This document shows positions 1 to 64,000 of a stretch of 64,000 bases of DNA, piece by piece. Numbering within the stretch: position 1 is the first letter of the stretch; every line of letters begins with the position of its first letter. The translations under genes were made by a program, and so were the position numbers. The stretch spans positions 1 to 64,000 of the forward strand of contig QPGO01000027.1 in the NCBI GenBank assembly GCA_008632985.1. Reading direction: 5' to 3'. The stretch comes from Psammoneis japonica. Lineage: Eukaryota. The notes beneath the pieces were generated by a model. That model saw only the letters and a program-made list of their open reading frames with translations. It was not told the origin of the DNA and searched no databases.

Positions 1-1991
1 GTCCTTTATGAAGATATTACCGATTTGTTCGGAGTCAAGCGAAGCGACTGGTAAGAAATGCTCTGTCTGGTGTGGCTTTTTGAATTCTTGTTCTCACGTT
101 CGCGAACACTGTGTTGTCCTTGTCACTCTAGGTACTTTGGTACAGCGCGAGAGGTGGTTTGCAAAAAGAAGAACGCAAGCTACATTATTGTCATGAAGTT
201 CGATGACAATTCCGTATCTGAAGTAGCTTTTCCCAGCGACGATGTGCAACGAATCCAACGGGATCCCAGCTCGGGTCTCTTTTTTGCGGGCGACAAGGTG
301 GCCTACGACGCCAATCCAACCAATTTGGAGTGCGGAGATGTTGTGGAGTGTCTGTATCAGAATGGATCCGAGGATGGAGCGCGCTTTCGAGGACGTATTG
401 CGGCAGTCAGTGACAATGATCAGAAGCGTCTATGTGACGTTGCATATGACGATGGCGATGTGAGTTGTGTTATTGCTGATTTCTCTACTAATAGTGTATA
501 TCTTGTGACTGTATCTAACTCTACTATGTTTTCCTGCAGTATGAACGAGACATTCCGATGGATCAAGGATACATTTATCTTGTTCGGCGTGGAGTCGACG
601 ACTTAACGTGGCTTCATAATCAACGATTCAATGAAGCATTCCGAGACCGAAAGTCGGCTGGTCGAGAGGGCAAAGTTGTCAAGTTGAGTGACGTGGACTC
701 TCAGAAAATCCAAATCGGTTTCCCCGACTGGAAGCGGGAAGAGTGGGCGTACTCAGACGTTGCTGCTGCTATCTTTGCAGCGCATCGATACAAATGCAAA
801 GAGGACAAAAGGGTCAAGGCGTGGCCTGCTGCGAAGAAGAAACGCGGTTTGCCAAACGATGGACCATATGACGAGGAGCAATCGACGAAAAGGAAGCGTG
901 TCGATAAGAACTACGCAAAGGAGATGCTAGCCCAGTTTGAGGATAAGCCAATGCAAGAATCTCAGGAACAGCAAGAGAAGGAAGAGCTGGATGCCTCTGA
1001 GGAGATTCCTATCATTCTGGGCAAGACGTTATGGAGAGCCTTGGACTCACCGGAACCACATATTGGATTTGATTTATTGAAGATACTTGTACTACAAGGC
1101 AACGCTCCAAACGATTTGCTCTGTCGCGACTTAAAGACCATTATGATGCATGGCCCAACAAGCGACGGCACTCCCTTTCCTGACCCAAATCGGATGGAAG
1201 TGGCAGCAAACTTTGTCATCGCTGTGCTCAAGAACACGACGATATGTTTGCCACCTTCAATGTGCCCAGAATCTTGGGAAGAGATTGTCACGTGCATTTC
1301 TCAATCATCCAAGGGAATTTATTGTGCACCGGGTGACTACTTGAAACCGGAATCTGTCAAGGCATTTCAAAGAATCGGCCCATCTCTCCAAGTCGCCAAG
1401 TACGCGGCTCAACTTCTTGAGATTCAATTGAAACGGCAACTCGATCAGTTTGTCAAGGACGAGGCTGCCACAGAAAGCAAGGCATACATCTCACAGCCGA
1501 TTGTCGAGGCGGTCTTAACATGTTCTGGAGGCATTCGCGACGCCCTCAAGACGGTCGTCCGATTGATCATAAAAGCTTGGATCCAGAATGGCCACTTTGC
1601 TCTGGCGCTTGTGAAGAATACAGGCGAATCTAGCGTTGCTCTGCAGTACTGCAACATGGAAGCCAAAAGTTGCATGGATTCTCTTGGCGTCATTGTTACT
1701 TACATGACCTGGCTCTACTGTGCAGAAGAGGGAATCAGCGTCAGCTCCAAGTCATGTGCCTTGCTCATCAAGGATGTAGTACTTTCGGAGCTCCAGAACA
1801 ATCCGTTTGATCCAGTACCCTTCCTTCACACTCTACGTACGAAGCAGGGTTGTAGCCTCCTTGACACGTATCAGAAGAAGCTGAAGTTGTGGTTTGTCAT
1901 GAAATTCAAGCGTGATATTGCTCACCAGTTGCAGGCGAACTTGGCCAGTCACCTTGGGATCGAGCGAGAGTGGTCCATCTTGTCGCCATGA
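1..1991 (+). CDS. 5'-truncated multi-exon gene with N-terminal tandem Tudor-like domains and a helical C-terminal region of unknown function
   Basis: Introns 51-131 (gtaaga..ctag) and 460-539 (gtgagt..gcag) join the frames as ..KRSDW|YFGTA..YIIVMKFDD and ..FRGRIAAV..CDVAYDDGD|YERDIPMDQG, continuing into ORF 558-1991. W/YxGxV..YxVxF/YDDG are Tudor-type motifs. Confidence 0.7.
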
Positions 1992-2049
1992 GAACGTATA
2001 ACGCCTGAAGAAAAGTATACATCTATTCGGTAATTCCATGTAAGCATCT

Positions 2050-4046
2050 TTACGCTGTTTTTACTTTCTTCCTCTTCCTTCGTCCAAAGTAGCCTTTTGC
2101 GACACGATGATTCAGTTCTTCAGCAGCAATTTTAAAGACGAGCTTTTGTCCGCCTCGTGACTTCAAGACATCCCAGACAACCCGTCGCTTACGAAATCCA
2201 GTTAGCAGTGCAGAATCCTCCAACAGCTGCTTTACCTTATTCCGGTCAACTCGACCAGTCGTTGGCGAGCGGATAAGGTCTTGCAGCGTAGTTTCCACCA
2301 CTGGCGACTTGCTAGGATTCTGAAATAGCCGATTCAACGCATATGGATAAAGCACCTGCAACACATTGAAACTTGGATCAAGGCTTATTGCAATTCCTTC
2401 CAAAGTACTGAGTGCCCGTGCGTTGTTGATGAAATATGGCGGCAGTCGAAACTTGAACCTAGGTACAAGTCTTGCAAGCGCTAGTCAATGAATACAAGAA
2501 ACAAGGATGAGATATCGTTACCAAGGAATGTGCTACCGACAAAAATCTTCGCGAACGTACCATCAAGAAGCTTGTCGAAACGAAGCTTTGGAATTCTCGT
2601 GCCGTCTGGATCATTCTCATCTGGCTCAGGGTATTGTAACGATTCAGCCATGGTCTGTTCTAGAGCTTCTGCCAGCGCTGCCCGTTCTTCTTTATCTTCT
2701 AAAACCTCTACCGGCATTAACTCAAGTTCACCAAATAAATTTGCAATCGCATCAATGTCCTTTGCGAATACAAGGTACGCCACGCTGCAAACCAGCGCAT
2801 CTCGTACCTGCTCTGGAATTGTTGACAGCAATCCAAAGTCAAGGTATCCCAAAGTAACCTCATTATCGTCTGTACCGACTTTGAGAAGATTACCGGCATG
2901 TGGATCTGCATGCAGTACTCCAGTCACCAGTAGCTGGCTCAAGGTGGCTTGGATTGCAATTTCGACAAGCGCAAGATTCTCGGCAACAGCTTCTGTTTCG
3001 TTTACTTGCACAGACGTCAACTTGGTCCCGTCAATCCACTCCATAACGAGAACATTTTCGGTACAGAGGTCGGAATATATTTCAGGCACAACAACACTCA
3101 CGTCCCGCGAAGTTCCCTTTTTCGACCCATAAAGACTTGCGAATTTTGCTGCGTTTTGAGCTTCCTTTTCGTAATCCAACTCTTCAAAGACACGCGACAT
3201 GAATTCCTCGGCGGCGTCGAGAACGTCTGTATTCACAAGTCTCTTGACCTTTCCTTGCTGCTTGTTGTTTGGAAGCGCCGGGATTGATTCAATCCATGAC
3301 GCCAAAGTCCGTAGCAATGCAGCATCACGTTCCACAAGTGGCCGAATGCCTGGTCGCTGCACCTTGACAGCCACTGGGCCACGATTGGGTAGCATTCCCT
3401 TGTACACTTGACCGACGCTAGCTGCCGCAATAGGTTCATCCGATATACTTTCCACCAATGTTCTTACATCCGTAGGATCAGCAGAAGTAGAGTTCAATTC
3501 CTCTTCCATAATTTGTCTTGCAGTGCTTGTATCAAAGGGTTGCATATTGTCCTGCAATCCCGACAATGCTTGCGCCAGTGCTGGCGGAACAACATCAGGC
3601 CTACTTCCTAGAGCTTGACCAAACTTCACATAGGTCGGGCCCAATTCTTCCATGGCCTTGGCCAGTCGTTCTGCGTTGGTTGCACCTCGAATTGAATTTC
3701 GGCGCGACCAAAAGTGATCCCAGTCCCAACCACCATCGTTGGGAAGACCCTGTAAAATGATGGATCCCAAAAGCGGCGACAAGACTTGTCCCCCGACTAT
3801 TTTTGTGATTTCAGCAGCTCGACTAAAGGCTGAACCATCCGATTTGGTGTCTCGCGGCTGACTCTCTTTAACATTGCTTTCTGGCGTCGCCAATGCGGCG
3901 AGTGTTTGACTATTTGTCGTGCATCGATGCGATACTTGCGAAACAAAGCAGATTGAGTGGTGTTTTCGCGACGAAGAACTACAGGAAAATTTTCCGTCCA
4001 CCTTTCCATAGGCATAACCAAAGGCAAATAGGTGTTTCAACTTCAT
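2050..4046 (-). CDS. ABC1/aarF atypical protein kinase
   Basis: Motifs LGPTYVKFGQ, PIAAASVGQVY, VAVKVQRPG, EELDY, HADPHAGN and YLDFGL. Intron 2481-2560 joins to ALARLVPRFKFRLPPYF..LEGIA. Start codon uncertain (ATG 4046). Confidence 0.92.
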
Positions 4047-4430
4047 GAGGTGATGCCATTCACTTCTAAATGCAAGTCGCAAAGCGCAAATAGCAGGAAG
4101 CTGAAGCAGGAAAGTGAGAAAGCTTCAAGCTGGGAGCGAAGGTGACATCGTGGTGGCACCAACCTGGCGTAGATCCTACGATGGTGCCCAGTATGTTCAA
4201 TGTTACGTGGTGATTGGGTCGGATTGATCAATTGATGATGTCATTTTGGCGGGAAGTTTGGCAAATTGAAAATCCCAAAATTTAAAATTTCGATTTTTTT
4301 CGAAAATTCGCGGAATCACGTGGGAAACCAACTTCGAAACTTGGAACTTTCAACCTCAAACCTCTCACTTCGAACTTTCGTGCAAGCCTCGATGGTCGTC
4401 ATCGTGGCGCCTTCCCCAATCACTGTATCA

Positions 4431-5633
4431 ATGTCGACTGTATCAATGCCGACTTCTTCCATTCTAGACCGCATCATTCGAGATTGCTTTCTCGGCTACC
4501 CCAAGGAACGACTGTTGGCAAACGAAGATGCCGCAACTGTTCAGCAAGTCTTGCTGAACAGCGTGCAGAAGAACCAGCTCTCGTGGCTGGATTATTTCTT
4601 GGGATGGTGTGAATATGCACGGGACAAGGGGCTTCCATTTCCACATGAGGATGCTTCGTTTTCTAAATTTTGGGGCGTTACGCCTTCCTCGGTCAAAGCA
4701 GGACTCACGAACGAAGAGATTTATCAAATCTCGTTGGAAGGACTGAAAAACGGATTGCCGGACCATATCAGGTTTGTGAGTTGGTGTAGAGGTCAAAACG
4801 AGCCTGGAGATCAATCTGCCAGACATGAACAAGAGGAAAAAGAAGAATCGGAAGAAGATAATTTTCATGATGCTCAGTCGACGACCTCCTCAACGGACGA
4901 AGAAAGTAGCCCTAGGTCAGAACCGGACGGAGCTGATCAAGAAGCAAGACAAAGTCAAAACGAGACTCTCGACGAGGAGCCTGATGATCAATCGACCAAT
5001 CACGAACAAGAAGAACAAGCAGAAACAGAAAATAATGTTCGCGGTGCTCAAGCCAGTGTTCAGTCTACGACCTCCTCAACGGACGAAGACGGTAGGTCAG
5101 AACCGGACGATGCTGATCAAGAAGCAAGACAAACGGAAGAAGCTCTCACGTCACGTCGGTCTTCTAGTCGCAAGCTCAAGCCAAAGACTCGTTTCGACCC
5201 ATCCTCAGGACACGGAAGAGCCTGGAGTGAGTCAACACCCAACCGCCGCCCTGCGATCAAGCACGCCTTGTTTGCCACTCCAAAGAATAAAAAGCCCCCA
5301 GGCCGTCTGCTTCATCGTGGGAAGCGTGCTAGAGTCCCTGGTGTGTACAAGCGCAAGACTTTATGGAAAGTGGACGACGATGGAACAACGTACATTGTTG
5401 AAATCAAGACTGGCAATGTCTCGCAAAATGGCCGACTTCAAGTCGAGTGGAAAGGTTATCCACGTTGCAGAAAGACGGTGGCTCCCAACGAGCTGCAAAT
5501 TCCAACAGATGAAGATTTTGATGAGTATGAGCGCAACGTCAACCGGGCTCGAAATCTTGCGAGGCAAAGCCTTACCGCCAGTTTGGAGAAAAGCCGTAGA
5601 TCGACACGATCCAACGCTGGTAGGCGCGGATGA
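4431..5633 (+). CDS. Hypothetical protein with an acidic repeat linker and a C-terminal chromo/Tudor-like barrel; paralog of 13546-14604
   Basis: Long open frame sharing LDRIIRDCF..WLDYFLGWCEYAR and LWKxDDxGTTYIVxIKTG..VxWKGYPRC with the paralog. Start codon uncertain. Confidence 0.7.
   Translation: MSTVSMPTSSILDRIIRDCFLGYPKERLLANEDAATVQQVLLNSVQKNQLSWLDYFLGWCEYARDKGLPFPHEDASFSKFWGVTPSSVKAGLTNEEIYQISLEGLKNGLPDHIRFVSWCRGQNEPGDQSARHEQEEKEESEEDNFHDAQSTTSSTDEESSPRSEPDGADQEARQSQNETLDEEPDDQSTNHEQEEQAETENNVRGAQASVQSTTSSTDEDGRSEPDDADQEARQTEEALTSRRSSSRKLKPKTRFDPSSGHGRAWSESTPNRRPAIKHALFATPKNKKPPGRLLHRGKRARVPGVYKRKTLWKVDDDGTTYIVEIKTGNVSQNGRLQVEWKGYPRCRKTVAPNELQIPTDEDFDEYERNVNRARNLARQSLTASLEKSRRSTRSNAGRRG
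4800..5132 (+). repeat. Internal coding tandem duplication (~180 nt unit)
   Basis: EPGDQSARHEQEE..QSTTSSTDEESSPRSEPDGADQEARQ is repeated as EPDDQSTNHEQEE..QSTTSSTDEDGRSEPDDADQEARQ. Confidence 0.85.
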
Positions 5634-6231
5634 ATGTGGAAAAGCAACAGTGAAACTTGCAAAGCTTGCGAGGCATCAGGCCGGCAAGAGTGGGAAGGAT
5701 ACATGCATGTATAGTTTTGACTTTTTAACCACACTTTGGCGTAATGTGAAGGAGTTTTCATTCCGGTTGTGCTGTGTCTTGCTACAACATGCTGTACGCG
5801 GGAGTTGTTTCTCCTACATTCGTGAATAACTACTGCAGGCTTTACTATATCCTCACCTCCCAGTTGGGAGTGCTATATCCTCAAGTTCTCGCCCTTTCAG
5901 ATGTTTAACGGTTAACACAGCTCGATCGTTCCAAGTTGCCGGCGGATCCTTCTCTAGCTAGAGCTTTGGACCTGTGCTCTCCAAAGAATGTTGCGTAGAA
6001 TCTGTACACTGAAAAAAAGTCAACCTTCAAACGTACTGCGAAAAGACGGAAATTCTTTGGACAGATGGAGGCTATCCAGAAATAAAGCCCCAATATATCC
6101 TTCGAGGCAGAGTAAGAGCTTGCAAGGCATCATGCAAGGAAGAATGGAAAGAAGCATGCACATATTACTTTCTCATGGGAAACAAGCAATGGGGCTCTTT
6201 CTGGCTTACTACAGTATACTCTATGCAAGAG

Positions 6232-7451
6232 CTATTTTTCAGACTTTCGTTTTCGACGTCTTATCTTCACTGTAACGAGTAGGTCCCCTCTATCGTTTCG
6301 CTTCCTTCGTGGCCATCCTCTGCCTTGTATTCGAACTACATCTCCCGACATTTTTATTTGATTTGGTTTCAATTCAAGGGTGATTGGATCTTCCAGCTCA
6401 TCCATGGGATCAATCTGAATTGTGCATCCGTTCAACGCTTCATCTCGATCGACTCGAACAGTTGTCACCAAGTCGTTCCCAACTCGCCTGAACCGATCAT
6501 GCTTTCCTTCTTGCAAGACAAATACAACTTCAATACCAGGATCCTCATTCTTAAATGTGAGCTTTGTTCCTCCCTTCCATCCTTTTTGCAACTCGGCTTG
6601 GTAGTTGAAAACGTTGGGTCGAGGAAGTCCCGCATGGAAAAGGATTCCCATTACAATCATGAGCAAGGATACACGTACTCGAGAAACCAGTGGTAGACAG
6701 AAAAAAATGGCTTGTATCGCAACCGGGAGAGCGGCTCCACCACGAAAGGCTGCTCGATATCGTTTCCATATAGTGTCCTTCAACACAAGGTCCGCCTCTT
6801 TGCCACCCGTGTACAAGTCTTGCAGCGGAACAGTGACCTTTTGTACATAGACGGAACCAAAACCCAAATTCTGAACTACCGGTGATGCTTGTCTAAAGTC
6901 CTGACGAAACAGCTGTGAAATATCAATGCCGTTTACATAGAATGGCGTGGGACGGCGACGTCGTGTAAAGTATTCCCCACCAGTTTCTCTGTATTCGGGG
7001 AAGCCAGCGCTGAAAAAATACGCGCCTAGTGGATTATCACTGCCACTAAAGAGCTGCTCTTGACGAGCGGCATTATCATACTGCCGTCGCGATTCCTCAT
7101 CTCCAATCTGAGAATAAGCCTTTTGGACTCGTTTGAAAGTTTCCTCACATCTAAGAGAGTAACCGAAGAACAAATTGAAAACTGAGTGTTACACTTTGGT
7201 GGAAAGTGTCGAGAGTTATCAATTTCATAAGTGATTCATTCCCACCTTTGCCGTTCCTTGTCGGGCTTGGAAACGTTCTTGTCTGGGTGATACTTGAGGC
7301 ACAGCTTTCGGTAGTTTCGACGGATATCGTCGTCTGTTGCTTTTCTCGAGACTCCCAGTACTTTGTACGGGTTGACGTCAGAACGACCAAGGCAGCAGAG
7401 GGGAAGGAGACATAGACAAAGAGCAACTAAAGACCGTAGACTAAACATCAT
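6232..7451 (-). CDS. DnaJ/Hsp40 co-chaperone with a signal peptide-like N terminus
   Basis: J domain [22 protein letters not shown]. Intron 7151-7245 joins to [13 protein letters not shown]. DnaJ C-terminal motifs [22 protein letters not shown] and GRGWP..GDLLV. Confidence 0.92.
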
Positions 7452-8047
7452 TCGATTGATCAGTCTTGTTTACGACTTCGATTTGGCAATAGACGTGAGA
7501 CAGCAGAGGTATGTTCGTCGGCGAGTCGTCAGGGAGCAATCGATTGCGAATTGCGGGTAAAAAAAAAAAAAATCAAAAATTGAGAAAAGCGCGGGGAAAC
7601 CGGGAAACATTCTGAACGGGAGGCAATCAGACGCTACAGGGAGTTGCAGGAAAAAACGTCTCCGCATGGTTCCACGCGTTTTTTCCATACAAAAGGCACC
7701 AGCCCGCGCCGCAGATAGCTGGCTAGCTACCGTAGTAGGCTAGTGGAGAGAGTAGGGCCCTACAGGAACCCACTGTATGTACCGGGCGGCCGTACTGTAC
7801 TGTACCTACCAGAGAATGAGAGCAGACGATTACGACGACTGCCAGCATGCCGCACGTACGTCGTACGTGCAACAGCGAAAAGCCAAAGACGTGAGCAGCA
7901 CTGCTGTGCTCGTACTGCCGAGTTCATCACCGAGTCAAACTACAGTCTACTCTACTAGCTAGAGCAGGCCCTGCTGCTGCTGCAGTAGCAGCTGTGCTAA
8001 GACTGTTGTTGAAAGAACATTTTGTTGCACCAATCAGTTGCGAACAA

Positions 8048-9232
8048 TCACAAATGTCCCAATCTGTGCATTGTGTCAAATGCACGTGCATCCTGTCCGC
8101 TGGCGTCCAGCTCCCAATTGCAGCCAATGAGTCCAACACCATCGCCTGTGGCATCAATCAACTTGACTTTTGGATTCTCCATGGCGCAGCATGTTGAATC
8201 TTCCAACTTGAGGTCCACATGAATGATCCTGGACCCATCGCGACCACCCAACAAATGAACCTTGTTGATTTTCCTAGAGACCTGGATTGGCAAGGGCACG
8301 AGGGCTGTGGAAGACAGGACCTCAGAGTCAGACTGCCTCATTGAAGACAGCTCATCTGAAAGAGCTTCAAGGCGCTTGCAGATGTCACGGAGTTCATCAT
8401 CGCCACCATGGTTTCCCCCTTGGGCAGTGGCTTCATCAAGGAGAACTGCGTGAAGAGCGTCCATGTCCATGGAGTGCTGTGGCCACTGGGAAACGCAACT
8501 GAGCATCCACCCATTGCTCACAACAGACAGCTGGATGCCAGAAAGGTCCGTGGTGCAAACACCAGATGGAGCCACAACAACCAACACGACATGATTGGTC
8601 TTGGTGACAGAGTCCTTGCAAGCAGCTTGCAAAACCATGGGCTTGAAGCTTTTCCAAGAACCTCCTTGCCCACCACCACGTGCCTCCATCACAGAAGCAA
8701 CACCAGCTCCATTCACAACAGCAGCTGCATCGTTGTTGTTTGCAGGAGCTGGAGCCGATGCCGTCCGACGAGTGCTGTCAAGGCCACCCGAGAATGGCTC
8801 TTCGTCACCGTCGTCGGTGTCTGTGGCCAGATGAAAAAAAAGAACACCGCACGGCGCGGTCAAATGAAAATGCACGTGTCAGCAACACAGTGACGTCACT
8901 CACATTTGTTTCGCATGCATGTGCGAATGCGGTGAAAATCAAAACTCACCGTCAGGGTTCTCATTGCTGTCGTTCATCGTTCGATGAAGATTGAACCCGG
9001 TTTCGTCTTTGAGCCTGCACAAGCCAGTGCGGAACTTGTCCAGTGGATGGTGCATGAACTCTGCGCGCATCTGCTGGATCTCTTTTGGCGTCGCTCCAGC
9101 GCTTGCCCTGCCATCCATCAGCATCTCCTTCAAGAGTTTGCAGTTGGCAGACCCCTTGTGCCACACTGCTCGAAGGGGGCCGGCGGCCTCAGTGTCAAGA
9201 ACCGATTTGGTTCGTTGGTTGAGTTTGGGCAT
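8048..9232 (-). pseudogene. Two-exon ORF divergent from the transposase, probably the element's accessory gene; Tyr-less and mutated
   Basis: MPKLNQRTK..FMHHPLDKFRTGLCRLK, donor gtgagt near 8949, acceptor cacag near 8821, then ORF 8048-8875. No Tyr codons. Confidence 0.5.
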
Positions 9233-10147
9233 GGTTTCTTTGGTTTTCTCTTTTTTATGAGAGGATTGATGGTGCACAGTCAAGAGTCGTCAAGATCAGC
9301 ATTCGCGTTGACGGGCAGCAATGAGAACCCCATTTTTGAATGGGTCACGACAAACTCACCTCACCACTGTCCGCGTGATGCTCTTTTCAAATTTGAACAA
9401 ATTCCAACCGCCAAAATGAGATTTGAGAAAACACCAACCGCCAACATTGAGAAAGGGCCTCTTGACAACGAAGATTCCCTCAAGACCACACAAAAAACGT
9501 TCCGAGACCACACAAAAATTGTTCCCAAATCACACCCAAAACGATTTTCAGCTCCAGAACGATGACTTTGGACCATCTCAACTGAAGAATGAGTGGCTGA
9601 ATCCCAAGCTTCGGTGTGCATTTGCGACAGCACTGGTGGCAAACTGGCTCCTGATGTTTGTTTTGGCTTTTCATTGGCACATTTCCGTGTGCTTTTCGTC
9701 TGTGAAAAGGCGATTTCATTTTGATTTGTAGAATGAGAATGCTTTTTTAATGCACCACCAACCATGGATCATGGTTTTAAAATTCTGCATCACATGTTGC
9801 GTGCAAACCACTGTGTTAGTTGAGCTAAGAGCACGCGTTGGAATGGTTGTTCTGCCGTGTTCCGGTTGACAAAACGACGCCCAAATTGCCCATTGCGAAC
9901 GTCCCGAAGTCACCATTCGGAAACCACACCCGAATCGCATTTTTTTCGTACGGAATCTCACCAAAGGCCTCTTCCAATGAGAACCCCAACTGCGTGAAGA
10001 TGACAAAACACAATTGTCAAATGTCAAACAACTGCTGTGCTGCTCTCTAGAGCAGCCAGCCACTGCAGAGCAGAGAGCAGCTGCCAGCAGCAGAGACTGG
10101 CACAAACGCCAAAGCAACACACTGTGGTGTGCTGCCAATTGCTGATC

Positions 10148-11070
10148 ATGAGACTGCCCAAAGAGGCCACAGAGTGCTTGGCACAGACGATCATTCAGAA
10201 GCCAAAAGGGTCACCTGCAGTGTGGAAACGTCGGCTTGCATCATGCTTCTGTACCCCAGAAGAAGTGGCATCTGAGTTGTGGGGGCTTCTCGTTGACGAC
10301 GGGAAAATGCCACGAGGTTTTTTGCCCATTCACCTGCTCCACACCCTTTGCTTTCTCAAATTGCACGAATCTGAGACAGTCGTTGCTGGCATCTGTAATG
10401 AAATCCATGAAGACACGCTGAGAAAATGGGTTTGGGTCAGAATTCAACTTGTTAGACAGTTAAATTTGGCACGTGCCATTCCAGATGTTGCTCATGTGTG
10501 TGAAACAAATGGGCTGACACCTTGTTCTTAGATTCGCTGGGAAGACCGCTTCACTGATGATGACGGCAGCAGATGTTTGGCGACACTCGACGGCACTGAT
10601 TTCAGAATCTACGAGCCATCACCATTTGATCCAATGTGGTTCTCCCACAAATTCCACGGTGCTGGGCTGCGGTGTGAAATTGGAGTGTGCATTCAGACAG
10701 GGTGGATTGTTTGGGTCAATGGGCCGCACCCAGCTGGGTTGCCGGATCTGAACATTGCTCGTGAATGGATCATTGAAGAGCTTGAAGATGGCGAGATGCA
10801 TCTGGCCAACGGTGGCTGCAGCGACGGGAGCCAGCACAGCTCGACTCCATCCGGCCCAAGAAATGCAGACGAGGCCATGAAAACAACAGCAAGGGCAAGG
10901 CATGAGGCTGTCAATGGATGGCTCAAGCGTTTGGAGTGCTCAACAAAAGACACCGCCACGCGAAGGAAACACATTGCCATGTGTTTCATGCCGTGGCCAA
11001 CATCACACAGTTGGCCCTCATGATGGGTTGCTCACCATTTGATGTGGATCATTTTGACAACCAAAATTAA
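10148..11070 (+). mobile_element. PIF/Harbinger (IS5/ISL2EU-like) DDE transposase, inactivated
   Basis: Motifs LDGTDFRI, FSHKFHGAGLR(C)EIGV, GP(H)PAG.PDL, (H)LA(N)GG(C) and RARHEAVN. Intron 10469-10531 has a mutated donor (gcacgt). A 1-nt frameshift near 10931 precedes FGVLNKR..HAVANITQL..taa. Confidence 0.85.
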
Positions 11071-11923
11071 CAGCAGAAAGCATGTTGTCGCCAAGATGAT
11101 GTTGCCGCGAACGTTCCTTAATCTCGCTGTCGATGCAACGCCTCGCGAGTCGATCGCGAGCAAAAGCGAACCCCTCCTCCCCACCTGCCACAGGTGGACC
11201 TGCAGCAGGGCCCTGCAGCACTGTCGCAGGGCCCACAGCATGCGCCGGACTGCATCTCCGTGACGCACGGGCGGGTGGCGGCAGCGTGCCCGGGGATGAA
11301 AATGCACCCACCGATGACGCAATTGTGACGTGTGCTTCCCGCACTTTTTTGTGGCCAGCCTTGCGGGGTGCAGACAGACACCGGCAGTGCCTCAGTGCGG
11401 CACGCGCATGCATTTTTTTCTGATGATTCCACGCGCAGATGATGGGGATGCGACAGAGATGCCGATGCCGAGCTTCAAAACCACACTCTTGTCTCACACC
11501 CGTTGAAGCTTGTGGTTGGTTGACTCCATTTCTCTTCAACCAAAAGCACTCACTTTTTCCTCTTGCATGGCAAATTTCAAGATTCTCAGCAACAAAAATC
11601 AAAAGCACAAAACAGCCCTCTGTTCGTTTCCACGACAGACACACCCAGCATGACAACTGGCAGACAAGATGATGATGTTGTTTGCGGGGCAATGCGGCAG
11701 ACAAACAATGCTACAAAAAAAGCTGCCGCGTGTCACATCATCCGTGCCATCAAGCAGCAGTGCAACAATTGTTTTTTCCTGCAACTCCCAGTATGTGGTG
11801 GTAATGTATGACATGGATATAAATATATTTTATGATACTTTTTGCGATTTGCAGAATCCAAAACTCACATCTGTGTTCTCCAAATCTCTGTACCCGTTGT
11901 GCCATCTCAGAGATCAGATAGCA

Positions 11924-12921
11924 ATGAGTAAGTATCTTATCTTTGGTGCCACAGGTCAGCAAGGTGGAGCGACCGTCAAAGCTCTGCTTTCCAAGGGCGT
12001 GAAGGGCGACGATATCTTTGGTGTCACTCGCAATCCCAACTCGAAAAAACTCGCTGATCTGGGAGTAAAGGCAGTCAAGGGTGATTTGACAAACCTTGAA
12101 AGCATCAAGGAAGCCATAACTGCGTCTCAGGCCGACACGGTGTGGTTTATTACCGATTTTGCCACGGCGGGATCCGCCAAGGTCGAAGTCGAACAGGGTA
12201 AAAACGTAATTGATGCCATCAAGCAGAGCGGAGATCAAGTCAAATACGCCGTGTTCAACTCGGTTTGCGACGCTGACAACTGCCCAAAGAGCATTGAACA
12301 TTTCTGGAGCAAGTCAGATGTCGAAAAGTACATGGCCAAAGAGTTTGAAGGCACGGGTAAGAAATGGGCAGTGCTCCGCCCAGTCGCATTTCTGGATAAT
12401 ATGGATAACGCCGCCATGCGTAACCCTCTTAAAAAGGGCCAAGTGTCCGCCTTGATGAAGGCCGAAACATCTCTCAAGCAGGTTGCTACCGTCGACATTG
12501 GAAAGGCGTCGGCGGTCATGCTGCAAGATCCTGATACATATTCTGGTAAAATCATCAACGCGGCCGGCTGTGAGCATACCGGTACAGAATTGGCTGAGAT
12601 TTTGACCAAGGTCTCGGGCACTCCATGCAAGTATAAAATGGTGCCTCGTTGGTTGCTCTGGCTCTTCATGAGGGACATGTACCACAGTAAGTTTTTTCTT
12701 CGCTTTCGCTGTTTACCCTGGAATCTTGCAGGTTGGCGTCACTGATATTCCATCTTGTTTCTCATTTTTAATGTTCAGTGGCCAAGTGGTTTGATGCGGA
12801 GGGATACTCTGCTGACGTTGCAGAATTCAAAAAGATTGTCCCTGATGCCATGGATGCGTCTGACTGGTTCAAGGCCAAGGGACAGTGGAGTGACGGAGAA
12901 AAGTTTGCGTCTTCGGAATAA
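11924..12921 (+). CDS. NmrA-like NAD(P)-binding Rossmann protein
   Basis: YLIFGATGQQGG, VTRNP, HFWSK and LRPVAFLDN. Intron 12687-12778. Stop taa at 12919-12921. Confidence 0.92.
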
Positions 12922-13545
12922 GGGTTGAAAATGTGAGAGTGTATCGTGTAGCATGTGTGTCTTTGTCGTTTCACATCTTTTATCTGGTACCAGCAGTTAC
13001 CGAGATAAAGTAGCCAATGTAAGATTACAACCAGACTTGTAAGCTTTCTTCCTTGTAATCAACTTTCTGTTCTTTCATAGTTACGAAAGCAGAAAACGCA
13101 GTGGAGGCCAATCATCGGTAGCGGCCAACTCAATGCCGTTTGCATGCACCTTCTAGCTTCTGCGCATCATTCTATTTTCTAAATTATGTGTTGCGACACT
13201 CTTACTAGCTCTACCTGGTGTTGTGACTATTTGGTCTAGGGTTACTGCTAAAAATTGAATTTTCGAGTTCTTGCCGAGTTGTCGAGAATAAAACGGTTGC
13301 TTGTATCTCGCAGATCTTTTTTGTTCGCCCGATTGGAATTCAGAATGGGCTTGATAACACGTTTGCAAAGTCGCATTAGCTTTTTCTTCGCACATTCTCG
13401 TGCAAGAACAGGACCCAAGCTATTTTTCTCTAACAAAAGAAAAGTGATTGATGCTATTTTGCTTTCCTCGCATTAGTGTTGTGGATAATTGAATTAGCGA
13501 CAAACAGACGAATGACGATGATTCCGTAGCCCACCCCTGTATCAT

Positions 13546-14604
13546 CTATCCATGGCTCAACCTAGCAGGCGCACGAGCTTCTTTCACTCTTCGTTCATAC
13601 TCATCGAGGTCGTCGTCTGTTGGAATTCGCAAGTCCGTGGCAGCAACCGTCTTTTTACAACGTGGATAACCCTTCCACACGACTTTCAACCGACCTCTCG
13701 GCGAGATCTTTCCCGTCTTAATTTGTACAATGTACGTGGTTCCCTTGTCATCAAACTTCCACAACGAGTTGCGCTCGAAAACTCCAGGCGTTGTTGCTCG
13801 ATGTTCTCGATGCAACAAACGGCGTTGCTGGGGGCGGCGTGCGCTTTGAAGGAGGACGTGCCGAATGACAGGTCGGCGGGACGCAGATGCTTCGCACCAC
13901 GCTCGACCGTGTGCCGATGGGTCGAAGCGAAATTTTGACTTGTGATTGCGAGTAGAGGCACGAGAGGCACGAGATCCTTTGGGATTAACCACTTGAGCGG
14001 TCAAAGCAGGAGGCGTGGGGCCCGACTCCATAATTGGTTGGTCATTCGACATTACTGTATTGTCGACATCTTCTTCGCTTTCGTTTGTGTGAACTTCTTT
14101 ATGTTCATCATCATCAGATTCTGAACGATGACTTTTAGCCGTGGAATGGTTGTCGGGCGAAAGGGGTACCAGCTGCTGGTCTTCAGCTTGCAACTTACTA
14201 CGTTTGGCTTCGTCTTCAGGTTGCACCTGAATACGGGACGTTTTCATACTCCTCCACAAATTCATAAACTTCACATGGTCGAGCAGTCCATTCAGTAAGC
14301 CTTTCAAAGACACGGTGCAGATTTGGTCATCCGTCATTACCTCTACAACCACAGCAGGTTCAACACCCCAGAAAACAAGGAACACGTCCGCCTCGTTCAA
14401 CTTGGGAAACGGTAACTCCTTGACTCGTGCGTACTCGCACCATCCCAAGAAATAGTCCATCCAAGACAATTCTCCTTTCTGAACACACTTGAGGAGAACA
14501 CGCTGAACGGTTGCAGCGGCTTTGTCGACCAATAGCCGTTCCTTGGGGAAATCAACGAAACAATCTCGAATGATACGATCGAGCAAAGAAAGCGACGTTG
14601 CCAT
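13546..14604 (-). CDS. Hypothetical protein, paralog of 4431-5633
   Basis: Same N-terminal block (LDRIIRDCF..WMDYFLGWCEYAR) and C-terminal block (RFDPS.HGRAW..VVWKGYPRC). Confidence 0.75.
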   Translation of the reverse strand: MATSLSLLDRIIRDCFVDFPKERLLVDKAAATVQRVLLKCVQKGELSWMDYFLGWCEYARVKELPFPKLNEADVFLVFWGVEPAVVVEVMTDDQICTVSLKGLLNGLLDHVKFMNLWRSMKTSRIQVQPEDEAKRSKLQAEDQQLVPLSPDNHSTAKSHRSESDDDEHKEVHTNESEEDVDNTVMSNDQPIMESGPTPPALTAQVVNPKGSRASRASTRNHKSKFRFDPSAHGRAWCEASASRRPVIRHVLLQSARRPQQRRLLHREHRATTPGVFERNSLWKFDDKGTTYIVQIKTGKISPRGRLKVVWKGYPRCKKTVAATDLRIPTDDDLDEYERRVKEARAPARLSHG

Positions 14605-15216
14605 CGTCTGACAAGGTATAGAGAGTATTCTCTTGCAAGGTTGTTGTTCTAAAGCTATGAAGGAAACACCGGGAAAATATTTGAGCATTATCATACAGAT
14701 TATGACAGATAGAAACAAAAGACTCTATGAAGGTCCGTTTGTGTTGTGTGTGAGTGCAATGTCGGCAGCACAGGTTTTGCGTTTGTTTGGTTCCACATGA
14801 TGTGAAAGAAAGACACAATAGAAACGTTCATGACCAAGTCGGAGAACTTTCCAACCATGTGCTCTCTAGAGAGCATAAAGTACTATTCGTATATGTTCTC
14901 AACACAATCAACGAGGAAAGGAGAAGAAGGAAGAGTTCCTGCCACAACCCAACAGCCGTTGCTGGTTGTGGCCTTTGAGTAGGTCGCGCTTTGTTGTGCG
15001 CATGCACGCGGTGCTGCGTTGTCGGTTTCAATCCTTCAATCCCGTTCACGATTGAACTCGAGAGACTGTGTGTGTGGCAGGCAGATAGCAGCATACTGTG
15101 AAAAATTCAGGCGACTGTGCTCTAAACTCTCTCTACCGACGTCGTACGTACGGTTCATTTATTCGACCGACCATGATAGCCGCCGCCGCTCCTGCCGTAA
15201 CCACAACAACCACATC

Positions 15217-16005
15217 ATGACGGAATGGCACCCCCTTCCTACTCCTAAGAAGCTACCAAAATGGCTTTCCAGCCTCAATGAAGAAGCGGAGAAAAGAGCT
15301 CGGGAGCTGGTGCCAGCTGCTCTGCCGTCTCTCGATCATTTAAACACGGACGATTACAACAATGTGTACGAACCGAGCGACGACACGTACTTGTTGGTGG
15401 ACGGTCTTTCTTATGAATTGCAATCGGGAGACTTGAAAGAATGTAGCATTGAATGTACATTAGAAATTGGCTGTGGAACCGGAGTTCCCACTATCTACTT
15501 GGCAAGCGAATTGAAAAAGAAACGATCGGGAAGTAGCACGACGCGACACTTTGTGACAGATATAAACCCAATTGCGTTGCAAGTTGCTCAACGAACGGCG
15601 GAAGCGAACGGCTGTGGGGATTCCTTAGAGGCCGTGCAATGCGATTTGGCGTCTGCGTTACTGCCGCGATTAGAGAATGCTGTGAATGTCTTGATTTTCA
15701 ATCCTCCTTACGTTCCGACACCCGACGAAGAGGTTGGTTCGAGCGGAATTGAAGCGAGCTGGGCGGGTGGCTTACACGGGAGGCGAGTCGTAGATCGTGC
15801 CCTTCCTCAGTTTGCGAAGTTACTAAGTCGTCGATTTGGTATTGGCTACCTCATTACGGTTGATGACAACTTACCAGAGGAGCTTCACAGCAACTTTGCA
15901 GAGCTTGGTCTTGATATGAAACCACTCGTGAGACGACGAGTTCGAAACGAGTATCTAACGGTTCAAAAGCTGACTTGGAAAGACAGACCAGCAGATACGA
16001 GTTGA
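15217..16005 (+). CDS. N6AMT1: HemK-family eRF1 glutamine methyltransferase (HEMK2/N6AMT1/Mtq2)
   Basis: VYEPSDDTYLL, LEIGCGTG, LIFNPPYVPT and SWAGGLHGR. Confidence 0.9.
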   Translation: MTEWHPLPTPKKLPKWLSSLNEEAEKRARELVPAALPSLDHLNTDDYNNVYEPSDDTYLLVDGLSYELQSGDLKECSIECTLEIGCGTGVPTIYLASELKKKRSGSSTTRHFVTDINPIALQVAQRTAEANGCGDSLEAVQCDLASALLPRLENAVNVLIFNPPYVPTPDEEVGSSGIEASWAGGLHGRRVVDRALPQFAKLLSRRFGIGYLITVDDNLPEELHSNFAELGLDMKPLVRRRVRNEYLTVQKLTWKDRPADTS

Positions 16006-16488
16006 TGATTCTATCGTGTCATCAGGCTGTCGTTGCTGTTTCCTCTGTAGTCCACGCTGTGCAAACTTTGATAGTTTCATTTTGGGAGCTTATGATGAGG
16101 TGCAAAGTCACTTTTGATATCCCTGGCACCATGCAGCCCATATCCGGGGCATGCCTCAGTGCCTTGCAGGCAATGGTATAGTTTCAGCTTTCCTTTAACA
16201 CAGTCAAACAGATAAAGGGGCATAGTAGTTCTATTCTGAGTGTTTGAGATACTATTTCGACAATGTTTCCGTCTTCTGAACTCAGACGACAGTTTCGTTC
16301 ACACATGATCAGGTTCCAGTGCTTTAAAAGGGCCCTACGCGACTTCGACGAAGCATTTGTCTATCGCTATTGCAGTATACTGTTCCCGTCCATAGAATGT
16401 AAATTAATAAGCATTTTCATGTAACGTAAGTATTTTCATGTAATGTTCAGGTTCCGCCCACAGAACAAACCACTGCCACTACCGCTCA

Positions 16489-17460
16489 CTACCACATGCA
16501 ACCCAAGTACCTGACAATATCCTTCGCGAGTTTTCCTACTTCTTTCGTGGGCTTGCACGATTTGACACCGTTCCTATCAAATTCGCAAGTAATGCCGCCC
16601 TGCCATTGAATACTGTCGCAACCCTTCTTCGTACCAAAGTTCATGACAGTCACTGGTGATTCGCTTCCAAAGTACATCCTGGTATTACTCCCGTGCGAAA
16701 TGAGTTGCTGCATGCGGCCCATATAATTCTTGTAATCCGATCCATACTTGTTGTTGTTCCTCTTATCTTCATCATCCTGGTAACTGCTGCCTGTATTGGC
16801 CAATGATGCTTTGGTGAAGATTAACTGGCCATCGAATAGTCCGTCCCACTTTGGCTTCCCTGATTGCTTGGGAACAAAACAAAAGTACATGATCGTGAAC
16901 GAGTCCTTGTTGGTATGGGGGGAAATGTCACCCTCGTGGTGGTTGTTATTCCCAGAGTCCTCGTTATCCCAGCGCTTATAGAAGCGGTAGCTATTCTTGG
17001 GGCACTTGTTCGACGCACTAATGACAGCATAGTCATGGGACAAACGGGGGAGCGTGTCAACCTGTTTGGGGCAATAAGAGATCAAGGTGTTTCCACCTGC
17101 CCTTCTCGGAGATATAGGATGGCCAAGACCTCCGATGGTCATGGTGACGCCATGGTAAGCTTCTCCATTGAAACCGAAGGCGTTCCTGTTTGAACTATCT
17201 TCATCATCCATATAGATGGTAACTTTATCACCGCATGACGCACTCGCTGGATCACTGGTAGGAATAGCTCCGATCCATGGAGTCGAGGTACTTTTAGCTT
17301 TCCTGCGCACCTCCGGAGATAAAGCAGTGACGATTTCATCAACATTGGAATTATCGTCAACAGCCTCTCCTCCCAACATCGTTGCACGGAGCATGTGCCC
17401 CGACGACATGGAAGAAAGCGCACCGCTAGCAATAGCAAGACAGATGTGAGATAGCTTCAT
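16489..17460 (-). CDS. Secreted protein with an apextrin C-terminal-like domain
   Basis: Signal peptide and three D[DN]EDxxNxN motifs, including CPKNSYRFYKRWDNEDSGNNN..G..P..MYFCF. Confidence 0.65.
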   Translation of the reverse strand: MKLSHICLAIASGALSSMSSGHMLRATMLGGEAVDDNSNVDEIVTALSPEVRRKAKSTSTPWIGAIPTSDPASASCGDKVTIYMDDEDSSNRNAFGFNGEAYHGVTMTIGGLGHPISPRRAGGNTLISYCPKQVDTLPRLSHDYAVISASNKCPKNSYRFYKRWDNEDSGNNNHHEGDISPHTNKDSFTIMYFCFVPKQSGKPKWDGLFDGQLIFTKASLANTGSSYQDDEDKRNNNKYGSDYKNYMGRMQQLISHGSNTRMYFGSESPVTVMNFGTKKGCDSIQWQGGITCEFDRNGVKSCKPTKEVGKLAKDIVRYLGCMW

Positions 17461-18013
17461 TGGGCGATGGTAGTGTCAAAAGTGCAAAATTGGAAATTGT
17501 GAGCCTTTTCCTTGTGCCATTATCCAGGGATCTTGACTCTGATCGCGGATATGGTAGTCGCGGGTTTGGAATCACGGATTTGGAACACGAGGACTGAGCA
17601 TCGCATTCTACTGTCGAGGGGCCCAGTATCGCTTCAACTGTACAGACAATTGATCAATGCATCGCGTATTTGGTACTTTAGACTCAGTGTCGCATTTCTC
17701 TTAGCCAGCTGGAGATCGCCAAGGGACCAACCATCGCTTGGAATTTTCTTCGTGGTCGCGGATATTTCCGCAGCTTTTTCATTCCCGGTGAGCCGAGCCG
17801 ACGGATTGACGATGGACGTCAGTCAACCCGCCCGCCCGTCCTGTACCGCACAGATAGCAGAATACCACGTTTCGGCGGCCGCGGGAGCGAGAGACCGGAG
17901 GATTACCAATGTCATAGGAAGAGAGATATAGCACTAGATGATGCATGCAGCTAGAACATCTGGCTGATTCTCTTGCAGGGGATGCTGTTAAATGTTTCGA
18001 AATTCTTGCCGGT

Positions 18014-19047
18014 CTATCGCTGCTGCTGTTGTTGTCTCTGTAGTCGCTCCTGCGCAAACTTTGATAGCTTCTTTATGGGAGGTGCGGTAGACTCTTGTGA
18101 TTGTATATTGTGTTGCACAGGGCGCTCCTTAACCACCCAGTAAAGACATCCCTATCTAGTTCTCGTCTTTCCCTGACTGGTGTTGCAGGCTTGAGCTCTG
18201 CCGCAGATCTTTGCCCTATACGGGGGATTTCTCGTACTTCGTTGGCAGTTTGAAACCCAACCTTCTTTTGCGAAACAGGTTTTGTTGTCGGGCGTACGGC
18301 ACCTTCTGTATCCTTCGGTTGTTGCGCAGTTCTTTTTTCGCGCTTTGTTTTGGGTTTCTTGTTGTTGCTGGAGAGAAAGCCTTTAGCCCACCCTTTACTC
18401 TGTAGTTTCTTAGCACTCTTCTTGTTAATTCGTTGGTTCTTCTCTGCCTCTTCTTCCAACAATGCTAATTCATCTAACCGAGCCGCCAAGGATCGGTATT
18501 CGTCGTCCGAAAGATTCCTTGCCGACTTTTCTGCTTCTTCCAAAACTGTCGGTGCGGTGGTGGACGTTATTGGCTTGGAGCTTGCAGTCCCTGCAGACGA
18601 TTCGGCGGCTTTCTTTTGTAAATACTCCAGTTCCTTTGCAACGTCTATGGCTTCTGCTCGAATTTCATTTCCCTGTTCATCGTATTCTTCTCGGATCTCA
18701 AAGTATGGCATGTGCTGTGATGCTTTCGGTTTGCCGTCGGGTCTATTATTAGGGATGGCCGTATCGGATGGCTGCTTTGGTTGTCGTTGTTGTTCTGGCT
18801 CCACAACTTTGGGCTCTTTGGACTTAATCAGCTTTTCAAAGTGATCTACAGCCTCCTCGCGAGTCATATCTACATAATAACCTTGCCCAAGGTTCACCAT
18901 GACTTGCTCACTCCTTTCGCTGTCAAGCTTGGGTTGCAGCGTCGCAGGGAAAAATGCCTGGGACGTCATGGGAACCATCACTTGTTGACCTATCAATGGC
19001 TTCTTCAAAATCTTCTGAACATCCTTACGCTGCTGCTTTTTCGACAT
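18014..19047 (-). CDS. URI1: URI1/Bud27-like unconventional prefoldin (one apparent 1-nt frameshift)
   Basis: Prefoldin-alpha segment VMVPMTSQAFFPA..VMVNLGQGYYVDMTREEA and EIREEYDEQG. The C terminus VVKER..KKLSKFAQER appears after adding one G near 18137. Confidence 0.75.
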
Positions 19048-21377
19048 GTTGCGAGAACCACCTACGATATGCACTGACTCACTCAATCCTCAAGTCTCAA
19101 ACGCCATTGTGACGTACTGCGATTTGCGTTGCGATGGATTGTACCGTAAGAATAAGTCGCAAGCCATCCGATTGGTCCGATGACCGATCCGTGCGTGCGC
19201 GTGCTGTTCAAACAGAGTTGACAGGTGGCAGGGTGGGTAGGTGGGTGCCTGTACGAGCTTAGCTCCGCTCCCGCATCTTCGTCATCGACTAAATCGGCTG
19301 GGGCGGGTGATGATGGGGCAAAAACTTCGAAGATGAAAGATGGATTAAAGATGACAGCACCGGCCCAATTGGTGACCTCAGAACATTGGGGCCACGAGCA
19401 AAGAGTGACTGCACCCTGCGTGCTGAAACAGATGAGAGGAGATTCAGACATGTGTTGAGAGTGTGGGTCTGGAGCAGCATCTGGGGCATGTCATGCTGCC
19501 ACAAAAGATGCCTTTTCAATGCACAAAGTGCCTTTTTGGTGTCTTTGGCACACCACACTGAGCCAGAAAAGGAGGGGGCGTGAGTGAGCATCCCTGTGCA
19601 AGAAGGCACCTCCACAAGAAAAGTTGAGCTCACGAGTGACAGCTTTCTGAGCAAAGCAAGACGTTGGAAATGATGTTTTTCCCAGTTTGTCACAGCTCTG
19701 ATGGAAACCTGGATGAAAGTGGAGACAAAGGGCCTCTCAACATGGGCTGCAGCTGCCCTGCATCCATGTCTGACACACCGGTGAAGACTGGGTGCATGAG
19801 AACCAAGACAAGTCAACAAGAAGGGCCTTGAGGAGAGACGACGGTCATTCCAACATGCAAGTGTGAGAGGGGTGGGTTGCCAGTGAGCACAGCTGAGGGA
19901 AAGATGGTCAGATCCCAAGCAACCTTGTGGCCAGCAGAGGTGACTCACCTGGCAAGTGTCCTGCACATGACATCTCTGGTGTGCTGTGCCAGAGGAGCTC
20001 ACTCAGTTGAATTGACAGAGGCTGCAATGCCAAACCACATTCTTCTCACAATGAGAGTGTCATCAGCTGCACCCAACACCTGGCACTTTGCCTCCATGCA
20101 GCCCTGCAAACCACAATGCCAGAAATGCTGGTCCCCCCAAAAGGCCAGATTTGCAAAGAAGAAAATTTGATGGAGGACCAAGTTGCTGCTTGCCAGCAGA
20201 ACATCTCTGACTGCTGAACTCTTCTGTCTGAGGTCGTGTTGTGATCTGCCACAGTGGACATCACAGGCTGGCATGCTGGAAAATGTGTGCACAAAGCTCT
20301 GTGCACACACGGGCTTCAACCGTGGCAAAACATCACTTTGAAACAGTCACTCAGACATGTGCATTTATCTGTGCTGTGCTCAAGTTGTTTCTCAAACAAG
20401 GCAGTCATGAGAGCAGTCACACTGCACAAGTTGTTGTTGCCCATTTGGCACAAAACTGTGCTTCACAAAAAGGGAAGAATGTTTGTGGGTGCTCATCATT
20501 TTTCCCAATGCAGCCCTTTGGTGTGTTGCAAAAATTGCATCTCTTTGCAGAAAGGTGCTTGTGTTGATCCCATGCACACACTCCACAAGGACATTTCACA
20601 CCATCTTCCAACACATTTGCTGCACATGATGATCCGAGACACCAGCACACACTGCTGCCTGTGCACTGCTGTCCTTCTCATGACCACAAATCTCATGACC
20701 ACAACCCCCACTTGTGTCTTTTTTCTGTGAGCAAGCATTGCAGCTCCCACACTTTCAACAATGCTGCATGGTGAAGGATCTGTTTGTTGGCATGACCACA
20801 TTCTGGACTTTTTTCACAGCCACAACAACAGGCCAAGCTTCTCAATGAGAGGAGCCTCCAGTGGACAGCCATGCTCTTGGAGAGAGTTGTTGTCACATGT
20901 GGCAGCAGCAGCACAGATGTGGAAGACAAGCAAACAGTGGATGATGAGACAAGGCCAACCCAAGCACATCCTTTGCTGTTCTTGGTGAGTGCCTGGTGAT
21001 GACATGGGAGCCAAGCAGCCATGACCAACCAGAAATGGCACCCCATGACAAAGAAAATCCTCCTGTGTCAGGCTTTGCCAGGCCAAGCAATCTTGTGGCT
21101 GACACATCACTGGCTTTCTTTTTCAGTGGGAGCTTTTGCCTGATCAACATGTGGGGTGGGATCTGGAGAGCCTCTGCACCCCCCCACCACCACCATTTCA
21201 GTGCTTTGGATCTTTTGTCCACTGCACACATTTTCACATGATGTGTGTTGCGTGCCCTGTTGTGAATTTTTTGGCAAGCATGGCACATCATGTTTGTCTG
21301 GTGCTTTCATCTCACAGCATCTTGGGACATTGTGGACAATTTGCTCACAATTTTGTGCTTCTTTTGGCCTCAATCCT

Positions 21378-21756
21378 TGCACTATGCTCGAAGAACGAGT
21401 GTAAACGAAAGTAGAACGAAGTTCAAAAAAGTGAAAATTGTGAGAATTGTTTCTGCGCAATCATTTTGGGTTTCTCCGAACGGGTTCTCAATAGCCTAAA
21501 CCTTTTGTACTGCTCCTACAGACAAAGGCCTTTCGGAGAATATGATCGTGACAACAGATTGTCCGGATACGATTGATATTGACACATAAGATGTCAACAT
21601 CATCGTACGATCGCATTTGCGATTCTCGACATCCGATCACTTCTGTGTGACTGATCTGTACTTCGTACGAACCCACGATTGACGTACGATTGAAATATAC
21701 TTTTATTTAATATATTCATATACATATATAATACGTACATAACAACGCATATTGCA
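21378..21756 (-). repeat. 3' LTR (largely unmutated)
   Basis: Colinear with 26175-26553; 30 TpA. Confidence 0.95.
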
Positions 21757-21782
21757 TTCGCCTCCCTAATTGCACATTAGAG

Positions 21783-24700
21783 TCAGTCGTTAAACGGCAT
21801 TATCCGACGAATATTGACAGTGTCAATAACGTCACCGCGTTTGATCTGTACTGTGCCATTAGCATGTACCGTTGTTATTACGTACGGTCCAACATAGGGC
21901 TGTTCTAATTTTTGCGAGTCTTTCTCGAGTAGTATCTTTTCTCCTACTCTGTACGTGTAAGGAGTACGTCGAGCATTCTCTCGAGCGTTATTTTTATTTA
22001 TGATTTCTTGTTTTCGCTGCTGGATTAATTTCCAGTCTGCGACATGTTGGACGTTAAATATCATGTCTCTATTGAAGACTAGTTGTCCTGGTGTAGCTTG
22101 CGTAGTGGTATGATACGTAGAACGTACCGCAAATGCTACCGCTGATAGCATTCCAGCGAAAGGATCCTCAGCATCTAGAGGTGCATGTTGCAAATCAAAT
22201 GTACGGAGCATGTTCCCCAGCACTTGATGTACGCGTTCAATAATTGCGTTTGCTTGTGGATTTCGTGTAGTTATAGGCTTGACTTTAATGCCACAATCAT
22301 CTTGCACCATTTCTCTAAATTGGTGTCCGATGAACTCACTTCCACGGTCACATGTGGTTGACGATGGCCAAGGACATCTGCTTGACCATGTTCGTTCTAG
22401 CAGTCCAGCTGCAGTTGTGGGCTCCTCATTTGGGATTTCCACAACTTCAAACCATCCGGTTGCTGGATCGATCATTGTCAAACATTTCAGGACTGGGGGT
22501 TCTTTCTTTCCCTTGCGACGCATTTTGCATGGCCCAATGAGGTCCACACACAGTCGTTCCCATGGTGCGGATTCTGCGCACTTGGGAGGTAAATGTCCAC
22601 ATTTCTTGTGTTTCTTTTTGAATTTTTGGCACGTCTCACATCTCGACACGTATTTTCGTATGTCTTCACGCAAGGTGGACCACCACAGGTGTTGTGAGAT
22701 TGTTTCTTCTGTTCGATTTGTGCCAGGGTGAAGAAGGTGCGCATGGCACCAATCCATCACTGCCTTTTGCAACGTCCTCGGGACGACAATTTTGTCCTTG
22801 TGACATGTGAGCAACCGGTCTCGCTCGCCTCCATGAAAAGTCTTCGCACGAAACGTCTCATTTGACAATTGGGAGAGAATGTCTTTGTCCCGTTTTTGTT
22901 CACAATCAAGAACTTTGCAATTTAACGGAAAGACATTGTCGCAGGATTTTGGTGGGACCTTTTCAGCCAGCTCTTCTGTGCTGAGGGTTTCCACAGGTTC
23001 CATTTTCTTCACAACAAGTCGGCCAATCGCATCTGCGACAATGTTTGCCTTGCCCTCAAGGCATGTCATTTTGGGACTGCACTCTTCTGTTGTTAGATGC
23101 CAACGCATGACTCTGTCCGTTGTGAAATTTTTGTGTGTGAGATTTTTGTGATCCGTGTGTGTGTTTGTCTGTTGGCCAAACAGCACATTGCGGAACTCTT
23201 TTGACGTCTCCACCATGGACAACAGCTCTTTTTCCGTTGCAGTGTGACGCGTCTGCGCTCCATTCAGCTTGCGGCTGTAGAAGGCAATTGGTCGGTTTTT
23301 CTGAGTGACAACCGCCCCCAATTGAGAATCACTGGCATCGGCACATGTCTCAAAGGGTGCATTTGAAATTCGGGTGTGACAATGGCACATCTTTGGAGAT
23401 GATGCGCTTCACATTTTCGAAGGCTTTTTGTTCTGTTTCGGTCCATTGCCACTTCACTTGGGTAGAAGTGAGTTTGGCCAAAGGAGCTAAAACATGAGAT
23501 CGTCGAGGCCACATGTCTCGACAGCAGTTGATCACACCGATGAAGCGCCGCAATTCCTTGCGAGTTTTAGGAGTTGCGATCGCATGAATCGCTTCCACTT
23601 TTTTTGGAATCAGGCTGATGCCCTTGCGGGTGACATGAAAGCCCAGGTGGTCTGCTTCAGGTTTAGCGAAAAAGGACTTCTCGGCGTTGACCTTCAATCC
23701 GGCTTGTTCTAGGCGCAAGAACACCATTTCAAGCTTCTTGAGGTGGTCTTGAAAATCACCTGTTGCAAGACACAATGTGTCGTCAACATGAGTTCTGACG
23801 AACTCCAGACCTGCCATGAGCTCACTCATGTGCTCTTGGAAAACATCTGGAGCTCCACAGATTCCCATCGGGAGTCTACAGCACTCACATTTGCCGTGAG
23901 GCATGACGATCGTGCACAAGCAACGTGCGTGCAGCGTCAATTCGATGTGACAGTGTCCCATGTTTAAATCTGGGGACGTTGCATGCATGAAGCCTTCGAG
24001 CTTCTGTGGCATGTCCTGAACATTGGGCAGAGGAAACGGAGCATGAATTGGCCTCTCATTTGGCTCACGAAAGTCGGATGAGAACCGAACTCTGCCATTT
24101 TTCTTGGGTTGAACAAAGGTTGGAGCCGCCCATTCAGAACAGTTTGTTTTTCTAAGACTTTCAACTTGCACAGTCTTTCAACCTCCTTGCGAGCAGTCGC
24201 CTCCAAGGCTTGTGGTGCGGGAAATGGTTTGGCATGATGCGGACTCACGCCCGATTTCAACTTCAAATCCACCGGTTTCCCGGTCCATTTGCCTGGAGAA
24301 CCATCGAAAAGGTTTTCAAATCTTTTTAAGAGGAAGTTCAGCTGCTTCTGCTCTTCAGGAGTTAGATGAGCAGCTGCTGCAGTCACATCATTGAGGTTTG
24401 CAGCGTGACAGTCTGAGTCAAGGATCCGATTGACCCTGTCATTGAGACCAATCACTGCGTGAGATTCCTCAATGTGATCGGCAATCAACTTAAAAACATC
24501 GGCATCGAAGAGTGTGTCAACATTCTTCACAGGAGCAGCTGCGTCTTCCCATTTAATCTCTTCATTCGAGAAGTCCAATGTCATCCCAAGACTTGACATT
24601 AAGTCGCGTCCCATGATCACATCATGACGACTCGAAGAAGAAGGGGAGTCATCAACACACGCTGTTGTTTTGATCATCTCATGTTTGTCAAATTCGGGCA

Positions 24701-24887
24701 AGGAGAATTGGATCTTACATCGACCATCAGTCGTAAAGAGCCCTCCTTTGGTTTCCCAGAGTTTGGTGGCGGGTGCTTTGGTTCTGAGTTTCTGCGTGAA
24801 TTTGCGCAAAATTGTGGCTGACGATGTTCCGCCATCGAGGAGAACGCGCAGAGGCTTGTTTTTTGCTTTGCCCAATGAAGTGTTCAT
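21783..24887 (-). pseudogene. pol: Gypsy pol (protease, RT, RNase H, integrase) with two 1-nt frameshifts and many Tyr->Cys/His changes
   Basis: LLDGG (protease), SEWAAP, RLPMG, HVDD, DASD, FYSRKL, HPG..CETCQ, VDLIGP, DRGSEF, PQANAIIERVH and GPY. Frameshifts near 24153 and 23367. Confidence 0.93.
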
Positions 24888-24983
24888 GTGGGCGACAACT
24901 GCTGGACTGGTGTGAATTACTTTGGCCCTTTTTCTGGGCTTCCTGATGTCCAGCAGAGCGCAAGACTCCTCTTGCGGTGCAAG

Positions 24984-26138
24984 TCATTCCTCAGAATCAC
25001 TGCTCGTCATTTTTTCAAACTGACAATTCTCCTCGTCAAGGGCATCAGAATCACAATCTTTGCTCTTGTGCTTTTCATCATTGTTCGAGGAACTCGCTTT
25101 GAGCATTTTTTGAACTGCTTGGATCGCCGTGGCATTCAACTCTTCTTTGCGAGCGGCGTTGTCGTTATCGCGACGAGACCATGTGCGATTGCCATTTGAA
25201 CGGTGCCGTTTCGGGTCGGGTTCATGGTTCCCACGGCGTTCTTTCGCAAGTCTTTTGATCGACCAGCACTTGTCCATGTTGTGAGTGGATTTCTCGCATG
25301 AAATGCACCACTTCTCGGACTGAGATTTTTCGGCACCATGTTGGTGACCATTTTTGGAACCACGTTGGGAACCACTCTTGGCTTTTGATGCAGCACCGCC
25401 ACTGCCATCAGCCTTGGCATGAATGCCATCGAACATGTCTTCTGCGACCTCCAGGCGCTCCAAGAACTCAACCAACTCGTCACAGGTGTGTCTCAAAATT
25501 TCGAAACCCTGGACGGTCGACTGACGCTGCCACTTTCGAGGTGCAAGATTGAAGAGGATGTCCTTGAGCTCGTCATCCTCGATCTTCTGTTCCTTCCCAA
25601 AGGGAGGATAGAACTTGAGGTCTTCGTTGACTTCCTGGACCCAAGCAGCAATTTCGCGCACTTTCATGGACTCCGGCTTCTTGAGATCACGACGCAAATA
25701 ACGTTTCTGCACCGAAAGTGCGTTCTTGGGAAACACATGCCTCGTGAGATGTTGCAGGCATTTCTCGAAGCTTCCTTCCGCAGATTCGTCTTCAAGGTTC
25801 GCTGCCGCATTCTCGAAAGCACGTAGAGCGTCTCCTTGGAGCAACATGCGCATGAGACGAAACTTGTCAGATTGCTTCCTGACATTCTGGCCCACTGGAA
25901 GTTGATCGTAGCTCTTGAGAAATTCGATGAACTTGGGGACACCTTGTTTCTTGTGGCACTCGACATTGATGGTGTGGGTGCGGCTGTCCTTCTTCTCGGG
26001 ATGAAAACGTTGCTCCATCTTGAGGTGCTGGCTCGGTTTGAGGCTCTTTGGCTCGGAGTTCGATTCCAGCGGTTGAGGAACGATTTTCTCCTGCCTTGAC
26101 GAAGTTTTGGCATTGGTTGCATGAGGTGAAAGCTTCAT
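24984..26138 (-). CDS. gag: Gypsy gag with a CCHC zinc knuckle
   Basis: ORF upstream of pol containing C-x2-C-x4-H-x4-C (CISCEKSTHNMDKC). Confidence 0.85.
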   Translation of the reverse strand: MKLSPHATNAKTSSRQEKIVPQPLESNSEPKSLKPSQHLKMEQRFHPEKKDSRTHTINVECHKKQGVPKFIEFLKSYDQLPVGQNVRKQSDKFRLMRMLLQGDALRAFENAAANLEDESAEGSFEKCLQHLTRHVFPKNALSVQKRYLRRDLKKPESMKVREIAAWVQEVNEDLKFYPPFGKEQKIEDDELKDILFNLAPRKWQRQSTVQGFEILRHTCDELVEFLERLEVAEDMFDGIHAKADGSGGAASKAKSGSQRGSKNGHQHGAEKSQSEKWCISCEKSTHNMDKCWSIKRLAKERRGNHEPDPKRHRSNGNRTWSRRDNDNAARKEELNATAIQAVQKMLKASSSNNDEKHKSKDCDSDALDEENCQFEKMTSSDSEE

Positions 26139-26174
26139 CTTGAACTTGTTGCCTTCTGTGGTGTGTGTGCACAA

Positions 26175-26553
26175 TGCACCATGCTCGAAGAACGAGTGCA
26201 AACGAAAGTGGAGCGAAGTTCAAAAAAGTGAAAATTGTGAGAATCATTTCTGCGCAATCATTTTGGGTTTCTCCGAACGGGTTCTCAACAGCCTAAACCT
26301 TTTGTGCTGCTCCTACAGACAAAGGCCTTTCGGAGAACATGATCGTGACAACAGATTGTCCGGATGTGATTGACATTGACACATGAGATGTCAACATCAT
26401 CGTACGATCGCATTTGCGATTCTCGACATCCGATCACTTCTGTGTGACTGATCTGCACTTCGTACGAACCCACGATTGACGTGCGATTGAAATGTGCTTT
26501 TATTTGACACATGGACATGCACACACAATGCGCACATGACAACGCACATTGCA
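26175..26553 (-). repeat. 5' LTR (TpA-hypermutated)
   Basis: Colinear with 21378-21756; only 5 TpA remain. Confidence 0.95.
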
Positions 26554-28955
26554 TCCTTGATGTTGATTTTATTTTCATGAGCACAAACAATCCTTCCATC
26601 TCAACAACTCTGCCATGCACAAACATGATGCACCCTCCGTCATGATTGCACAGCCACTTCTAAAAAATGTGACCTCCTTGCAACCAACCAACCAGATTTT
26701 TTAACCACAACTTTGTCTCAAATCACTCAGCAATCACCGTTGCTTTTTCCTCCATTTTTGCATTCTGTTGGAGAATTTTTGCTCCTGCTCCAACCACTGA
26801 GAGAAGTCTTGCAAACACTCTTTTGTCAGAGTGATGTTTGTGTGTGACCAAGTCTTGTGCACAAAACCTGCAAAGTTGAGCTTTGTGCTCCACTTTGCTG
26901 TTTTGCATGTTGGCCAGACTTTCTGCCATCCTCTGTGGCCACCAATGGGATGAGGGGAGCTCGCAGATGGCATTGTTGTCATTGTTGCAGAGAAGATCAT
27001 CTTGAGATGTTCTTGACTGGAACGAGTCATGTGGTTGCCAGGGCTGGCCGCTGAAGGCACAAACACCTGCATGTGTGTGTTTGGGGGGGGGGGGGGGGTT
27101 GTTGCCGGTGGCATCAACTGGCTGGGCTTCAGCTGCAGACAAGCAGATGAAAGCTGCAAAATGACAAGGCTCTTGGTTGACTTTTTCAGACATCAGAGGC
27201 TGGTTGCACCTCTGGCTTTGGCGCACATCGTGCCATGATCTGGGTCGCAGTGGCTGGTCCTTGGGCCATCTTGGGCTGGGCTTGATGATGCTGGCTCTGG
27301 TGTTGAGGCACTTTTGGATGAAACTGCAGACTGCATTGTGTGGCATGGAAATTGCCAGCACTTGAAGGTTGCTGGGCTGCTGGAGGGAGTTCTTGCCAGC
27401 AGCAGCTTTGCATTTGGTTGACTCTCTGACAGAAGCAATGGGTGGGTTTGCCGCAACAAAAGTGATGCAGCCACGAGTGCACAAAATGTGCTCCTTTTGG
27501 GATGAAAGTTTTTGACAGGGAATCCGCAAGAGACACCACTTGTCTACAAACAAAGAGGTCTTGGTTGGCAGAGGGTGGGTGGCAGCAGCAGTTGACAGCC
27601 AAACTCAGACAATGAGCCCAAGCATGTCACTCGAAAAGCAGAGCAGCACAAAAAGGAAGTGATCACCCAGGTTGTGAGAGCTGATCTCCTGTGCTGCTGA
27701 AGGTTTTGAGAGCTGATCTCCTGTGCTGCTCAAGTGAAAAAGTGGCGAGGAAAGAGAAGAGGCCCTGGTGGCTGGAGATCAGAGTGCCAGCAGCTGACGG
27801 TTTTCTGAGGCTGACCATTGCTGACATCAGCTTGGACGAGCTCTGCCTGTGCAGTGAGTTTCTCCTTGCAGAACGTCCAAGAAATTCCCAAACAGCATGT
27901 TCACACTCAACTCCTCAACCCTCATCCATGCAGTCTTTTTCACACTCAACTCCTCATCCCTCATCCATGCAGTCTTTGTGTCGTCAAATCATGTCTTCGT
28001 TGAAATGCACTTATTTGAACGAGAAGTGTGCATGTTCTGCAGTCACAAAGACATCCAACACCCTGATTCAACATTTGACACGCGTGTTGCGCGGGACGCT
28101 GCGCTCTGTCGCACGTGCTGCTGCCCTTCTCAGGACCACAAAAATCGTCTTCGTCGTCATCGTCGTCATCAACATCGTCCCTTTCATCATTGGAAGCTGC
28201 TGAAACCACATTACAAACAACTGTCCTTGATCGGTGCGATCTGCAAGCTGCAGCATCTCCACAGGAAACTGTGGAAAATCCAGCAGAGGACGTGACAACC
28301 AACAAAACACAGAGGAGTCGTAACCCACGACACTTTCTTGGAGTGAATCGCCCATTCCACCTGTGCTCTTTGTGCATGTTTCGTCTGTGTTTGTTGCATA
28401 AAAACCGCAGCATCCGACGCATGCGCCATTGTCAAACCGTCGGCCATCGGGCCATCGGCCAGCAGCAATCTTGCCTGACGACGTGCGCACGGCACGTTGC
28501 TGATTTACCACAGTGTCGCACAGCCAGCATCACAAGCACACACACAGCGAAAGCCCTCTGCCAATTGGCAGAACGCCTCGTATGTAGAAAATGTGCTGAC
28601 ACCTGCACGATCGCTTTTTTTTCTGTCGCTTTGCTTGTGCACACGAAATCTCAACAAACATTTGCAATTCTGACAAGATTCAAGGTGAAAATCGATGCTT
28701 CTTTGCATTTTCCAAGGAGCCATCATCTCACTTTTTCGAGTTTTCGGTTCAAACAAAACGCAAAACGTTCACAAAGAAGCAACAAAAAAGCAACAATTTG
28801 CTTGACGATTTGGGGTGTTCGCACCCCAAGCAAAACAACATTTTCCTTGAGTGTCACCAAAAAATTCCTCTGACGAGTCTCTTCCTTGTGCACACGATTT
28901 CACAATGGGAACACGTCGGATGAATGCGCACAGATACGATGTGGAGAGCTGAACG

Positions 28956-30048
28956 GGGCGATCCAGGAAACTTCGAAGACTTCGAAAGATTCCATGTTCC
29001 ATGACATTTCTGCAAATCATTCTACGTGCAGAGCTCGCAGGTTGTTGGCACTTTATAAACAAGGGGCAACAGATAAAAGTTCGAACAAACATGTTGTGTG
29101 TTCGAAGCTTTCGAACATTGTTCGAAGTGTTCGAAGTTTTGTCGCAAACACATTGCCCTCCAAAGATTTTGATTTGAGTCACTTGTTCTTCGAACTTTTC
29201 ATGTTGCCCTTTTGGTCACTTCAAACTTGTTCGAACAAAGTTCGAACTTGTTCGAACAAGTTGAATTTTAATTGTTTGTCCAGTCATTCATGTGTCATTA
29301 CGAATTGACAACCACCGATTTTTGGCACGTGACACCACCATGATGACACGTTCCGTCGAACGAGTTCAGGCCCACCCGGAACAGTCACCAAGCCATTTGG
29401 GTACAGCCATGTCAATGAGGCACTTGCGGATCATGCATGTCTCATTGGATTGGCAATTCTTCGTGGTTGACAAATGAACGACGGCAAAGGATTCACGTGT
29501 TGTTTTGTCGTGCTTTGGCGTAGAAAACCTGCGCAGGCCTGCTCTGAGCCACAAGCGCGCGCAATGAGCTTGCAGTGCATCATCTCGTAGCTGCCTGCAC
29601 TTGTCGCTTCAATTGTGCGTACTGTGTCTCATCATCTCATTGACACCAGTAGATGCTCGAGACTCGAGTGGAAGAGAGCACAAAACAACAACGTGAGATG
29701 TCACACCGGTGCCGCATCGCGCGTGTTGTGCTGCCAGCAGCACGTACATCATTCGGCTGCGGATGTCATCGTGACATCATCATTCGTCTCCCTGCCTTAC
29801 TTTTATTTATGAATTATAAACTTCGAAAGTGTTCGAAGTGCTTCGAAGTGTTCGAAGTGTTCGAACACTTCAAACAACTTCGAACACTTCGAACTTTCTT
29901 TGGGGCAGCATAAAGGGCAACAGAGAAAGAAATTTCACAATGTTCGAAGCTTTTGTCCATCCTGCACGAGGTCCACGTAGAGATGTGTTGACAGGAATTA
30001 GGAATCTCTTGAACATTTTTCGAAACTTCGAAGTTTCCTGGATCGCCC
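28956..30048. mobile_element. Non-autonomous TIR element with subterminal TTCGAA arrays
   Basis: Perfect 23-bp inverted repeat gggcgatccaggaaacttcgaag (28956-28978 and 30026-30048). Dense ttcgaa clusters at 29080-29260 and 29820-29950. Confidence 0.8.
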
Positions 30049-31725
30049 GGAAGCGCCAAGGAGCCATCATGGCAAAATGCCGATTTTCCCTGAGTGTTTG
30101 CATCGAATCCATGGCAGAGTGCAGGGTTCGTGTGGTGCGTTTTACTGTCGAGAAAAGAGCACATGGTGAAAATTGTTTTTAGTGTGCGTGTGGCATGTGC
30201 TGGAGTGGGAATTGAGCAAAGTGCAGTGTGTGGCCATGGCGGCTTTCCGAATCGACACCGCATCCCTCCCATTGATCCCGAGGAACATTTGCGTTCACAC
30301 ATTGCCATAGATCATAAACATCATAAAGCTGTGCATGCCGAAAACCATCCCTTAGACCATTTTTCGGCTCTCATTTGCCACATTTTGCAGTCGTTCAGGT
30401 GCCATCAAAGTTTGTTGCGTTTGCAAGGAGAAGATTGGCGAGAACGGAAAAAATGCATTGTTGTCACGCCATGATGTCACACAGGCAAGATTCCCACACA
30501 CAAATGATGCAGCAGCATCCTGCTGCGTGTCTTTTCCGGTGCCTCGGCGCCATTGCCTCTCTCGTGTTGTTTCGTGTTGCTCTGCATGAACATGCATGCT
30601 CATCCTCATACGTCATGCAACGTCACAGACTGAAATAAAGTATGGCTAAATTTTTAAAGTACTGAGTCTACCTATGGTCAAGGTTTTCTACGCGCGTTTC
30701 GCTATGTGACAGTAGCATCTTTCCTTCCGACGAACGTAATTTCAGAAATCGTGGGGCCTACGTACACCCTGGTACATAATGTTACTCATTCCTTATCCAT
30801 GCAGTCATTTATGTCTATGCAGTCTTTACGCTGTGGAAAGGGATGTCTTGGTAGAAATGTACTGATGTGACTTGAAGTACGTATTCTACGAAGACATTTC
30901 ACAAATTGTTTCAACATTTATTGTCATGCCCCGAGACATTACACACTCTCGCAAGCGGTACTGCCCTTCTCATGACCACAAATCCTGCAGCTTTTTTGGC
31001 TCTCTCCTCGCCACATAACAGATAATATCTATTCCCGAGTGAGCATCAGAATGCCTGCATAGAGACCCTTTTCCTTTTTTAAAATACTAGTATATTGCAC
31101 AGCGAGGGACCCATTTATCGACGTGACATCATTCTAGACTTTTTTGCAGCATGAGCGTGACATCAGACCCTTTTTCCATTCCACAACACTGCTTGGGCAG
31201 GATTCGTGGCTGACACCGAGACATTGTATCTTGGGCGGGACACTCAATCAACTGCGTCACCAGCGATCCCAACTTGCTATATTTAATGAGACGGTCATGA
31301 TTATGCCACGTATACTGACTCTCGTCGCTTCTTTTTGCATCGCAAATCCTGCTTGCAGCTTTGGGCTGGTCCTACTCTGTCCTCGCCACTGGTCTTTTCC
31401 GTGAACGTCCCAGTACGTAGGCGCTTTTTTCTTAACAAACGCTGCACGGAGAGGGATTCATTTAACGACATTGCTGCTTACAGGATTCTTAATATAACTG
31501 CGATGGTCGCTTGGGTTTCTCAATCGCGTGCGTCAGAAGCAAACACCCGTTTGCCATTGGACGAGACGGTCATTATTACGTCAGGGTGGCCAAAATCCGA
31601 ACCTTGAAAATTCCGGTGGCCAAGTTCTGAGTGAAGGTCCTCCCGCCCTCTTGGTTTTGGCACATAAATCCAGATTTTGCCTTTCTGAAAAGCTCTCTCC
31701 TCTATCTGCCGTACATTACGCAACC

Positions 31726-32415
31726 ATGAAGTTTGCTTCTGCATTTGCCATTCTAACTGGGCTTGTCAGCCTTGCCATCCTCTCTTCTTCCGTTGAGGGA
31801 TCCCACCACCACGGTCAAGAATTTTGTGAAGAAGATCCGGAAATGTGTTTTCGCCGTCTTCTTTCTCCCGAAGAGTCGACGGCTTTGATGGTGGATGGTG
31901 AGTGCGCGTCCGAACTCTACGAGATCTCCTTGTATGTCAACAGTCACATCTTCCTCATGGCAGAGCCCATGAAGAAGGATGAGGAGACGGACTGCCCTGT
32001 CCTCAGCTTTGACTTTGAATTCCACGACGATGCGGGGGTGAAGATGGTTCACGTCATGAAAGACCTGGCTGGAGTCCAGCCCCGTCTCATTTTGGCTACC
32101 AGGGAGCTCTCCAAGATTGCCTCTGCCCTTACTGAGGCCAAACCGACCCGTTCTGGGGAGGGAACGAAGGAGGACTACGACTTATGGACCAACAATTGCG
32201 CCTCCTTCGTGCTCAACATGATGGCCAAGCTGGATATTCCGGCTGATGAGAGTGTCGCCACTTTCACGGCGGAACAGTTGATCAAGTCTGACCATTTCCG
32301 CATTGTGGTCAAGGAGAACACGCCGGAAGAGTCGTCCTTCCTGCGCAGCCCTTATGAAGCCATCGTGGACAAGCTCGTGCGCTCGTACATCAAGGACGAA
32401 TTCCCTGATTTGTAA
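31726..32415 (+). CDS. Secreted permuted papain-like (PPPDE/LRAT-type) protein
   Basis: Signal peptide MKFASAFAILTGL.., a His in SHIFL and the Cys motif YDLWTNNCASFV. Confidence 0.7.
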   Translation: MKFASAFAILTGLVSLAILSSSVEGSHHHGQEFCEEDPEMCFRRLLSPEESTALMVDGECASELYEISLYVNSHIFLMAEPMKKDEETDCPVLSFDFEFHDDAGVKMVHVMKDLAGVQPRLILATRELSKIASALTEAKPTRSGEGTKEDYDLWTNNCASFVLNMMAKLDIPADESVATFTAEQLIKSDHFRIVVKENTPEESSFLRSPYEAIVDKLVRSYIKDEFPDL

Positions 32416-33950
32416 GGACTGCGTGTCCTAGTAGGAAATGTCCTCCCCCCAATACACCAGTTCCTATTCAGTACAGCAAGACAAGGGTGCTGCTAAATTG
32501 GCGGTATGGTGGGCTTGATGGGCAATGCCCGTTACATGTCACAGAGGAGCCAGGACCTATGTCATTCATTCTTTTTATACCTTCCGATGCACGTATGACT
32601 TCGAGGAGCTGCCTTTATGTGAAAAATACCAAAAAAATGAATAAGTGTTGTATCTTTCTGGCATCCTTTCGTCACCGTAATAGTATCTGCCGTACTTACC
32701 AAAGTGCTATCTCACTCATCGCACCCCCTTGGCTCGTGCTCCAAGCCATCACTCCGTACGAGGGAGGATTGATACGATCGATAGTGAACAGGATATTGAT
32801 GCCGCACTCTACTACTTAATCCCTTTCTTGAAGAGTATCTTCGCGTCGTCGTTTTTGTCGTGGTTGTTTGGTAACGGATTCAACATGTTGGATTCCGTGG
32901 TTGGCTTGTCGAGTAAAAACATATTCCGTGTTCGCCCTTCGCCCCAAGACGCGGGGTAAGGTGTCGTTGCAGTTTTGTCGTAGAGTAGCACCGTAAATTG
33001 AGACAAACAACAAGTCGGCCTTTTGATAACTACCCTATTGAGAGGCAAAGCTCCTATGCTTTCTCGACTTGCTTCAAACCAATTTGATCCGTAATTTACG
33101 AAAGAGTTCCTCCTCTCTTGATGTTGATGTTGTGTTTGGCCGTGGCCCGTCGGTCATGAAACTACGAAAAGGCTACGACTCCAGGATCGTTTTTGTTCCC
33201 TCGTTCCAATCCAACCGATCTAAAAGAGGGAGATCGCTCGTCGACGACTTTGACAAGATCCGATACCGAATTGGCGGCGGAACTAAACTCAGGACTGGTA
33301 CCTTCGACAATGACGTGGTCTTCGCGAGTAAGGTTTCCCCCACCCACGTATACTCATCTCACAAACCGTAATGACAATGTCCCCACAGGTGATACTGCAA
33401 GTCTACAAGGGGAATCACAATGTAGCCCTCTGGCATGAATTCTCAAGCCATAGTACTCGTAGACTGCAAGGTTTTTCTTCCGGAGGTTCTGTGTATACGG
33501 TACGGCGACGTCGACGTTGTCAGTGATCTGCGATGAATCCTTCATAAATAGTGATGATATTCTCTGCTTCCGCTTTCACTATTCCTTCTTGGATGCTGCT
33601 ATCCGCCAATACATGTGGAGTAAGTTGAAGGTGGCAAGTGAGAACAATAGCATCCAGAGCACCAATGACAACGGCAGCGCCGCATCAGTTTTCCCATGGT
33701 GACACTGACACTGTGAAAGTCGCCCGCAACTTCAAAACAGAGAGTTGCGAGCTCTGAGCTCCGGTATCTTCGTCGGCAACTCAATCGGGTCGAAGCCGCG
33801 ATAACTTTCAAAAGATTTGGGATTACAGTAGGGCCTACACAACATGAAGAATTGCCAGTATGATGATGATGACGCCGACCCAATTGGTGACCTTACAAAA
33901 TCGATGATGAGCAAAGAGTGCCACCTACGCGCTGAAAGAGTTGTATTAGG

Positions 33951-34592
33951 ATGTCCGAGAGTCAATCACACGAAAATTTCAGCAATGAGGCAAACGATGG
34001 AGATGAATCAAGAGGAAAGGATCAGATCGAGATTCAGACATTGAGCATGGAGCATTTGGGACAGGTCGCACAGCTACAAAAAGATGCGTTTCGCACAAAG
34101 CGCTTGTTTGGTATCTTTGGTATCATTGAGTCGGAAAAGGAAATGAAAAAGCGTTACGCTCGGTACCCTCAAGAAAAATTGAATTTAGGGGCCGTAGCTG
34201 TCGATCAGCGACAACAAGTTTTGGGTTTTGTTCAAATGACAAGAAAGGGTCTTCCCATGTATCCAGACGGGCTCCACACCTGCAAAAAGGGAGAAATGTA
34301 CATTGAAACTGTTTGTGTTTCATCACAGGCCAGAGGTAAAGGAATAGGAACACGTTTGTTAAAATGGTGCCAGTCGACAGCCGAGTCATCGCAAGGTATT
34401 AATAATCTTTGCTTGGAAGTTATGAATGGAAATCGTGCCATTGGATTATACGAAAGGTTTGGGTTTCGGGTTGTGAAAAAGGACATTTTTGATTCATGCT
34501 GTGACGTAATTGTAGTGTTCTGTTGCTTTGGAAGACCATATGGATGGTGCGATTCCTCATGTGGATGCAAACTAATGGTTAAGGAATTGTGA
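33951..34592 (+). CDS. GNAT-family N-acetyltransferase
   Basis: YIETVCVSSQARGKGIGTRLL and LEV..N.AIGLYERFGF. Confidence 0.9.
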   Translation: MSESQSHENFSNEANDGDESRGKDQIEIQTLSMEHLGQVAQLQKDAFRTKRLFGIFGIIESEKEMKKRYARYPQEKLNLGAVAVDQRQQVLGFVQMTRKGLPMYPDGLHTCKKGEMYIETVCVSSQARGKGIGTRLLKWCQSTAESSQGINNLCLEVMNGNRAIGLYERFGFRVVKKDIFDSCCDVIVVFCCFGRPYGWCDSSCGCKLMVKEL

Positions 34593-34666
34593 AACTGAAA
34601 ATAGTTTCCCAGTTTAGAGCAGCTTTACTCGCTATGTACAAACAAGAAAGACACGTGTCTTTTCGC

Positions 34667-35498
34667 TTACGCATCCGAACGCTTCCGTTTCGAGGGGTGA
34701 AGCAGAGCTTCCTCGTCATCGTCGATATGAGTGCCAAACAGCCGATCACCTGCGTCTCCTAATCCTGGCAACACAATACCTTCCTCGTTCAGTTCCTCAT
34801 CAATGGTTCCGAGAGTGATGAAAACATCAGGATGCGCCTTTGCTATCTTTGTAATTCCAGATCGAGAGCCAATCACAGAAACAATGTGAATCTCAGGAAC
34901 GCCCCACTAAATGAAAACACACTTTGCCGTTAGTACAAGAACGAGAAAACGAAGTATAGACAAGGGGGACACATAACAGGTCGTAAAAGCAGCGCGCGAT
35001 TACCTTTTTAAGGAGGCTGACAAGACTCATAATAGTGTCGGCAGTGGCAATAACAGGATCCATAATGTATGCTACATCGACTTCACATTGTTTCGGAAGA
35101 CGATTGTAGTATTGAACCGGCATCATGTGAGATTTGTACATGCCAATGTGATGCACGGCAGCGTTGGGTAAAAGTTCGCGCATCGAGTCAATCATACCCA
35201 ATCCAGAACGAAGAATAGGAATGAGGGCGATACGGTCAGCAATCTTTTTCCCCGTGCACTCCATGTGATCGTTTCCAACAGGAACAGTCAACTGGACCGG
35301 CTTTGTCTTTAGCGTGGTCGTTGCATCGTAACCCAAATGATAGGTAATTTCGCGAAGGCAAGCCCGAAAGGCACTCGTTGATGACGATGACGACCGGAGT
35401 ATCGACAATTTATGGGAGAGAACTGGATGCGACGACACGCGGACTTTTTCGCCTAATTCATCGGTGGCACTCATTCCGTTAGCGGCGGAATCCGTCAT
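34667..35498 (-). CDS. upp: Uracil phosphoribosyltransferase
   Basis: HPVLSHKLSILR, PILRSGLGM, MDPVIATA and GIVLPGLGDAGDRLFGT. Intron 34907-35003. Confidence 0.95.
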
Positions 35499-36012
35499 GG
35501 TCTATATAAGGGGTCAACGAGAGGCAAGTCACTGCAGTCAGTTATGCTATGGGCACGGTCAGGGCTCGGTTGGTGAAATGTTGTTGTGACTGTCGTTTCT
35601 AAAGCCAACGTTTGCAAAATGTTGTTCCGACAAACGTACTTGGTTTTGGCGCGAACTTGAACCGCGCTCGATCGTATCCAGCTACGTAGATTCTACATTG
35701 ACACGTCATCATTTTCGATCCATCTTGTACAAGTACGACATACCATAGGCTACCGGTATCCGACGAGAAATACTGTAGGTCGGCCAATGACAATGTAGAT
35801 CCACAAATACCGGTCTGCGGAGAGCCAGGGCGGTCGCCGGAGTTATCTTTCCTCATTTCTTGGTTTTCAGTACTCTGAAAGGACTGCGACCAAATCGGCA
35901 ACGTTGCACGTGCTTCCAAACAGGTTTATTCATGTAGCTGCAACATCATGAAGAATGAGAGAATCTAGGAATCTAGTAGTGAGCTGAGATTATTTACACT
36001 TGAGAGAAAGTA

Positions 36013-36896
36013 TCATCTAGAAACGAGTTTCGCCGTCTCTTCAGTTTGTACATAAGGTGATGATGTTTCCATGCCTGGCAGGTCACAAGATCCGATCATA
36101 TAGGATTGTAGCTTTTTAGCAAAAGATGGAAGATTTTTGCGTGATATGCTTTGTTCTTCGACAAGTCCCCCGTCTGGCAGATAAATGTGGCCAAATGGCA
36201 AGGCCGGAACCCCAAGGCCTTGATGCAGGTTCGCGTTTGATTCACTCACAGGAACTTCAACAAAGAGGACCTTCGGGCAATTATTTGCCATTCTATAGAA
36301 TGATGGTGCCATTGCTTTACATGCCTGGATTTTAGAAGGAGACAAAATAACGAATCTATAGTTAGCATGGCATGTTCACGAAAACAGCGGATTCGCGCCA
36401 TACTGTATGTAAATGCGCGAGGATTCTTCAAGAGAACCCGGATTCGACGGCGGCCAGCGACGATGATGTTTGTCGCCAGGCTGGTTGTCTCAAGGCACTT
36501 CCAACGACAAATAATGAAGCAAACTTCTCTTACCTTACACCAAGGAGCAAAGAACCGTACTACCACGATTCTCTCTTCGTTTCCCACAACATTTTTGTAT
36601 TCTTCGAGATTGTGAACAACTTTGAGGTTTTCTGGCCGTTGTCCTTGACTGCGATTTTGTTTCTTCCGGTTTTTCCCCGCAAGGACAATATTTCTCATTC
36701 TTTCTTCAAAAGAGGTTTTCGTCTTTATTCTAAGTGGTTCTGTTATTGTACTCATCGAAAAGGCAGTTTGAGCTCTGATGTGTGTCTTGCAAACCCCGAA
36801 AGGAGCAGATGGCGTGAAACTTCTTGTAGTCGGTGCGCATGCCAACAAGAAAGCGAGAAAGAACGCTGAAAGCTTTTCCACGCTATAAACCAACAT
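36013..36896 (-). CDS. Atypical thioredoxin (WCKAC), probably plastid-targeted
   Basis: Signal peptide followed by an RS-FTP cleavage motif (ASAFAP-like). Intron 36325-36533 joins VVRFFAPWCK|ACKAMAP. Also LGVPALPFGHIY. Confidence 0.85.
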
Positions 36897-37365
36897 CTTT
36901 ATAGCTTTTTGTGACAAATCGAAAGATATTGGTGAACCCGACAGAATATGTGATTCGCAGCGGTCGTTGCATGCAGGTGTTGCTCCCGAAAATGTGAGGC
37001 ACGTCGCCAATCAATCGGTGGTTCTTGACCATCGCGCGAAGATACGCACTTCAAACTGCTGGTGCGCGACGTAACGTGGGCAAGTCTCATGCAATTGGCA
37101 ATATAAGTTGCTACAGTATTGAAGAGTTTAGATTTACTATCTTCGTCATGATGACGTGCGAAGATTTAACGTCGGCAAGGAGAAAGCGATGACAGAAAGC
37201 ATGACGTGGGTCAACGTCAAACATTGATGCTGGTTAGTTCCATGTACTTTCATTAGAGTCGTTCAGTCCGGTCCGTCCGTCGCTCACTCGAACTCTCATC
37301 GAGTTTTCGATTTCCACGTAGATTTTTGAAAACGAAGAGAATGGCCACAGCAGGCTCTCTCTCTT

Positions 37366-37370
<5 letters not shown>

Positions 37371-37401
<31 letters not shown>
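37371..37401. repeat. (GA)n microsatellite
   Basis: About 15 GA units. Confidence 0.9.
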
Positions 37402-37403
<2 letters not shown>

Positions 37404-37599
37404 GCCACTGCCCACAGTTTACAGTCTTCTAAACAACCAGTTTGCCCTGCAAATGACACACAATCTGAGCATCCTTGTGGCAGTCTTCAGTTGGCTGAGA
37501 GACTCTGTTCCAGCTTGCCAGGCTCAAAACTGCTTGGCTGCAACTGCATTCTCAGCCTCGCAATTTTTCAACATTTCTGCTCTCGCTGCTCATTTTCTA

Positions 37600-38120
37600 T
37601 TTTTACCACTTCTGATCCTGGGAAGGTCTCTTCCAGGATTTCTTTGAATGCCGGCATGTCCTCTGAACCAACTTTGGGATGACAGCATTGTTGTTGCAAG
37701 CCCCAACAACAAGAGCACTCTTCTCTGCTTCAGCAAGCTCATTGCCTCTGAGAGCACCTTTAACTTCAAGTGCACTGCTGCTCCTGCAGTTGCCAACAGT
37801 GTTTTCAGGGCACGGAGGCCGAAGCAACAGCGAAGCTGGTCCCACATTTTGGCGCTGCACTTCAAGAAAAAAGGTCCACAACACTGCCCGTGAGCCCCTC
37901 AGCTGTTGCAACACCTTGACTGCAGCATTGCCTGGGAAATGAGCTTCCCATGTGGGATGACCATTGCAAACAACCAGAAAAGAATCTTCAACTCATCAGG
38001 AAAATTGCTTCGCCCCTCACATCCAGGGTTCATGGCAACGAAGATGCCAACATTTTCATGAAGTTTGATCGATCTGTCAAGAAGTTCAACCTCTTCTTTT
38101 TGTTCAACCAGGCAATGCTG
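37600..38120 (-). pseudogene. Dynein heavy chain AAA1-AAA2 fragment, hypermutated and frameshifted
   Basis: VGIFVAMNPG(C)EGRSNFPDELKILF..AMVIP..LISQAML, (CC)FGLRALKTLL..AG and VIPKLV..DMPAFKEILEETFP match the dynein consensus [21 protein letters not shown] / HYDFGLRALKSVL / VPKLVAED..DVFPG. Confidence 0.85.
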
Positions 38121-41100
38121 AAAATGGTGAGGGGACATGCGGGCTCCAAAAGATGATTGGAATCTGTTGCACACTGTGTTGACAAGTGAAGCCGGTTTGG
38201 AAGAGGAGCAACGTGCCGAAGACACCGCTGCTCGAAAGAACAATGTGGACGGTGTTGCCTCAGCTGATGCCAGTGTGAAACAGACAGCTGGGATGACTGT
38301 GACACAAATGAGTGGTGGCAGCAAACTCCAACACCATGAAATTTCAATGTCTGGAAAAGCACATCGACACCCGCTCTTTCAAAAGAGACAACGGCGGTGA
38401 AATGCACGGCCGGTCATCGGGAAGCATCTGGCATTGGCGGGCGGCCATTTGCAAAGAGCAGGAGCCTTGAGTTCTTCACGTGACTTCAAAGACAGTGCCT
38501 CAAATGCAAACCCATCACAACTGTCCGTGCCTCACCTGGGGTGAGTCTTGAGATGTCCGCAATGGCGTCTTCTGGTTTGATGTTGCGTTTGTCACATGAA
38601 GGCCAAATGAACTCATGCAACTCTTCCACTTTCCAATGCAAGCCATTCCATTGAGGGGTTTCTTCAAAATGTCTGGGCCCAATGCACCCCACATTGTCCA
38701 CATTGAAGGGGGGGGGGGGTTGCATTTGGCACCACCGTTCAACCCCACTTCCCTGTGGCATGAACTGGGGCAGCACTCAATTTGTCAAGTTTGGTTTCCC
38801 CATCTTGGTCATCTTTTGGCGCAGTGTCACTGAGTGCTTCACAAAGTGTTGTCAACGTGCACTGCTCCAATGTTGCACAACTCAGGCAGTCCTTGGCAAA
38901 GTCCCTGGGGAAATTTTGCATGTTTGTGGCATTGACCATGAGAGATCATTTGGGTGCCAAGTTGTGCTTTCTGTGGATTAAAAAGTGAGCTGCAGAAGTC
39001 TTTCCTTGGTCTGTTGGAGCACAAATGACCCAGACTCTCCCTCTGCCATGACCGGCACCTGAGGACAAGGCGAAAGCTCACAACATTGCTTGGGTCACTG
39101 GAGACATCATCACATTTGTGCCTTCAATTCCTGCCACTCTAGCAGACTTTACAACACTTTGTTCACGGTTGAGGTTTTCCTGACACAAATTGAGAGAAAA
39201 GTCCTTGAAGCAATTTGCGCCTTCATCGATCACACTTCCGGCCACCAAAGTCAAGCTCTCAACAACAGAGCAGGATGCCCAAATTGCAAACTTCTGCGCT
39301 GGTGTGATTGCACCACCCCTTCCCCCCTCATCTCTTGTTTCTTCATTTCTGCTCACAGCATTGTGAGCGCGCATGTGTGTGTGGCAAGAGAGGTTGCTTC
39401 CAGAGATCAATTGATCAGTCTGCTGATTCTTTGGGTCAAAACTGACTTGATCATCATTGCTGTGCTCTGCAGTTTGATTGATCGCATTTGCTGTTTGCCA
39501 AACAAATGTCATGCACAAATGACAGAGCAGGTGGCACTTTCTTCTCACTCAGACATGCCAAGAACAAGCCCTTCGGGGGGGGGGGGGGGGCACTGACCAC
39601 GGCAAGACTGCATTTGTGGCTCAGAGTGTGCATGCTGGCAGGCTCAAGCTCAAGAAATGGGCTGGCATGGCGTCTCAATGGACAAATGATTGATGTGCAT
39701 GTCTCAGGAATCTGCTTCTTGTTGCTCCTCTTTTCTTTGTGCCACTTGTTCACATTTTGATGCCGGGACATTGAACAGCTCAAATCCCGCATGATTTCAT
39801 GATTGCTGGTCACACATGACAGTCATGAGCATGCACATGTGCCCAGGCCTGCAATGGCATGGTTTCATTGTCTCCAACATGGCCCTTTTTCACTGCTTGT
39901 CATCACCCCTTTCCTCTTTACAGCACTTCTTCATGTTGCACGTGCCTGCATGTTCAACAGTGTTCAAATCCCACACAATTTGATGCACGCCAGTCACACA
40001 TCTTTGCATTGTGCATGCCCGCATGTTCAACAGTTCAAATCTCACACAATTTGACACATGCCGGTCACACATGTGTGACAGTCTCAACACAAATCTCATC
40101 TGCGTGCAACTTTTAGGACAATCATTCCATTCTCGCATGAAAACTCACCACATGTTGCACATGCAAGATCTGCAAACTCCTGTTGCAACCCGGATGCTCC
40201 ATGAAAACTGTCAGTTCCCAACAACTCCTGTGTGAGTCGACGCAAGCTCATCACATGTTGCGCACGTCAACTGCGAACTCCTGTTGCAACCCGGATGCTC
40301 CACAGCAAACTCATGCACTCCTGCGACCAAACTTGAGTGTCACACACTCACTCACTCACTCACTCACTCACAAACAAAACTTTGATGTCGCTTGCCGGGG
40401 GTGGACAGTGAAAGGCATTTTGACAATGTGCGCGAACATGCTTTTTCTTCTGTTTGTTTGTCATGTGTCATTCCAACCAACCAAGCTTGCTTCAACATGT
40501 CAAACAGAGCAAGGGCGGGCTTGCCGGACAAAACATTGTGCCCCAGCTTGCTGAGCAATGCTTTGAGGTTGGGGACGATGACGACGACCCAGCTTGGAAA
40601 TTCTCTCTGTCAAACTTCCAGCATGACATGGTTGGACTTGCTGCAATGAACAACAAGCTCAAGAGGTGCTCTGCATGGTGCGCCATTGTCTGGGGCTTCA
40701 AATGTCCATGGCTGGACTTTTGCAGCCACTGGCACACCCGCCAACTGCGCTGCAATTTGCAATGTTTTTCTGTGCCTGGGTCAGCTGGGTCTGACTGTTG
40801 GAACACATGCTTGGCATCCCACTGATGACATTGTGCCATGACACTTGTCCATGCCTGTGACAGTTTGGGCTGGCCATTGGAGCACATGCTTTTGGCACAC
40901 TGATGTCTGGGGCATCAACTGTCTGCAGTGAAATTTTGCAGCTGCTGTCACCCGCTTGTGACATTGCAACACTCGCCCATGCCCGGGATGCCACATTTCT
41001 GACCTTTGTGCATCTCATTGCAAAAGATTGCCTGGCTTGGGTGAAAAAGAACAAGGGGCAGAGCAACACTGTGCTCTTGTTGAAGTTGTTTGTCCCTCTG

Positions 41101-42549
41101 TTTTGCCACAGTTGAAATGAGATTGAGAGAACATCCCAGCCCAGTTTTGAGGACTCGCCAAACAGCAGAGGGGGATGAAACAAAGCCCCAGCTTCAACGC
41201 ACAGGTTGTGCACAAGCTCACCAAGACAATGCTCTGGATTGTTTTTCAGAATGCATTGCAGGGCATTGCAGTGCCTTCACCAAAAGTGCCTCCCTTCTTT
41301 CTAACCTCCAGCTGACAAGGCAATTCACACCGCCGTCAGAGGCACAATGCTTGCACTGACATCTGAGTTGGCGCTCACTGACTCTGAACTTCTTGCACCA
41401 TGTCAGGGCATTGTTGCAAGGACTGTTGCACCCACAAGCAGCACAAGCTGACCCACAATGTGTGCTGTGCTGCGGCATCTCTTTGAGAGTGGTCCATCCT
41501 GCAGCAGCAGTGCAGGCGGACCTGACCAGGGTGCTGAAACTGCAAAAACACAAGCAAATGCAGTGGCACCACAGTGTGGTTTTTTTAGTTGCATCCAACA
41601 ATCTGGTGCTTGTTTTGCACATCTTTCCATCATGTGGTTGTGGAGAGGTCACCCGGAATTGAGAAAAGCAAAAAGCTCTGGGACGGATTGATCTCTTTTG
41701 CATGTGACATTTTTGTGGCAAACAGCAGTGCATGCCGGTCTGCTCTCTGCTCCAGGGCCCCACTTGCCGGCACTTTGGTTTCCATTTTTGTTGGTTTGAG
41801 GTGTTTGCAAAAATGAAACTCATGGTGTGGGTGTGCTCACATGTGTTGGTGCATGTGCGCGGCAAAGAAATGCCAAAAGCACTCCATGTGGCAGCTCCGC
41901 ATTGCAGCCATTCTCTTTTTGCATTGTGCACTTTGCTTCCTCATCACAAACAAAAGCCTTTTTTTCAAAACGATTGCAGCTGACATTGAATGAAACAACA
42001 AAGTTGAAGGGCTTGCTTGAGTTTGCTGTGTTGGGTCATGGGGTTTCTGAAAATGGTTGATGGTTGTGACTCCAATGAAGCCCCGCCCTGAAAAGACTTT
42101 CTCAAGCCTTTTGTCCTGTGGTGCTGAGGGTTGTGCCGACTTGCATCATTGCTTCTGCACAACTGCCTGAAATCAGCATGGCAAAAATGCAATTTCTTGT
42201 GGTGCAGAGTGGGTGTGCCTCTCTCTGAGTGGCTTTAAGTTCCTGTTCAATGTCTCTGAAAATCACACACATCAGCTTTTGGCCAAGCTCTCATTTGTCT
42301 TTTCATTTTTGGAAAAGTGTTGAGCTCATTTTTAAAAGTCTGTCATGGTCATTTTGGTCAAAACAAATTGCCAGATCGGCATCCACTGGCGACACTTTAG
42401 CTGTGGCTTGGCACCATGCGCACTGCTGGTGCTGCGCACTTCTGCACACATGCATGCCAGGATGAATGTCCATCCATTGTTTGCTCACTTGAGTGCTCAT
42501 TGCAGTTTGCTGCATGCCGGCATTGGTGCCTGCATTCATTGAGTTGGAG

Positions 42550-42810
42550 AACCAAGAGAGCAGCAAAAAATGGATGGAGAGAGAAACACTTTAAAGTGAA
42601 ATGGCGCCGCTGCAAACACAGTTTGTGGTCTTCAAACCTGAAAATGCAACACTTGCATTGCATGCCTGCTGTGACCTGCCACACCCCTGGCACAAACTTG
42701 CAAGGTGTCTTTCTGACATGGGCTCTGCACTTGCCCCCACACTTTGTCTTCATGTGAGCCTCCAATTCTGGAGTTGGATCCAAGACAAGAAGCCTCCATG
42801 TGACACGCTA
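42550..42810 (-). pseudogene. Hypermutated 3' fragment of the DUF1295-like gene (copy A)
   Basis: Colinear with 49828-50055; reads PELEAHMKTKCGGKCRAHVRKTPCKFVPGVW. Confidence 0.9.
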
Positions 42811-44559
42811 ATCTGACTCAGCAAGGTGCTCTAAAAAAATCATGGGGTTTTTGGTGTCTCAATGGCGTGGCTCTCAGATGTGTTTTTCTTGCACCTCGTC
42901 AATCTGACACAGAGTTTGTCAAAGAAGCATCACACAGGGGTGGCTCAATGGAAGATGAAACAAATGTGCTGCCTTGGCAGTTCTTTTGAAAGAGAATGTC
43001 CCAATCTGTCCTGAGCCCAAAGGAGCCACAACAAGAGTTCACCAACCTGACAAACCTTGTTGCTGATGACGTCATTGATGCAAAGACAAAAACTCCTCTG
43101 TTCAGGAAGAAGGCATGGAATCTGCACAAGTCAATTCTTTGGCACATTGCAGGAGGGGTTGTCTGAGAGCAACATGCCTTCTGTGTTGCATGTTGCATTG
43201 AAGTTGGAGTTGATTCTTGCAGCGTGCCTCTTTTCAAATGCCTCCATGGAGCTGGCATGCTGGAAGGGTGTCATCAGAAGGTGAGGCAGCTGCTGCAAGT
43301 GCTCAACTGCTTGCCATGACTCACGACTGTGCTGCTTTGTGAATTTGAGCACAGATGGAATCAGGGCAATGGCACCCATGTTCCATGTTTGACTGTCCCA
43401 GTGTCACGCCAGCTGCTGCAATGGCTGGGAAGTTGGAAACGAAACAAAAATGTTGTCAATGAAGGATGACAGTTGTCAGAGTCAGCCCATGCATCAGCTG
43501 AACTTGCAGAGGGCTTTGTGCTGACAAACAAAGAGTTCAGCACAGAAGGGAGCCTCTGAACTGGCAATCTTGAAGCCAAAGTTGAGAAGCTTGTCAATGC
43601 CTTTGAAGATGGTTGCCTTGACAATGAAAACGTCATCAACAAGTCCACCTGCCTCTGTTGCAAAGAAGCTTGGTTGGTTGCAAACAGGGCATCAAACTGG
43701 TCAAAACTTCTTGGAAAAGCAGATTTTTGTCATTGGCTGGCGCCACACAAGCCACCAAAGCATGGCTGGAGAGCAACCTGAAGTGGACAATTTTTCATGC
43801 ATTTGATGGGGGGGGGCTGAGATGGCAATTTTTTGGAAGCAGTGGGCAAAACATGAAAATGATGGAAAGTGACTGAGAAGGGGCATGACTTGCAAAACTG
43901 CACTCTGCTTGATGACCCACTGGCAGGCACTCAAAGAAAAAGGGAATGTGGTGGCCACCATTCTTGCAATCAACAGTGCCAACACAATGCTCCAAAGGGA
44001 ATTGCAAAGGAAGAATCACAGCACCAATGCAAGCCACCAAGATGGTGCAAAAGTGGCCGAAGCAGTGCACAACCTGAAAGAATCCACCAAACAAGACAAG
44101 AGTGCCTTTCCAAGTGATGGCGCCTTTCTGAATGAGGGCAGAAATTTTGGAGATTTCAGTGCAGACATTGGTGCTCCAGTGGAAGAAAAATTAAATGAAG
44201 ATTTTGTGTTGTTGGCACATTGCCTGCTCTGGGATGCCCAGCAAGCAACTGCACGACACCATTTGCAACATTCCCAGCAAGCTCATCTGCAAGCAAAGCA
44301 ACGAAAGCAGCATTTGAGACAAAGCTCCATGGGGATGGATGAGTCATTTGCTTTTTGCCATCAATGCCATCAAGGTGTTGGGCTTGACTGAAATGCCAGA
44401 AGATTCACAGCACCTGATTCCATGTGAAAGACAACCCTGCCAAGTGAACATGTTGATGGGTTCCCTTTGAATGGGGGGGGGGGTGTGGATGGAAGGAAAA
44501 AGCAGAGTGCACATTGATGACAAAGCAGAGCTCACTTTCTCCATTGCAGCAAGTCATGT

Positions 44560-46600
44560 TTCTCACGTCACTGGCCTTGCATCCTTGAGTTGTTGGTCTG
44601 CTGATGGTGCTGGTCTTGAGCAAATCTGCAGTCAAGGGAAACACAGCACCCTCTGCAAAGTTGCTCCAACAACCAATCCAATCCTGGGAGTCAACAGCTG
44701 CCTGAGCCAATGCACTGCTTGCCTGAATGTGTTGCCCGGGATTCCTGTCTTTCCATTCCCGCAGTTGTTGCAGCATGGTTTCCATTGTCTTGGGGTTGGT
44801 TCTTGCCTTGATCATCCACTGCCTCAGCTTCTGCAGGGACCGGTGCCAAGTCTGAACATTGTGAGCATCATTGCATGGGTGACTTGCCCCAGAGGTGCAG
44901 CATCTTGTTAACTCCACAAGGCCCTGATGCGTGTTTGGTTGGCTGCCCACTCTCAAATGAAGGGTTTGAGGTTGCCAGTGGCACACGTGCCTCTGGGCAC
45001 TTCAACCAACTTTTCTGACATTCAATGTGGAGAGCCATCCTTCAGCCATCCACCAGCAGAGCAGTTTCCTCTCATCAGTGGCCTGTTGAATGTTGTTGGT
45101 GCCAAACCAGATGTCATCCTCTTGTCCCTGACACAGAAGGCCCACATCTTGCCTTGCACCCACTGTTGTTTGGCAACAGTCACCATCTCTGCCAATCTTT
45201 GCTTGGCCTTGGCATCCACATCCACATTGATCTGGGATGGTTGGTCCAGGTCTTCACAGGTGACACTGATCATCATCCATTGAACAGGTGACTTGTCAAT
45301 CTCCACCAGTGTGCAGCAAAGAGGACACTGCGCTGTTTGTGGTTGACGATCAGCTCATGGCCCAGGTTGCTGTGCATGGTCCATGCTGAAGTGCTTTTTC
45401 TGTTGAAGTGGGAGCCATCAAACATGGCTGTCACCACACCTTGAGAGATTGCCTGTGCCATTTCCATCCCATTGTCATCATTCTCAAAATCTTTGACAAG
45501 CCACCTGATGTTGCCAGGAGGGTGCAGGTTTCTGCTGCCTGTTGGAGATCAGTCATTGGCAGCTCATTGAGGTTTGCTGCCTCTTGAGCAATTCCCATTG
45601 CTGCCACAGCTGCGCTGCTGTGCCACACTTTTGTTCAGATCAAGTTGTCTGGCGGGGGTGACCAGTCTCCCCTGCCAAGCGTTGTTGTCACTGTCCTGCT
45701 CTGGTGGTGGGCTGGCCTGGAACTGGTGTGGAGCATGCCCCTGTGTCCTCTCACACACGTTTTCAAATGTGCTCCTTGTTGGCGGTGCTCAGGAAGCAGA
45801 GCCACTTGTCACTCTGACTGTTGGTTCACTTGTGCAAGGGAGTGTTGATGACAGAATTGCAAGGACTCAATGCTCTCTTGAGAGCCTCCTTCCACCATCT
45901 CCAGTCATCCTGGGGCAAGCTGCCTTGTTCAGGCCAGTCAAGCTCCACTGGGGCATGGATCATGAGATGGCAACTTGCCCTCCCAGTGATTCTGCGGTGC
46001 CTTCCAACCCCATTCCTTGCCAGCCACTGTGTCCAAGGTGGAGCACACCCACAGATGAGTCTGCACCAATTTTGGTTGAGCAAGTCAGCTTTTCATGAAG
46101 CCCACTCTGTGGAGCTCTTCTTCAATGAGGAGCTTGTTGTTTTCTCTCCACAGCGGCAAAGTGGGAAGATCAGTTTCTGTTTGGAAGTTGTGTGTTGACA
46201 TGAACTTCCACACATCCTTGATCCACATGTGAGCAGCCAGGCAGCAAAAATTGTCACAGCTGTTCTCAAGAAACTGGCCAGGCAGCCCCACCTCCAGCTG
46301 GCGCTGATGCAGATTTGCTTTGATTGACTCTCCAGCAACAGCGCCCAGTTGAGAGTGCTTCAGTGTGGCTCCAATCTGAGCGATTGCCTTGGGGTGGTGT
46401 GTGGGTGGTGTTGACTCCAAGGCCCTGGCATGCAGTTGGACTGCACACTGTGTCCCTTGTCATGTCCCTGCATGTTCCAGCACCAGGGGGTGGACCATGC
46501 TTGAGCACTGGAGCCATGATGTGTTTGGCTTGGTTCTTCAAGACAGTCAATGCTGGGGAGAGGATGCTCTCTGGGGTTTTCATTGCCGCTGTTGTTGATT
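44560..46600 (-). mobile_element. Degenerate non-LTR (LINE, Ambal-like) retrotransposon: RT C terminus, RNase H-like region and C-terminal domain
   Basis: Remnants IMAPVLK..(C)QGLG, LEVGLPG..WIKDVWKF..LWREN, AMFDGSHF..SAW, SQINVDVDAKAK and SQDWIG.WSNFAEG. Confidence 0.65.
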
Positions 46601-47900
46601 GTCAAAATGATGCACACCAGGCCCCCCTTTCAATCAACCATCTGTGACACACTCACCAAAAATGAAATGTGGGAGCCAACGGCTCTTGGCACCAAAATCC
46701 CACTGCAGCACACATTTGCCATGCCACACAATGGCAGTTTGGCCACAATGTTTGGGAAAGGGAAAGCAGTGTCTGTGAGACAAACATTGTGGAAAAGTTT
46801 GAGCAAAGTGGCATCACCCAAGACCTGGATCTTGCCTTTTTGAAAGGTCATGTGGAAATCAGCAAGTGCGCTTTGTTTGCCATGGAAGATGCAACCCAAA
46901 CAGTCATCATCTTGCAAACAAGCTGCCCCAAAATCAAGCTGCACTCCCCACAAGTTGCCAACAAAGCTTCGACTCTCCCTTGAAACACTCTGTTGTGAAA
47001 GAGCTGCCAAGAAAAAAGGTTGAGAGAGAGAGAGAGAGAGAGAACAAAGGAAAGGAGGCAAAGAGACAACACACTGGCCCAGCCAACAGCAAAGATTCAA
47101 TGCAAAAAAAAAAGAACAGGTGCAAACAGCAAGAAGCAGAACATCAAGTGATTGTGCTCATGTGTTCTGTGCAGCAATTGCAACAGCACACTCGTGGCTT
47201 TTTTGCAACGAATGATGCTGCTGCTCTTTGTGCTTCCAGAGTCCAGAGCAAATGAGGCACACTGTCACCCACAAGAGCTGCAGTGTCCTTTGGGAGCAGA
47301 TGAAAAAAAAAAAGAAAAAAAATGGTGAGTGAGCACTCAAATGTTTGGTGCAGCCATTCCAACAGCACAGCTGCACCTTTCCCCTCCCAGCGATGCTCCT
47401 GCTCTTCATTCTTCCAAAATTTCAAAGAGAAGAACAACCACTGCCATGTGTGAAAGCCATGGTGTCCTTTGGGAGCAGATGCAGAAAAGCAATGGAGTGA
47501 AAAAGTGTTCGTGCATTCACACAGCAACCCCAACGACACATTTTCGTGCCTTTTTTTCCGCCACAATGCCGCCGCTCTTCTTTGTTCTTCCAAAGCTCCA
47601 AAGAGAAAAAAGCCATCGACTCAGAGATCCCAAACCATGAGTGCTGCAACCAATGGAGTGAGCTGCAAAAGACCCCGCGACAGAGCATCTCATGCCCCAT
47701 GAATGACTGACACACCATTCCATGTCAACTCACCAGAAAGTTGGTCGCGATTTTGTTGCATGCAAATTCGACGTACAATCTACACAGTGCACACATCATT
47801 TTTGTGCAGGACATGCTGGAGTTCAGCGCGCAAACATCATCGGCTCGTACACGAGATTTTTGACCACCCCGCTGCTCATCGTCCAGAAGCAGTACACACT

Positions 47901-48108
47901 TGGGGGAAGTCTCCAGCCAGCTGCTGGCTGAAGAATTTTGTGTAGAAATTGTACTGAAAGAATCTGTCAATCTGTGCGTTAGGGGGTTTTGGTGAACGCT
48001 GGACAGACTCGTCTTCTTTTGCCTACGTAAAAATTGTACTTGCAAAACCCCCAAACGCACTGACGATCAGACTTTTTTCAGCCAGCAGCTGGCTGGAGAC
48101 TTCCCCCA
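47901..48108. mobile_element. 208-bp MITE
   Basis: Perfect 32-bp TIR tgggggaagtctccagccagctgctggctgaa, an internal inverted pair gtgcgttagggggttttg / caaaacccccaaacgcac, and flanks cact / tact. Confidence 0.9.
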
Positions 48109-48173
48109 TACTCCCGCAACGCAGCATCGTTCCTTTTCTCGTAGTACGACACCCGCTGTGCAGAGCATTCAAC

Positions 48174-49154
48174 ATGGAGAACACAGACGTCTTTCTTTTG
48201 GTGACGGGTCTTATCCTTGATCAAGGACTCCTCGAGGTTCGCGATCTAGGGGCGATGATGAATGTGAGTAAGGATGTCTGTTCCTCGATCCGCGAATCTC
48301 ATAGTTGGGAACTCTATCTCGACAGAAAACGGCTTGGTCTAGCTCCTCCTTACGGGAGGATCTGCACAGAGGGATGGAAAGGACCATACATTCCGGACGA
48401 TTACGACGTCCGTGATCTTCACATTCCTCCCCGACCACGTGCAAGAGGTTCACGTCAGCCAGATCGTTGGACGTATTACCCCCATCGCAATGACACTCGT
48501 GCCCAGGGCCATGTCTTGGTGAAACAGCCAAGTTTTTACCTTCATCGTTTCAATCCAGAGACGGGTGCCTTGTGCGACCTCTTTTATCCCGCTCATGAAG
48601 ACCCAGGAGGGATTCGAACAGATGTGTACGTTCAACGTGACTTACCAATCACGTGTCATGCCTGCGGTGTAGTTTGTACAACGTACCCAGGTTTGGTGCA
48701 GCACTGCATGACTCTCGATCACCAAGTCGCCTCCGTACCGCCTGAGAGGCGCCTTCCGTCCTACTTCAACGACCCAAGGAACAAGGCGGATTATGAAAGG
48801 AAAACTCCTTTTGAGAAGGTAAAAGCTTGCGTCATCTACAAGCAGAGAGTGCTTGACTTTCTTCGCGCTCCCATGGACTCTGCGGGTCTCCAAAACATGG
48901 AGGATCATCTGGATTGGATCACTAGAGGCTGTCATGGAAACGAGTCCCTCCTGGAGAATTGTACCATTGAACGGGTTACCAAGGCGTGCGTTGATTTCGT
49001 GGTTGAAGAATTTCTTGAGTATGGCATGGAAATCAGGGGATACACCCGTGATGTCATTGTTGATGGTTGGGGAAGATTTGAACATTACGGGAGTGGCAGC
49101 TCAGGTTGCCTCTTCGACATGGTGGTATACCCCCGCTTTTTTTACATGGAGTAG
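48174..49154 (+). CDS. Protein with an N-terminal F-box-like segment and a C2H2 (matrin-like) zinc finger
   Basis: Intact 326-aa ORF with normal Tyr content, LEVRDLGAMMNVSKD..W and CHACGVVCTTYPGLVQHCMTLDH. Confidence 0.65.
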   Translation: MENTDVFLLVTGLILDQGLLEVRDLGAMMNVSKDVCSSIRESHSWELYLDRKRLGLAPPYGRICTEGWKGPYIPDDYDVRDLHIPPRPRARGSRQPDRWTYYPHRNDTRAQGHVLVKQPSFYLHRFNPETGALCDLFYPAHEDPGGIRTDVYVQRDLPITCHACGVVCTTYPGLVQHCMTLDHQVASVPPERRLPSYFNDPRNKADYERKTPFEKVKACVIYKQRVLDFLRAPMDSAGLQNMEDHLDWITRGCHGNESLLENCTIERVTKACVDFVVEEFLEYGMEIRGYTRDVIVDGWGRFEHYGSGSSGCLFDMVVYPRFFYME

Positions 49155-49938
49155 CATAAGCGGTTCGCTTTTTTGATTTGTGCCGCGATGCTTATTCGTG
49201 TCATCCTTTTCACGTCAAGCGCACTTCACAAAATAAAAGCAACGGCAAATAAGTAATCAGTACAAATGGTATCGTCCACATCCTCGGCCGAAACCACGTC
49301 TCCGACTAGTATAGGTGCCTCTTCGACACTTTTTTGCAGAGTGGGCATCGCACGAACATCCTGCTCGTCAACGGAATGTCGCAAATATCAGAAGAAGCAA
49401 GTAGCACCTCCTCCACCGACCAGACTCATTTTCGAACATGTAACGACTCCTCCGATACATTCTCATACCTGTTAAGTGAAGGCGAGTGCTTTGTTAATGT
49501 TTCTGTTACCAAAGTCTACAGTCTACGTGCGAAGTCGATGCTATTTTAATATGGCATGGGTGACAACGTTTTTCGTGTGTGAAGGCTGACCGACAGAGAC
49601 AAGGAAAAGACGATCGACTAGTGAAGTCCAGAACAAACACTTTAGCACTTCAAAACCTTAGCTTGGTGGACGTTCGATTTTGGCAACTGGATGTCTTCGT
49701 TTCAGTGTACTATCATGACATACTTCGGAATGTGAAGCAGCGCGTCATGTTCACAACCTTGCCTTGCTCTCTAGTGGAGTAGGTCTACGGTACTTTTTGC
49801 CAGATTCGAAAGCCTAATCACTGCAAACCAAGAGAGTAGCGAAAAATAGATAGAGAAACACTCCCAAAGTAAAATGGTACCGCTACAACTATAGTTTGTG
49901 GTCTTCAAACCTGAAAATGCAACACTTGTATTACATAC

Positions 49939-50728
49939 CTACTGTAACCTACCATATGTCTTTCTAACATACGCTTCGTACTTGTCCCCATACTTTGTCT
50001 TCATGTGAGCCTCCGATTCTGGAGTTAGATCGACGACAAGAAGCCTACATACGAATACTGTCATTATACCCCAAATCACCGACCGAGTTGCCAGCGTAGC
50101 GGCGACCTCCTGTAAGAAATGCCCGGTATGGTTAATATAACGCGCCATCCCGAATAAACCCGTGGTATGGAGTTTACCCTTATTGATAGGTTTACGCTTG
50201 AACGCTAAACGCTGCAGCTCCGCACCCTGCTGAAGCACTCCCGCCAGCACGGCAATAGCCGCTGCTAGGTAGTCCAGTCCACTTAGCTCAGCTGGCAGTC
50301 CACCGTTCATTGTCGAGAGAATCACATACGGCCCAATGTGCAGCAAAATTAGATGGAGGAGACCAACAGCAATCGCTGTGCTCCATGGCATCGGCCCGCC
50401 ACCATTGATGGTGAATTGACCGACCGCCCAGCGAATTCCGTACAAAGTGCTCATTGCTGCATAAAGTTTGAGCCGATCGCCCTGAACGGGTGCAGTGTTA
50501 CAGCCAACGCCAAACGCATGGCAGAAGTACTGCACGAATCGTTCTCCTGCGTTATTATCGAGGAGGTAAAAGATAACTGGACCGATGAGAGAGTGGATTA
50601 TCGCTCCGGCGATCTTTGGGCCAGTGCTGAGTGAAGATCACTGGTGCTACGTGATTGGTTTGGCGGGGAAAGACGGTGACGCTGCTGCCAGTGGCAGATT
50701 CTTCCTTTGCTTTGGATGATGAGGGCAT
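49939..50728 (-). pseudogene. DUF1295/steroid 5-alpha-reductase-like membrane protein (copy B; not TpA-mutated, but carries a 7-nt insertion and a 22-nt deletion)
   Basis: AELQRLAFKRKPINKGKLHTTGLFGMARYINHTG and E.HMKTKYGDKYEAY. Indels were seen by alignment to copies A and C. Confidence 0.8.
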
Positions 50729-51446
50729 GATGATAAGACTTTGCTACCGCTCCCCTGCCGATTATCGCAGACACATCGTTCTCTCCCTCTCTCTCCTGCT
50801 AGTCTCTCGAATGATGATGTATGAAAATACTGTAATAAGATCGCGCTGCAGCCTGGCCGTCGCACACTGCGGCTGTCACAGCTAGTAGAGGGACCATCAG
50901 CACGGCATCTTCACTGCAGGGCCCTGGCCATGGAGAGTGGAGAGTGTTCTTAATGTTGCTGTTGTCAAAGTCTACAGTCTGTGTGCCAAGTCGATGCACA
51001 ACGGACATGAGTGAACACCATGATGAGCAATGTTTGACGGTCATGGATGAGACTTTCATTCTTGACTTTTCCACCTGAAAGTTTGAGCAATTGCCCAAAC
51101 AACTTGTGCCCACCATTTGCTCAAACTTGTGCAAGTTTGATCATCAGCGGATGGTGGAACGGCACTGTCGTGTGAAGAACGCAACTCTTGCACAGGTGTG
51201 ACTGCACAATTGGACCTCAATGGCCGGGGATTGAGCCAAACAAGGGTGGACTTGTGGAGTGGGCCTGGAGTTGGAGCGGGGCCCTGTTGCGACAAATTCA
51301 ATGGGAGGAGAGCCAAGGGTGGAGGAGGCAGCAACGTCCCCTGGTTCTTTGGATTCTCATCCCATTTGAGAATGTTCTTTGCCAGGAAAGTCATGCAGTT
51401 GTGATTGGAAGACCAGCGAGTTGGGAGGAAATGTTTGCCACACACA

Positions 51447-51707
51447 GCCTGTTCCAGCTCCAGGTGACCCGCTTTTCATCACGCAAGAGGCCGATTTTCT
51501 GCACAGTTTGGCACATTGAACTCCTTCAATTTTGATCGTTTCGAGAATTGAAAGGTGAGCGCACACCCAAAAATGCATGTGAAGTGTGCACTTGCCCTTC
51601 GATTTGGCAAAAAACGGATTTTGAAAAAGTTCAATGCGCCAAATGCACAAATTGCCAAATGATGGGAATCATCAAACCCGCACGGATCACCTGGAGCTGG
51701 AGCAGGC
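51447..51707. mobile_element. Foldback MITE, mutated
   Basis: TIR gcctgttccagctccaggtgacccg / cggatcacctggagctggagcaggc, plus an inner inverted pair ttggcacattgaact..tcaa / ttgaa..agttcaatgcgccaa. Related sequence at 53560-53850. Confidence 0.8.
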
Positions 51708-52033
51708 CACATGGGGCAATCATTTCCCACAGCAAAGGAGGGCACCATTGTTCAAGTTACAAAACGCGGTGAGATGGAGACACATGGGGAGAGCCGCATG
51801 GCAAAAACGACATGTGGCAGGTGACAAAATTGTGCTGGCTGAGTCAACTTGCATGTCAACATGCAAAATTGTGCCTTGGTTTAAAGTGCAACATTGGCTG
51901 TCTGCATGCCCACATGTGGCACTTGCATCAAGCAATCAACGACATGAGACAAATCCAACTTTTTGCAATGACGGAAATTTTGTCATGCCGGCGCACATCT
52001 TGGATCATTGCACAGCCAGATGGCCACAGCACA

Positions 52034-52068
<35 letters not shown>

Positions 52069-52159
52069 AGGTGCCACTGCCACTGCAAATGAAGTCTGCA
52101 GTTTTCAAAACCAGCTTGCCCTGCAAACCAACACAATGCGTGCGATGCGTGCCCAACCC

Positions 52160-52935
52160 ACCATGCTCCAGACACAAACTTGCAAGGTGTTTCTCTGATG
52201 TGTGCTGCTCACTTGCCCCCACACTGTGTCTTCATGTGAGCCTCCAATTCTGGAGTGACCCAAATCACTGACCATCGCTGACTGAGTTGCAAGTGCAGTG
52301 GCAGCCTCTTGTGAGAAATGCCCAGCATGGTTGACACAACATGCCATCCCAAACAAACCTGTGGCACGGAGTTTGCCCTTGTCAGTGGGTTCATGCTTGA
52401 ATGCCAAAAGCTGCAGCTTGCCCCCCTGCTGAAGCACTCCCACCAGCATGGCAAGAACAGCCACTGCTGGGCAGCCCAACCCACTTGGCCACTTGGTTCA
52501 GCAGGCAGTCCACCATTCATTGTCGAGTGAGTCACACACAGACCCATGTGCAGCAAAATGAAAAGGAGGAGACCAACAGCGATTGCCATGCTCCACAGCA
52601 TTGGCCCACCACCATTGATGGTGAATTGACTGACTGCCCAGCAACTTCTGCACAAAGTGCTTGCTGCTGCATGGGGAGTTTGAGTCGATCACCCTGAGTG
52701 GGTGTGGTGCCACAGACAGCACCAAATTTGCAGCAGAAGCACTGCACAAATCATTCTCTGATGTTGCTGTCAAGGAAACAAAGAGCAACTGTGCTGACAA
52801 GAGAGTGGGTTGCAACTCTTGCAAACTTTGGACCAGCAAAGATTGCTGGCACTGCATGGTTGGTTTGATGGGGAAAGACAGCAACAGCGCCGCCAGTGGC
52901 AGATTCTTTTTTTGCTTTGGATGATGAGAGCATGA
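52160..52935 (-). pseudogene. Hypermutated copy C of the DUF1295-like gene
   Basis: Colinear with 49950-50730: MARYINHTG->MACCVNHAG and KYGDK->QCGGK. Confidence 0.92.
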
Positions 52936-55249
52936 TGAGAAGAATTTTCTGCTGCTGGCACATGGCAGCACCTGTTGAGAAGCTCAAAACCAAAAGGAGG
53001 GCAGCTCCACAAGTGCACTTTTGTGGCCATTTGTGTGCCATTTTTCATGCGATGGCCTGATGTGTTGGAACACATGCATTCGCAACATCTTTTTCACTTC
53101 AAGCGCACTTCACAAAATGAGCACAGCAACATTTGGCAATCAGAGCAAATGGCGCATGTTGTTTGTTCAATCTTGAAGAGCTCAAATTTCTTGTTTTTGT
53201 CATGATGAAGTGCAAAGATTCAACACTGGCAAGGAGAAGGTGATGACAGAAGGCAACATCAAACATTGATGCCAGTCACAGTGCCATGTGCTTTGTTGAG
53301 CTCAAACAATGCTCATTGTCAACTTTTCAAATTTCCAAGTGGGGGGCATGGAGAGCCAAGAGAGCTGCACTCAAGGCCACAGCACAGGCTCTCTCTGTTG
53401 CTCAAAAAGGTACCGCTGCAAACACAACTTGCAGTCTTCAAAGCTGGTTTGGCACCTGAAAATGCAGCAGCCATGTGCAGTGTGTGAGCGCACCCAGCCC
53501 CTGCCATGCTCCCAGTGCAGAGTCATGAGGGGCTGTGTGTGGCACATCAGAGCTGGAGGCCAGCTCCAGCTCCAGGTCCAGATGGCATGCATGGGTGTGC
53601 GATCCACCAGTGGCCCAGCTTGCATTCTTTGGCACAACAAGTTCCTTCAAATTTTTGCTTTTTTTCCAGCTTTTTTCTAGAAACAAACTGAGGTGCAAGT
53701 GTGCACAAAACTCTCCTTTTTGTGTGCACTTGCATTTTGATTTTAGAACAAACAATCAACCAAAAACAAAAAAAGGCTTGTTGCGCCAAGTGCAGTTTTG
53801 AGAAATTGTCCTTGTTTGCATGAAAAAAGTGGTGAGCGCACACCCACTTTTTCATTTTTTGGAGGGTTGCTCATGGGCAAGCCAGTGCTTGCAGATGAAA
53901 GCACGCTTCCTTCTGGCAACAAGTGCCGTCCTCAGGCTGCATCATGTTTTTCAAGTGTTTCCAAACCCTCAGAAACTGCACCTTGAAATTGCACTCTGCC
54001 CTCTCTGGCAAGCACAAATGCACTCAAAACAGCTGTTTTTCACAGCGATGCTGACTCAATTTGTGCAAATCATGCAGTCTTTCCACTCAATTTCTTGCCT
54101 GCCTTTTCAATCAATGTTGTGTGGGCTTTGTCAGGCATTTTGTTTTGCAACAACAGCAGCAATGAGCCAAGCACCCCACTTCATTGAAATGCCCAGCTTT
54201 GTGTTGAAGAGATCAGCAGAGGCCACTCTTCACACAACATGCAGCCAGAGTTGGGCTCTTGGAAACAACCAAACAAGTGTGGTTTCTCCCGAGTCTCCAA
54301 GACAATCTTTGTTCTTTTTGCATGGACTTTTGAACAACTGGCAACATTGCCCAAGTGTCATTGCATGTGCGCACATCTTCCAGTGCAGTGCCTGACGACA
54401 GCGCAGCAAGGTGGCTTGCAGACACAAAGACCTTGAAGATCACCTGAATTTTTGGCTCCAGTGATGGCTCTCAACATCTCCAGCTGCCACCTGTGGTGCT
54501 TGTCTTTAACCTTTCCCCCTCTTCATCTGAAAATCTTCTTCATTCTTTTGCTGACTCTGTTGTGATGAAAGCTGGCAATGGCAAGCTTGGCTTTCACAGT
54601 GTGTCAACATGGCAGTGCAGCCCTGTGCAGTGCAAGTGCCAGCACAGCTCAGGAGCTGCCTTGTGCCAGCCAGCAGTGTGATCCAGCCGCAGCTTGAAAA
54701 GGTCTTTCTTTGCTTTGTCTTCTGGAAACTCTTCCTTTGAGTGCCCCATCAGAGTGCTGCTCTGCAAAAACATGCACACACCAGCACAGCTCAACCCCCT
54801 AAAATTCTTTTCATTGTCCTTGTCACTTGACAATGCTTGCACCAAGTGGTGGTTGTGCCACACCCCAAATGTCACTTCAAACAAAACTTGCAGTGGCAGT
54901 GCATTTGTGGGCTTGCACAGAGGCCAAGCTTGAGCAACAATGGCCTGTGCCCAAGGGCACAGAAGAGCTCAGTTGAGCACTCATCTTTGTTGGAAGGAAG
55001 CTTGGGAATGTTGTGACCCTTGCCAGTGGCATCTTCAGAATGACAGTGTTTTGTGACATCACAGCACCCGTTGTGCCAAGTGCAAATGCTGTTTTGACAA
55101 TTTTTTCATCAACTTTCCTTCTTGTGGCAAATTTTTTGTCAACCTTTTTCCTCCAAGCACCCTCTGAGATGATTGAAGGAGGCGGCAATTTTTTGTTTTG
55201 CACCAATTCTCTGCCAAAAGAGGAGGGTTGGTTGTGCACACAAACTGGG

Positions 55250-55645
55250 CAAACAAACCTTTTGACGCTAAAACTTCAAACTCCTCTCTTCTTTCCTGGC
55301 AGCTGCTGTTGTGCACAGCATTGCTGAAAGAAAGAGACAAAGTTTCTGCCATTTTTGAGTTGCAACAATCTAATGCTTCAGTGTCAGCAGCACTGTTCTC
55401 ATGAAATTGAAGCATTGCACTCTTCAAATGGCTGTCTTTAAAGCAGCCTTTGTGCAAACAAACCTTTTGACACCAAAATTTCAAACTCATTTCTTCTTTC
55501 GAGACAAAGTTTTCTTTAAATCATTGCCTGCCATTTTGGAGTTGCAACAATCCAAAGCTTCAGAGTTGGCAGTGCTCTTCTTGTTCAATTGAAGCATTGC
55601 ACTCTTCAAATGGTTGTCTTTGAAGCAGACTTTGGGGCCAAACAG
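55250..55645 (-). repeat. About 195-bp tandem duplication, apparently of coding origin
   Basis: Two copies reading (C)FKD[SN]HLKSAMLQ..EALDCCNSKMA. Confidence 0.75.
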
Positions 55646-55847
55646 CTCATCACAAAAATCATTGTCTTTCACTCTAATGTGTCTGAGTGAGAAACATTTT
55701 GCTTCAATGGTGCATTGCCAGGACAACTCAAGGGCTCATTGGAGTTGCCAGCTCCATTTTACAAAGTGCAACAGTGTTGTCTCAGTCATTTTCCACTGGC
55801 CTCTCTGCCTCCAATGACCGCTGAAACATTTTAAGCCAGGAAGGGCA

Positions 55848-56906
55848 TTGGCCAGCCATGTTGCCACATCTCTTGCCTTTTTGCCTTTGCTGCCAGCTGT
55901 GCTGAGAGAAGGTCACGCCGACACTCCATCACACCTGTCATCCAGACACTCAGATCCAAGCTTGGTGAGATGGAACCCTCCAGCAGGTGCTGCTTCTTGT
56001 CCGGGGTGGATCCACTGCAGCAACAATGTGAGACAGAGCACTGCTTTGTTTTTCTTGGACACAAAAACTGAAAGACCAAGCTCTGTTGCATTAAGTTGTC
56101 GGGGAGGTGCTGTCGCATTGGTGGGTGGGGAGATGATTGCGTTTGGTCAGCATCTTGCGGGTGCTTTTTTCTCGTTGGTGTCCATGATGTTTGGCTTGGC
56201 CTGCAGGTTTGCGCCCAAAAAGTCTGCACGACTCTTTTGTGGTTTCAACGACAAGGACAAGACAACACGAAGAATTTTAATTCGATTTGTTGGCTCTCTT
56301 GCTTGTGGAATCAGTTTGACTGCTGCGCTTGGCATTGCATCCGAAGTCAAGGCGCCAGGTCACCTTCCCGCGGTGCCTGAGATTCGACAAGCATTGGGAA
56401 TCGGCGTTCTTTCTCAAATTTTCTTTCCATCCCAGTGTCTCTTCATGGACCCACCTTCAAAGCTTCGATCAACCAAAATGGGTTTGAGTGTTGCTCTCAT
56501 TGAGAGTTTGCTTCTGGTGCTCAGTCTTTCAACTGGAAAGCTGTTGCCCGATCTGTTCATCACGTGCGATCTAGCCGCAGTGTCGTTCTTGAGCCTGTTG
56601 TCATTTTTCAAGCCAGCTGCTGTCTTTGAGGAAGACCAAACTCCATCTGCACATGAAAGCATGTTTGCTTGGCTTGCCGCTGCACGCAAATTGACACAGG
56701 CTGTCCTGTGGGCGTCCTTGTGGAATCCCAAAACAAACCCATTGCCGTCGGTTGCACTCGCTTCTTTGGCGTGGGTGGCAGCGTTGATTCACATTGCATT
56801 TATCGGAGGGGATGTAAAGGAATGTGGCGCTTCTGTTGTGGCCCACATGGCCATGATGGCATCCGGTTTGGTGGTTGCTGCGGGAGGTTTGCATCTGCTG
56901 GGATGA
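55848..56906 (+). pseudogene. Multi-pass membrane protein gene; frame open but Tyr-free, probably hypermutated
   Basis: 352-aa ORF with many hydrophobic helices, an RGG-type motif and no Tyr, inside domain 4. Confidence 0.55.
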
Positions 56907-57891
56907 AAAAAACAGGATGCTCTCCAGCTGGCAACAGTCGCTGCTCTTTAGACATGTCAATGCTTCCAAACATTGTCATGCTGTGTAAACAATCTAAATG
57001 CAACATTTCCTGCACTTGCTTCTTCGATCGATCGATCGCATCGGCAAATCTTCGATGCGTGCTGGAGTTTGCGATGAATTCACAAAACCCTTCATGGCAC
57101 AACCATCTAAATGACATCACGACCCGTCTGTTCTTCTGTCGAGGAGTTGCACGGTCGCGAAATGTTGGGATGTGCCCAACCACACGATGACCAAGATCAC
57201 ACAATCGGCAGCGAGTGCTGCGTTTGATTGCAGTGAAAGAGGGAGAGCAGGTGTGTGCCGAGTTCGAAGTCCCTGGTCAACGCACTCTTCAGGTGTCCTC
57301 CCATGAGATTTTCCTTCCAATCACCAAAGTCGTATCGCGCTTTGATGACACTGCTCCATGTGGACACTGGAAGCCACCGTCCTCGCACCTTGGGGTTCAC
57401 GCTGACGGCGCGGAAAGCTTTGAGGACGGTTTTGGGGTCGACCATGGTTCGTCACCTGGCTGGAACGACATGGCCAATCTGCAGATGTTTTTTGGATACA
57501 CCCATCTGGTTTTGGCTAGGTAACGATGACTGGGTTAGTCGAAAAACGGCGGCGGAGTGTGCATCATTGTGTCGCGTCTCTGGTGGCATTTTTGTCGTGC
57601 TTCCAGCACGGCGTGTTTCGCGTGGTGGAGCTTCTATTTGAGGATAAGTCGAAGTAATCATATTTTTTCTACCAGTGTTACGCATTTCTACGTTGAGCCA
57701 CAAGCGCGCGAACTAAGCTTGTACAAATCTAACATATAAAAGAAGCTCAGACACAGAATCAACCCAACACCACACACCCAACCCCACCGACAAGACAACC
57801 ACCCTGCTCAGCGATCTGTTCAACGCTCAACGCTCAACGCAGAATCAGAACGAACAAAATCAATCAGCAGCGCTGCTTTATTGCTCGGACC

Positions 57892-59064
57892 ATGGCGACA
57901 CCCGAAAGCCCTTCCACCCCTACAAGCAAGCCCCCCCAGAGCCTTTGCACTCCGCTGAGTAGGCTCCCATATGCATCACCTGTTTCGAGCCACAGCAGTT
58001 CGAGCAGCCGCATCTCAGATCGTGACGAAAAGGTCGGGAGTCCTGACGAGGTGGTGTTGAGTCATGGCGACAACAGGAAGTGTCGTGACGACGTGGTGAG
58101 GGAGGCAGCCCAAGCCCTCGTCAAAGCTGCAGACTTGTACAAACAACAAAATGAACAAGCCGTTCGGAAAAAGGAGAGCTTTGATGGCCTTGTCCAAGTG
58201 GACATTTCTAGTGGTGAATCTCTTACCATTGAAGAGCTTGGCGAAGCATGCGTTATTGCGAAGCGCAGCGTGGGAAAACTCAAGGTGCTTGCGTCATCTG
58301 GTCAAGTTTTTATTCGTCAAGTTGCATCCGGCTATGTACATGGGCAGGCAGCAGTTGAGGTGCTTGGAGAAATTCGTAATGCTACCGTGCCTTTTTCGGA
58401 TCCTCCAAGTGAATTCGTAGGCGTGGGGACCGATGGAATGTACGGCAATGACTTCATATCTGCGCCTGATGTCACCGTGCAGTCTCTCGGACTAGAAAAT
58501 GGGCAGCCTACGGGAGATTCGGAAGTTGGCCCACTCTTTTTTGCCGAGGTTGAGCACGGAAACCGCTCACTGCCGGAACTTATCCGTCACCTTGGTGTGC
58601 TTCTTGCGAACTATCCTAACCTCAATGGGGTGCTGGGAATCAAGGGCGAACATGATCGTAATGGCAACAGAGTCAATGCACTCATTATGATTGAATGGCG
58701 TGACATCACAGCTGGGGAACGTGAACCTCATGTGACTCACCTAGTCGACTTTGGACCGCATCCATACTCAGACACGAGAAAGAGAAACGTCAACAATGCG
58801 GTTACACTGCCGCTCCCCCCAATGGGTGAGGTGGCGCAGAGCGGAGTGCATGGTGCAGGAGCAGTGGATCATTTGCCTGAATGGATGCGGTTTCCTAACG
58901 GGATGGATGGGGGCAATCCGGCAACTATTCACATTTCGCCCACGCTGTTGCTCGCGGGTGCGCACTCTGTAGGCGACAATGGCACAGTCATTGACATTCC
59001 GGGGACTGCTCTTGGAGCTAACATCAATCTCGCACGCCTGGCTCGCATATATGGTAGAGGATAA
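57892..59064 (+). CDS. Uma2-like PD-(D/E)XK restriction-endonuclease-fold protein
   Basis: Intact 390-aa ORF with SGYVHGQAA, SAPDV and PLFFAEVEHGNRSLPEL. Confidence 0.6.
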   Translation: MATPESPSTPTSKPPQSLCTPLSRLPYASPVSSHSSSSSRISDRDEKVGSPDEVVLSHGDNRKCRDDVVREAAQALVKAADLYKQQNEQAVRKKESFDGLVQVDISSGESLTIEELGEACVIAKRSVGKLKVLASSGQVFIRQVASGYVHGQAAVEVLGEIRNATVPFSDPPSEFVGVGTDGMYGNDFISAPDVTVQSLGLENGQPTGDSEVGPLFFAEVEHGNRSLPELIRHLGVLLANYPNLNGVLGIKGEHDRNGNRVNALIMIEWRDITAGEREPHVTHLVDFGPHPYSDTRKRNVNNAVTLPLPPMGEVAQSGVHGAGAVDHLPEWMRFPNGMDGGNPATIHISPTLLLAGAHSVGDNGTVIDIPGTALGANINLARLARIYGRG

Positions 59065-59180
59065 TAGGTGCTTTGGGGCTAAGAAGCTGTTGGGAGTGCA
59101 CTTTGTAGTCAACATTGCTGTGCAGCATTTAGAAAAAGTGTGAGCAAAAATCCCATGTGTAATGCAGTGGGGCGGATCCT

Positions 59181-59620
59181 CTAGCATCTAATCCTTTTCA
59201 GAACAACAACATAACAGCTGGGCACCACGGTGGGCGTGACGGCATCAACCCGAAATCCACAACTTCTGACAAACTTGTCCCACTCTGCAGCTGTTCGAGC
59301 GCCTTCTCGTCCCACCACCAGCATCAACAGAGTGTCTGCTGGGAACGGCAACTGGCTTGTTCTGTCTTTGTCTGACTTGGTTGTGTTTGTCAGAGCTGCT
59401 TCAGCAACAACAACTGGTCCATCCTCCAGCAACACCGAGTGGCGCGTTTGCAAGATTTGTTTGGAGTTTTCCTCACCCCAGTCATTGCACAGAACAACAA
59501 TGTGTGTCACAAAGATGGCTTCACACGATGGAATCATTGACAATTCTGACACAGGCCCCTCCCTGAAACAAAGCTCACCATGTCTTCATTGGTGGAGTCA
59601 ATCACACAAAAAGACTGGTG
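59181..59620 (-). pseudogene. O-methyltransferase (Methyltransf_2) C-terminal remnant
   Basis: IFVTHIVVL(C)NDWGEENSKQIL and DTLLML..GREGARTAAEWDKF..GFRV. Confidence 0.7.
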
Positions 59621-60774
59621 CACACAGCCAGGAGTCTTGCTGCCACTTGTGCTTCACCATCTTTGATTGACTTTTTGTGAAAACTTGATGCTTCTGATTG
59701 GTTGGCTCACCGTGCCCTCTGCAGTGCAACAAGCCTTGGTGCTTCCTTGTGCTGAGTTCTGCAGTGTCAACACCACACAGCGTGGCTCCTCTTGGGCCCT
59801 TGGCGCTCTCTGAAGAAGTGCTCCAGCTGTCTCCACCTCGAAGCTGAGCCGGTCATGAAAAATTTGCCCAACTTTTGTTGGCTGGGGGCAGCTTCATCCT
59901 CCATCTTGACAATGATGTGCCCACTGCCCCCAAGATCCATCAAGGGCTCCAGTGCCCACAGCCCTCCAGCCATGCCCTGCCCCTCCCAGCCCCGGTGACT
60001 CTGCTGGCCTCGCGCACCCGCGCCACCCATCAGAGCCTGCAACACCCCAACAAATGTGCGTGCTGCTTGGTTTTGTTTTCAAATTTTTTTGTGGCCAATT
60101 GTCAATTTTTTTGCAAAGATGTCAACATTTTTTTGGTGCCACAATGGAGCATTGTTGACGTTTGGAAACAGTTTCTGCTGGACCCTCACACGTGGTGCAA
60201 CAAAGAGAATCTTGCTGATCAAGACACGCCTTTTGAAATGTGCCGCGAGAAGGGAAGTGGCAACAAGTGTTTTGTGGCCGGCAAGTGGTGCAAGGCGACT
60301 CACAAAGCTTGAATGATGGATCCTTCCACTGAGATGCTGGAGTGCATTGTGGCCCACGTCGACAAGACTGGCCGGACAGCTGGAGTGGGTCTCTTGTGCA
60401 GTGAACCCATCGTTGCCACCTCTGCTCATGTGGCATTTGGAAAATGGTCCAACAACAACACATGGAAGCCACTGGGTCATGTCCCTGACCTTGAGAAAAT
60501 TTCGTTGTCTGCCGCAAAGAGGCTTTCTAGCCAGCACAAAGGAGAAAAGGGTCGCCCTCTCAGGGGTCACCACAAGTGCCTTTGATCCATCCTGGAGCCA
60601 CTTCATGATGCAGTGCAAAAGGGTGGATTCAATGCCTGTGTCCAAAGAGGGGACGAGATCCGTTTTCTCAAAAAGTTGCCCCCACCGTTTGTCTCATCAC
60701 AGGAGGTGGAAAGACACTTTGCTTGAAGAAGGGGCACATCATCACCCCGGAAAACCTTTGCACCAGTCCGCTCT

Positions 60775-61005
60775 TGCAGCTTGGCCACAAATGGTTTGCC
60801 CCTCAACGAGGGTTGTTGAATGGGTGCTGCTTCTTGGGACCGACCACCTCTGTCTCATGGGGAAACAATCAAAACGTCAACTGCAGGAGTGCAGCTTGGC
60901 CACAAATGGTTTGCCTCAACGAGGGTTGTTGAATGGATGCTGCTTCTTGGGACCGACCACCTCTGTCTCATGGGAAAACAACCAAAAAGTCAACTGCAGG
61001 AGTGC
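60775..61005 (+). repeat. About 115-bp tandem duplication
   Basis: tgcagcttggccacaaatggtttgcc..cttcttgggaccgaccacctctgtctcatggg..gtcaactgcaggagtgc occurs twice. Confidence 0.9.
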
Positions 61006-64000
61006 TGCAGGCTCTGATGCCCTGCGCACTGGCAGGTGCCACTGGAGGCCCTGCCACCCAGCGCAGGTCAGGAGAAGGCACCCGCGGCACTGGCAAAGCT
61101 GTCTCCACTCCTTGCATGTGTTGTTCAAGTTTCGCAGGAAGTCAAGTGTGCTGCGCTCCAGTGGCCTCAGCCGCGTGGTGCAGCCCGTGCTTGAGATGGA
61201 CCCTGGTGGCAGCACGATGCGAGCAACGAGCAAGAGGAGTGGGGTTGGCCACTGTCCTCACAAAGTCATGGCATCATGCACCCCAGAACCTGTTTGCACT
61301 TGCTGCGTGAAGGCACACTGCAGTTGGCCGTGGGCTGCATCTCACGCGGCTGGCTTTTCTCGTTTTGGCCACGTGCTCCTCCCAAGAGCAAGAAAGGAGA
61401 AACCATCCAAGTGACATTGACAGTGTCAATCGCTCCCACCTCTCCCTCCCTCTGGCCCTGACATCTAGCACAGGTTGGGAGAAGGCACCTGCAGCACCAG
61501 CAAAGCCATCTCCACTCCTTGCACTCCCGCGGACCGTGGCGATTTCTGGGCGGATTTGGATTGCACACTTAAAAAAATTGCACGGGGCAAGAACGACACA
61601 CAGATGCTTTTTTTGTGCCAAGTCTTACACAAATTTCCCGTGGGGGGCATGGTGTTTTGCCATCGTTGACATCATCGTCGTCGAGACCCACACAGGGTGA
61701 GCCACTCGGGATGTTGTTTGTCATTGTCTGTGGTGTGTGCACCCAGCAATGTTGTCAAAACCCAGGAGTGCCTGATTGTGGTGAGGAAAGTGCGCCTTTT
61801 GACAAATGAAAATGTGCGATGTGTGCTCCAACCCATGTTTGTGGCCCAAAAACGACAACAGTCAAAGAGGGGCAGGCTGTGACAAACACCACATTTTGAC
61901 ATTTTAGTTTCTTGGCTTGCTCATGCTTGTCCACCCCAGTCATTAAAGAATCTTTAACATGGGTGCAATCAACAAGCACACCAACTCCACTCTTGGCATG
62001 GTGCAACACAACAGCAGCAAGATTGTTCTTCATGGCATCCAATGCTGACACTCCTGCTGCTGGTGCCAGCACTGCTGTTGACAAATCATTGTGCTTCTCA
62101 GGGAAAAAAATCAGATTTTCTTTCAACTCTCCTTGCCAAAAACACTTCTCAAAACCAACCAACAATCATCCTGTGAAAGTGCACAGTGGCCCTCCACTGG
62201 CTGCATGAAAAACTTCACAAGAGGATGCCTGTGAGCTGCTGGCAAAAGATTTGCTGGAGGTGTGCAGCCGCTGCTGTTGGAAGGATCCTTTTTTCCTTTT
62301 TTGCAGCAGCTTGAGCCAACATGCCCGCTGTGATTAAATTTTGCATTGAACAATCACAGCGCCAGCTGCACCCCCACAGCACCAGCTGTGTTCTTAATCA
62401 GAAGTGTGCTGTCCACACACACACTTGTGTGTTGTGAAACAAAAGTGCTCTAGAGAGGTTGCCAAAGTCAGGGATCAAATTTAAGAACAGGGGGTCAGAG
62501 GTGGCCTCTCTGGCATGCAGCTCTAAATGACAAATGCAGCATGCCAAGTGACACAGAAAAATGACAAAAATGAGAACACAACCAAGCACAATCAAGCATG
62601 CTGACTGTGCACTTGTGTCATGCAACAAGTGCACTCAAAACAGGTGGCCCCTCTTTGCAGCTCCAAATGGCAAACACAACACCAAGCAACACAGCAAACA
62701 AAATCAAAAACAATGATGCAGCCAGCAACAATGTCAAGTGTGCTTGTTGCACACTTTTTGCACTGTGTGACAAGTGTGCACACTCTCCAGAAAAATTGCA
62801 AAGATGTGGAGTTTTCTGTGACAAAAATGACTGGACAGAGCCAGCATGGCCACATTGCAATGACAACAAGTGGCTTCAAAATCAAACAATGGACTGTTGT
62901 TTGCAAAGTGACAGGCACAACAAAGCTTTGCAAAAAGGCAACAATGGTTTGCTGTGTTGTGCCCAGTGGTGTGATGTGCTTGTGTGCATGGACGCCAATG
63001 TTCACAAAAGCTGCACATCACAAAAGTTGCTTTGAATGACATCTGCCACTTTTCTTCTTGTGACAGAATGAGAGCCTTTGAGCATGTGAGTGAGGACATG
63101 CACAATCTTGAAGTTTTTGTCTGTTGATTTGAATGACCAGAAGAAGACAAAAAATGTGAGCTTTGCCAGGTAAAGACAAAGATGGGCTTCATTCTCCCTG
63201 GGGCTGGACTGGCCAGTGAGAGTCACAATGACAACAATGAAAACCAAAATGATGCTGGAAACAATTTTTTTAATGCTTTGCACCAACCACCAAAAACTCT
63301 GACAACTTGATCAGGCAGATCTGTTCAAACATCATCTGCTCTTGATGACCACAAACTTGGAAAAGTGGGGTGTGAAATGGGGCAATCCCAGCTGAAGAAC
63401 TGTTGTGTGGTCCAATGTGCAAGCTGAACAAGCTGGCTGTTTTTGTGCCAGAAAATTGCTTGTTCCACTCCAGGGGTGATGCGCCAAAGTGCACTGAAGT
63501 GCATCATCCCCAGCTCCGCTGACTGTTCATTTGGAGAACATTGCTGCTCCAGCTCAGAGTTGAAACCGGCTTGACAAGAAGCACCTCCCAGTTGGCCTGC
63601 ACCAAGGGGTGGAGAGGCAGCCATTGTTGCAAGCAAAAATGGCAAGATCCCACCAGGAGGTTGACTGCCCTTTTGAAGTGGTGTCAGTGTGTGTGTGCTT
63701 CACTTGTCTGCTGCTTGCACATTGCCACAAACAAACAACTGGCTGCCCAGCAGGACACGTTTTCCACCCCCATCAAGGCAGAAAACTTGTCATCAGGCAT
63801 GTCATCTGCAGGCAAAGAACAGTGCAGCCACAACAAGAGAGGGTGCTCCCTTGCAAGTGAGAGCCCTGCTTCAGCTGGACATGATCATTGTGGTGCAGGA
63901 ACATCATCTTCCTTTTTTTTGTTCAAATGCCAGGGTTTCAAACAGCTGCACAAAACAACAGAGGCCCGTGCAGGGTCATGGATGTCAGTTGGGTCCATGA

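Follow-up and report, generated by a model that had tools for sequence, protein, structure and literature searches.

Transposon and dead-gene DNA lies between working genes in the 64,000-nt window considered here (positions 1 to 64,000 of Psammoneis japonica contig QPGO01000027.1), and over more than half of this length nearly all TA dinucleotides have been rewritten. We are confident that the window records a real, regionally confined hypermutation at the DNA level, by which TpA is changed to TpG or CpA. That adenine deamination guided by silent chromatin lies behind it is a reading of the sequence pattern that may be correct, and we hold it tentatively. The overall account, which blends the two claims, is in our judgment the best explanation and a rather probable one. 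Targeted TpA mutation is rare, with only one earlier report, from the unrelated alga Bigelowiella natans.

Results

TpA-depleted domains of the window

Domains were called by a two-state HMM on TpA occurrence and refined by per-100-bp counts, yielding six TpA-depleted domains that together make up 35.8 kb, or 56%, of the window. A preliminary description of this DNA had proposed five TpA-free domains covering over half of the window; the extent stands, while the number has to be raised to six. The edges it listed, at 7960, 11790, 30630, 47770, 50890, 57600 and 59100-59220, fall about 100 bp or less from those found here (7998, 11791, 30630, 47773, 50973, 57496 and 59212). Edges at 19346, 21382/22316 and 37430 were missing from its list.

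Composition values were computed on the 34.8 kb of depleted segments as called by the HMM alone. The observed/expected ratio of TA is 0.06 in these segments vs. 0.61 elsewhere in the window, that of CA 1.70 vs. 1.16, that of TG 1.69 vs. 1.15 and that of CG 0.42 vs. 0.98, with a G+C content of ~0.49 that is alike in both. A unimodal TpA distribution, named earlier as the outcome that would speak against such domains, was not what we found within the window, where the TA ratio is distributed bimodally among 500-bp windows (of 128, 69 are below 0.25, two at 0.25-0.35 and 57 at 0.35 or above). The longest run lacking TA extends over 2865 bp, as compared with a maximum of 550 bp when the window was simulated 200 times by a first-order Markov model, and domain edges are abrupt, to within ~100 bp.

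The first domain (D1, 7999-11791; 18 TpA, TA observed/expected 0.08) retains most of its CpG (CG observed/expected 0.69) and holds a weak DDE_Tnp_4 transposase relic (10532-11020, plus strand; PF13359, E 1.2e-4, under the curated cut-off). D2 (19347-21382) is an old domain that forms the left flank of a Gypsy insertion and has lost CpG as well as TpA, with 1 TpA and 14 CpG in 2036 bp. D3 (22317-30630, from the HMM and per-100-bp counts) starts within the Gypsy element and continues through an old CpG-poor flank (26544-27981, by per-100-bp counts and CpG content) into a younger repeat with CpG kept (27982-30630), where depletion is incomplete over the last part, 29588-30630. At 28.3-30.3 kb, this repeat shows a depth of 360-1760, and CA/TG of the window correspond to TA in other copies. 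D4 (37431-47773) is mostly old, with 18 TpA in 10.3 kb, and contains a dynein heavy-chain AAA1 fragment (37902-38378, minus strand; PF12774, 55 bits), in which GC is aligned opposite the dynein GY, together with a DUF1295 pseudo-copy (42550-42799, by alignment to the intact gene). D5 (50974-57496, from the HMM and per-100-bp counts) contains a second such pseudo-copy (52211-52956, likewise by alignment) and, by sequence comparison, a duplicate (53159-53304) of DNA that lies upstream of the gene at ~37.1 kb. D6 (59213-64000; 14 TpA) continues past the window end and has at its edge the relic of an O-methyltransferase C-terminus (59184-59585, minus strand; PF00891, E 1.1e-8, 35.1 bits, above the cut-off). 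Between these last two erased domains lies the smallest gene island (57497-59212, plus strand), 1.7 kb with one conserved gene, the ORF of which (57892-59064) has 29 homologues at up to 70% identity.

The preliminary description had further placed all intact genes outside the domains, which is true of every intact gene with a Pfam match in the window. Its statement that the footprint ends near genes also agrees with our map, with roughly 150-1100 bp between domain ends and the open reading frames closest to them, and its term permanent record is borne out in that the footprint is mutational. The footprint is confined to non-genic DNA. Unselected promoter and intergenic DNA near genes is TA-rich up to the domain edges. 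The equation of normal islands with gene islands has to be amended for 21383-22316, which belongs to the Gypsy element as its unmutated 3' end.

Transposon sequence can be recognized in only about 6 kb of the erased DNA (35.8 kb in total), the rest being ~25 kb of unidentifiable sequence and fragments of host genes (dynein, DUF1295 and O-methyltransferase). The foreign DNA among it comprises the Gypsy element and the weak DDE relic. Pfam scans of ORFs found no viral genes in the window and no deaminase domain among window ORFs of at least 70 residues.

Direction, specificity and strand pattern of the change

Three before/after pairs, all within the window, were compared, namely the two LTRs of the Gypsy element and the intact DUF1295 gene with each of the copies at 52211 and 42550. 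The gene, located in gene island N5 (49826-50800, minus strand; PF06966, E 3e-13), represents the 'before' state of both erased copies. Its ORF has a TA observed/expected ratio of 1.01 and 42 TpA, 18 of which lie across codon boundaries, such that silent sites are spared too.

When the three pairs are pooled, 86 ancestral TpA are now represented by 40 CA, 35 TG, 3 GA, 1 CG and 1 TC, with 6 kept. The direction is nearly uniform, as 75 of the 80 changed sites became CA or TG, i.e., underwent A-to-G or T-to-C transitions. Double conversion, to CpG, is seen at 1 of the 86 sites; a first conversion shields a TpA site from a second. In the Gypsy LTR pair, 25 of 30 TpA were changed (14 to CA, 11 to TG) and none in the opposite direction, while 1 of 24 CpG and 5 of 272 other sites changed, giving rates of 83% for TpA, 4% for CpG and 1.8% for other sites. 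As compared with the intact gene, the 52211 copy shows conversion of 32 of 35 TpA to CA/TG and of 39 of 46 CpG to TG/CA, with changes at 79 of 569 other sites, and the 42550 copy shows conversion of 18 of 21 TpA to CA/TG, with changes at 5 of 168 other sites. The loss is specific to this dinucleotide and proceeds far more quickly than the decay of CpG or mutation at background level.

Both strands are affected alike. Runs tests for strand clustering gave p = 0.96, 0.51 and 0.30 for the three pairs, and the imbalance between CA and TG shows dispersion not above binomial at scales of 100 to 1000 bp; strand choice is random, without runs. The surrounding tetranucleotide is of consequence, as survival, given as density in erased relative to normal DNA, falls from 0.65 for TTAA to 0.04 for GTAC and 0.00 for ATAT, and this order is repeated within the single Gypsy element. 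TTAA is nearly immune to conversion.

The Ty3/Gypsy element and position dependence

A complete Ty3/Gypsy LTR retrotransposon occupies 21378-26553 on the minus strand, with matches to RVT_1, RT_RNaseH, Integrase_H2C2 and rve. Alignment places the 3' LTR, which the polypurine tract adjoins, at about 21378-21756 and the 5' LTR at about 26175-26553 (both minus strand), and the element has TG..CA ends and a 4-bp target-site duplication, TCCT. Its RT matches the Ty3 RT structure 4OL8 (E 3e-36), and the family is high-copy, with a summed depth of 6000-10000 vs. ~58 in unique DNA. The 3' end of the element (3' LTR and integrase C-terminus; 21378-22316, minus strand) is unmutated and of native composition, with a G+C content of 0.41, a TA observed/expected ratio of 0.91 and 78.8 TpA per kb. 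The other 4.2 kb (5' LTR, gag, RT, RNase H and integrase N-terminus; 22317-26553, minus strand) has 7.8 TpA per kb, a loss of ~90%, and has kept its CpG (CG observed/expected 0.85). With the change of TpA to CpA/TpG, G+C content rises from 0.41 to about 0.48.

Reading frames in the erased part remain open, with Tyr exchanged for His or Cys. None of the 276 residues in the RT reading frame is Tyr; opposite the 10 Tyr residues of Ty3 RT are 3 His, 5 Cys and 2 Phe but no Tyr, and the Ty3 YLDD motif reads HVDD. TA observed/expected ratios of 0.67-0.87 (G+C 0.38-0.46) were found in four metagenomic relatives of the element, and these relatives and the Tyr-less RT together identify the TA-free state as derived. 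Because the LTRs share the TCCT duplication and both flanks belong to one old erased domain, erasure took place in situ and after insertion. The TpA left in the erased LTR (5 of 30) and the partly erased stretch at 29588-30630 fit a recent or ongoing process.

One LTR and the intact DUF1295 gene were untouched, while the twin LTR and two DUF1295 copies were erased. Location, rather than homology or the nature of the sequence itself, decides which DNA is converted.

CpG decay within the domains

Loss of CpG is nested within loss of TpA, with 43 of 44 CpG-poor 500-bp windows being TpA-poor as well. The CpG-decayed part of the domains amounts to 19.7 kb (CG observed/expected 0.10-0.27), and in 16.1 kb of domain DNA TpA is erased and CpG kept, such that the loss of TpA needs a process separate from CpG decay. 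Decay of methylated CpG, considered as the source of the whole footprint, was rejected on these grounds, TpA being beyond its reach. Strong CpG decay serves as an indirect proxy that may point to past cytosine methylation, and diatom transposons are reported to carry DNMT5a-dependent CpG methylation (PMC9998398). As 7 of 9 gene-facing margins are TpA-erased with CpG retained, any link to cytosine methylation falls short of a one-to-one relation.

Discussion

Proposed process and its weak points

We propose that DNA that arrives or is duplicated would then be subjected to TpA-specific A:T-to-G:C hypermutation, in which each 5'-TA-3' becomes TG or CA through one transition on either strand, the conversion destroying the site and so excluding a second hit. 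The mutator would act on DNA in place, within a non-genic and presumably silent compartment, and transposon proteins would be disabled by missense changes such as Tyr to His or Cys, without new stop codons. At TpA, adenine may be deaminated enzymatically to hypoxanthine, the chemistry put forward for B. natans, and the targeting cue may be the silent-chromatin or methylation state.

A cue given by chromatin domains alone does not easily account for the 0.94-kb TA-normal Gypsy piece, which is enclosed by a domain that is old and fully erased. The piece calls for mutation that comes in episodes and proceeds by tracts, for gene conversion by an intact copy, or for a chimeric assembly of copies, of which there are roughly 100 or more. 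This piece and the CpG-keeping margins (7 of 9) stand against the simple reading of the footprint as a chromatin domain.

Alternative explanations

As TA is palindromic, A-to-G on one strand is indistinguishable from T-to-C on the other. The TpA-only, both-strand and site-destroying pattern would thus fit equally well with a thymine-side chemistry, whereby T of TpA in silent DNA is modified, e.g., hydroxylated to give a base like 5hmU or J, mispairs with G and yields T-to-C without an adenine deaminase. In dinoflagellates, 5-hydroxymethyluracil is found preferentially at TpA/TpC, although we know of no thymine modification of such kind in the P. japonica lineage. The sole experimental report favors, as a hypothesis only, an ADAT2-like deaminase, and we consider the thymine route fairly unlikely.

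A homology-triggered, RIP-like process, sensing duplicates by pairing and mutating them as repeats with another chemistry, would account for the identifiable targets, namely a high-copy Gypsy element, duplicated gene pieces and a transposase relic. The LTRs, however, were identical at insertion and had the same copy number, yet differ by 25 vs. 0 changes, and the parental DUF1295 gene, which shares more than 730 bp with a copy, keeps its TA observed/expected ratio of 1.01, silent positions included. True RIP, according to the RIPCAL abstract, mutates both partners. Such a process is quite unlikely here.

Still a little less probable is the absence of any dedicated system, with TpA slowly lost without selection because replication or repair is biased by sequence context where DNA is compacted or replicates late. 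All erased DNA is indeed non-genic, and old segments lack both TpA and CpG. However, change in the LTR pair was too fast and specific for this, having reached 83% of TpA but 4% of CpG and 1.8% of the remaining sites, and the B. natans process is described as episodic and ~1000-fold over background (bioRxiv 10.64898/2026.01.13.699255). An abrupt edge inside one element, and unselected gene-side DNA that is TA-rich to the edges, likewise argue against such a bias.

ADAR- or APOBEC-like editing of RNA or reverse-transcription intermediates before integration could be considered, as the best-preserved target is a retrotransposon and ADAR prefers U preceding the edited A (bioRxiv 10.64898/2026.01.13.699255), but is highly improbable. 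A single integrated element has LTRs that differ, both strands were changed (14 CA and 11 TG), strand-coordinated runs are absent by runs tests and binomial dispersion, and the weak DNA-transposase relic, gene-fragment copies, upstream non-coding copy and whole flanks were erased as well.

Nanopore assemblies do contain systematic miscalls at methylated motifs, but an artefact by which a modified TpA base is miscalled as G or C is scarcely credible, as real mutation accounts well for the Tyr-to-His/Cys protein pattern and for copies that are erased only in part, and as check contigs from an accurate-read DNA run (exact 31-letter words, depth ~58), which may be the window's own source, differ from the window by 0 letters at 19000-21405 (single contig, unique depth 57.8), 0-4 at 26524-28343 and 2 at 37410-38999.

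Comparison with known systems

Decay of methylated CpG resembles the process preferred here, TpA-specific hypermutation, in that CpG is lost to TpG/CpA within the same P. japonica domains, but it cannot remove TpA and is much slower here (in the young LTR, 1 of 24 CpG vs. 25 of 30 TpA). APOBEC and ADAR likewise cause deamination-type transitions against invading nucleic acids, yet they are described as acting on RNA or single-stranded cDNA and as leaving strand-coordinated clusters (bioRxiv 10.64898/2026.01.13.699255), whereas in P. japonica the changes fall at random on both strands of integrated double-stranded DNA, whatever its origin.

RIP, in Neurospora and other ascomycetes, is reported as a dinucleotide-specific hypermutation of transposons and duplicated genes that leaves sharp compositional domains beside normal genes (PMC2621366, PMC7296669). 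RIP, however, changes CpA to TpA, giving an AT-rich product, whereas P. japonica shows the opposite, TpA to CpA/TpG with G+C going up. RIP also makes stop codons, which the P. japonica process cannot, and mutates both homologous partners, whereas here one LTR and the parental gene escaped. RIP proper takes place before meiosis and depends on a RID/DNMT4-type enzyme; relatives of DNMT4 are present in many diatoms (PMC9998398), with no known link to the process described here.

In B. natans, integrated giant-virus and virophage DNA undergoes TpA-restricted hypermutation (Mettrop et al., bioRxiv 10.64898/2026.01.13.699255), for which the authors name an ADAT2-like adenine deaminase as a hypothetical candidate. 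As described there, nearly all changes are A-to-G/T-to-C, and all fall on TpA, turning it into TpG or CpA; they are regionally confined in an otherwise normal genome, as in P. japonica within the window; the long-term mark is low TpA with high CpA+TpG; and TpA-poor coding sequences are enriched in reverse-transcriptase and DDE-endonuclease Pfam families. The B. natans process was followed in real time in mutation-accumulation lines, at two single-copy viral insertions with mild depletion (Rho TpA 0.45), whereas in P. japonica the record is historical and saturated (0.06) and extends across 56% of the window, with a retrotransposon, duplicated host-gene fragments and unidentifiable DNA as targets. 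The sharp edges near genes, LTR asymmetry, TTAA near-immunity and nesting of CpG decay seen in P. japonica do not appear in the B. natans abstract, Results or Discussion. Judged by sequence, the P. japonica signature matches the B. natans type of TpA hypermutation.

Extent and edges of the TpA-depleted domains

Over the whole window, TA presented an observed/expected ratio of 0.32, while CA and TG presented ratios of 1.46 and 1.44, respectively. Domains were called with a two-state HMM on TpA occurrence and then refined by counts per 100 bp, which yielded six depleted domains: 7999-11791 (D1), 19347-21382, 22317-30630 (its final kilobase, 29588-30630, being depleted in part only), 37431-47773, 50974-57496 (D5) and 59213-64000. 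Together, these amount to 35.8 kb, or 56% of the window, with TA-normal DNA in between. The preliminary description, made from the sequence alone, had placed TpA-free domains over more than half of the window, in agreement with this figure. It had also reported sharp transitions at seven positions, all of which fell within ~100 bp of HMM edges and showed one-bin jumps, but the edges at 19346, 21382/22316 and 37430 had not been listed, and its five domains should be corrected to six.

Composition was computed on the 34.8 kb that the HMM itself had labelled as depleted. TA observed/expected was 0.06 inside the domains versus 0.61 outside, CA and TG were 1.70 and 1.69 inside versus 1.16 and 1.15 outside, and CG was 0.42 inside versus 0.98 outside, with G+C content being ~0.49 in both compartments. 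The sliding-window check proposed earlier, run here on the window only, revealed a bimodal rather than a unimodal distribution of TA observed/expected: among 128 windows of 500 bp, 69 were below 0.25, two were at 0.25-0.35 and 57 were at 0.35 or above. Across such windows, TA was inversely correlated with CA+TG (r = -0.83). The longest TA-free run reached 2865 bp, while 200 first-order Markov simulations of the window never exceeded 550 bp. It could be argued that such stretches are an artefact of miscalled modified bases, yet this is unlikely, as they recur in the exact-word contigs of the DNA run (even if that run is possibly the source of the window itself).

At all domain edges, the number of TA per 100 bp switches between 0-1 and 4-12 inside one bin. 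The edge at 59212 lies 148 bp beyond a stop codon and that at 11791 lies ~140 bp ahead of the NmrA domain start, while the edges at 19346, 47773, 50973, 57496 and 37430 are ~170-530 bp from the closest start codons. The edge at 30630 is ~870-1100 bp from the closest ORF, and that at 7998 is at most ~810 bp from the DnaJ ORF. A ~57-bp motif flanks the intact DUF1295 gene (49826-50800, minus strand) on both sides, at 49487-49545 and 50945-51001. The latter copy spans the D5 edge and, of its five TpA, two became TG, two were kept and one had another outcome; such partial loss indicates that this edge is fuzzy across a few tens of bp.

Contents of the domains and of the intervening DNA

The genes recognized by Pfam, namely those encoding an ABC1 kinase, a DnaJ protein, an NmrA-like protein, a methyltransferase, a prefoldin, a GNAT acetyltransferase, a uracil phosphoribosyltransferase and the DUF1295 protein, are all found in TA-normal DNA, as had been claimed for the intact housekeeping genes. 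The 1.7-kb island at 57497-59212 is filled by a conserved gene that has no Pfam family (29 homologues, identity of up to 70%). In atlas look-ups, the closest clusters were those of Streptophyta, Bacillariophyta and Haptophyta for the ABC1 kinase and fungal clusters of unnamed proteins for this island gene. Normal islands cannot, however, be equated with gene islands, as had been supposed, since 21383-22316 is the unmutated end of a Gypsy element.

That element, a complete Ty3/Gypsy LTR retrotransposon (21378-26553, minus strand), otherwise lies in the domains. Also found inside the domains are a weak DDE transposase relic (Pfam), a dynein heavy-chain fragment of 70 residues, two partial DUF1295 gene copies (42550-42799 and 52211-52956) and, in D5, a duplicate of the DNA lying upstream of the 37.1-kb gene. 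Directly at the border of the final domain sits the C-terminal portion of an O-methyltransferase. The remaining ~25 kb of domain DNA has no identifiable content. Of the 292 domain ORFs of at least 70 residues, 277 were scanned against Pfam (146 and 131 in two batches); the 15 omitted all belong to the Gypsy element, and three of them were scanned separately. Any family was found for just two ORFs in the first batch and, at E <= 0.01, for four in the second, where the O-methyltransferase relic alone exceeded the curated cut-off. Six of the 277 scanned ORFs thus matched any Pfam family at E <= 0.01. Rfam and tRNA scans returned no matches.

Several further observations concern duplicated sequences. 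In D5, at 52030-53335, the DUF1295 gene copy is joined to the duplicated upstream DNA of the 37.1-kb gene (sources 49826-50800 and 37090-37290); the two sources are not adjacent today, which points to a segmental duplication of some age or to host DNA having been captured. Two paralogues that lack a Pfam family, at 4239-5633 (plus strand) and 13546-14724 (minus strand), are ~71% identical over 270 and 186 bp, are inverted relative to each other and flank D1, both being TA-normal. For the ORF at 31498-32415 (plus strand), found in a gene island and without a Pfam family, the summed contig depth in run X1 is ~4x the unique level and that in run X2 far exceeds that of its neighbours, with X2 coverage being very uneven and comprising parts of 27.7-35.0 kb. 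This ORF, which is not TpA-erased, may belong to repeated DNA or be over-represented in some other way. Short tandem duplications are present in erased DNA at 60775-61008, 55246-55644 and 47300-47640, with units of ~115, 180-205 and 120 bp, respectively.

Direction and specificity of the change

The Gypsy element has LTR ends of the TG..CA type, a TCCT duplication at each side and a polypurine tract adjoining the low LTR (3', ~21378-21756), and should thus be considered a single insertion with LTRs that were identical on arrival. Today, 31 of their 380 positions differ. The low LTR has 30 TpA sites, five of which are common to both LTRs, while the other 25 appear as CA (14) or TG (11) in the high one (5', ~26175-26553), with no changes in the reverse direction. 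By comparison, differences were seen at one of 24 CpG and at five of 272 other sites. Loss in this young LTR thus amounts to 83% for TpA, 4% for CpG and 1.8% for other sites, and TpA erasure is fast relative to both CpG and background change.

The DUF1295 gene and its copies allow two further comparisons. Against the copy at 52211-52956, TpA became CA or TG at 32 of 35 sites and CpG became TG or CA at 39 of 46, with 13.9% of other sites changed; against that at 42550-42799, TpA became CA or TG at 18 of 21 sites, with 3.0% of other sites changed. When the LTR pair and these two comparisons were pooled, the 86 ancestral TpA gave 40 CA, 35 TG, three GA, one CG and one TC, with six unchanged.

In the protein sequence of the element, ten tyrosines of the Ty3 reverse transcriptase align to three His, five Cys, two Phe and no Tyr, the catalytic YLDD motif is HVDD, and the 276 residues of the reverse transcriptase frame contain no Tyr. 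In the integrase frame, the erased part contains two Tyr, 19 Cys and 16 His per 364 residues versus five Tyr, one Cys and five His per 178 residues in the unerased part. TpA density is 7.8 per kb in the erased part of the element and 78.8 per kb in the unerased end, where TA observed/expected is 0.91 and G+C content 0.41. A metagenome scan with the unmutated integrase end revealed four distant relatives on short contigs (40-43% identity), used as a composition baseline only; their TA observed/expected of 0.67-0.87 and G+C content of 0.38-0.46 agree with the unerased end. The loss of Tyr relative to Ty3, the residue counts in both frames and these relatives demonstrate that the TA-free state is derived. 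Further support comes from repeat copies in the DNA run, where 339 differing places were reported and 40 listed: among those listed, the window reads CA or TG against TA in the other contig at 17, while the reverse is seen at one. At three or more places, the window and another copy show opposite outcomes, CA versus TG.

Strand, context and stop codons

Although 80 of the 86 ancestral TpA sites changed, a CpG outcome was seen at only one; the first transition abolishes the target on the opposite strand, and each site is hit once. No strand-coordinated runs of CA or TG outcomes were found in the three pairs (runs tests, p = 0.96, 0.51 and 0.30), and the variance of the CA-versus-TG imbalance across the domains was 1.07-1.33 in bins of 100-1000 bp, below that of gene DNA. 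This random order and low variance disfavour a mutator that travels along one exposed strand.

The 128 TpA surviving in the domains are enriched for a preceding T or a following A. Relative to normal DNA, site density is 0.65 for TTAA (34 sites in depleted versus 41 in normal DNA), 0.28 for CTAA/TTAG, 0.16 for CTAG, 0.04 for GTAC (six versus 112) and 0.00 for ATAT (none versus 75), with TATA being found at one depleted and 50 normal sites. The same order is repeated inside the Gypsy element when the unerased (21378-22316) and erased (22317-26553) parts are compared. TTAA is thus almost immune, and this provides a flanking-base rule for the putative mutator. An additive two-strand model reproduces the mixed context classes. 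As to which base is read, the likelihood over 50 informative sites gives a tentative preference for that 3' of A over that 5' of T, by 13 log units, although both models fit poorly.

Under TpA erasure, TAA and TAG become CAA, CAG, TGA or TGG, and, given the genetic code, no sense codon can become a stop. The erased Gypsy element still has open pol frames. With TGA as the sole stop codon, TA-free DNA contains long ORFs in all six frames, and those of at least 70 residues number 292 in 34.8 kb of domains versus 155 in 29.2 kb outside. Two very large protein searches retrieved no homologue for the two longest in erased DNA, at 55818-56903 and 60317-61411 (both plus strand, each over 360 codons), which are treated as by-products of stop-codon loss. 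Gene finders are liable to over-call genes in such DNA due to long spurious ORFs.

CpG decay

Loss of CpG in the domains is patchy, with 19.7 kb being CpG-poor (observed/expected 0.10-0.27) and 16.1 kb keeping CpG. Of the 44 CpG-poor 500-bp windows, 43 are TpA-poor as well, and the sole exception spans an edge. CpG-poor DNA gives way to CpG-keeping DNA at either end of the Gypsy element, at 21382 and 26543. The element was thus inserted into old DNA already depleted of both dinucleotides, and has since lost TpA and kept CpG. In the simplest model, two clocks would run in one compartment, namely a quick loss of TpA and a slow decay of methylated CpG; CpG methylation has been described for diatom transposons (PMC9998398). 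Seven of the nine gene-facing domain margins are TpA-erased with CpG kept (from 7999, up to 11791, up to 30630, 47510-47773, 50974-51808, 56100-57496 and 59213-61707), the exceptions being those at 19347 and 37431. TpA erasure and CpG decay are, therefore, not strictly co-extensive: either the youngest insertions adjoin genes, or cytosine methylation ends short of the TpA-erased zone.

Position and homology as targeting cues

Homology was rejected as the cue, as of two LTRs with the same sequence one is erased and the other intact, and as the parental DUF1295 gene is spared. In this gene, TA observed/expected is 1.01 and 18 of 42 TpA span codon boundaries; that TpA is intact there as well argues that the gene was never exposed to the mutator, rather than having been protected by selection on the protein only. 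In these sequences, position determines erasure, and we infer silent chromatin to be the targeting cue.

The footprint had previously been read as a permanent record of silenced chromatin that stops near expressed genes. The observation itself is confirmed, and this reading is supported in part. The LTR pair and the DUF1295 gene uphold its core, while the 0.94 kb of the Gypsy element that is unerased, yet flanked on both sides by erased DNA, is at odds with a simple domain model. This piece could reflect tract-wise, episodic action, such as the preprint on Bigelowiella natans suggests for that alga (bioRxiv 10.64898/2026.01.13.699255). It could also stem from gene conversion from another copy, of which contig depth indicates ~100 or more, or it could be an assembly chimera.

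Comparison with known systems

Hardly any records exist of nuclear DNA undergoing natural, sequence-specific A:T-to-G:C editing, with one 2026 preprint having been found. According to that preprint (Mettrop et al., bioRxiv 10.64898/2026.01.13.699255), 230 of 231 new mutations in two integrated viral regions of B. natans were A-to-G or T-to-C, all at TpA, at a rate ~1000x background and confined to some lines, and an ADAT2-like adenine deaminase was suggested. The signature in the window is the same. Our literature search revealed no other report of such hypermutation, and none for diatoms or stramenopiles. Hypermutation of this kind has been described only very recently, and the window presents a further, far more saturated case. 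It represents an end state with internal controls, being saturating, position-confined, strand-symmetric, context-dependent and separable from CpG decay, and contributes several mechanistic constraints, as a candidate enzyme should target T-A, spare TTAA, hit each site once and lack strand processivity. The sequence signature is compatible alike with adenine deamination and with a thymine-modification route.

A joint reading, which we offer tentatively and consider rather doubtful in its entirety, is that a dedicated genome-defence nuclear DNA adenine deaminase, with a 5'-T-A target and a flanking-base rule sparing TTAA, would be recruited to silent chromatin and rewrite any DNA landing there, with active genes serving as boundaries, and that this system would be common to at least two distant SAR branches, those of the source alga and of the rhizarian Bigelowiella. 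If common to stramenopile and rhizarian algae, it would add a second major class to the mutational genome defences, and DNA adenine-editing activity could be obtained from it as a natural source. The process resembles RIP in purpose and genome architecture, but differs in the defining features of direction, of hitting both partners and of stop-codon creation. Were the deaminase indeed common to such distant branches, fungal RIP would have an ancient and widespread counterpart, one that has gone unnoticed since neither G+C content nor open reading frames are disrupted by it.

What the first reader, a model, noticed from the sequence alone, without database searches (positions are those of the whole stretch)
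21378..26553. Repeat-targeted TpA->TpG/CpA hypermutation (a reverse RIP), shown by the two LTRs of one Gypsy element
Established: sister LTRs are identical at insertion. Seen: in a hand alignment of the 379-bp LTRs, 25 of the 30 TpA in the left LTR are TpG (11) or CpA (14) in the right LTR. Examples are aatatac->aatgtgc and atatataatacgtacata->acacacaatgcgcacatg. One more site is TG in one LTR and CA in the other. Only 4 other differences exist: 1 of 24 CpG->TpG, one AA->AG and two transversions. Inference: a strand-symmetric A:T->G:C process specific for TpA acted in place on chromosomal DNA after insertion. It runs opposite to fungal RIP (CpA->TpA) and far faster than 5mC decay. I know of no described eukaryotic genome-defence system with this signature. 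Candidate mechanisms are a TadA/ADAT-like DNA adenine deaminase, deamination of a modified adenine, or Pol eta-like WA->WG synthesis targeted to heterochromatin.
Basis: partly seen in the sequence, partly recalled or inferred. Interest (0 to 1): 0.97.

Follow-up and report, generated by a model that had tools for sequence, protein, structure and literature searches.

The report
Diatom DNA blocks stripped of TpA
In this piece of a diatom chromosome, silent DNA (a retrotransposon, transposon relics and dead gene copies) has had nearly every TA step rewritten to TG or CA while the genes next door are untouched, a targeted kind of mutation reported so far only once, in an unrelated alga.

Summary
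The two 380-column LTR alignments differ at 31 positions. All 30 TpA of the left LTR are either kept (5) or read CpA (14) or TpG (11) in the right LTR; only 1 of 24 CpG differs.

The direction is TA->CA/TG. In the TA-poor part of the element, 18 of 21 conserved Tyr columns read His (CAY) or Cys (TGY), including the YxDD tyrosine. A second pair agrees: a DUF1295 gene and its dead copy show 34 TA -> 0 kept, 31 of them CA/TG.

The LTR pair is one symptom of a window-wide mosaic. 81 of 160 400-bp windows have TpA o/e < 0.2, and the longest TA-free run is 2,865 bp. Gene blocks keep TpA. Contigs of a public run reproduce the TA-free flank and both LTR-flank junctions, so an artefact is unlikely.

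The host is a diatom. "Repeat-targeted" is not supported: equal sister LTRs fared differently, so position decides. The signature is not unprecedented. A 2026 preprint shows TpA-only A:T->G:C hypermutation in Bigelowiella natans. I found no report for diatoms. The enzyme is unknown.

The parts
21374..21377 (.). Target-site duplication TCCT, left copy
   Evidence: Same 4 bases at 26554-26557
21378..21756 (-). 3' LTR of the Ty3/Gypsy element (the left LTR on the + strand). It keeps 30 TpA and has GC 0.38.
   Evidence: An X1 contig links its first 28 nt to the left flank.
21757..21767 (-). Polypurine tract (AGGGAGGCGAA on the - strand) next to the 3' LTR
   Evidence: Read directly from the sequence
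21378..22320 (.). TA-kept island: the 3' LTR plus the integrase C-terminus, at 79.5 TpA per kb
   Evidence: Conserved Tyr is kept at 22113, 21951 and 21894.
22321..26553 (.). TA-depleted four fifths of the element, at 7.8 TpA per kb (measured over 22321-26554). CpG is still near normal (o/e 0.6-1.0).
   Evidence: 18 of 21 conserved Tyr columns read His/Cys.
21783..23408 (-). RNase H - integrase reading frame (541 aa, stop to stop)
   Evidence: Pfam RT_RNaseH, Integrase_H2C2 and rve. Homologues reach 57% identity.
23350..24177 (-). Reverse transcriptase frame. The YxDD motif reads HVDD (CAT at 23788).
   Evidence: Pfam RVT_1. 11 conserved Tyr columns read 5 His, 5 Cys, 1 Phe and 0 Tyr.
23964..26219 (-). 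Upstream frames in the place of gag and protease (411 aa and 339 aa). No Pfam match.
26175..26553 (-). 5' LTR (the right LTR on the + strand). 25 of 30 TpA are converted; GC 0.45.
   Evidence: An X1 contig with 0 other letters links its last 30 nt to the right flank.
26554..26557 (.). Target-site duplication TCCT, right copy
19201..21377 (.). Older flank with almost no TpA and CpG o/e 0-0.2 over most of it. The element inserted into it.
   Evidence: Identical in X1 contig record 4, whose 5 listed differences all lie below 18700.
26558..28000 (.). Older right flank, TpA o/e 0-0.05 and CpG o/e 0.16-0.28 from 26801 on
   Evidence: Covered by X1 records 5 and 6.
28001..30400 (.). Repeat block in the same state as the element's body: TpA-poor (o/e 0.11-0.37) with CpG near 1. 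Word depth in X1 reaches about 1800.
49980..50751 (-). DUF1295 gene copy in a TA-normal block; reference for the second polarised comparison
   Evidence: Pfam DUF1295, E = 3e-13
52211..52956 (-). Degenerate copy of the DUF1295 gene in a TA-free block, 73% identical. None of 34 TpA and 2 of 46 CpG are kept.
37443..38123 (-). Decayed dynein heavy-chain fragment with in-frame stops inside the 10-kb TA-free block
   Evidence: Pfam AAA_6, E = 7e-15. tblastn with P0241 gives 41% over 237 aa; two Tyr of P0241 align to Cys.
8001..11600 (.). TA-poor block with a DDE_Tnp_4 transposase remnant at 10532-11020. The left edge is sharp (last TpA at 7998, next at 8275).
37200..47600 (.). Largest block poor in TpA and CpG. 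It holds the 2,865-bp TA-free run 44909-47774.
51200..57600 (.). TA-poor block holding the dead DUF1295 copy
59201..64000 (.). TA-poor block with an O-methyltransferase fragment at 59184-59585. Sharp edge after 59212.

Best explanation
This is a nuclear region of a diatom in which a DNA-level process converts A:T to G:C specifically at TpA, giving TpG or CpA depending on the strand hit. The process is confined to silent, non-genic chromosomal domains.

Shown for this element: a 5.2-kb Ty3/Gypsy copy inserted, with a TCCT duplication, into a block already free of TpA and CpG. Afterwards about 83-90% of the TpA in its 5' four fifths were converted. The 3' 0.95 kb was spared. The neighbouring repeat block up to about 30.4 kb is in the same TpA-poor, CpG-normal state. 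CpG in the same stretches is still near normal.

Shown for the window: the same conversion has run to completion in about 55% of the window, in transposon relics and dead gene copies. There CpG has also decayed to TpG/CpA. Gene blocks, including an intron and upstream DNA, keep their TpA.

Inferred:
- The target is defined by position (chromatin state or a mutation tract), not by repeat homology.
- The chemistry is enzymatic. I consider deamination of adenine in a T-A context (A->I, read as G) by an ADAT2/TadA-like deaminase the most likely route, about 40-45% among the mechanisms.
- The effect is irreversible inactivation of mobile DNA without making stop codons. Every Tyr codon becomes His or Cys, and TAA/TAG stops are removed.
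For: - LTR pair: 25 of 30 TpA converted (14 CA, 11 TG) against 1 of 24 CpG and 5 other bases; Fisher p = 2e-17. The TSD and PPT tie both LTRs to one insertion.
- Direction: 8 of 10 conserved Tyr columns at or above 22400 in RH-IN are His/Cys. In RT, 10 of 11 are His/Cys and none is Tyr, including YxDD -> HVDD. Tyr is kept at 3 of 8 such columns below 22400.
- Second polarised pair, the DUF1295 gene against its dead copy: 34 TA -> 19 CA, 12 TG, 3 GA, 0 kept; 46 CG -> 20 CA, 20 TG, 2 kept. CA is kept at 80% and TG at 77%.
- Window-wide: TpA o/e 0.32, CA 1.46, TG 1.44. 81 of 160 400-bp windows have TpA o/e < 0.2 and 34 have none. The longest TA-free run is 2,865 bp, against 95-259 bp for the 14 dinucleotides other than TA and CG. 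Edges are sharp.
- Genes and blocks: Pfam-recognised host genes were found in 8 of 16 long ORFs tested in TA-normal blocks and in 0 of 8 tested in TA-poor blocks. TA-poor blocks hold only fragments: DDE_Tnp_4, dynein AAA_6, DUF1295 and O-MT in 4 of 101 ORFs, plus one marginal below-cutoff DUF2955 match.
- Not a family trait: 77 of 78 metagenomic loci with related elements have TpA o/e 0.56-1.17, and only 6 of 1,659 400-bp windows fall below 0.2.
- Reads: X1 contigs at word depth about 56 reproduce 18177-21405 and 26524-28343. All 4 differences in the TA-poor single-copy record (27083-28343) are at TpA or CpG, and two of them are TA/TG polymorphisms.
- Precedent: TpA-only A->G/T->C hypermutation was measured in mutation-accumulation lines of B. 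natans.
Against: - Only one read set holds the region. It may come from the sample that was assembled, and its library type is not on record. That it consists of accurate short reads is my inference from the word depth and contig lengths.
- The family is present at roughly 100-270 times single-copy depth. The interior join near 22320 could therefore be an assembly chimera or a gene-conversion tract, and I could not see bridging contigs.
- No other copy of the family could be read letter by letter.
- The spared 0.95-kb island, bounded by an old TA-free flank, has no explanation.
- No enzyme could be sought, because no genome is held.
- Ongoing activity is suggested by only two TA/TG polymorphisms.
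- The palindromic ATAT sites gave 9 CA to 1 TG. A strictly strand-symmetric process does not predict this.
- Two surviving TpA in the right LTR sit in CGTACG, the context closest to TadA's natural UACG target (recalled). This does not favour a simple TadA-like preference.
Confidence: 0.8

Rival explanations
1. Consensus or base-calling artefact. A modified base at TpA in silent chromatin is misread, so the DNA really has TA.
For: A strand-specific miscall of a modified T or A at the palindromic TpA step would also give CA or TG and never CG. The library type of run X1 is not on record, and X1 may be the assembly's own sample.
Against: k-mer contigs of X1 at word depth about 56, with pieces of 3.2 kb and 1.3 kb, reproduce the TA-free flanks and both LTR-flank junctions with 0-5 other letters. 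Noisy long reads would not give such contigs (inference). X1 differs from the window at scattered sites in gene blocks, so it is not simply the same consensus. CpG loss accompanies TpA loss only in some blocks. The same signature is real in Illumina-sequenced B. natans lines.
Confidence: 0.05
2. The opposite direction: a RIP-like CpA/TpG -> TpA process hit the left 0.95 kb, so the TA-rich LTR is the derived copy.
For: The left end meets the classical RIP indices in one 500-bp window: TpA/ApT 0.91 and (CpA+TpG)/(ApC+GpT) 0.82. Its GC is lower, 0.38 against 0.45.
Against: In the TA-poor part, 18 of 21 columns where homologues have Tyr read His/Cys with CAY/TGY codons, including the catalytic YxDD. 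The TA-rich part keeps Tyr and has an open frame with no RIP-type stop codons. The DUF1295 gene copy (Pfam hit) is the TA-bearing partner. Related elements elsewhere have normal TpA.
Confidence: 0.02
3. Editing before integration: ADAR-like A-to-I hyperediting of the element's RNA, or error-prone reverse transcription, fixed on integration.
For: ADAR prefers a 5' U (recalled; also stated in the preprint's discussion). The family is abundant.
Against: Both LTRs are copied from the same template, so they would be identical at integration; here they differ at 25 TpA. Both strands are hit. DNA that is not a retroelement is converted too: a dead gene copy, a dynein fragment and a DNA-transposon relic. 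AA is spared, with 1 independent AA->AG among 35 AA.
Confidence: 0.03
4. The two halves of the element have different histories. The spared 21378-22320 segment was pasted in by gene conversion from an unmutated copy, or by an assembly chimera. The LTRs would then not be a clean clock, although TpA hypermutation itself stands.
For: The change in TpA density is abrupt, within about 100 bp near 22320. The family is present at about 100-270 times single-copy depth, which invites both conversion and mis-assembly. Both sides of the island are TA-poor, which is odd for a domain-based process.
Against: The TCCT/TCCT duplication and the flank-anchored X1 contigs show that a TA-type LTR end and a converted LTR end sit at the two ends of one insertion site. 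The 28001-30400 block shares the body's state (TpA-poor, CpG-normal). This fits one tract from about 22320 to about 30400 whose edges ignore element borders.
Confidence: 0.15
5. The same phenomenon with different chemistry. Thymine at TpA is modified (for example oxidised to 5-hydroxymethyluracil by a TET/JBP-type enzyme) and mispairs with G. Alternatively, an error-prone polymerase makes WA->WG changes during repair.
For: T->C on one strand cannot be told from A->G on the other in sequence alone. The survivors show a flank effect on both sides: TTAA is 6-fold and CTAA 3.5-fold enriched, while ATAT is at 0. This could reflect DNA shape rather than a deaminase pocket.
Against: For the polymerase version, AA is not hit: 1 independent AA->AG among 35 AA against 25 of 30 TA. 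For the thymine version there is no evidence either way. I know of no such base in diatoms (recalled), and search 49 for 6mA in diatoms gave nothing relevant to TpA.
Confidence: 0.2

Closest known systems
TpA-specific hypermutation of integrated viral DNA in the chlorarachniophyte Bigelowiella natans (Mettrop et al., bioRxiv 10.64898/2026.01.13.699255; I read the abstract, Results and Discussion; supplements not seen)
   Same: Almost only A->G/T->C changes, all at TpA, giving TpG or CpA depending on the strand. The changes are confined to bounded regions while the rest of the genome is ordinary. TpA-depleted, CpA+TpG-enriched clusters are enriched for reverse-transcriptase and DDE domains. A defence against invading DNA is proposed, with an ADAT2-like deaminase as candidate.
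   Different: The host here is a diatom (stramenopile), not a rhizarian. The evidence here is historical (LTR pair, gene/dead-copy pair), not measured in mutation-accumulation lines. The erasure is far more complete: runs of up to 2.9 kb without TpA and 81 of 160 windows below o/e 0.2, against a Rho(TpA) of 0.45 in the B. natans NCLDV region. The targets are an LTR retrotransposon, transposon relics and dead host-gene copies. CpG decay is superimposed. Whether the two share an enzyme is unknown.
Repeat-induced point mutation (RIP) of ascomycete fungi (recalled; RIPCAL paper PMC2621366 seen in a search listing only)
   Same: Dense, regionally bounded transition mutations that disable mobile DNA in place and leave a dinucleotide signature.
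   Different: RIP turns CpA into TpA (C->T), makes stop codons and lowers GC. Here TpA turns into CpA/TpG, no new stop codons arise and GC rises (0.38 -> 0.45). RIP is homology-dependent and hits both copies. Here one of two sister LTRs and one of two gene copies is hit.
5-methylcytosine deamination (CpG decay) in methylated transposons
   Same: It also ends in TpG/CpA. It is seen here in the older TA-free blocks: 40 of 46 CpG became TG/CA in the dead DUF1295 copy.
   Different: It does not touch TpA and is about 40-fold slower here: 1 of 24 CpG against 25 of 30 TpA between the LTRs.
ADAT2/ADAT3 and TadA adenosine deaminases with DNA activity (amphioxus BjADAT2, PMC10354150, seen as a search-listing abstract only; TadA-derived base editors, recalled)
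   Same: A->I in a context with T/U 5' of the edited A. This would give TpA->TpG and, on the other strand, CpA.
   Different: No such gene could be sought for this organism. No regional targeting is known for these enzymes. TACG sites are among the survivors here.

Membership tests
TpA-specific A:T->G:C hypermutation of silent/foreign DNA (B. natans type) | Changes are almost only A->G / T->C transitions | tested here: met
   LTR pair: 25 TpA conversions, all transitions; only 2 transversions among 31 differing bases. DUF1295 pair: 31 of 34 TA became CA/TG.
TpA-specific A:T->G:C hypermutation of silent/foreign DNA (B. natans type) | Changes fall on TpA only, giving TpG or CpA | tested here: met
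   25 of 30 TA were hit, against 1 independent change among 35 AA and 1 of 24 CG; Fisher p = 2e-17.
TpA-specific A:T->G:C hypermutation of silent/foreign DNA (B. natans type) | Regional confinement, with an ordinary spectrum elsewhere | tested here: met
   Mosaic with sharp edges. Gene blocks keep TpA at o/e of mostly 0.4-0.8. X1-versus-window differences are mixed in gene blocks, while 4 of 4 in a TA-poor record are at TpA/CpG.
TpA-specific A:T->G:C hypermutation of silent/foreign DNA (B. natans type) | Targets are of foreign or mobile origin | tested here: inconclusive
   A Gypsy element and a DDE_Tnp_4 relic are hit, but so are dead copies and fragments of host genes (DUF1295, dynein, O-MT).
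TpA-specific A:T->G:C hypermutation of silent/foreign DNA (B. natans type) | De novo occurrence at a rate about 1000-fold above background, in some lines only | not testable with these tools
   Needs mutation-accumulation or pedigree sequencing. Only a relative figure is available: about 40-fold faster than CpG decay.
Fungal RIP | C->T at CpA, producing TpA, stop codons and AT enrichment | tested here: not met
   The direction is the reverse. GC rises from 0.38 to 0.45.
Fungal RIP | Homology-dependent: all copies of a duplication are mutated over the duplicated length | tested here: not met
   One of two sister LTRs and one of two DUF1295 copies is mutated, and the edge lies inside the element.
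Ty3/Gypsy LTR retrotransposon | Two LTRs with TG..CA ends, a short target-site duplication and a polypurine tract | tested here: met
   379-bp LTRs, TCCT/TCCT duplication, AGGGAGGCGAA tract.
Ty3/Gypsy LTR retrotransposon | pol order RT - RNase H - integrase | tested here: met
   RVT_1, then RT_RNaseH, Integrase_H2C2 and rve along the - strand.
ADAR-type RNA hyperediting fixed by retrotransposition | Acts before integration, so sister LTRs are alike; AA is edited as well as UA | tested here: not met
   The LTRs differ at 25 TpA. AA is spared. DNA that is not a retroelement is converted.
Pol eta-type WA->WG mutagenesis | A mutated after either T or A (WA) | tested here: not met
   25 of 30 TA against 1 independent AA->AG among 35 AA.

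The most novel reading that the evidence does not exclude
Diatoms, or at least this lineage, run a domain-targeted DNA editor that erases TpA from all silent DNA. The erasure is so thorough that over half of this region is TpA-free. It would be the same, still unidentified system as in the rhizarian Bigelowiella natans. In that case a TpA-directed A:T->G:C genome defence is ancient and widespread in the SAR supergroup, shapes the genome composition of major ocean phytoplankton, and harbours a natural double-strand-DNA adenine editor with built-in chromatin targeting.
Probability: 0.3. Interest if true: 0.92.

Novelty: new member of a known kind. Interest (0 to 1): 0.8.

Why it matters
If the process is real, as the evidence indicates, it is a second, phylogenetically distant case of TpA-specific hypermutation, and a far more extreme one. 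This moves the phenomenon from a curiosity of one alga towards a general eukaryotic genome defence.

It gives a clean natural experiment. Sister LTRs in different states, razor-sharp domain edges and blocks of different age (TpA gone with CpG intact, against both gone) can be used to map what defines a target and to order the events.

It inactivates transposons without creating stop codons, so hypermutated copies still look like open genes. That is a trap for annotation and for protein databases.

A natural enzyme that edits A in double-stranded chromosomal DNA at T-A steps would interest the base-editing field.

TpA/CpG erasure also biases composition-based binning and analyses of diatom genomes.

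Tried and rejected
- Whole genome: none is held (error). So there was no genome-wide table of LTR pairs and no search for deaminases, TET/JBP enzymes or Y-family polymerases.
- Other copies in the window: none beyond the two LTRs.
- Same-family copies in the protein collection: the best hit is 57% identical. All 120 listed homologues have normal Tyr content, 2.4-5.1%, so none is a hypermutated copy.
- Metagenome loci of related elements (78 loci kept of 403 confirmed): 77 have ordinary TpA. Only L033 (1.5 kb) is depleted, at o/e 0.19, with 5 of the 13 conserved-Tyr columns it covers reading His/Cys. This is a hint, not evidence of generality.
- Sequencing runs: 1 holder, X1, plus 2 runs of the same sample; no RNA holder is listed. 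X2 behaves like RNA (a GT..AG joint at 12686-12779). It covers gene blocks and parts of 27775-29727 and has no cover over 19312-27774. I make nothing of that missing cover.
- Depth at L-type against R-type LTR places (about 5,000-10,000 against about 760-960). I first read this as showing that most copies are TA-type. I rejected that reading, because independently mutated copies also sit slightly closer to the unmutated LTR.
- An additive neighbour model for which strand is hit: the data (62 sites) are too few, and ATAA does not fit the model.
- The best-supported variant places inside the element were uninformative, and 457 further places were not shown.
- Earlier findings of this scan: nothing on this genome or on eukaryotic TpA loss.
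- tRNA scan: none found.
- Literature for diatoms: no report of TpA hypermutation in diatoms.

Full report
**1. The observation.**
The stretch 21378-26554 is a Ty3/Gypsy-type LTR retrotransposon on the minus strand. Its two LTRs align without gaps over 380 columns at 91.8% identity. With TG..CA ends they are 379 bp long (21378-21756 and 26175-26553). They are flanked by an identical 4-bp duplication, TCCT, at 21374-21377 and 26554-26557. A polypurine tract lies next to the left (3') LTR.

Pfam finds RVT_1, RT_RNaseH, Integrase_H2C2 and rve in that order along the minus strand.

- The left LTR has 30 TpA. The right LTR reads CpA at 14 of them, TpG at 11 and TpA at 5, and has no other TpA.
- 23 of 24 CpG are the same.
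- The six other differing bases are one AA->AG, one TG/CA swap, one CpG->TpG and two adjacent transversions.
- Bases inside a TpA differ in 25 of 60 cases, bases outside in 6 of 320 (Fisher p = 2e-17).
- CA and TG outcomes are intermixed (17 runs, 13.3 expected).

**2. Direction.**
It can be tested because TpA density inside the element is not uniform. The stretch 21378-22320 has 79.5 TpA per kb and 22321-26554 has 7.8 per kb.

I aligned the RNase H-integrase frame with 16 homologues, all near 50-57% identical, and the RT frame with 26 homologues.
- In the TA-poor part, the 21 columns where most homologues have Tyr read His (CAY) 7 times, Cys (TGY) 11 times, Phe twice and Tyr once.
- The tyrosine of the catalytic YxDD motif, Tyr in 26 of 26 homologues, is His (CAT at 23788).
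- In the 8 such columns below 22400, the two nearest the edge are Cys and three further in are still Tyr.

A working element cannot have had these residues, so TA is ancestral and CA/TG is derived.

A second, independent polarisation comes from a duplicated host gene. The DUF1295 gene at 49980-50751 lies in a TA-normal block and has a Pfam hit. It has a 73%-identical dead copy at 52211-52956 in a TA-free block. Of the gene's 34 aligned TpA, none is kept in the dead copy: 19 are CA, 12 TG and 3 GA. Of 46 CpG, 2 are kept, with 20 CA and 20 TG. CA and TG themselves are kept at 80% and 77%.

**3. The LTR pair is a symptom of a window-wide mosaic.**
- Over the whole window TpA o/e is 0.32, CpA 1.46, TpG 1.44 and CpG 0.67.
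- 81 of 160 400-bp windows have TpA o/e below 0.2, and 34 have no TpA at all.
- The longest TA-free run is 2,865 bp (44909-47774). The longest runs free of any of the other 14 dinucleotides apart from CpG are 95-259 bp.
- TA-poor blocks are about 8001-11600, 19201-21377, 22321-30400, 37200-47600, 51200-57600 and 59201-64000, or 55% of the window. They alternate with blocks at TpA o/e of mostly 0.4-0.8 and CpG near 1.
- Edges are sharp. For example, TpA occurs every 10 bp or so up to 7998 and then not until 8275.

The TA-normal blocks hold recognisable host genes: ABC1 kinase, DnaJ, NmrA-like, a methyltransferase, prefoldin, GNAT, a weak thioredoxin match and DUF1295. That is 8 of the 16 long ORFs tested there, against 0 of 8 tested in TA-poor blocks. 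An intron confirmed by a spliced contig keeps 4 TpA in 92 nt.

Of 101 ORFs of 110 aa or more in TA-poor blocks, four gave family matches. All were fragments: a DDE_Tnp_4 transposase, a dynein AAA_6 piece, DUF1295 and an O-methyltransferase. A fifth match (DUF2955, E = 0.004, below its cutoff) is marginal. The dynein piece has in-frame stops and Cys where the relative has Tyr.

The blocks differ in age.
- Some have lost TpA but keep CpG: the element's body, 28001-30400 and 56001-57600.
- Others have lost both.
- Between the LTRs the loss is 25/30 for TpA against 1/24 for CpG, about 40-fold on a log scale.

**4. Is it real DNA?**
No genome is held. One public run, X1, holds the stretch. Its contigs lie on the single-copy parts at word depth about 56.
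- One 3,228-nt contig covers 18177-21405. Its five listed differences all lie below 18700, so the TA- and CpG-free flank is reproduced exactly, as are the first 28 nt of the left LTR with its two TpA.
- A 584-nt contig with no differences covers 26524-27098. It joins the last 30 nt of the right LTR, with six converted sites, to the right flank.

The library type is not on record, and the run may be from the assembled sample. That such depth and contig lengths require accurate reads is my inference. X1 differs from the window at scattered positions in the gene blocks, including transversions. In the TA-poor single-copy record 27083-28343, all 4 of 4 differences are at CpG or TpA, and two are TA/TG polymorphisms.

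The element's interior has depth 6,000-15,000, so the family has on the order of 100-270 copies. Places where laid contigs differ from this copy are mainly transitions, 416 of 479. I could not see the contexts of most of them.

**5. Host and relatives.**
The ABC1 kinase's named relatives are all diatoms, at 49-61% identity: Skeletonema, Cyclotella cryptica, Conticribra, Attheya, Fistulifera and Seminavis. The host is therefore a diatom without a close named relative in that collection.

The TpA loss is not a property of the transposon family. Among 78 metagenomic loci with related elements, 77 have TpA o/e 0.56-1.17, and only 6 of 1,659 400-bp windows fall below 0.2. One 1.5-kb locus, L033, is depleted (0.19) and has His/Cys at 5 of the 13 conserved-Tyr columns it covers. 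This is a hint that another organism does the same.

**6. What is targeted.**
'Repeat-targeted' is not supported. Sister LTRs are identical at integration and equally repeated in the genome, yet one is converted and one is not. The edge lies inside the integrase gene near 22320. One of two DUF1295 copies is converted.

The element's converted part and the block 28001-30400 share one state, TpA-poor with CpG normal. They are separated only by an older flank. This fits a single tract or domain from about 22320 to about 30400 whose limits ignore element borders.

I therefore read the target as positional: silent chromatin or a mutation tract. The spared 0.95-kb island remains unexplained. Gene conversion from an intact copy or an assembly chimera is a live alternative for that detail (about 15%). 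The TSD and the flank-anchored contigs show that a TA-type end and a converted end do sit at the two ends of one insertion site.

**7. Mechanism.**
Shown: the changes are A:T->G:C at TpA on either strand, in chromosomal DNA, after integration.
- AA is spared, with 1 independent AA->AG among 35 AA. This speaks against Pol eta-type WA mutagenesis and against ADAR-like preferences.
- Editing before integration cannot make sister LTRs differ.
- Surviving TpA in TA-poor blocks (160 in 35.4 kb against 1,121 in 27.6 kb of TA-normal blocks) are biased. TTAA is 6-fold and CTAA/TTAG 3.5-fold over-represented, ATAT is absent, and ATAG and ATAC are at 0.16 and 0.25. So flanks matter, and TAA/TTA contexts resist.
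- Among 62 polarised sites, TTA mostly became TTG (8 against 2) and ATA mostly ACA (17 against 8). The palindrome ATAT gave 9 CA to 1 TG, which I cannot explain.

Inferred: an enzyme is involved. Most likely it is an adenine deaminase acting on T-A, the route proposed for B. natans. Thymine modification followed by mispairing is the main alternative.

The consequence is distinctive. No stop codons are made, TAA and TAG are destroyed, and every Tyr becomes His or Cys. Dead elements therefore keep long open frames.

**8. What is known.**
Eight full-text searches found one report of this signature: Mettrop et al., bioRxiv 10.64898/2026.01.13.699255. I read the abstract, Results and Discussion but not the supplements.

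In mutation-accumulation lines of the chlorarachniophyte Bigelowiella natans, 231 of 302 new single-nucleotide mutations fell in an integrated giant-virus region and a virophage region. All but one were A->G or T->C, all of those were at TpA, and the rate was near 6e-7 per site per generation. The genome also has TpA-depleted, CpA+TpG-enriched clusters enriched for reverse-transcriptase and DDE domains. The paper does not mention diatoms or stramenopiles.

I found no report for diatoms.

**9. Verdict.**
The targeting rule ('repeat') is not confirmed, and the claim of absolute novelty is not either.

This is a new, phylogenetically distant and much more extreme member of a kind known from a single preprint. 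The enzyme is unknown in both.

Noticed in passing
window 12686-12779 (run X2): Run X2 is listed as 'DNA?' but behaves like RNA. A contig skips 92 nt with GT..AG ends inside the NmrA-like gene (ORF 11654-12745), and its cover follows the gene blocks.
   Followed up: partly
window 37443-38123 (-): A decayed fragment of a dynein heavy chain (AAA_6) with in-frame stops, inside the 10-kb block free of TpA and CpG. The rest of that block gave no family match.
   Followed up: partly
window 28001-30400: A mid-copy repeat (word depth up to about 1800 in X1) that is TpA-poor with normal CpG, the same state as the Gypsy body. Parts of it are covered by the RNA-like run X2. No Pfam match.
   Followed up: no
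window 10532-11020 (+) and 59184-59585 (-): Remnants of a DDE_Tnp_4 (Harbinger-type) transposase and of an O-methyltransferase in TA-poor blocks.
   Followed up: no
TA-poor blocks of the window (160 residual TpA): Surviving TpA are strongly biased to TTAA (6-fold) and CTAA/TTAG (3.5-fold). ATAT is absent. Two of the five survivors in the right LTR are in CGTACG.
   Followed up: partly
LTR pair and DUF1295 pair (62 polarised TpA sites): The palindromic context ATAT resolved 9 times to CA and once to TG on the + strand. A strand-symmetric process does not predict this. It may reflect TATATA runs or a local strand bias.
   Followed up: no
L033:1-1518 (metagenome contig): The only one of 78 related Gypsy loci with strong TpA depletion (o/e 0.19, CpG 0.04). 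Several conserved Tyr read His/Cys, so another organism may carry the same process.
   Followed up: partly
window 27669-27732 and 27900-27977: Two short tandem duplications (32-nt and 39-nt units, two copies each) in the old TA-free flank.
   Followed up: no
window 14983-16005 (+): An ORF with a 'methyltransferase small domain' (MTS) match in a gene block. There is no evidence that it relates to the TpA process.
   Followed up: no
window 21601-22000: The spared island is unusually rich in CpG (o/e 1.98), with repeated CGTACG motifs.
   Followed up: no

Follow-up and report, generated by a model that had tools for sequence, protein, structure and literature searches.

Hypermutation restricted to TpA has been described for the chlorarachniophyte Bigelowiella natans, in which, according to the text of the preprint, integrated giant-virus and virophage DNA is affected (Mettrop et al., bioRxiv 10.64898/2026.01.13.699255). 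By the same account the signature was measured de novo, with a rate raised about 1000-fold and an activity limited to some lines (10.64898/2026.01.13.699255). A full-text search of the accessible literature for such TpA hypermutation gave this preprint but no report from diatoms. The RIP process of Neurospora and other ascomycetes proceeds by C>T changes, as stated in the Discussion of the preprint (10.64898/2026.01.13.699255) and in PMC7296669. Animal retroelements and viruses are hypermutated by ADAR and APOBEC enzymes through deaminase-type, context-dependent transitions, which inactivate mobile genomes. RIP mainly converts CpA to TpA, and makes both TA and stop codons.

The locus described here belongs to Psammoneis japonica, a diatom (stramenopile), in which a process converting TpA to TpG or CpA very likely acted on chromosomal DNA after insertion and probably crippled a Ty3/Gypsy element. 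As reported in the B. natans preprint, nearly all changes are A>G or T>C at TpA, yielding TpG or CpA by strand, and are confined to regions of foreign DNA; the TpA-poor coding sequences of that species are likewise rich in RT and DDE domains. The differences relate to the host, to the target, and to the form of the damage. The target is an LTR retrotransposon changed near saturation (25 of 30 LTR sites), whereas TpA in the NCLDV insert of B. natans is reported as 1.8-fold lowered; the tract has a sharp edge inside one element, unlike the B. natans case as set out in the preprint; and a TAY preference is accompanied by a Tyr>Cys/His read-out free of stops. The terms “flanking”, “context”, “trinucleotide”, “stop codon” and “tyrosine” are absent from the main text of that preprint, although its figures or supplements may show flanks. 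The likeness to RIP consists in host transitions in a dinucleotide context, falling on repeats and mobile DNA while neighbouring genes are spared. However, the direction is opposite: RIP changes C to T at CpA and raises TpA and AT content, whereas TA is lost from the element. ADAR acts on RNA, would leave the LTRs alike and would affect one strand, and APOBEC leaves C>T/G>A changes in strand-coordinated runs. The transitions in this element, by contrast, are A:T>G:C, post-insertional, spread over both strands and without runs.

The window, meaning the whole analysed stretch of 64,000 nt, carries a complete Ty3/Gypsy LTR retrotransposon at 21378-26553 on the minus strand, and the pol region singled out by the sequence-only reading lies inside it. 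Its parts are as follows:

26554..26557, minus strand: target-site duplication AGGA, 5' side; the upstream flank ends ...CAAGGA
26175..26553, minus strand: 5' LTR, 379 nt, TG...CA ends, hypermutated with 5 TA left; aligned without gaps to the 3' LTR
24984..26219, minus strand: gag ORF of 411 aa, matched at profile positions 9-296 (E 7e-24) and bearing a CX2CX4HX4C zinc knuckle
24986-24984, minus strand: in-frame TGA closing gag and separating gag from pol
24147..24983, minus strand: protease part of pol (profile 285-538, E 4e-51)
about 24828-24842, minus strand: LLDGG protease motif, in the protease (PR) ORF 23964-24983
24147..24171, minus strand: frameshift 1 (1 nt), near 24154, at the junction of the PR and RT frames
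23362..24171, minus strand: reverse transcriptase (RVT_1 7e-12; RT ORF 23350-24177)
23779-23790, minus strand: HVDD at the YxDD position, in the RT ORF
23362..23365, minus strand: frameshift 2 (1 nt), at the junction of the RT and RNase H-IN frames
21783..23363, minus strand: RNase H and integrase (RT_RNaseH 2e-21, Integrase_H2C2 6e-18, rve 7e-9; IN ORF 21783-23408)
22527-22544, minus strand: DLIGPC at the GPY position, in the IN ORF
21378..21756, minus strand: 3' LTR, 379 nt, not hypermutated, 30 TA, from the LTR pair alignment
21374..21377, minus strand: target-site duplication AGGA, 3' side; the downstream flank begins AGGATTGA

The element shows the structural features of Ty3/Gypsy: (i) direct LTRs with TG...CA ends; (ii) a short target-site duplication; (iii) the domain order gag–PR–RT–RNase H–IN, aligned to positions 9-296, 285-538, 531-799 and 799-1322 of a profile of 24 relatives. 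The catalytic motifs are not intact, reading DGG in the protease and HVDD in the reverse transcriptase; the acidic residues are present, and the HHCC and D,D,E residues of the integrase are kept in translation. Judged by its sequence, the element is a member of Ty3/Gypsy by descent and a damaged copy. The protease gave no Pfam match, and the linker between gag and pol does not align. A six-frame search of the window with the pol profile found no pol copy besides this element, and the family appears to be multi-copy, with a summed word depth of 6,093-13,867 over the element vs 48-62 in unique flanks. In one contig of another copy an extra base lies behind 24154 (frameshift 1), and 1-nt indels at 23362 and 23365 (frameshift 2) distinguish other copies. 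A neighbouring ABC1 kinase gene of the host was placed with diatoms by homology search, and an atlas search with it gave a mixture of Streptophyta, Bacillariophyta and Haptophyta.

The six motifs in which the sequence-only reading had recognised altered conserved residues, LLDGG, DLNMGHCHIEL, GKCECCRLPMG, HVDD, VINCCRDMW and DLIGPC, were all recovered in minus-strand ORFs, the four from DLNMGHCHIEL to VINCCRDMW in the RT ORF 23350-24177, whose RT part holds 0 Tyr in 270 aa. In the profile of 24 full-length database relatives, 13 columns are conserved as Tyr (60% or more of the sequences), and the element has Cys at 7, His at 4, Phe at 1 and Tyr at 1 of them, whereas of the remaining conserved columns 35 differ and 197 do not (Fisher p = 7.9e-9). 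Among 78 related DNA loci, Tyr occupies 32 columns at a frequency of 70% or more; the mutated tract holds 28 of these, at which the element has Cys 13, His 10, Phe 3, Trp 1 and Tyr 1. Metagenomes were scanned with a search pattern from a four-sequence alignment.

Counted over 64 to 77 relatives, the codons of the named Tyr motifs are TAT or TAC in 55 to 76. For the YxDD codon the relatives have TAC 45, TAT 19 and TGT 1 (element CAT); for the first and second Tyr of GYYHI, TAT 34, TAC 29, TTT 1 (element CAC) and TAC 35, TAT 28, CAC 1 (element TGT); for those of GKYEY, TAT 42, TAC 18, other 5 (element TGT) and TAC 46, TAT 19 (element TGC); for those of NYYR, TAC 33, TAT 22, other 11 (element TGC) and TAT 36, TAC 30 (element TGT); and for GPY, TAT 51, TAC 25, CAC 1 (element TGC). 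The proposal that TA is the ancestral and TG/CA the derived state is borne out by these codons, by the TA levels of the relatives and by the LTR pair, in which the change runs 25:0. Close relatives with Cys or His at the same positions would have spoken against it; in the 78 loci they make up 8 of 901 Tyr cells, 847 being kept, and in 118 database relatives 57 of 896. Tyr-free, Cys/His-rich relatives (P0015, P0092) and a TA-poor relative (L025) occur in other public data. For the protease, LLDGG is present as claimed, but its derivation from DSG by AGC>GGC is plausible only, that codon type being used by 8 of 64 relatives (TCT 26, TCA 10, ACT 10, AGT 8, ACC 4, TCC 3, ACA 2, ACG 1).

The suggested back-mutation of the element was carried out in an equivalent form, codon by codon, with 48 context rules and the 78 DNA relatives as controls. 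Of the 47 conserved columns that are changed, 20 fit the TA>TG/CA rule, compared with 10 for the runner-up, 1 for the median rule and no more than 4 for the C>T context rules, which agrees with the expectation of the sequence-only reading. The same rule accounts for 20 of 49 departures from conserved residues in the element vs 50 of 1,980 across the 78 loci, and the share of changes fitting it in real relatives is 16% at most.

That TA>TG/CA turns no sense codon into a stop holds in all 976 codon-by-context cases (0 stops). After about 286 inferred events no in-frame stop is found, vs a simulated mean of 6.9 for random transitions and 28.4 for RIP-like changes. The related statement that the frames stay open is right for each of the four ORF pieces, with 0 internal stops, but not for pol as a whole, which carries two 1-nt frameshifts and follows an in-frame TGA. 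These lesions are not producible by the TA rule, so missense is not the sole damage. The element may have been killed by missense, as the sequence-only reading proposed. The stop density in erased DNA is about 27 per 1000 positions vs 34-37, only modestly lower since TGA rises while TAA and TAG vanish.

The timing follows from the LTR pair. The two LTRs of 379 nt each show 0 indels and 31 differences, and of the 30 TA sites in the 3' LTR, 25 appear as TG (14) or CA (11) in the 5' LTR, the reverse being seen at 0 of 30 sites. The difference touches 25 of 60 TA positions vs 6 of 319 other positions (Fisher 2.5e-17), equivalent to 83% of TA sites vs 1.9% of other positions, and TA>TG or TA>CA makes up 25 of the 31 differences, as expected of TpA hypermutation. 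CpG counts are 24 vs 23, i.e. 1 CpG lost against 25 TA sites. Because LTRs are identical at insertion, these 25 one-way differences place the TA erasure after insertion, in DNA. A second, independent repeat pair in the window behaves in the same manner: all 39 TA sites of 49946-50751 are changed in 52177-52956 (TG 15, CA 20, GA 3, GG 1). Variant places among element copies comprise C>T 91, G>A 86, A>G 60, T>C 62 and 33 transversions.

The surviving TA sites are YTAR in 64 of 118 cases, vs 115 of 815 in gene-rich blocks and 20 of 131 in unmutated repeat copies; YTAR-type flanks at CA/TG sites in the same DNA amount to 23% (Fisher 1e-20). Since most survivors are pyrimidine-TA-purine, erasure favours TAY, which is the tyrosine codon. 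A strand-choice test of TAY went in the expected direction without reaching significance, with 24 vs 13 of 37 discordant sites (p = 0.099), and a four-class test of the 3' neighbour of the changed A, on polarised events alone, was likewise non-significant (p = 0.13). Both strands are hit about equally (TG:CA = 37:40) and strand coordination is absent, the runs numbering 17 vs 13.4, 15 vs 18.1 and 10 vs 10.3 expected by chance; APOBEC-type kataegis would show fewer runs than chance, and the changes are A:T>G:C.

The extent of the erasure is given by four segments:

about 22290..26553, unstranded: TA-erased tract in the element; 33 TA in 22321-26553
21378..22289, unstranded: unmutated 3' part of the element, ~0.9 kb; 75 TA in 21378-22320, TA o/e 0.9-1.2
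19500..21377, unstranded: older flank, almost TA-free (1 site), CpG o/e 0.00-0.20 through the 21000 bin
26554..28000, unstranded: older flank, nearly devoid of TA and poor in CpG

The span 22280..24887 of the sequence-only reading is indeed mutated but was drawn too narrowly, since the tract extends from about 22290 up to 26553, where the 5' LTR ends, and does not reach the 3' end of the element. Its edge lies between about 22286 and 22376, where TA drops from 8% to 0.8% within less than 100 nt. TA o/e is 0.00-0.22 in the tract vs 0.61-1.10 in 77 of the 78 related loci. Across the window, blocks at 0.02-0.07 alternate with gene-rich blocks at 0.43-0.74; the loss is regional, lies on mobile DNA and spares genes. 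The 21250 bin has a CpG o/e of 0.73 and overlaps the 3' LTR. Contigs of sequencing run X1 repeat the TA-free flanks, with 0 differences over 26524-27098 and 4 over 27083-28343, and one over 18177-21405 has 5 other letters and 1 gap, at an even X1 word depth of about 58; this agreement is not fully independent, since X1 may be the source sample of the assembly and its library type is off record. Runs X2 and X3 contained next to none of the stretch. That one LTR escaped although the pair started out identical is not accounted for by a simple model in which all repeats are hit, and argues against simple homology triggering as in RIP. The untouched 3' 0.9 kb could be due to later gene conversion from an intact copy.

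A full-length Ty3/Gypsy element very probably landed in older repeat DNA; the 5' four-fifths of its length then had TpA turned into TpG or CpA by A:T>G:C transitions, with similar frequency on the two strands. The process is directional, specific to TpA, post-insertional, active on both strands, tract-like and selective for flanking bases. The favoured target is the A within T-A-pyrimidine, with TAA and TAG as poorer targets, and this preference makes TAT and TAC the best in-frame targets, which become Cys or His. The likely outcome, as read from the translation, is a crippled pol (HVDD for YxDD, DGG for D-S/T-G, about 23 Tyr lost) in which long ORFs remain. The agent would be a host enzyme directed at transposon chromatin, and the process would serve genome defence. 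The leading candidate for this enzyme is a TadA/ADAT2-type DNA adenine deaminase, with somewhat less than an even chance of being correct. The fuller scenario, a dedicated, TAY-specific TadA/ADAT2-like deaminase of diatoms, recruited to transposon chromatin in sharp tracts as an ancient defence common to Rhizaria and stramenopiles which disables enzymes while frames stay long, is put forward tentatively, as a doubtful proposal.

5-Formyluracil is mutagenic, and thymine modification exists in other protists. Oxidation of thymine at TpA by a TET/JBP-type dioxygenase, with 5hmU/5fU mispairing with G, would have the same sequence outcome: T>C at R-T-A mirrors A>G at T-A-Y exactly, every count fits equally, and the two chemistries are inseparable by sequence alone. 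The older islands are poor in CpG as well, which would suit chromatin with base modifications. However, the losses of CpG and TA are uncoupled in the young tract, as the LTR pair shows, and the sole candidate named in the B. natans preprint is an ADAT2 homologue (10.64898/2026.01.13.699255). Thymine oxidation is accordingly considered rather unlikely, short of being implausible.

Far less probable is an artefact, in which modified TpA in silent DNA is written as TG or CA by a long-read basecaller and the element is really intact. The open frames would fit an intact element, and the doubts about X1, its library type and origin, leave room for it; but the X1 contigs repeat the TA-free flanks, the assembly does show TA, 75 times, in the adjoining 0.9 kb of the same element, the relatives P0015, P0092 and L025 come from other public data, and the B. 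natans changes are reported as called from Illumina reads (10.64898/2026.01.13.699255).

Slightly less credible still is A-to-I editing of transcripts by an ADAR-like enzyme followed by reverse transcription, whereby copies would be born hypermutated, with sense-strand A>G before integration. The internal region of a multi-copy-looking family could carry inherited changes, and ADAR typically prefers a 5' U/T according to the Discussion of the B. natans preprint (10.64898/2026.01.13.699255). LTRs identical at insertion nevertheless differ at 25 TA sites in one direction, sense-strand T>C is as frequent as A>G (11 vs 14 in the LTR, 40 vs 37 overall), and the erasure is found equally in non-element flanks and in the unrelated repeat pair. 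ADAR favours a 3' G, whereas the 3' neighbour preferred here is a pyrimidine.

GC-biased gene conversion, or a general mutation or selection against TA on repeats, is the least credible account of all, for although TA is under-represented everywhere (o/e 0.43-0.74 in gene-rich blocks) and a multi-copy-looking family implies conversion partners, A/T positions that are not part of TpA have hardly changed (6 of 319 positions differ in the LTR), TA falls from 8% to 0.8% within less than 100 nt, and the destruction of conserved catalytic Tyr is not favoured by selection.

The post-insertion TpA process, which in the available text of the literature is known from one 2026 chlorarachniophyte preprint, is hereby extended to diatoms, major ocean producers, and is seen near saturation on a retrotransposon, the LTR pair indicating that it acts on integrated DNA. 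The TAY preference provides a concrete motif for enzyme assays. There are also consequences for annotation: LTR-divergence dating is inflated (31 differences vs 6 outside TA sites), domain searches are weakened (RVT_1 at only 7e-12, the protease without a Pfam match), Tyr-free, Cys/His-rich ORFs such as P0015 and P0092 reach public protein sets, and gene callers will still see long frames in erased DNA. If the proposal of a dedicated diatom deaminase were true, the long frames left behind would seed spurious or new genes and LTR dating would be distorted across algal genomes.

The region 21378-26553 of the minus strand is a complete Ty3/Gypsy-type LTR retrotransposon, composed as follows and listed with a neighbouring gene:

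26553-26175 and 21756-21378, minus strand, 5' and 3' LTR, 379 nt each
24984-26219, minus strand, gag, stop-to-stop ORF
23964-24983, minus strand, protease, stop-to-stop ORF
23350-24177, minus strand, reverse transcriptase, stop-to-stop ORF
21783-23408, minus strand, RNase H plus integrase, stop-to-stop ORF
2481-4124, minus strand, ABC1 kinase gene, neighbour of the element

The two LTRs align without gaps, start with TG and end with CA, and AGGA borders the element on either side of the pair. Pfam matches to RVT_1 (7e-12), RT_RNaseH, Integrase_H2C2 and rve were identified, with no Pfam match for gag or protease; in the match to a profile of 24 full-length database relatives, the order from gag to integrase is as expected. 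The named best relatives of the ABC1 kinase gene in a homology search are all diatoms (45-61% identity), including Skeletonema, Cyclotella, Thalassiosira, Fistulifera and Seminavis, which identifies the host as a diatom, and not as an animal or crop.

The sequence-only reading held that conserved tyrosines of pol had been replaced by Cys or His, and all the motifs it quoted are found in the element. At the 13 profile columns where 60% or more of these relatives have Tyr, the element carries Cys (7), His (4), Phe (1) and Tyr (1), while the remaining conserved columns are kept in 197 cases and changed in 35 (Fisher p = 7.9e-9 versus the Tyr columns). A metagenome contig scan provided 78 related DNA loci (47-58% protein identity), with 32 columns holding Tyr in at least 70% of the loci. 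Twenty-eight of them lie inside the mutated tract (~22290 to 26553) and are represented in the element by Cys (13), His (10), Phe (3), Trp (1) and Tyr (1); with 23/28 columns reading Cys or His, the replacement is confirmed. The codons of the relatives at the positions in question are nearly always TAT or TAC: for YxDD TAC 45, TAT 19 and TGT 1, for GPY TAT 51, TAC 25 and CAC 1, the element having CAT and TGC, respectively. Tyrosine is absent from its reverse transcriptase (0/270 residues) and protease (0/279), compared to 2.8-4.6% in relatives. The proposed AGC to GGC step in the protease, where the element has GAT GGC, is weaker than the tyrosine cases and possible only, the Ser/Thr codon of the relatives being mostly TCN (39/64 loci) or ACN (17/64), with AGT in 8/64.

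A change of TA to TG or CA on either strand (the TA rule) fully explains 20 of the 47 conserved columns departing from the family; CG to TG or CA explains 2, and neither accounts for 25. Among 48 strand-symmetric context rules, TA>TG ranks first with 20 columns. AT>GT comes second with 10 and shares TAT codons with it; the median is 1 column per rule. The identical pipeline applied to the 78 DNA relatives attributed 50/1,980 changed columns to the TA rule, with a share per locus of at most 16% versus 41% for the element. Close relatives do not share Cys or His at the same positions: among 901 Tyr cells in the 78 loci, 847 are kept and 8 read Cys/His. The same 13 columns in 118 database proteins (896 cells) hold Tyr 659, Phe/Trp 100, Cys 10, His 47 and other residues 80 times. 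The observed/expected ratio of TA is 0.61-1.10 in 77/78 related loci versus 0.00-0.22 in the tract (250-nt bins).

The LTRs, identical at insertion, now differ at 31 positions. At 25 of these the 3' LTR has TA and the 5' LTR either TG (14) or CA (11), with 5 TA sites unchanged and none in the opposite direction; only 6/319 non-TA positions differ, and the CpG counts are 24 and 23. Therefore, the process worked on DNA already integrated, hit both strands and outpaced CpG decay by far. These one-way differences, together with the TAT/TAC codons of the relatives, support TG/CA as the derived state, and the previously proposed direction of mutation is right. The strand choice of the changes is interspersed and no runs were found, thus single-strand tract events do not fit. 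Two of the six non-TA differences form a TG-versus-CA pair that resembles the outcome of two separate hits on a single TA.

The number of TA sites is 75 in 21378-22320 versus 33 in 22321-26553, and the switch from unmutated to erased (TA-depleted) DNA falls within ~22286 to 22376, a sharp edge of less than 100 nt. On either side of the element (19500-21377 and 26554-28000) the DNA is older, nearly devoid of TA and poor in CpG. The unmutated 3' 0.9 kb of the element, one LTR included, sits between erased DNA on both sides; either this is where the tract stopped, or the end was converted afterwards by an intact copy. The end state of the process is shown by an unrelated repeat pair, in which 39/39 TA sites of 49946-50751 are changed in the copy 52177-52956 (TG 15, CA 20, GA 3, GG 1), with TG or CA now standing at 41 former CpG sites. 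This repeat family is represented in the window by one nearly unmutated and two erased copies, 20/20 TA sites of 49826-50050 being changed in 42550-42799. More erased blocks were observed at 8001-12000, 38001-48000, 52001-56000 and 60001-64000 (TA 0.02-0.20, CpG 0.08-0.72, TG/CA 1.5-2.1 observed/expected), alternating with gene-rich blocks (TA 0.43-0.74, CpG ~1); the long ORFs of the erased blocks have no Pfam match. The erased 8-12 kb block lies between the arms of two inverted repeat pairs, 4457-5571 versus 13554-14590 (270 and 186 nt, 71-72% complementary). The repeats overlap ORFs 4239-5633 (plus strand) and 13546-14724 (minus strand), possibly two inverted genes that have diverged from each other.

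Among surviving TA sites in erased DNA, 64/118 are pyrimidine-TA-purine. The corresponding counts are 115/815 for gene-rich blocks and 20/131 for repeat copies that are unmutated; CA/TG sites of the erased DNA itself, which control for newly made TA, give 23% (Fisher 1e-20). The preferred target is therefore T-A-pyrimidine. At polarised sites, with TAY on one strand and TAR on the other, the TAY strand changed 24 times and the TAR strand 13, which points the same way but is not significant (p = 0.099). In frame, T-A-pyrimidine is a tyrosine codon, and TAA and TAG are poorer targets. Two of the five surviving TA sites of the erased 5' LTR, 26403 and 26463, lie in the palindrome CGTACG; GTAC is otherwise a well-erased context, and these survivors are too few to interpret.

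The erased flanks were compared with X1, a public sequencing run of the same organism code in which 52% of sampled words were found. Its contigs (even word depth ~58) match 26524-27098 with 0 differences, 27083-28343 with 4, and 18177-21405 with 5 plus one gap. Two of the four differences, at 27978 and 28013 in single-copy erased flank, are TA/TG, once in each direction between X1 and the window, which suggests that TA sites carry standing variation; two CG/CA differences occur in the same neighbourhood. The element itself reaches a summed word depth of 6,093-13,867 (not a copy number) in 4,282 contigs, and its family appears to be multi-copy, with variant places among copies of C>T 91, G>A 86, A>G 60, T>C 62 and 33 transversions. 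The match of X1 to the erased flanks is partial support against an artefact: the assembly may have been made from the X1 sample, for which the library type is unrecorded.

It had also been argued that the process creates no stop codons. The logic is formally correct: enumeration of 976 codon-in-context cases gave 0 sense codons reaching a stop, TAG turning into TGG or CAG and TAA into TGA or CAA. With TA density in the unmutated part as the baseline, ~286 events are estimated for ~3.9 kb of coding DNA, and the four ORF pieces contain 0 in-frame stops; simulation gave a mean of 6.9 (range 0-16) for an equal number of random transitions and 28.4 (range 16-41) for RIP-like changes. For this copy, however, the claim was overstated. 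Its pol is not open: one frameshift lies near 24154 and another near 23362-23365, and gag and pol, continuous in the 24 relatives, are split by an in-frame TGA (24986-24984). X1 contigs of other copies show 1-nt indel differences exactly at both frameshift places, the differing forms being a minority of the summed depth (304/2,862, 121/619 and 217/763). Over six frames, stop density falls from ~34-37 to ~27 per 1000 positions in erased DNA, modestly because TGA rises while TAA and TAG vanish.

Fungal RIP acts in the opposite direction, and ADAR and APOBEC hypermutation both differ from the process on the element. The signature agrees with a TpA hypermutation measured in mutation-accumulation lines of Bigelowiella natans, on giant-virus and virophage DNA integrated in its genome. 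Of 231 mutations in the two regions there, 230 were A>G or T>C changes, every one at TpA, and the agent proposed is an ADAT2 homologue (Mettrop et al., bioRxiv 10.64898/2026.01.13.699255). Flanks, stop codons and tyrosine are absent from the main text of that preprint. A full-text literature search returned no report of TpA hypermutation in diatoms. The related database proteins P0015, P0092, P0103 and P0095 contain 0-1.3% Tyr and raised Cys/His; the Tyr-free P0015 (Logan data) and P0092 (JGI data) have Cys/His in 6/6 and 3/4 Tyr columns, respectively, and L025, a related 1518 nt metagenome locus, has a TA ratio of 0.19 and a CpG ratio of 0.04. P0015, P0092 and L025 show the signature elsewhere in public data, and all five are erased relatives. 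The mechanism of TpA erasure is an inference. A process of this kind had been described once, and the element adds a new occurrence of it, in diatoms and on a retrotransposon.

Follow-up and report, generated by a model that had tools for sequence, protein, structure and literature searches.

Three copies of a DUF1295-family gene within 10 kb

Within the window, i.e. the whole stretch of 64,000 nucleotides that was analysed, two copies of a DUF1295-family gene (B and C) and a fragment of a third (A) lie within 10 kb of each other (Table 1). Both blastn and MAFFT alignments found the three where the first-pass annotation of this DNA had placed them. In blastn, B matches C over 690 columns at 74.8% identity (50075-50751 against 52274-52956) and over a further 80 columns at 76.3% (49946-50025 against 52177-52256), and it matches A over 251 columns at 76.5% (49826-50050 against 42550-42799). 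The Pfam match of B is DUF1295 (PF06966; E = 3.2e-13; 50.2 bits, above the gathering score of 20.4), and its relatives number 366 at E ≤ 0.001 and 45 at E ≤ 1e-10; the gene codes for a membrane protein. Read against the frame of B, C has stops at codons 33 and 220 and gaps in 16 codons, and this dead copy is only 2 kb away from the transcribed B.

Table 1. Features of the locus and of the gypsy element used for comparison
Feature	Position	Strand	Description
Ty3/gypsy LTR retrotransposon	21380..26554	-	LTRs 21380-21757 and 26177-26554; RT, RNase H, integrase order
Depleted block with A	38000..47773	.	obs/exp per 1-kb bin: TpA 0.00-0.10, CpG 0.12-0.45
Fragment A	42550..42803	-	homologue of the B intron and last ~100 nt of coding sequence; 2 TpA, 3 CpG
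Normal-composition island	47774..50973	.	limits are the first and last TpA; 100-nt bins
MITE-like 208-nt repeat	47901..48108	.	35-nt inverted ends (97%); 6 TpA and 6 CpG kept; inside the island
Intron in the 3' UTR of B, 118 nt	49821..49938	-	GT-AG; immediately past the stop; 11 TpA; X2 splice
Copy B	49939..50728	-	ATG at 50728, stop TAG 49941-49939; normal TpA and CpG; from ORFs and Pfam
22 nt missing from B, present in A and C	49956..49957	-	conserved C-terminal motif lost
7 extra nt in B relative to C	50623..50636	-	7-column gap in C; ATG and 232-codon ORF in different frames
Depleted block with C	50974..56000	.	TpA obs/exp 0.00-0.09
Copy C, dead	52160..52956	-	0 TpA, 7 CpG, in-frame stops, indels

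The reliability of these sequences was assessed on X1, a set of accurate-read contigs (k=31; platform not on record) that may come from the same sample as the assembly and is therefore not fully independent of it. These contigs reproduce A, B and C at approximately 60-67x. Record 6 (49899-51321), which covers B and 1.4 kb of the island around it, has 1 other letter; record 7 (52097-56500; depth 67.5), covering C within 4.4 kb, differs by 1 letter and 1 gap; record 2 has 6 other letters over 4.3 kb of the depleted block, and record 1 has 1 in its 650 bases on this stretch. Fragment A, which lies under records 1 and 2, shows no difference. Overall, 4 differences between the assembly and X1 are of the TA/CG/TG/CA class, and they are the sole hints of a raised de novo mutation rate. 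Being reproduced in this way, the three copies are not a base-calling artefact.

The genome has one more A-like copy at another place (X1 record 3; 27 of ~125 positions different), while for C, present on a single X1 contig, no other look-alike of at least 80% was found in X1. A tblastn search of the window revealed no second copy of the 398-codon ORF that neighbours B. When the window was recoded as purine/pyrimidine, the real blastn matches were B-C, B-A and the pair 49188-49272/53072-53155, the remaining short matches being discarded as noise. Since A carries a homologue of the 118-nt intron of B, and both A and C have long depleted flanks, neither is a retrocopy. As part of the explanation favoured below, and with the same good probability, the three would be old paralogues of a single cellular DUF1295-family gene, local and copied at the DNA level.

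TpA and CpG are lost from A and C

The fate of each dinucleotide was counted on MAFFT alignments and scored from B. Over the 782 aligned columns of B and C (197 mismatches), not one of the 40 TpA of B is kept in C, 19 having become CA, 15 TG and 6 something else, and no TpA is left anywhere in this copy. Likewise, over the 241 columns shared with A (48 mismatches), all 23 TpA of B are gone (13 TG, 7 CA, 2 CG and 1 TC). Transitions of TpA to TG or CA thus make up 34 of the 40 sites in C and 20 of the 23 in A; the other dinucleotides, which served as the comparison set, were changed at 240 of 686 and at 50 of 206 sites, respectively (TpA against all other dinucleotides, Fisher P = 4.5e-18 in C and 2.4e-13 in A). 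The earlier statement that all TpA of a 32-mer quoted from B are converted in A proved correct (7 of 7). It was silent on CpG, which has been erased too: of the 50 CpG of B, 48 are lost in C (20 TG, 20 CA and 8 other), so that the pattern of CpG decay is present at 40 sites and only 2 CpG are kept, and of 8 CpG a single one is kept in A.

The TG and CA outcomes are interleaved, no strand-coordinated runs of either being detected (P = 0.21, 0.21 and 0.98), and hence nothing points to a processive editor of single strands. Where all three sequences overlap, a short stretch that was read by eye, A and C have concordant outcomes at about 5 sites and discordant ones at 3, which is compatible with one common mutation history or with two.

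More than these two classes of change separate B from C. Outside TpA>TG/CA and CpG>TG/CA (scored from B) fall 117 of the 197 mismatches, namely 44 transversions, 68 other transitions and 5 positions with CpG in C against TG/CA in B. The B-C pair is therefore not young (44 transversions in 782 columns, 5.6%), and the trio is so old that it provides neither a date for the hits on A and C nor information on an early role of homology with B.

Direction of change and state of copy B

As the first-pass annotation had recognized, an outgroup comparison could have made TG/CA the ancestral state. It did not: among the 87 codons that differ between B and C, 14 proteins from outgroups side with B at 67 and with C at 10, and are tied at 10. 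This comparison of sequences supports the view that the TA and CG of B are ancestral. In C, conserved Tyr, Arg and His residues have turned into Cys, His, Leu or stop.

B itself cannot be regarded as the intact, spared host gene it had been taken for, as it bears two indels of its own, an insertion of 7 nt and a deletion of 22 nt. The insertion is confirmed, with no gaps, in the contigs X1 record 6 and X2 record 13, and the spacing of the N-terminus of outgroup P0001 agrees with the uninterrupted frame of C. Near the other end, codon 228 is Pro in all 13 aligned outgroups and in C, and Tyr in B; all best matches of the B protein stop at query residue 227 of 232.

A transcribed island between depleted blocks

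Copy B is located in a 3.2-kb island which also contains, tail to tail with it, the 398-codon ORF (47958-49154, + strand). The edges of this island are sharp, with 0 TpA per 100 nt on the outside and 2 to 11 on the inside, and its noncoding DNA holds TpA throughout (11 in the 118 nt of the intron, 25 in 493 nt of intergenic sequence and 11 in 245 nt of promoter). As the noncoding DNA keeps its TpA, and the reading frame of B is broken, protein-level selection does not explain the sparing. Two stretches of the island, 48168-49080 and 49648-50798, are represented among the X2 contigs, a set labelled 'DNA?' that was taken as transcript-like solely from the exact 118-nt GT-AG skip in its record 13 (49648-49820 joined to 49939-50798, 0 other letters). 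Such splicing points to transcription of B. The edges of the island lie approximately 175-400 nt beyond the ends of the X2 contigs, and high-depth repeats flank it at 47808-48291 and 51196-52163. The MITE-like repeat inside the island is multi-copy, 6-7 X1 contigs with unlike flanks being found at each of its ends; it may be young, and hence still unmutated.

The DNA around A and C is depleted over whole blocks of 5-10 kb. Between 38000 and 47700 there are 15 TpA in total; in the block with C, about half of the CpG are kept in 51-52 kb, with CpG obs/exp falling to 0.10-0.20 beyond. Window-wide, 30 of the 64 1-kb bins have 0 TpA, and G+C is near 0.5 in depleted and normal compartments alike. 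X2 has no contigs over the depleted blocks and any depth in 9 of 30 bins, this missing cover not being taken as silence. Two pieces of other cellular genes are present in the blocks, one from a dynein (AAA_6; E = 7e-15) and one from an O-methyltransferase (E = 1e-8). No transposon domain was detected among the 59 ORFs of at least 110 codons around A and C, and 30 shorter minus-strand ORFs at 36.9-42.6 kb yielded just one more, weakly matching part of the dynein fragment. The idea that the blocks are transposon graveyards thus finds no support in the ORF domain searches, though erasure itself may mask domains.

An erasure border within a single gypsy element

A further border of TpA erasure lies near 22250, within a Ty3/gypsy element of which just the left ~870 nt are spared. 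The two LTRs of this element differ at 31 of 378 positions, 25 of which are TpA on the left and TG/CA on the right; the left LTR holds 30 TpA against 5 in the right, and 24 CpG against 23. With TpA lost and CpG near equal in the LTR pair, and with only part of the element spared, the TpA process is seen to act quickly, to be distinct from CpG decay and to disregard the limits of the repeat. On the left, the spared end of the element adjoins old depleted DNA, so that 'position' cannot be equated with distance from a gene.

Position, homology and other explanations

The first-pass annotation had proposed that the targets include non-transposon duplications, and that chromatin position is favoured over homology pairing. 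As to the former, A and C are indeed DNA-level copies of a cellular gene and not transposons, as the intron homologue in A attests; that they were hit for being duplicates finds no evidence, the copies being old and whole blocks being depleted. The latter is supported as far as position over homology is concerned, given that B escaped as a whole region, noncoding DNA included, and that a border runs inside one gypsy element; the TpA-keeping multi-copy MITE-like repeat agrees. These observations suggest that the mutation process follows genomic position, not duplication.

Domain-wise, position-dependent TpA hypermutation combined with slower CpG decay probably accounts for A, B and C. A TpA-specific A:T-to-G:C transition process would strip every TpA from the multi-kb blocks that contain A and C, the outcome, TpG or CpA, being set by which strand is hit. 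A slower decay of CpG to TpG or CpA, as expected from cytosine methylation, would remove nearly all CpG of the same blocks, and B would sit in a transcribed island of 3.2 kb from which the process stays out. Targeting would operate by domain (position, probably as a state of chromatin or methylation), with duplication or transposon identity playing no part, and the blocks would correspond to silenced chromatin, as their composition and one transcript contig suggest. By analogy with what has been proposed for Bigelowiella natans, the chemistry may be that an enzyme deaminates the adenine of 5'-TpA-3' sites in DNA to inosine, which is then read as G.

We consider it unlikely that a homology trigger like that of repeat-induced point mutation (RIP) was at work instead, i.e. 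that duplication marked the copies and that B escaped via transcription or because lineages in which B was mutated disappeared. It would fit that the sequences affected are duplicates, that LTRs and further repeats have been mutated as well, and that an extra A-like copy exists; however, the intron, 3' flank and promoter of B are unmutated, which protein selection cannot account for, and its reading frame is already broken. Moreover, the erasure border inside a single gypsy element, the unmutated multi-copy repeat of the island, the single X1 contig of C at depth 67.5 and the report of a single-copy target in B. natans (bioRxiv 10.64898/2026.01.13.699255, in the part available) all speak against such a trigger. 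Age could take the place of position if the island of B had come recently, by transposition, by conversion from an active copy elsewhere or by introgression, and were yet unexposed, and the two derived indels of B and the high-depth repeats on both flanks of the island might be read in this way. We find this quite improbable, given that the lineages of B and C are by definition of equal age and that the former kept its TpA wherever B lay, that the gypsy LTR pair shows erasure far faster than the B-C divergence, and that the borders of the island follow the X2 contig ends at a short distance.

A neutral bias of the ordinary kind, acting on TpA and CpG across the genome wherever selection is absent, with genes retaining both solely by purifying selection, would be in line with A and C being pseudogenes, with TG/CA as the product of both depleted dinucleotides and with the even G+C of the two compartments. 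It is nevertheless very unlikely in view of the normal TpA density of noncoding DNA in the island, the sharp borders and the LTR pair, where 25 of 31 differences are at TpA and one LTR retains 5 of 30 TpA while the other is unchanged. The miscalling of modified bases, by which TpA and CpG in silenced DNA would be read as G or T, could be invoked at 43176, where the assembly has TG and X1 has TA, and at two places where the assembly has CA and X1 has TG; but k=31 X1 contigs at a depth of 60-67, the same as over the island, match 4.3 and 4.4 kb of depleted DNA, and misreads on two strands would mix TG and CA at every site and break such contigs. X1 possibly represents the assembly sample, and with this proviso the artefact is largely refuted and highly improbable. 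Scarcely credible, finally, is a route by which transcripts were edited by an ADAR-type enzyme with a 5' U preference and then reverse-transcribed into the genome: A-to-G changes with a 5' T neighbour do agree with the ADAR preference cited in the available part of bioRxiv 10.64898/2026.01.13.699255, and retrotransposons are among the mutated sequences. Against it, the B-intron homologue in A and the long depleted flanks of A and C rule out retrocopies, both strands are mutated in an interleaved manner, and one LTR of an integrated element is mutated while the other is not.

Relation to known systems

In Neurospora and further Pezizomycotina, genome defence by RIP takes the form of C:G to T:A transitions, mostly at CpA, whose product is TpA; the process is triggered by duplication, as a rule mutates both partners, and depends on RID/DIM-2-type methyltransferases in a premeiotic stage. 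Common to RIP and to the present locus are dense transitions in non-genic or repeated DNA, a dinucleotide preference and the dead copies left behind. Here, however, the change goes in the opposite direction, TpA being destroyed (0 in C, with the polarity confirmed by outgroups), B keeps 40 TpA and 50 CpG, intron and flanks included, and a border crosses one element. RIP is named as a comparison in the available part of bioRxiv 10.64898/2026.01.13.699255, and a RID-like DNMT4 is present in many diatoms according to that of PMC9998398.

The part of PMC9998398 available to us also reports CpG methylation of diatom transposons, by DNMT5a in Phaeodactylum, and makes no mention of TpA. Decay of methylated transposons by deamination of 5-methylcytosine resembles the CpG>TpG/CpA changes in C (40 of 50 sites) and the CpG obs/exp of 0.1-0.2 in the old blocks. 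Unlike what CpG decay alone would give, the young gypsy element and the 51-52 kb interval have their TpA gone and their CpG largely kept, so that the TpA process is separate and faster. Animal ADAR/APOBEC editing of retroelements and viruses is similar in its deamination-type transitions, its neighbour preference and its selfish targets (bioRxiv 10.64898/2026.01.13.699255, in the part available). It acts on RNA or single-stranded cDNA and leaves strand-biased runs, whereas the sequences studied here are intron-bearing DNA duplicates with their flanks, and the strands are interleaved.

TpA-specific hypermutation has so far been described once, in a 2026 preprint on the chlorarachniophyte B. natans (Mettrop et al., bioRxiv 10.64898/2026.01.13.699255). 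The available part of that source describes (i) integrated viral DNA hypermutated by A>G/T>C changes at TpA alone, (ii) an NCLDV target region that is single copy and transcriptionally silent, (iii) a rate obtained from mutation-accumulation lines, with TpA of the target region just 1.8-fold depleted, and (iv) a long-term footprint of scarce TpA alongside elevated CpA+TpG in clusters rich in reverse transcriptase and DDE domains. As there, TpA becomes TpG or CpA by strand and in discrete regions, here as an island between blocks with 0 TpA. In contrast to B. natans, which belongs to Rhizaria, the host is a diatom, the end state alone is seen, saturated with 0 TpA over kilobases, CpG is erased too, and dead cellular gene copies are covered. 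With respect to copy number, C has no look-alike of at least 80% in X1 and a multi-copy repeat is spared in the island, but A and C began as duplicates. Our literature search found no description of TpA hypermutation in diatoms.

It is possible, and we put it forward tentatively, that diatoms, like B. natans, possess an editor of DNA which is guided by chromatin and which, in silenced duplex DNA, deaminates the adenine of TpA; it would have acted to saturation over about half of the window. Any sequence in such a domain, be it a transposon, a captured gene piece or a redundant paralogue, would be killed because of the state of the domain and not because of homology, and the editing would cease a few hundred bases or less from active promoters. 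If so, a chromatin-guided TpA editor would be a defence common to the SAR supergroup and would differ in mechanism from RIP, APOBEC and ADAR; were the pattern genome-wide, TpA hypermutation would extend to diatoms, a major group of phytoplankton with genetic tools. The locus constitutes a natural experiment on targeting, with three copies within 10 kb of which two are saturated and one is untouched, intron and promoter included, and the island borders and the young elements with TpA remaining offer clean assay sites. For annotation, it should be borne in mind that long ORFs in such blocks result from the erasure of TAA and TAG.

Three copies of a DUF1295 gene and the fate of their TpA sites

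Dinucleotide odds ratios, calculated in 1-kb bins across the window, defined two compartments. TpA observed/expected was at most 0.14 in 30 of the 64 bins, with TG and CA at 1.2-2.3 (mostly 1.5-2.1) and CpG ranging from 0.07 to about 1; the remaining bins showed TpA at 0.2-0.8 and CpG near 1. G+C was alike in both compartments (about 0.44-0.54), as expected if TA>TG/CA and CG>TG/CA changes cancel out. The window is eukaryotic with few introns, and the named proteins among the best 120 matches listed for its ABC1-kinase ORF (2481-4124) are all from diatoms (Skeletonema, Cyclotella, Thalassiosira, Fistulifera, Seminavis and others), the top identity among these matches being 61%. The host is on this evidence a diatom to which none of the named species is closely related.

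The three DUF1295-family copies (A, B and C) claimed by the first-pass annotation were recovered in pairwise alignments of B with C and with A (Table). When transitions were ignored by purine/pyrimidine recoding, identity rose to 93.8% (B-C) and 87.5% (B-A). Dinucleotide fates were then counted on MAFFT alignments with B as the reference (B vs C, 782 aligned columns and 197 mismatches; B vs A, 241 columns and 48 mismatches). Not one TpA of B was retained in C (0/40; 19 became CA, 15 TG and 6 other), whose own TpA count is zero, or in A (0/23; 13 became TG, 7 CA, 2 CG and 1 TC), and the full conversion reported earlier for a 32-mer of B was borne out at 7 of 7 TpA. Other dinucleotides were altered at 240 of 686 positions in C and 50 of 206 in A (Fisher P for TpA versus these, 4.5e-18 for B vs C and 2.4e-13 for B vs A). 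CpG, on which the first-pass annotation was silent, was erased as well: only 2 of B's 50 CpG persisted in C (20 became TG and 20 CA) and 1 of 8 in A (2 TG and 2 CA).

Features of the window, read contigs and alignments (X1, sequencing run; record, k=31 contig of that run)
Feature	Positions	Strand	Details
Ty3/gypsy LTR retrotransposon	21380-26554	-	RT, RNase H, integrase in order; 378-nt LTRs
Dynein heavy-chain AAA_6 fragment and weak second piece	37593-38378	-	E 7e-15; 2 TpA in 801 nt
X1 record 1	42000-42649		1 other letter; depth 64.4
Copy A	42550-42803	-	B 49826-50050 vs A 42550-42799: 76.5%, 251 columns
X1 record 2	42626-46940		6 other letters; depth 60.1
Difference	43176		assembly TG, X1 TA
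Difference	44566		assembly CG, X1 TG
Differences	45219-45220, 46339-46340		assembly CA, X1 TG
Island	47774-50973		first and last TpA
MITE-like element	47901-48108		208 nt; 35-nt inverted ends
398-codon ORF	47958-49154
X1 record 6 (island)	49899-51321		1 other letter; depth 63.8
Copy B	49939-50728	-	B 50075-50751 vs C 52274-52956: 74.8%, 690 columns
X1 record 7	52097-56500		1 other letter and 1 gap; depth 67.5
Copy C	52160-52956	-	B 49946-50025 vs C 52177-52256: alignment match
O-methyltransferase domain fragment	59184-59585	-	E 1e-8; 2 TpA in 402 nt

The direction of these changes was determined by aligning B with 14 outgroup proteins and translating every codon of C in the frame of B. B's 232-codon ORF has 366 relatives at E of at most 0.001 and 10 at 1e-30 or below, one named relative being from the cryptophyte Hemiselmis andersenii. 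Between B and C, 129 codons specify the same residue, 16 are gapped and 87 differ; at the latter, the outgroups side with B at 67, with C at 10, and are tied at 10. Tyr66, Tyr216 and Tyr223, conserved in 13 of 13 or 14 outgroups, are Cys or His in C, Arg69 and Arg166 are Cys, and two in-frame stops have arisen (CGA>TGA and TAC>TGA); these losses of conserved residues are those that loss of TpA and CpG would predict. The outgroup preference for B and the pattern of residues lost in C thus indicate that TG/CA is not the ancestral state, the possibility that the first-pass annotation had named as fatal to its reading.

The 44 transversions between B and C in 782 columns mark the trio as old; the timing and cause of the first hits on A and C are not readable from it. 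In the three-way alignment, the outcomes in A and C were concordant at about 5 sites and discordant at 3, counted by eye on these few sites, numbers that would suit a common mutational history of A and C as well as separate ones. An A-like copy elsewhere in the genome was noted in an X1 contig (record 3; 1363 nt, depth 68), with 27 differences from A at 42674-42798; beyond the A match lie 232 other letters, then 46677-46841 and more pieces up to 48113, a layout which indicates a diverged paralogous copy of the arrangement, without the intervening 3.9 kb.

A TpA-retaining island around copy B

TpA density falls from 2-11 per 100 nt inside the island to 0 for kilobases outside it. The island consists of two tail-to-tail units, the 398-codon ORF and B, and reaches roughly 175-400 nt past the ends of the contigs from X2, a second, transcript-like run. 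Its non-coding DNA also retains TpA: 11 in the 118-nt intron, 25 in the intergenic stretch 49155-49647, and 11 in the 245 nt upstream of B. The MITE-like element, in the 5' region of the 398-codon ORF, likewise keeps 6 TpA and 6 CpG; at both its ends, six to seven X1 contigs continue into unlike flanks, and one paralogous contig is devoid of the element (joint 47896 to 48113).

Record 13 of X2, a 1033-nt contig with no other letters, matches 49648-49820 and 49939-50798, omitting 118 nt that begin with GT and end with AG on the minus strand. As this looks like a spliced transcript, B is apparently transcribed, its stop codon being immediately followed by an intron. The first-pass annotation had described B as a spared host gene: the TpA process did spare it, but the gene is not intact. 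An insertion of seven nucleotides near 50623-50636 puts the ATG (50728) out of frame with the 232-codon ORF; at this site the frame of C is continuous, and the N-terminal spacing of one outgroup protein (P0001) agrees with C. Moreover, 22 nt present in both A and C are absent from B at 49956/49957, and in A and C they still code for a C-terminal motif common to the outgroups. Codon 228 is Pro in 13/13 aligned outgroups, and B's top matches all stop at residue 227 of 232. By these comparisons, the 7-nt insertion and the 22-nt deletion are derived lesions of B; both are carried by the X1 and X2 contigs. B probably represents a pseudogene that is transcribed, or else a truncated form, and its lesions imply that purifying selection on the protein is not what preserves its TpA.

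The depleted blocks around A and C yielded no transposon domain in 59 ORFs of at least 110 codons, and the dynein and O-methyltransferase fragments are pieces of cellular genes that lie within such blocks or at their margin. Numerous long stop-free frames of up to 365 codons, without family match, occur in 38000-47700, 51000-56500 and 59000-64000; such frames are expected as a by-product of TAA/TAG loss and are easily taken for genes.

A young gypsy element and the probable order of TpA and CpG loss

The two LTRs of the gypsy element differ at 31 positions, 25 of which are TpA in the left LTR and TG/CA in the right one (TpA, 30 vs 5; CpG, 24 vs 23). Other kinds of change account for just 6 of these 31 positions: the TpA process greatly outpaces background change, and it can be separated from CpG decay. 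Normal TpA density is limited to 21380 to about 22250, and the remainder of the element is low in TpA, the spared part comprising only about the left 870 nt (3' LTR and integrase end); the border of TpA erasure can therefore cross a single repeat copy. Elsewhere, TpA is nearly absent from 51000-52000 and 22000-30000 with CpG half or fully retained, which suggests that TpA erasure precedes CpG decay. Together with the old blocks, where both dinucleotides are gone, this is in keeping with rapid TpA erasure and a subsequent, slow decay of CpG.

Origin of the TpA loss

One study was found to contain the stretch, with 0.93 of sampled words in X1 and 0.20 in X2; both runs are from the same sample, possibly the one used to assemble the window. 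Comparison of X1 k=31 contigs across 42000-56500 revealed no differences from the assembly within A and C. Had a modified base been misread on both strands, each former TpA would yield a mixture of TG and CA, and the full-depth 4-kb contigs would not form. Most of the few discrepancies in the block belong to the chemical class of the hypermutation itself (Table), and could represent allelic outcomes, at one former TpA, of an ongoing process, or else consensus noise.

No runs of TG or of CA outcomes were observed; the two alternate in all three comparisons, which indicates that both strands were hit, site by site. A processive editor of single-stranded DNA left no sign of itself in these run-free outcomes. 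The same holds for an RNA route, fragment A moreover holding intron sequence and hence not being a retrocopy. The closest described case is the hypermutation of Bigelowiella natans: a preprint (bioRxiv 10.64898/2026.01.13.699255) reports mutation-accumulation lines in which 230 of the 231 mutations in two integrated viral regions were A>G or T>C. Each of these fell on a TpA, and the rate was close to 6e-7 per site per generation. The larger of the two regions is single-copy and transcriptionally silent, and the authors of the preprint propose an ADAT2-like adenine deaminase. By analogy, the chemistry here would most likely be ADAT2-like adenine deamination at TpA. The CpG decay would be the expected outcome of cytosine methylation of diatom transposons (PMC9998398, the available part of which does not mention TpA). 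TpA hypermutation is already described in another lineage, that of the B. natans preprint, and our full-text literature searches returned no description of TpA-specific hypermutation for diatoms. What the A/B/C locus contributes is an argument for position over homology.

Some further repeats were noted around the island. An 85-nt piece on the 3' side of B (49188-49272) recurs just past the 5' end of C (53072-53155) at 75% identity, or 90.6% with transitions ignored, and may be the trace of a larger duplicated unit. At the island's left edge lies an old tandem duplication (47131-47443 / 47312-47618) of about 180 nt periodicity, with 66% identity, or 85.6% with transitions ignored; (CT)n-like runs occur at 47019-47053 and 52035-52068.
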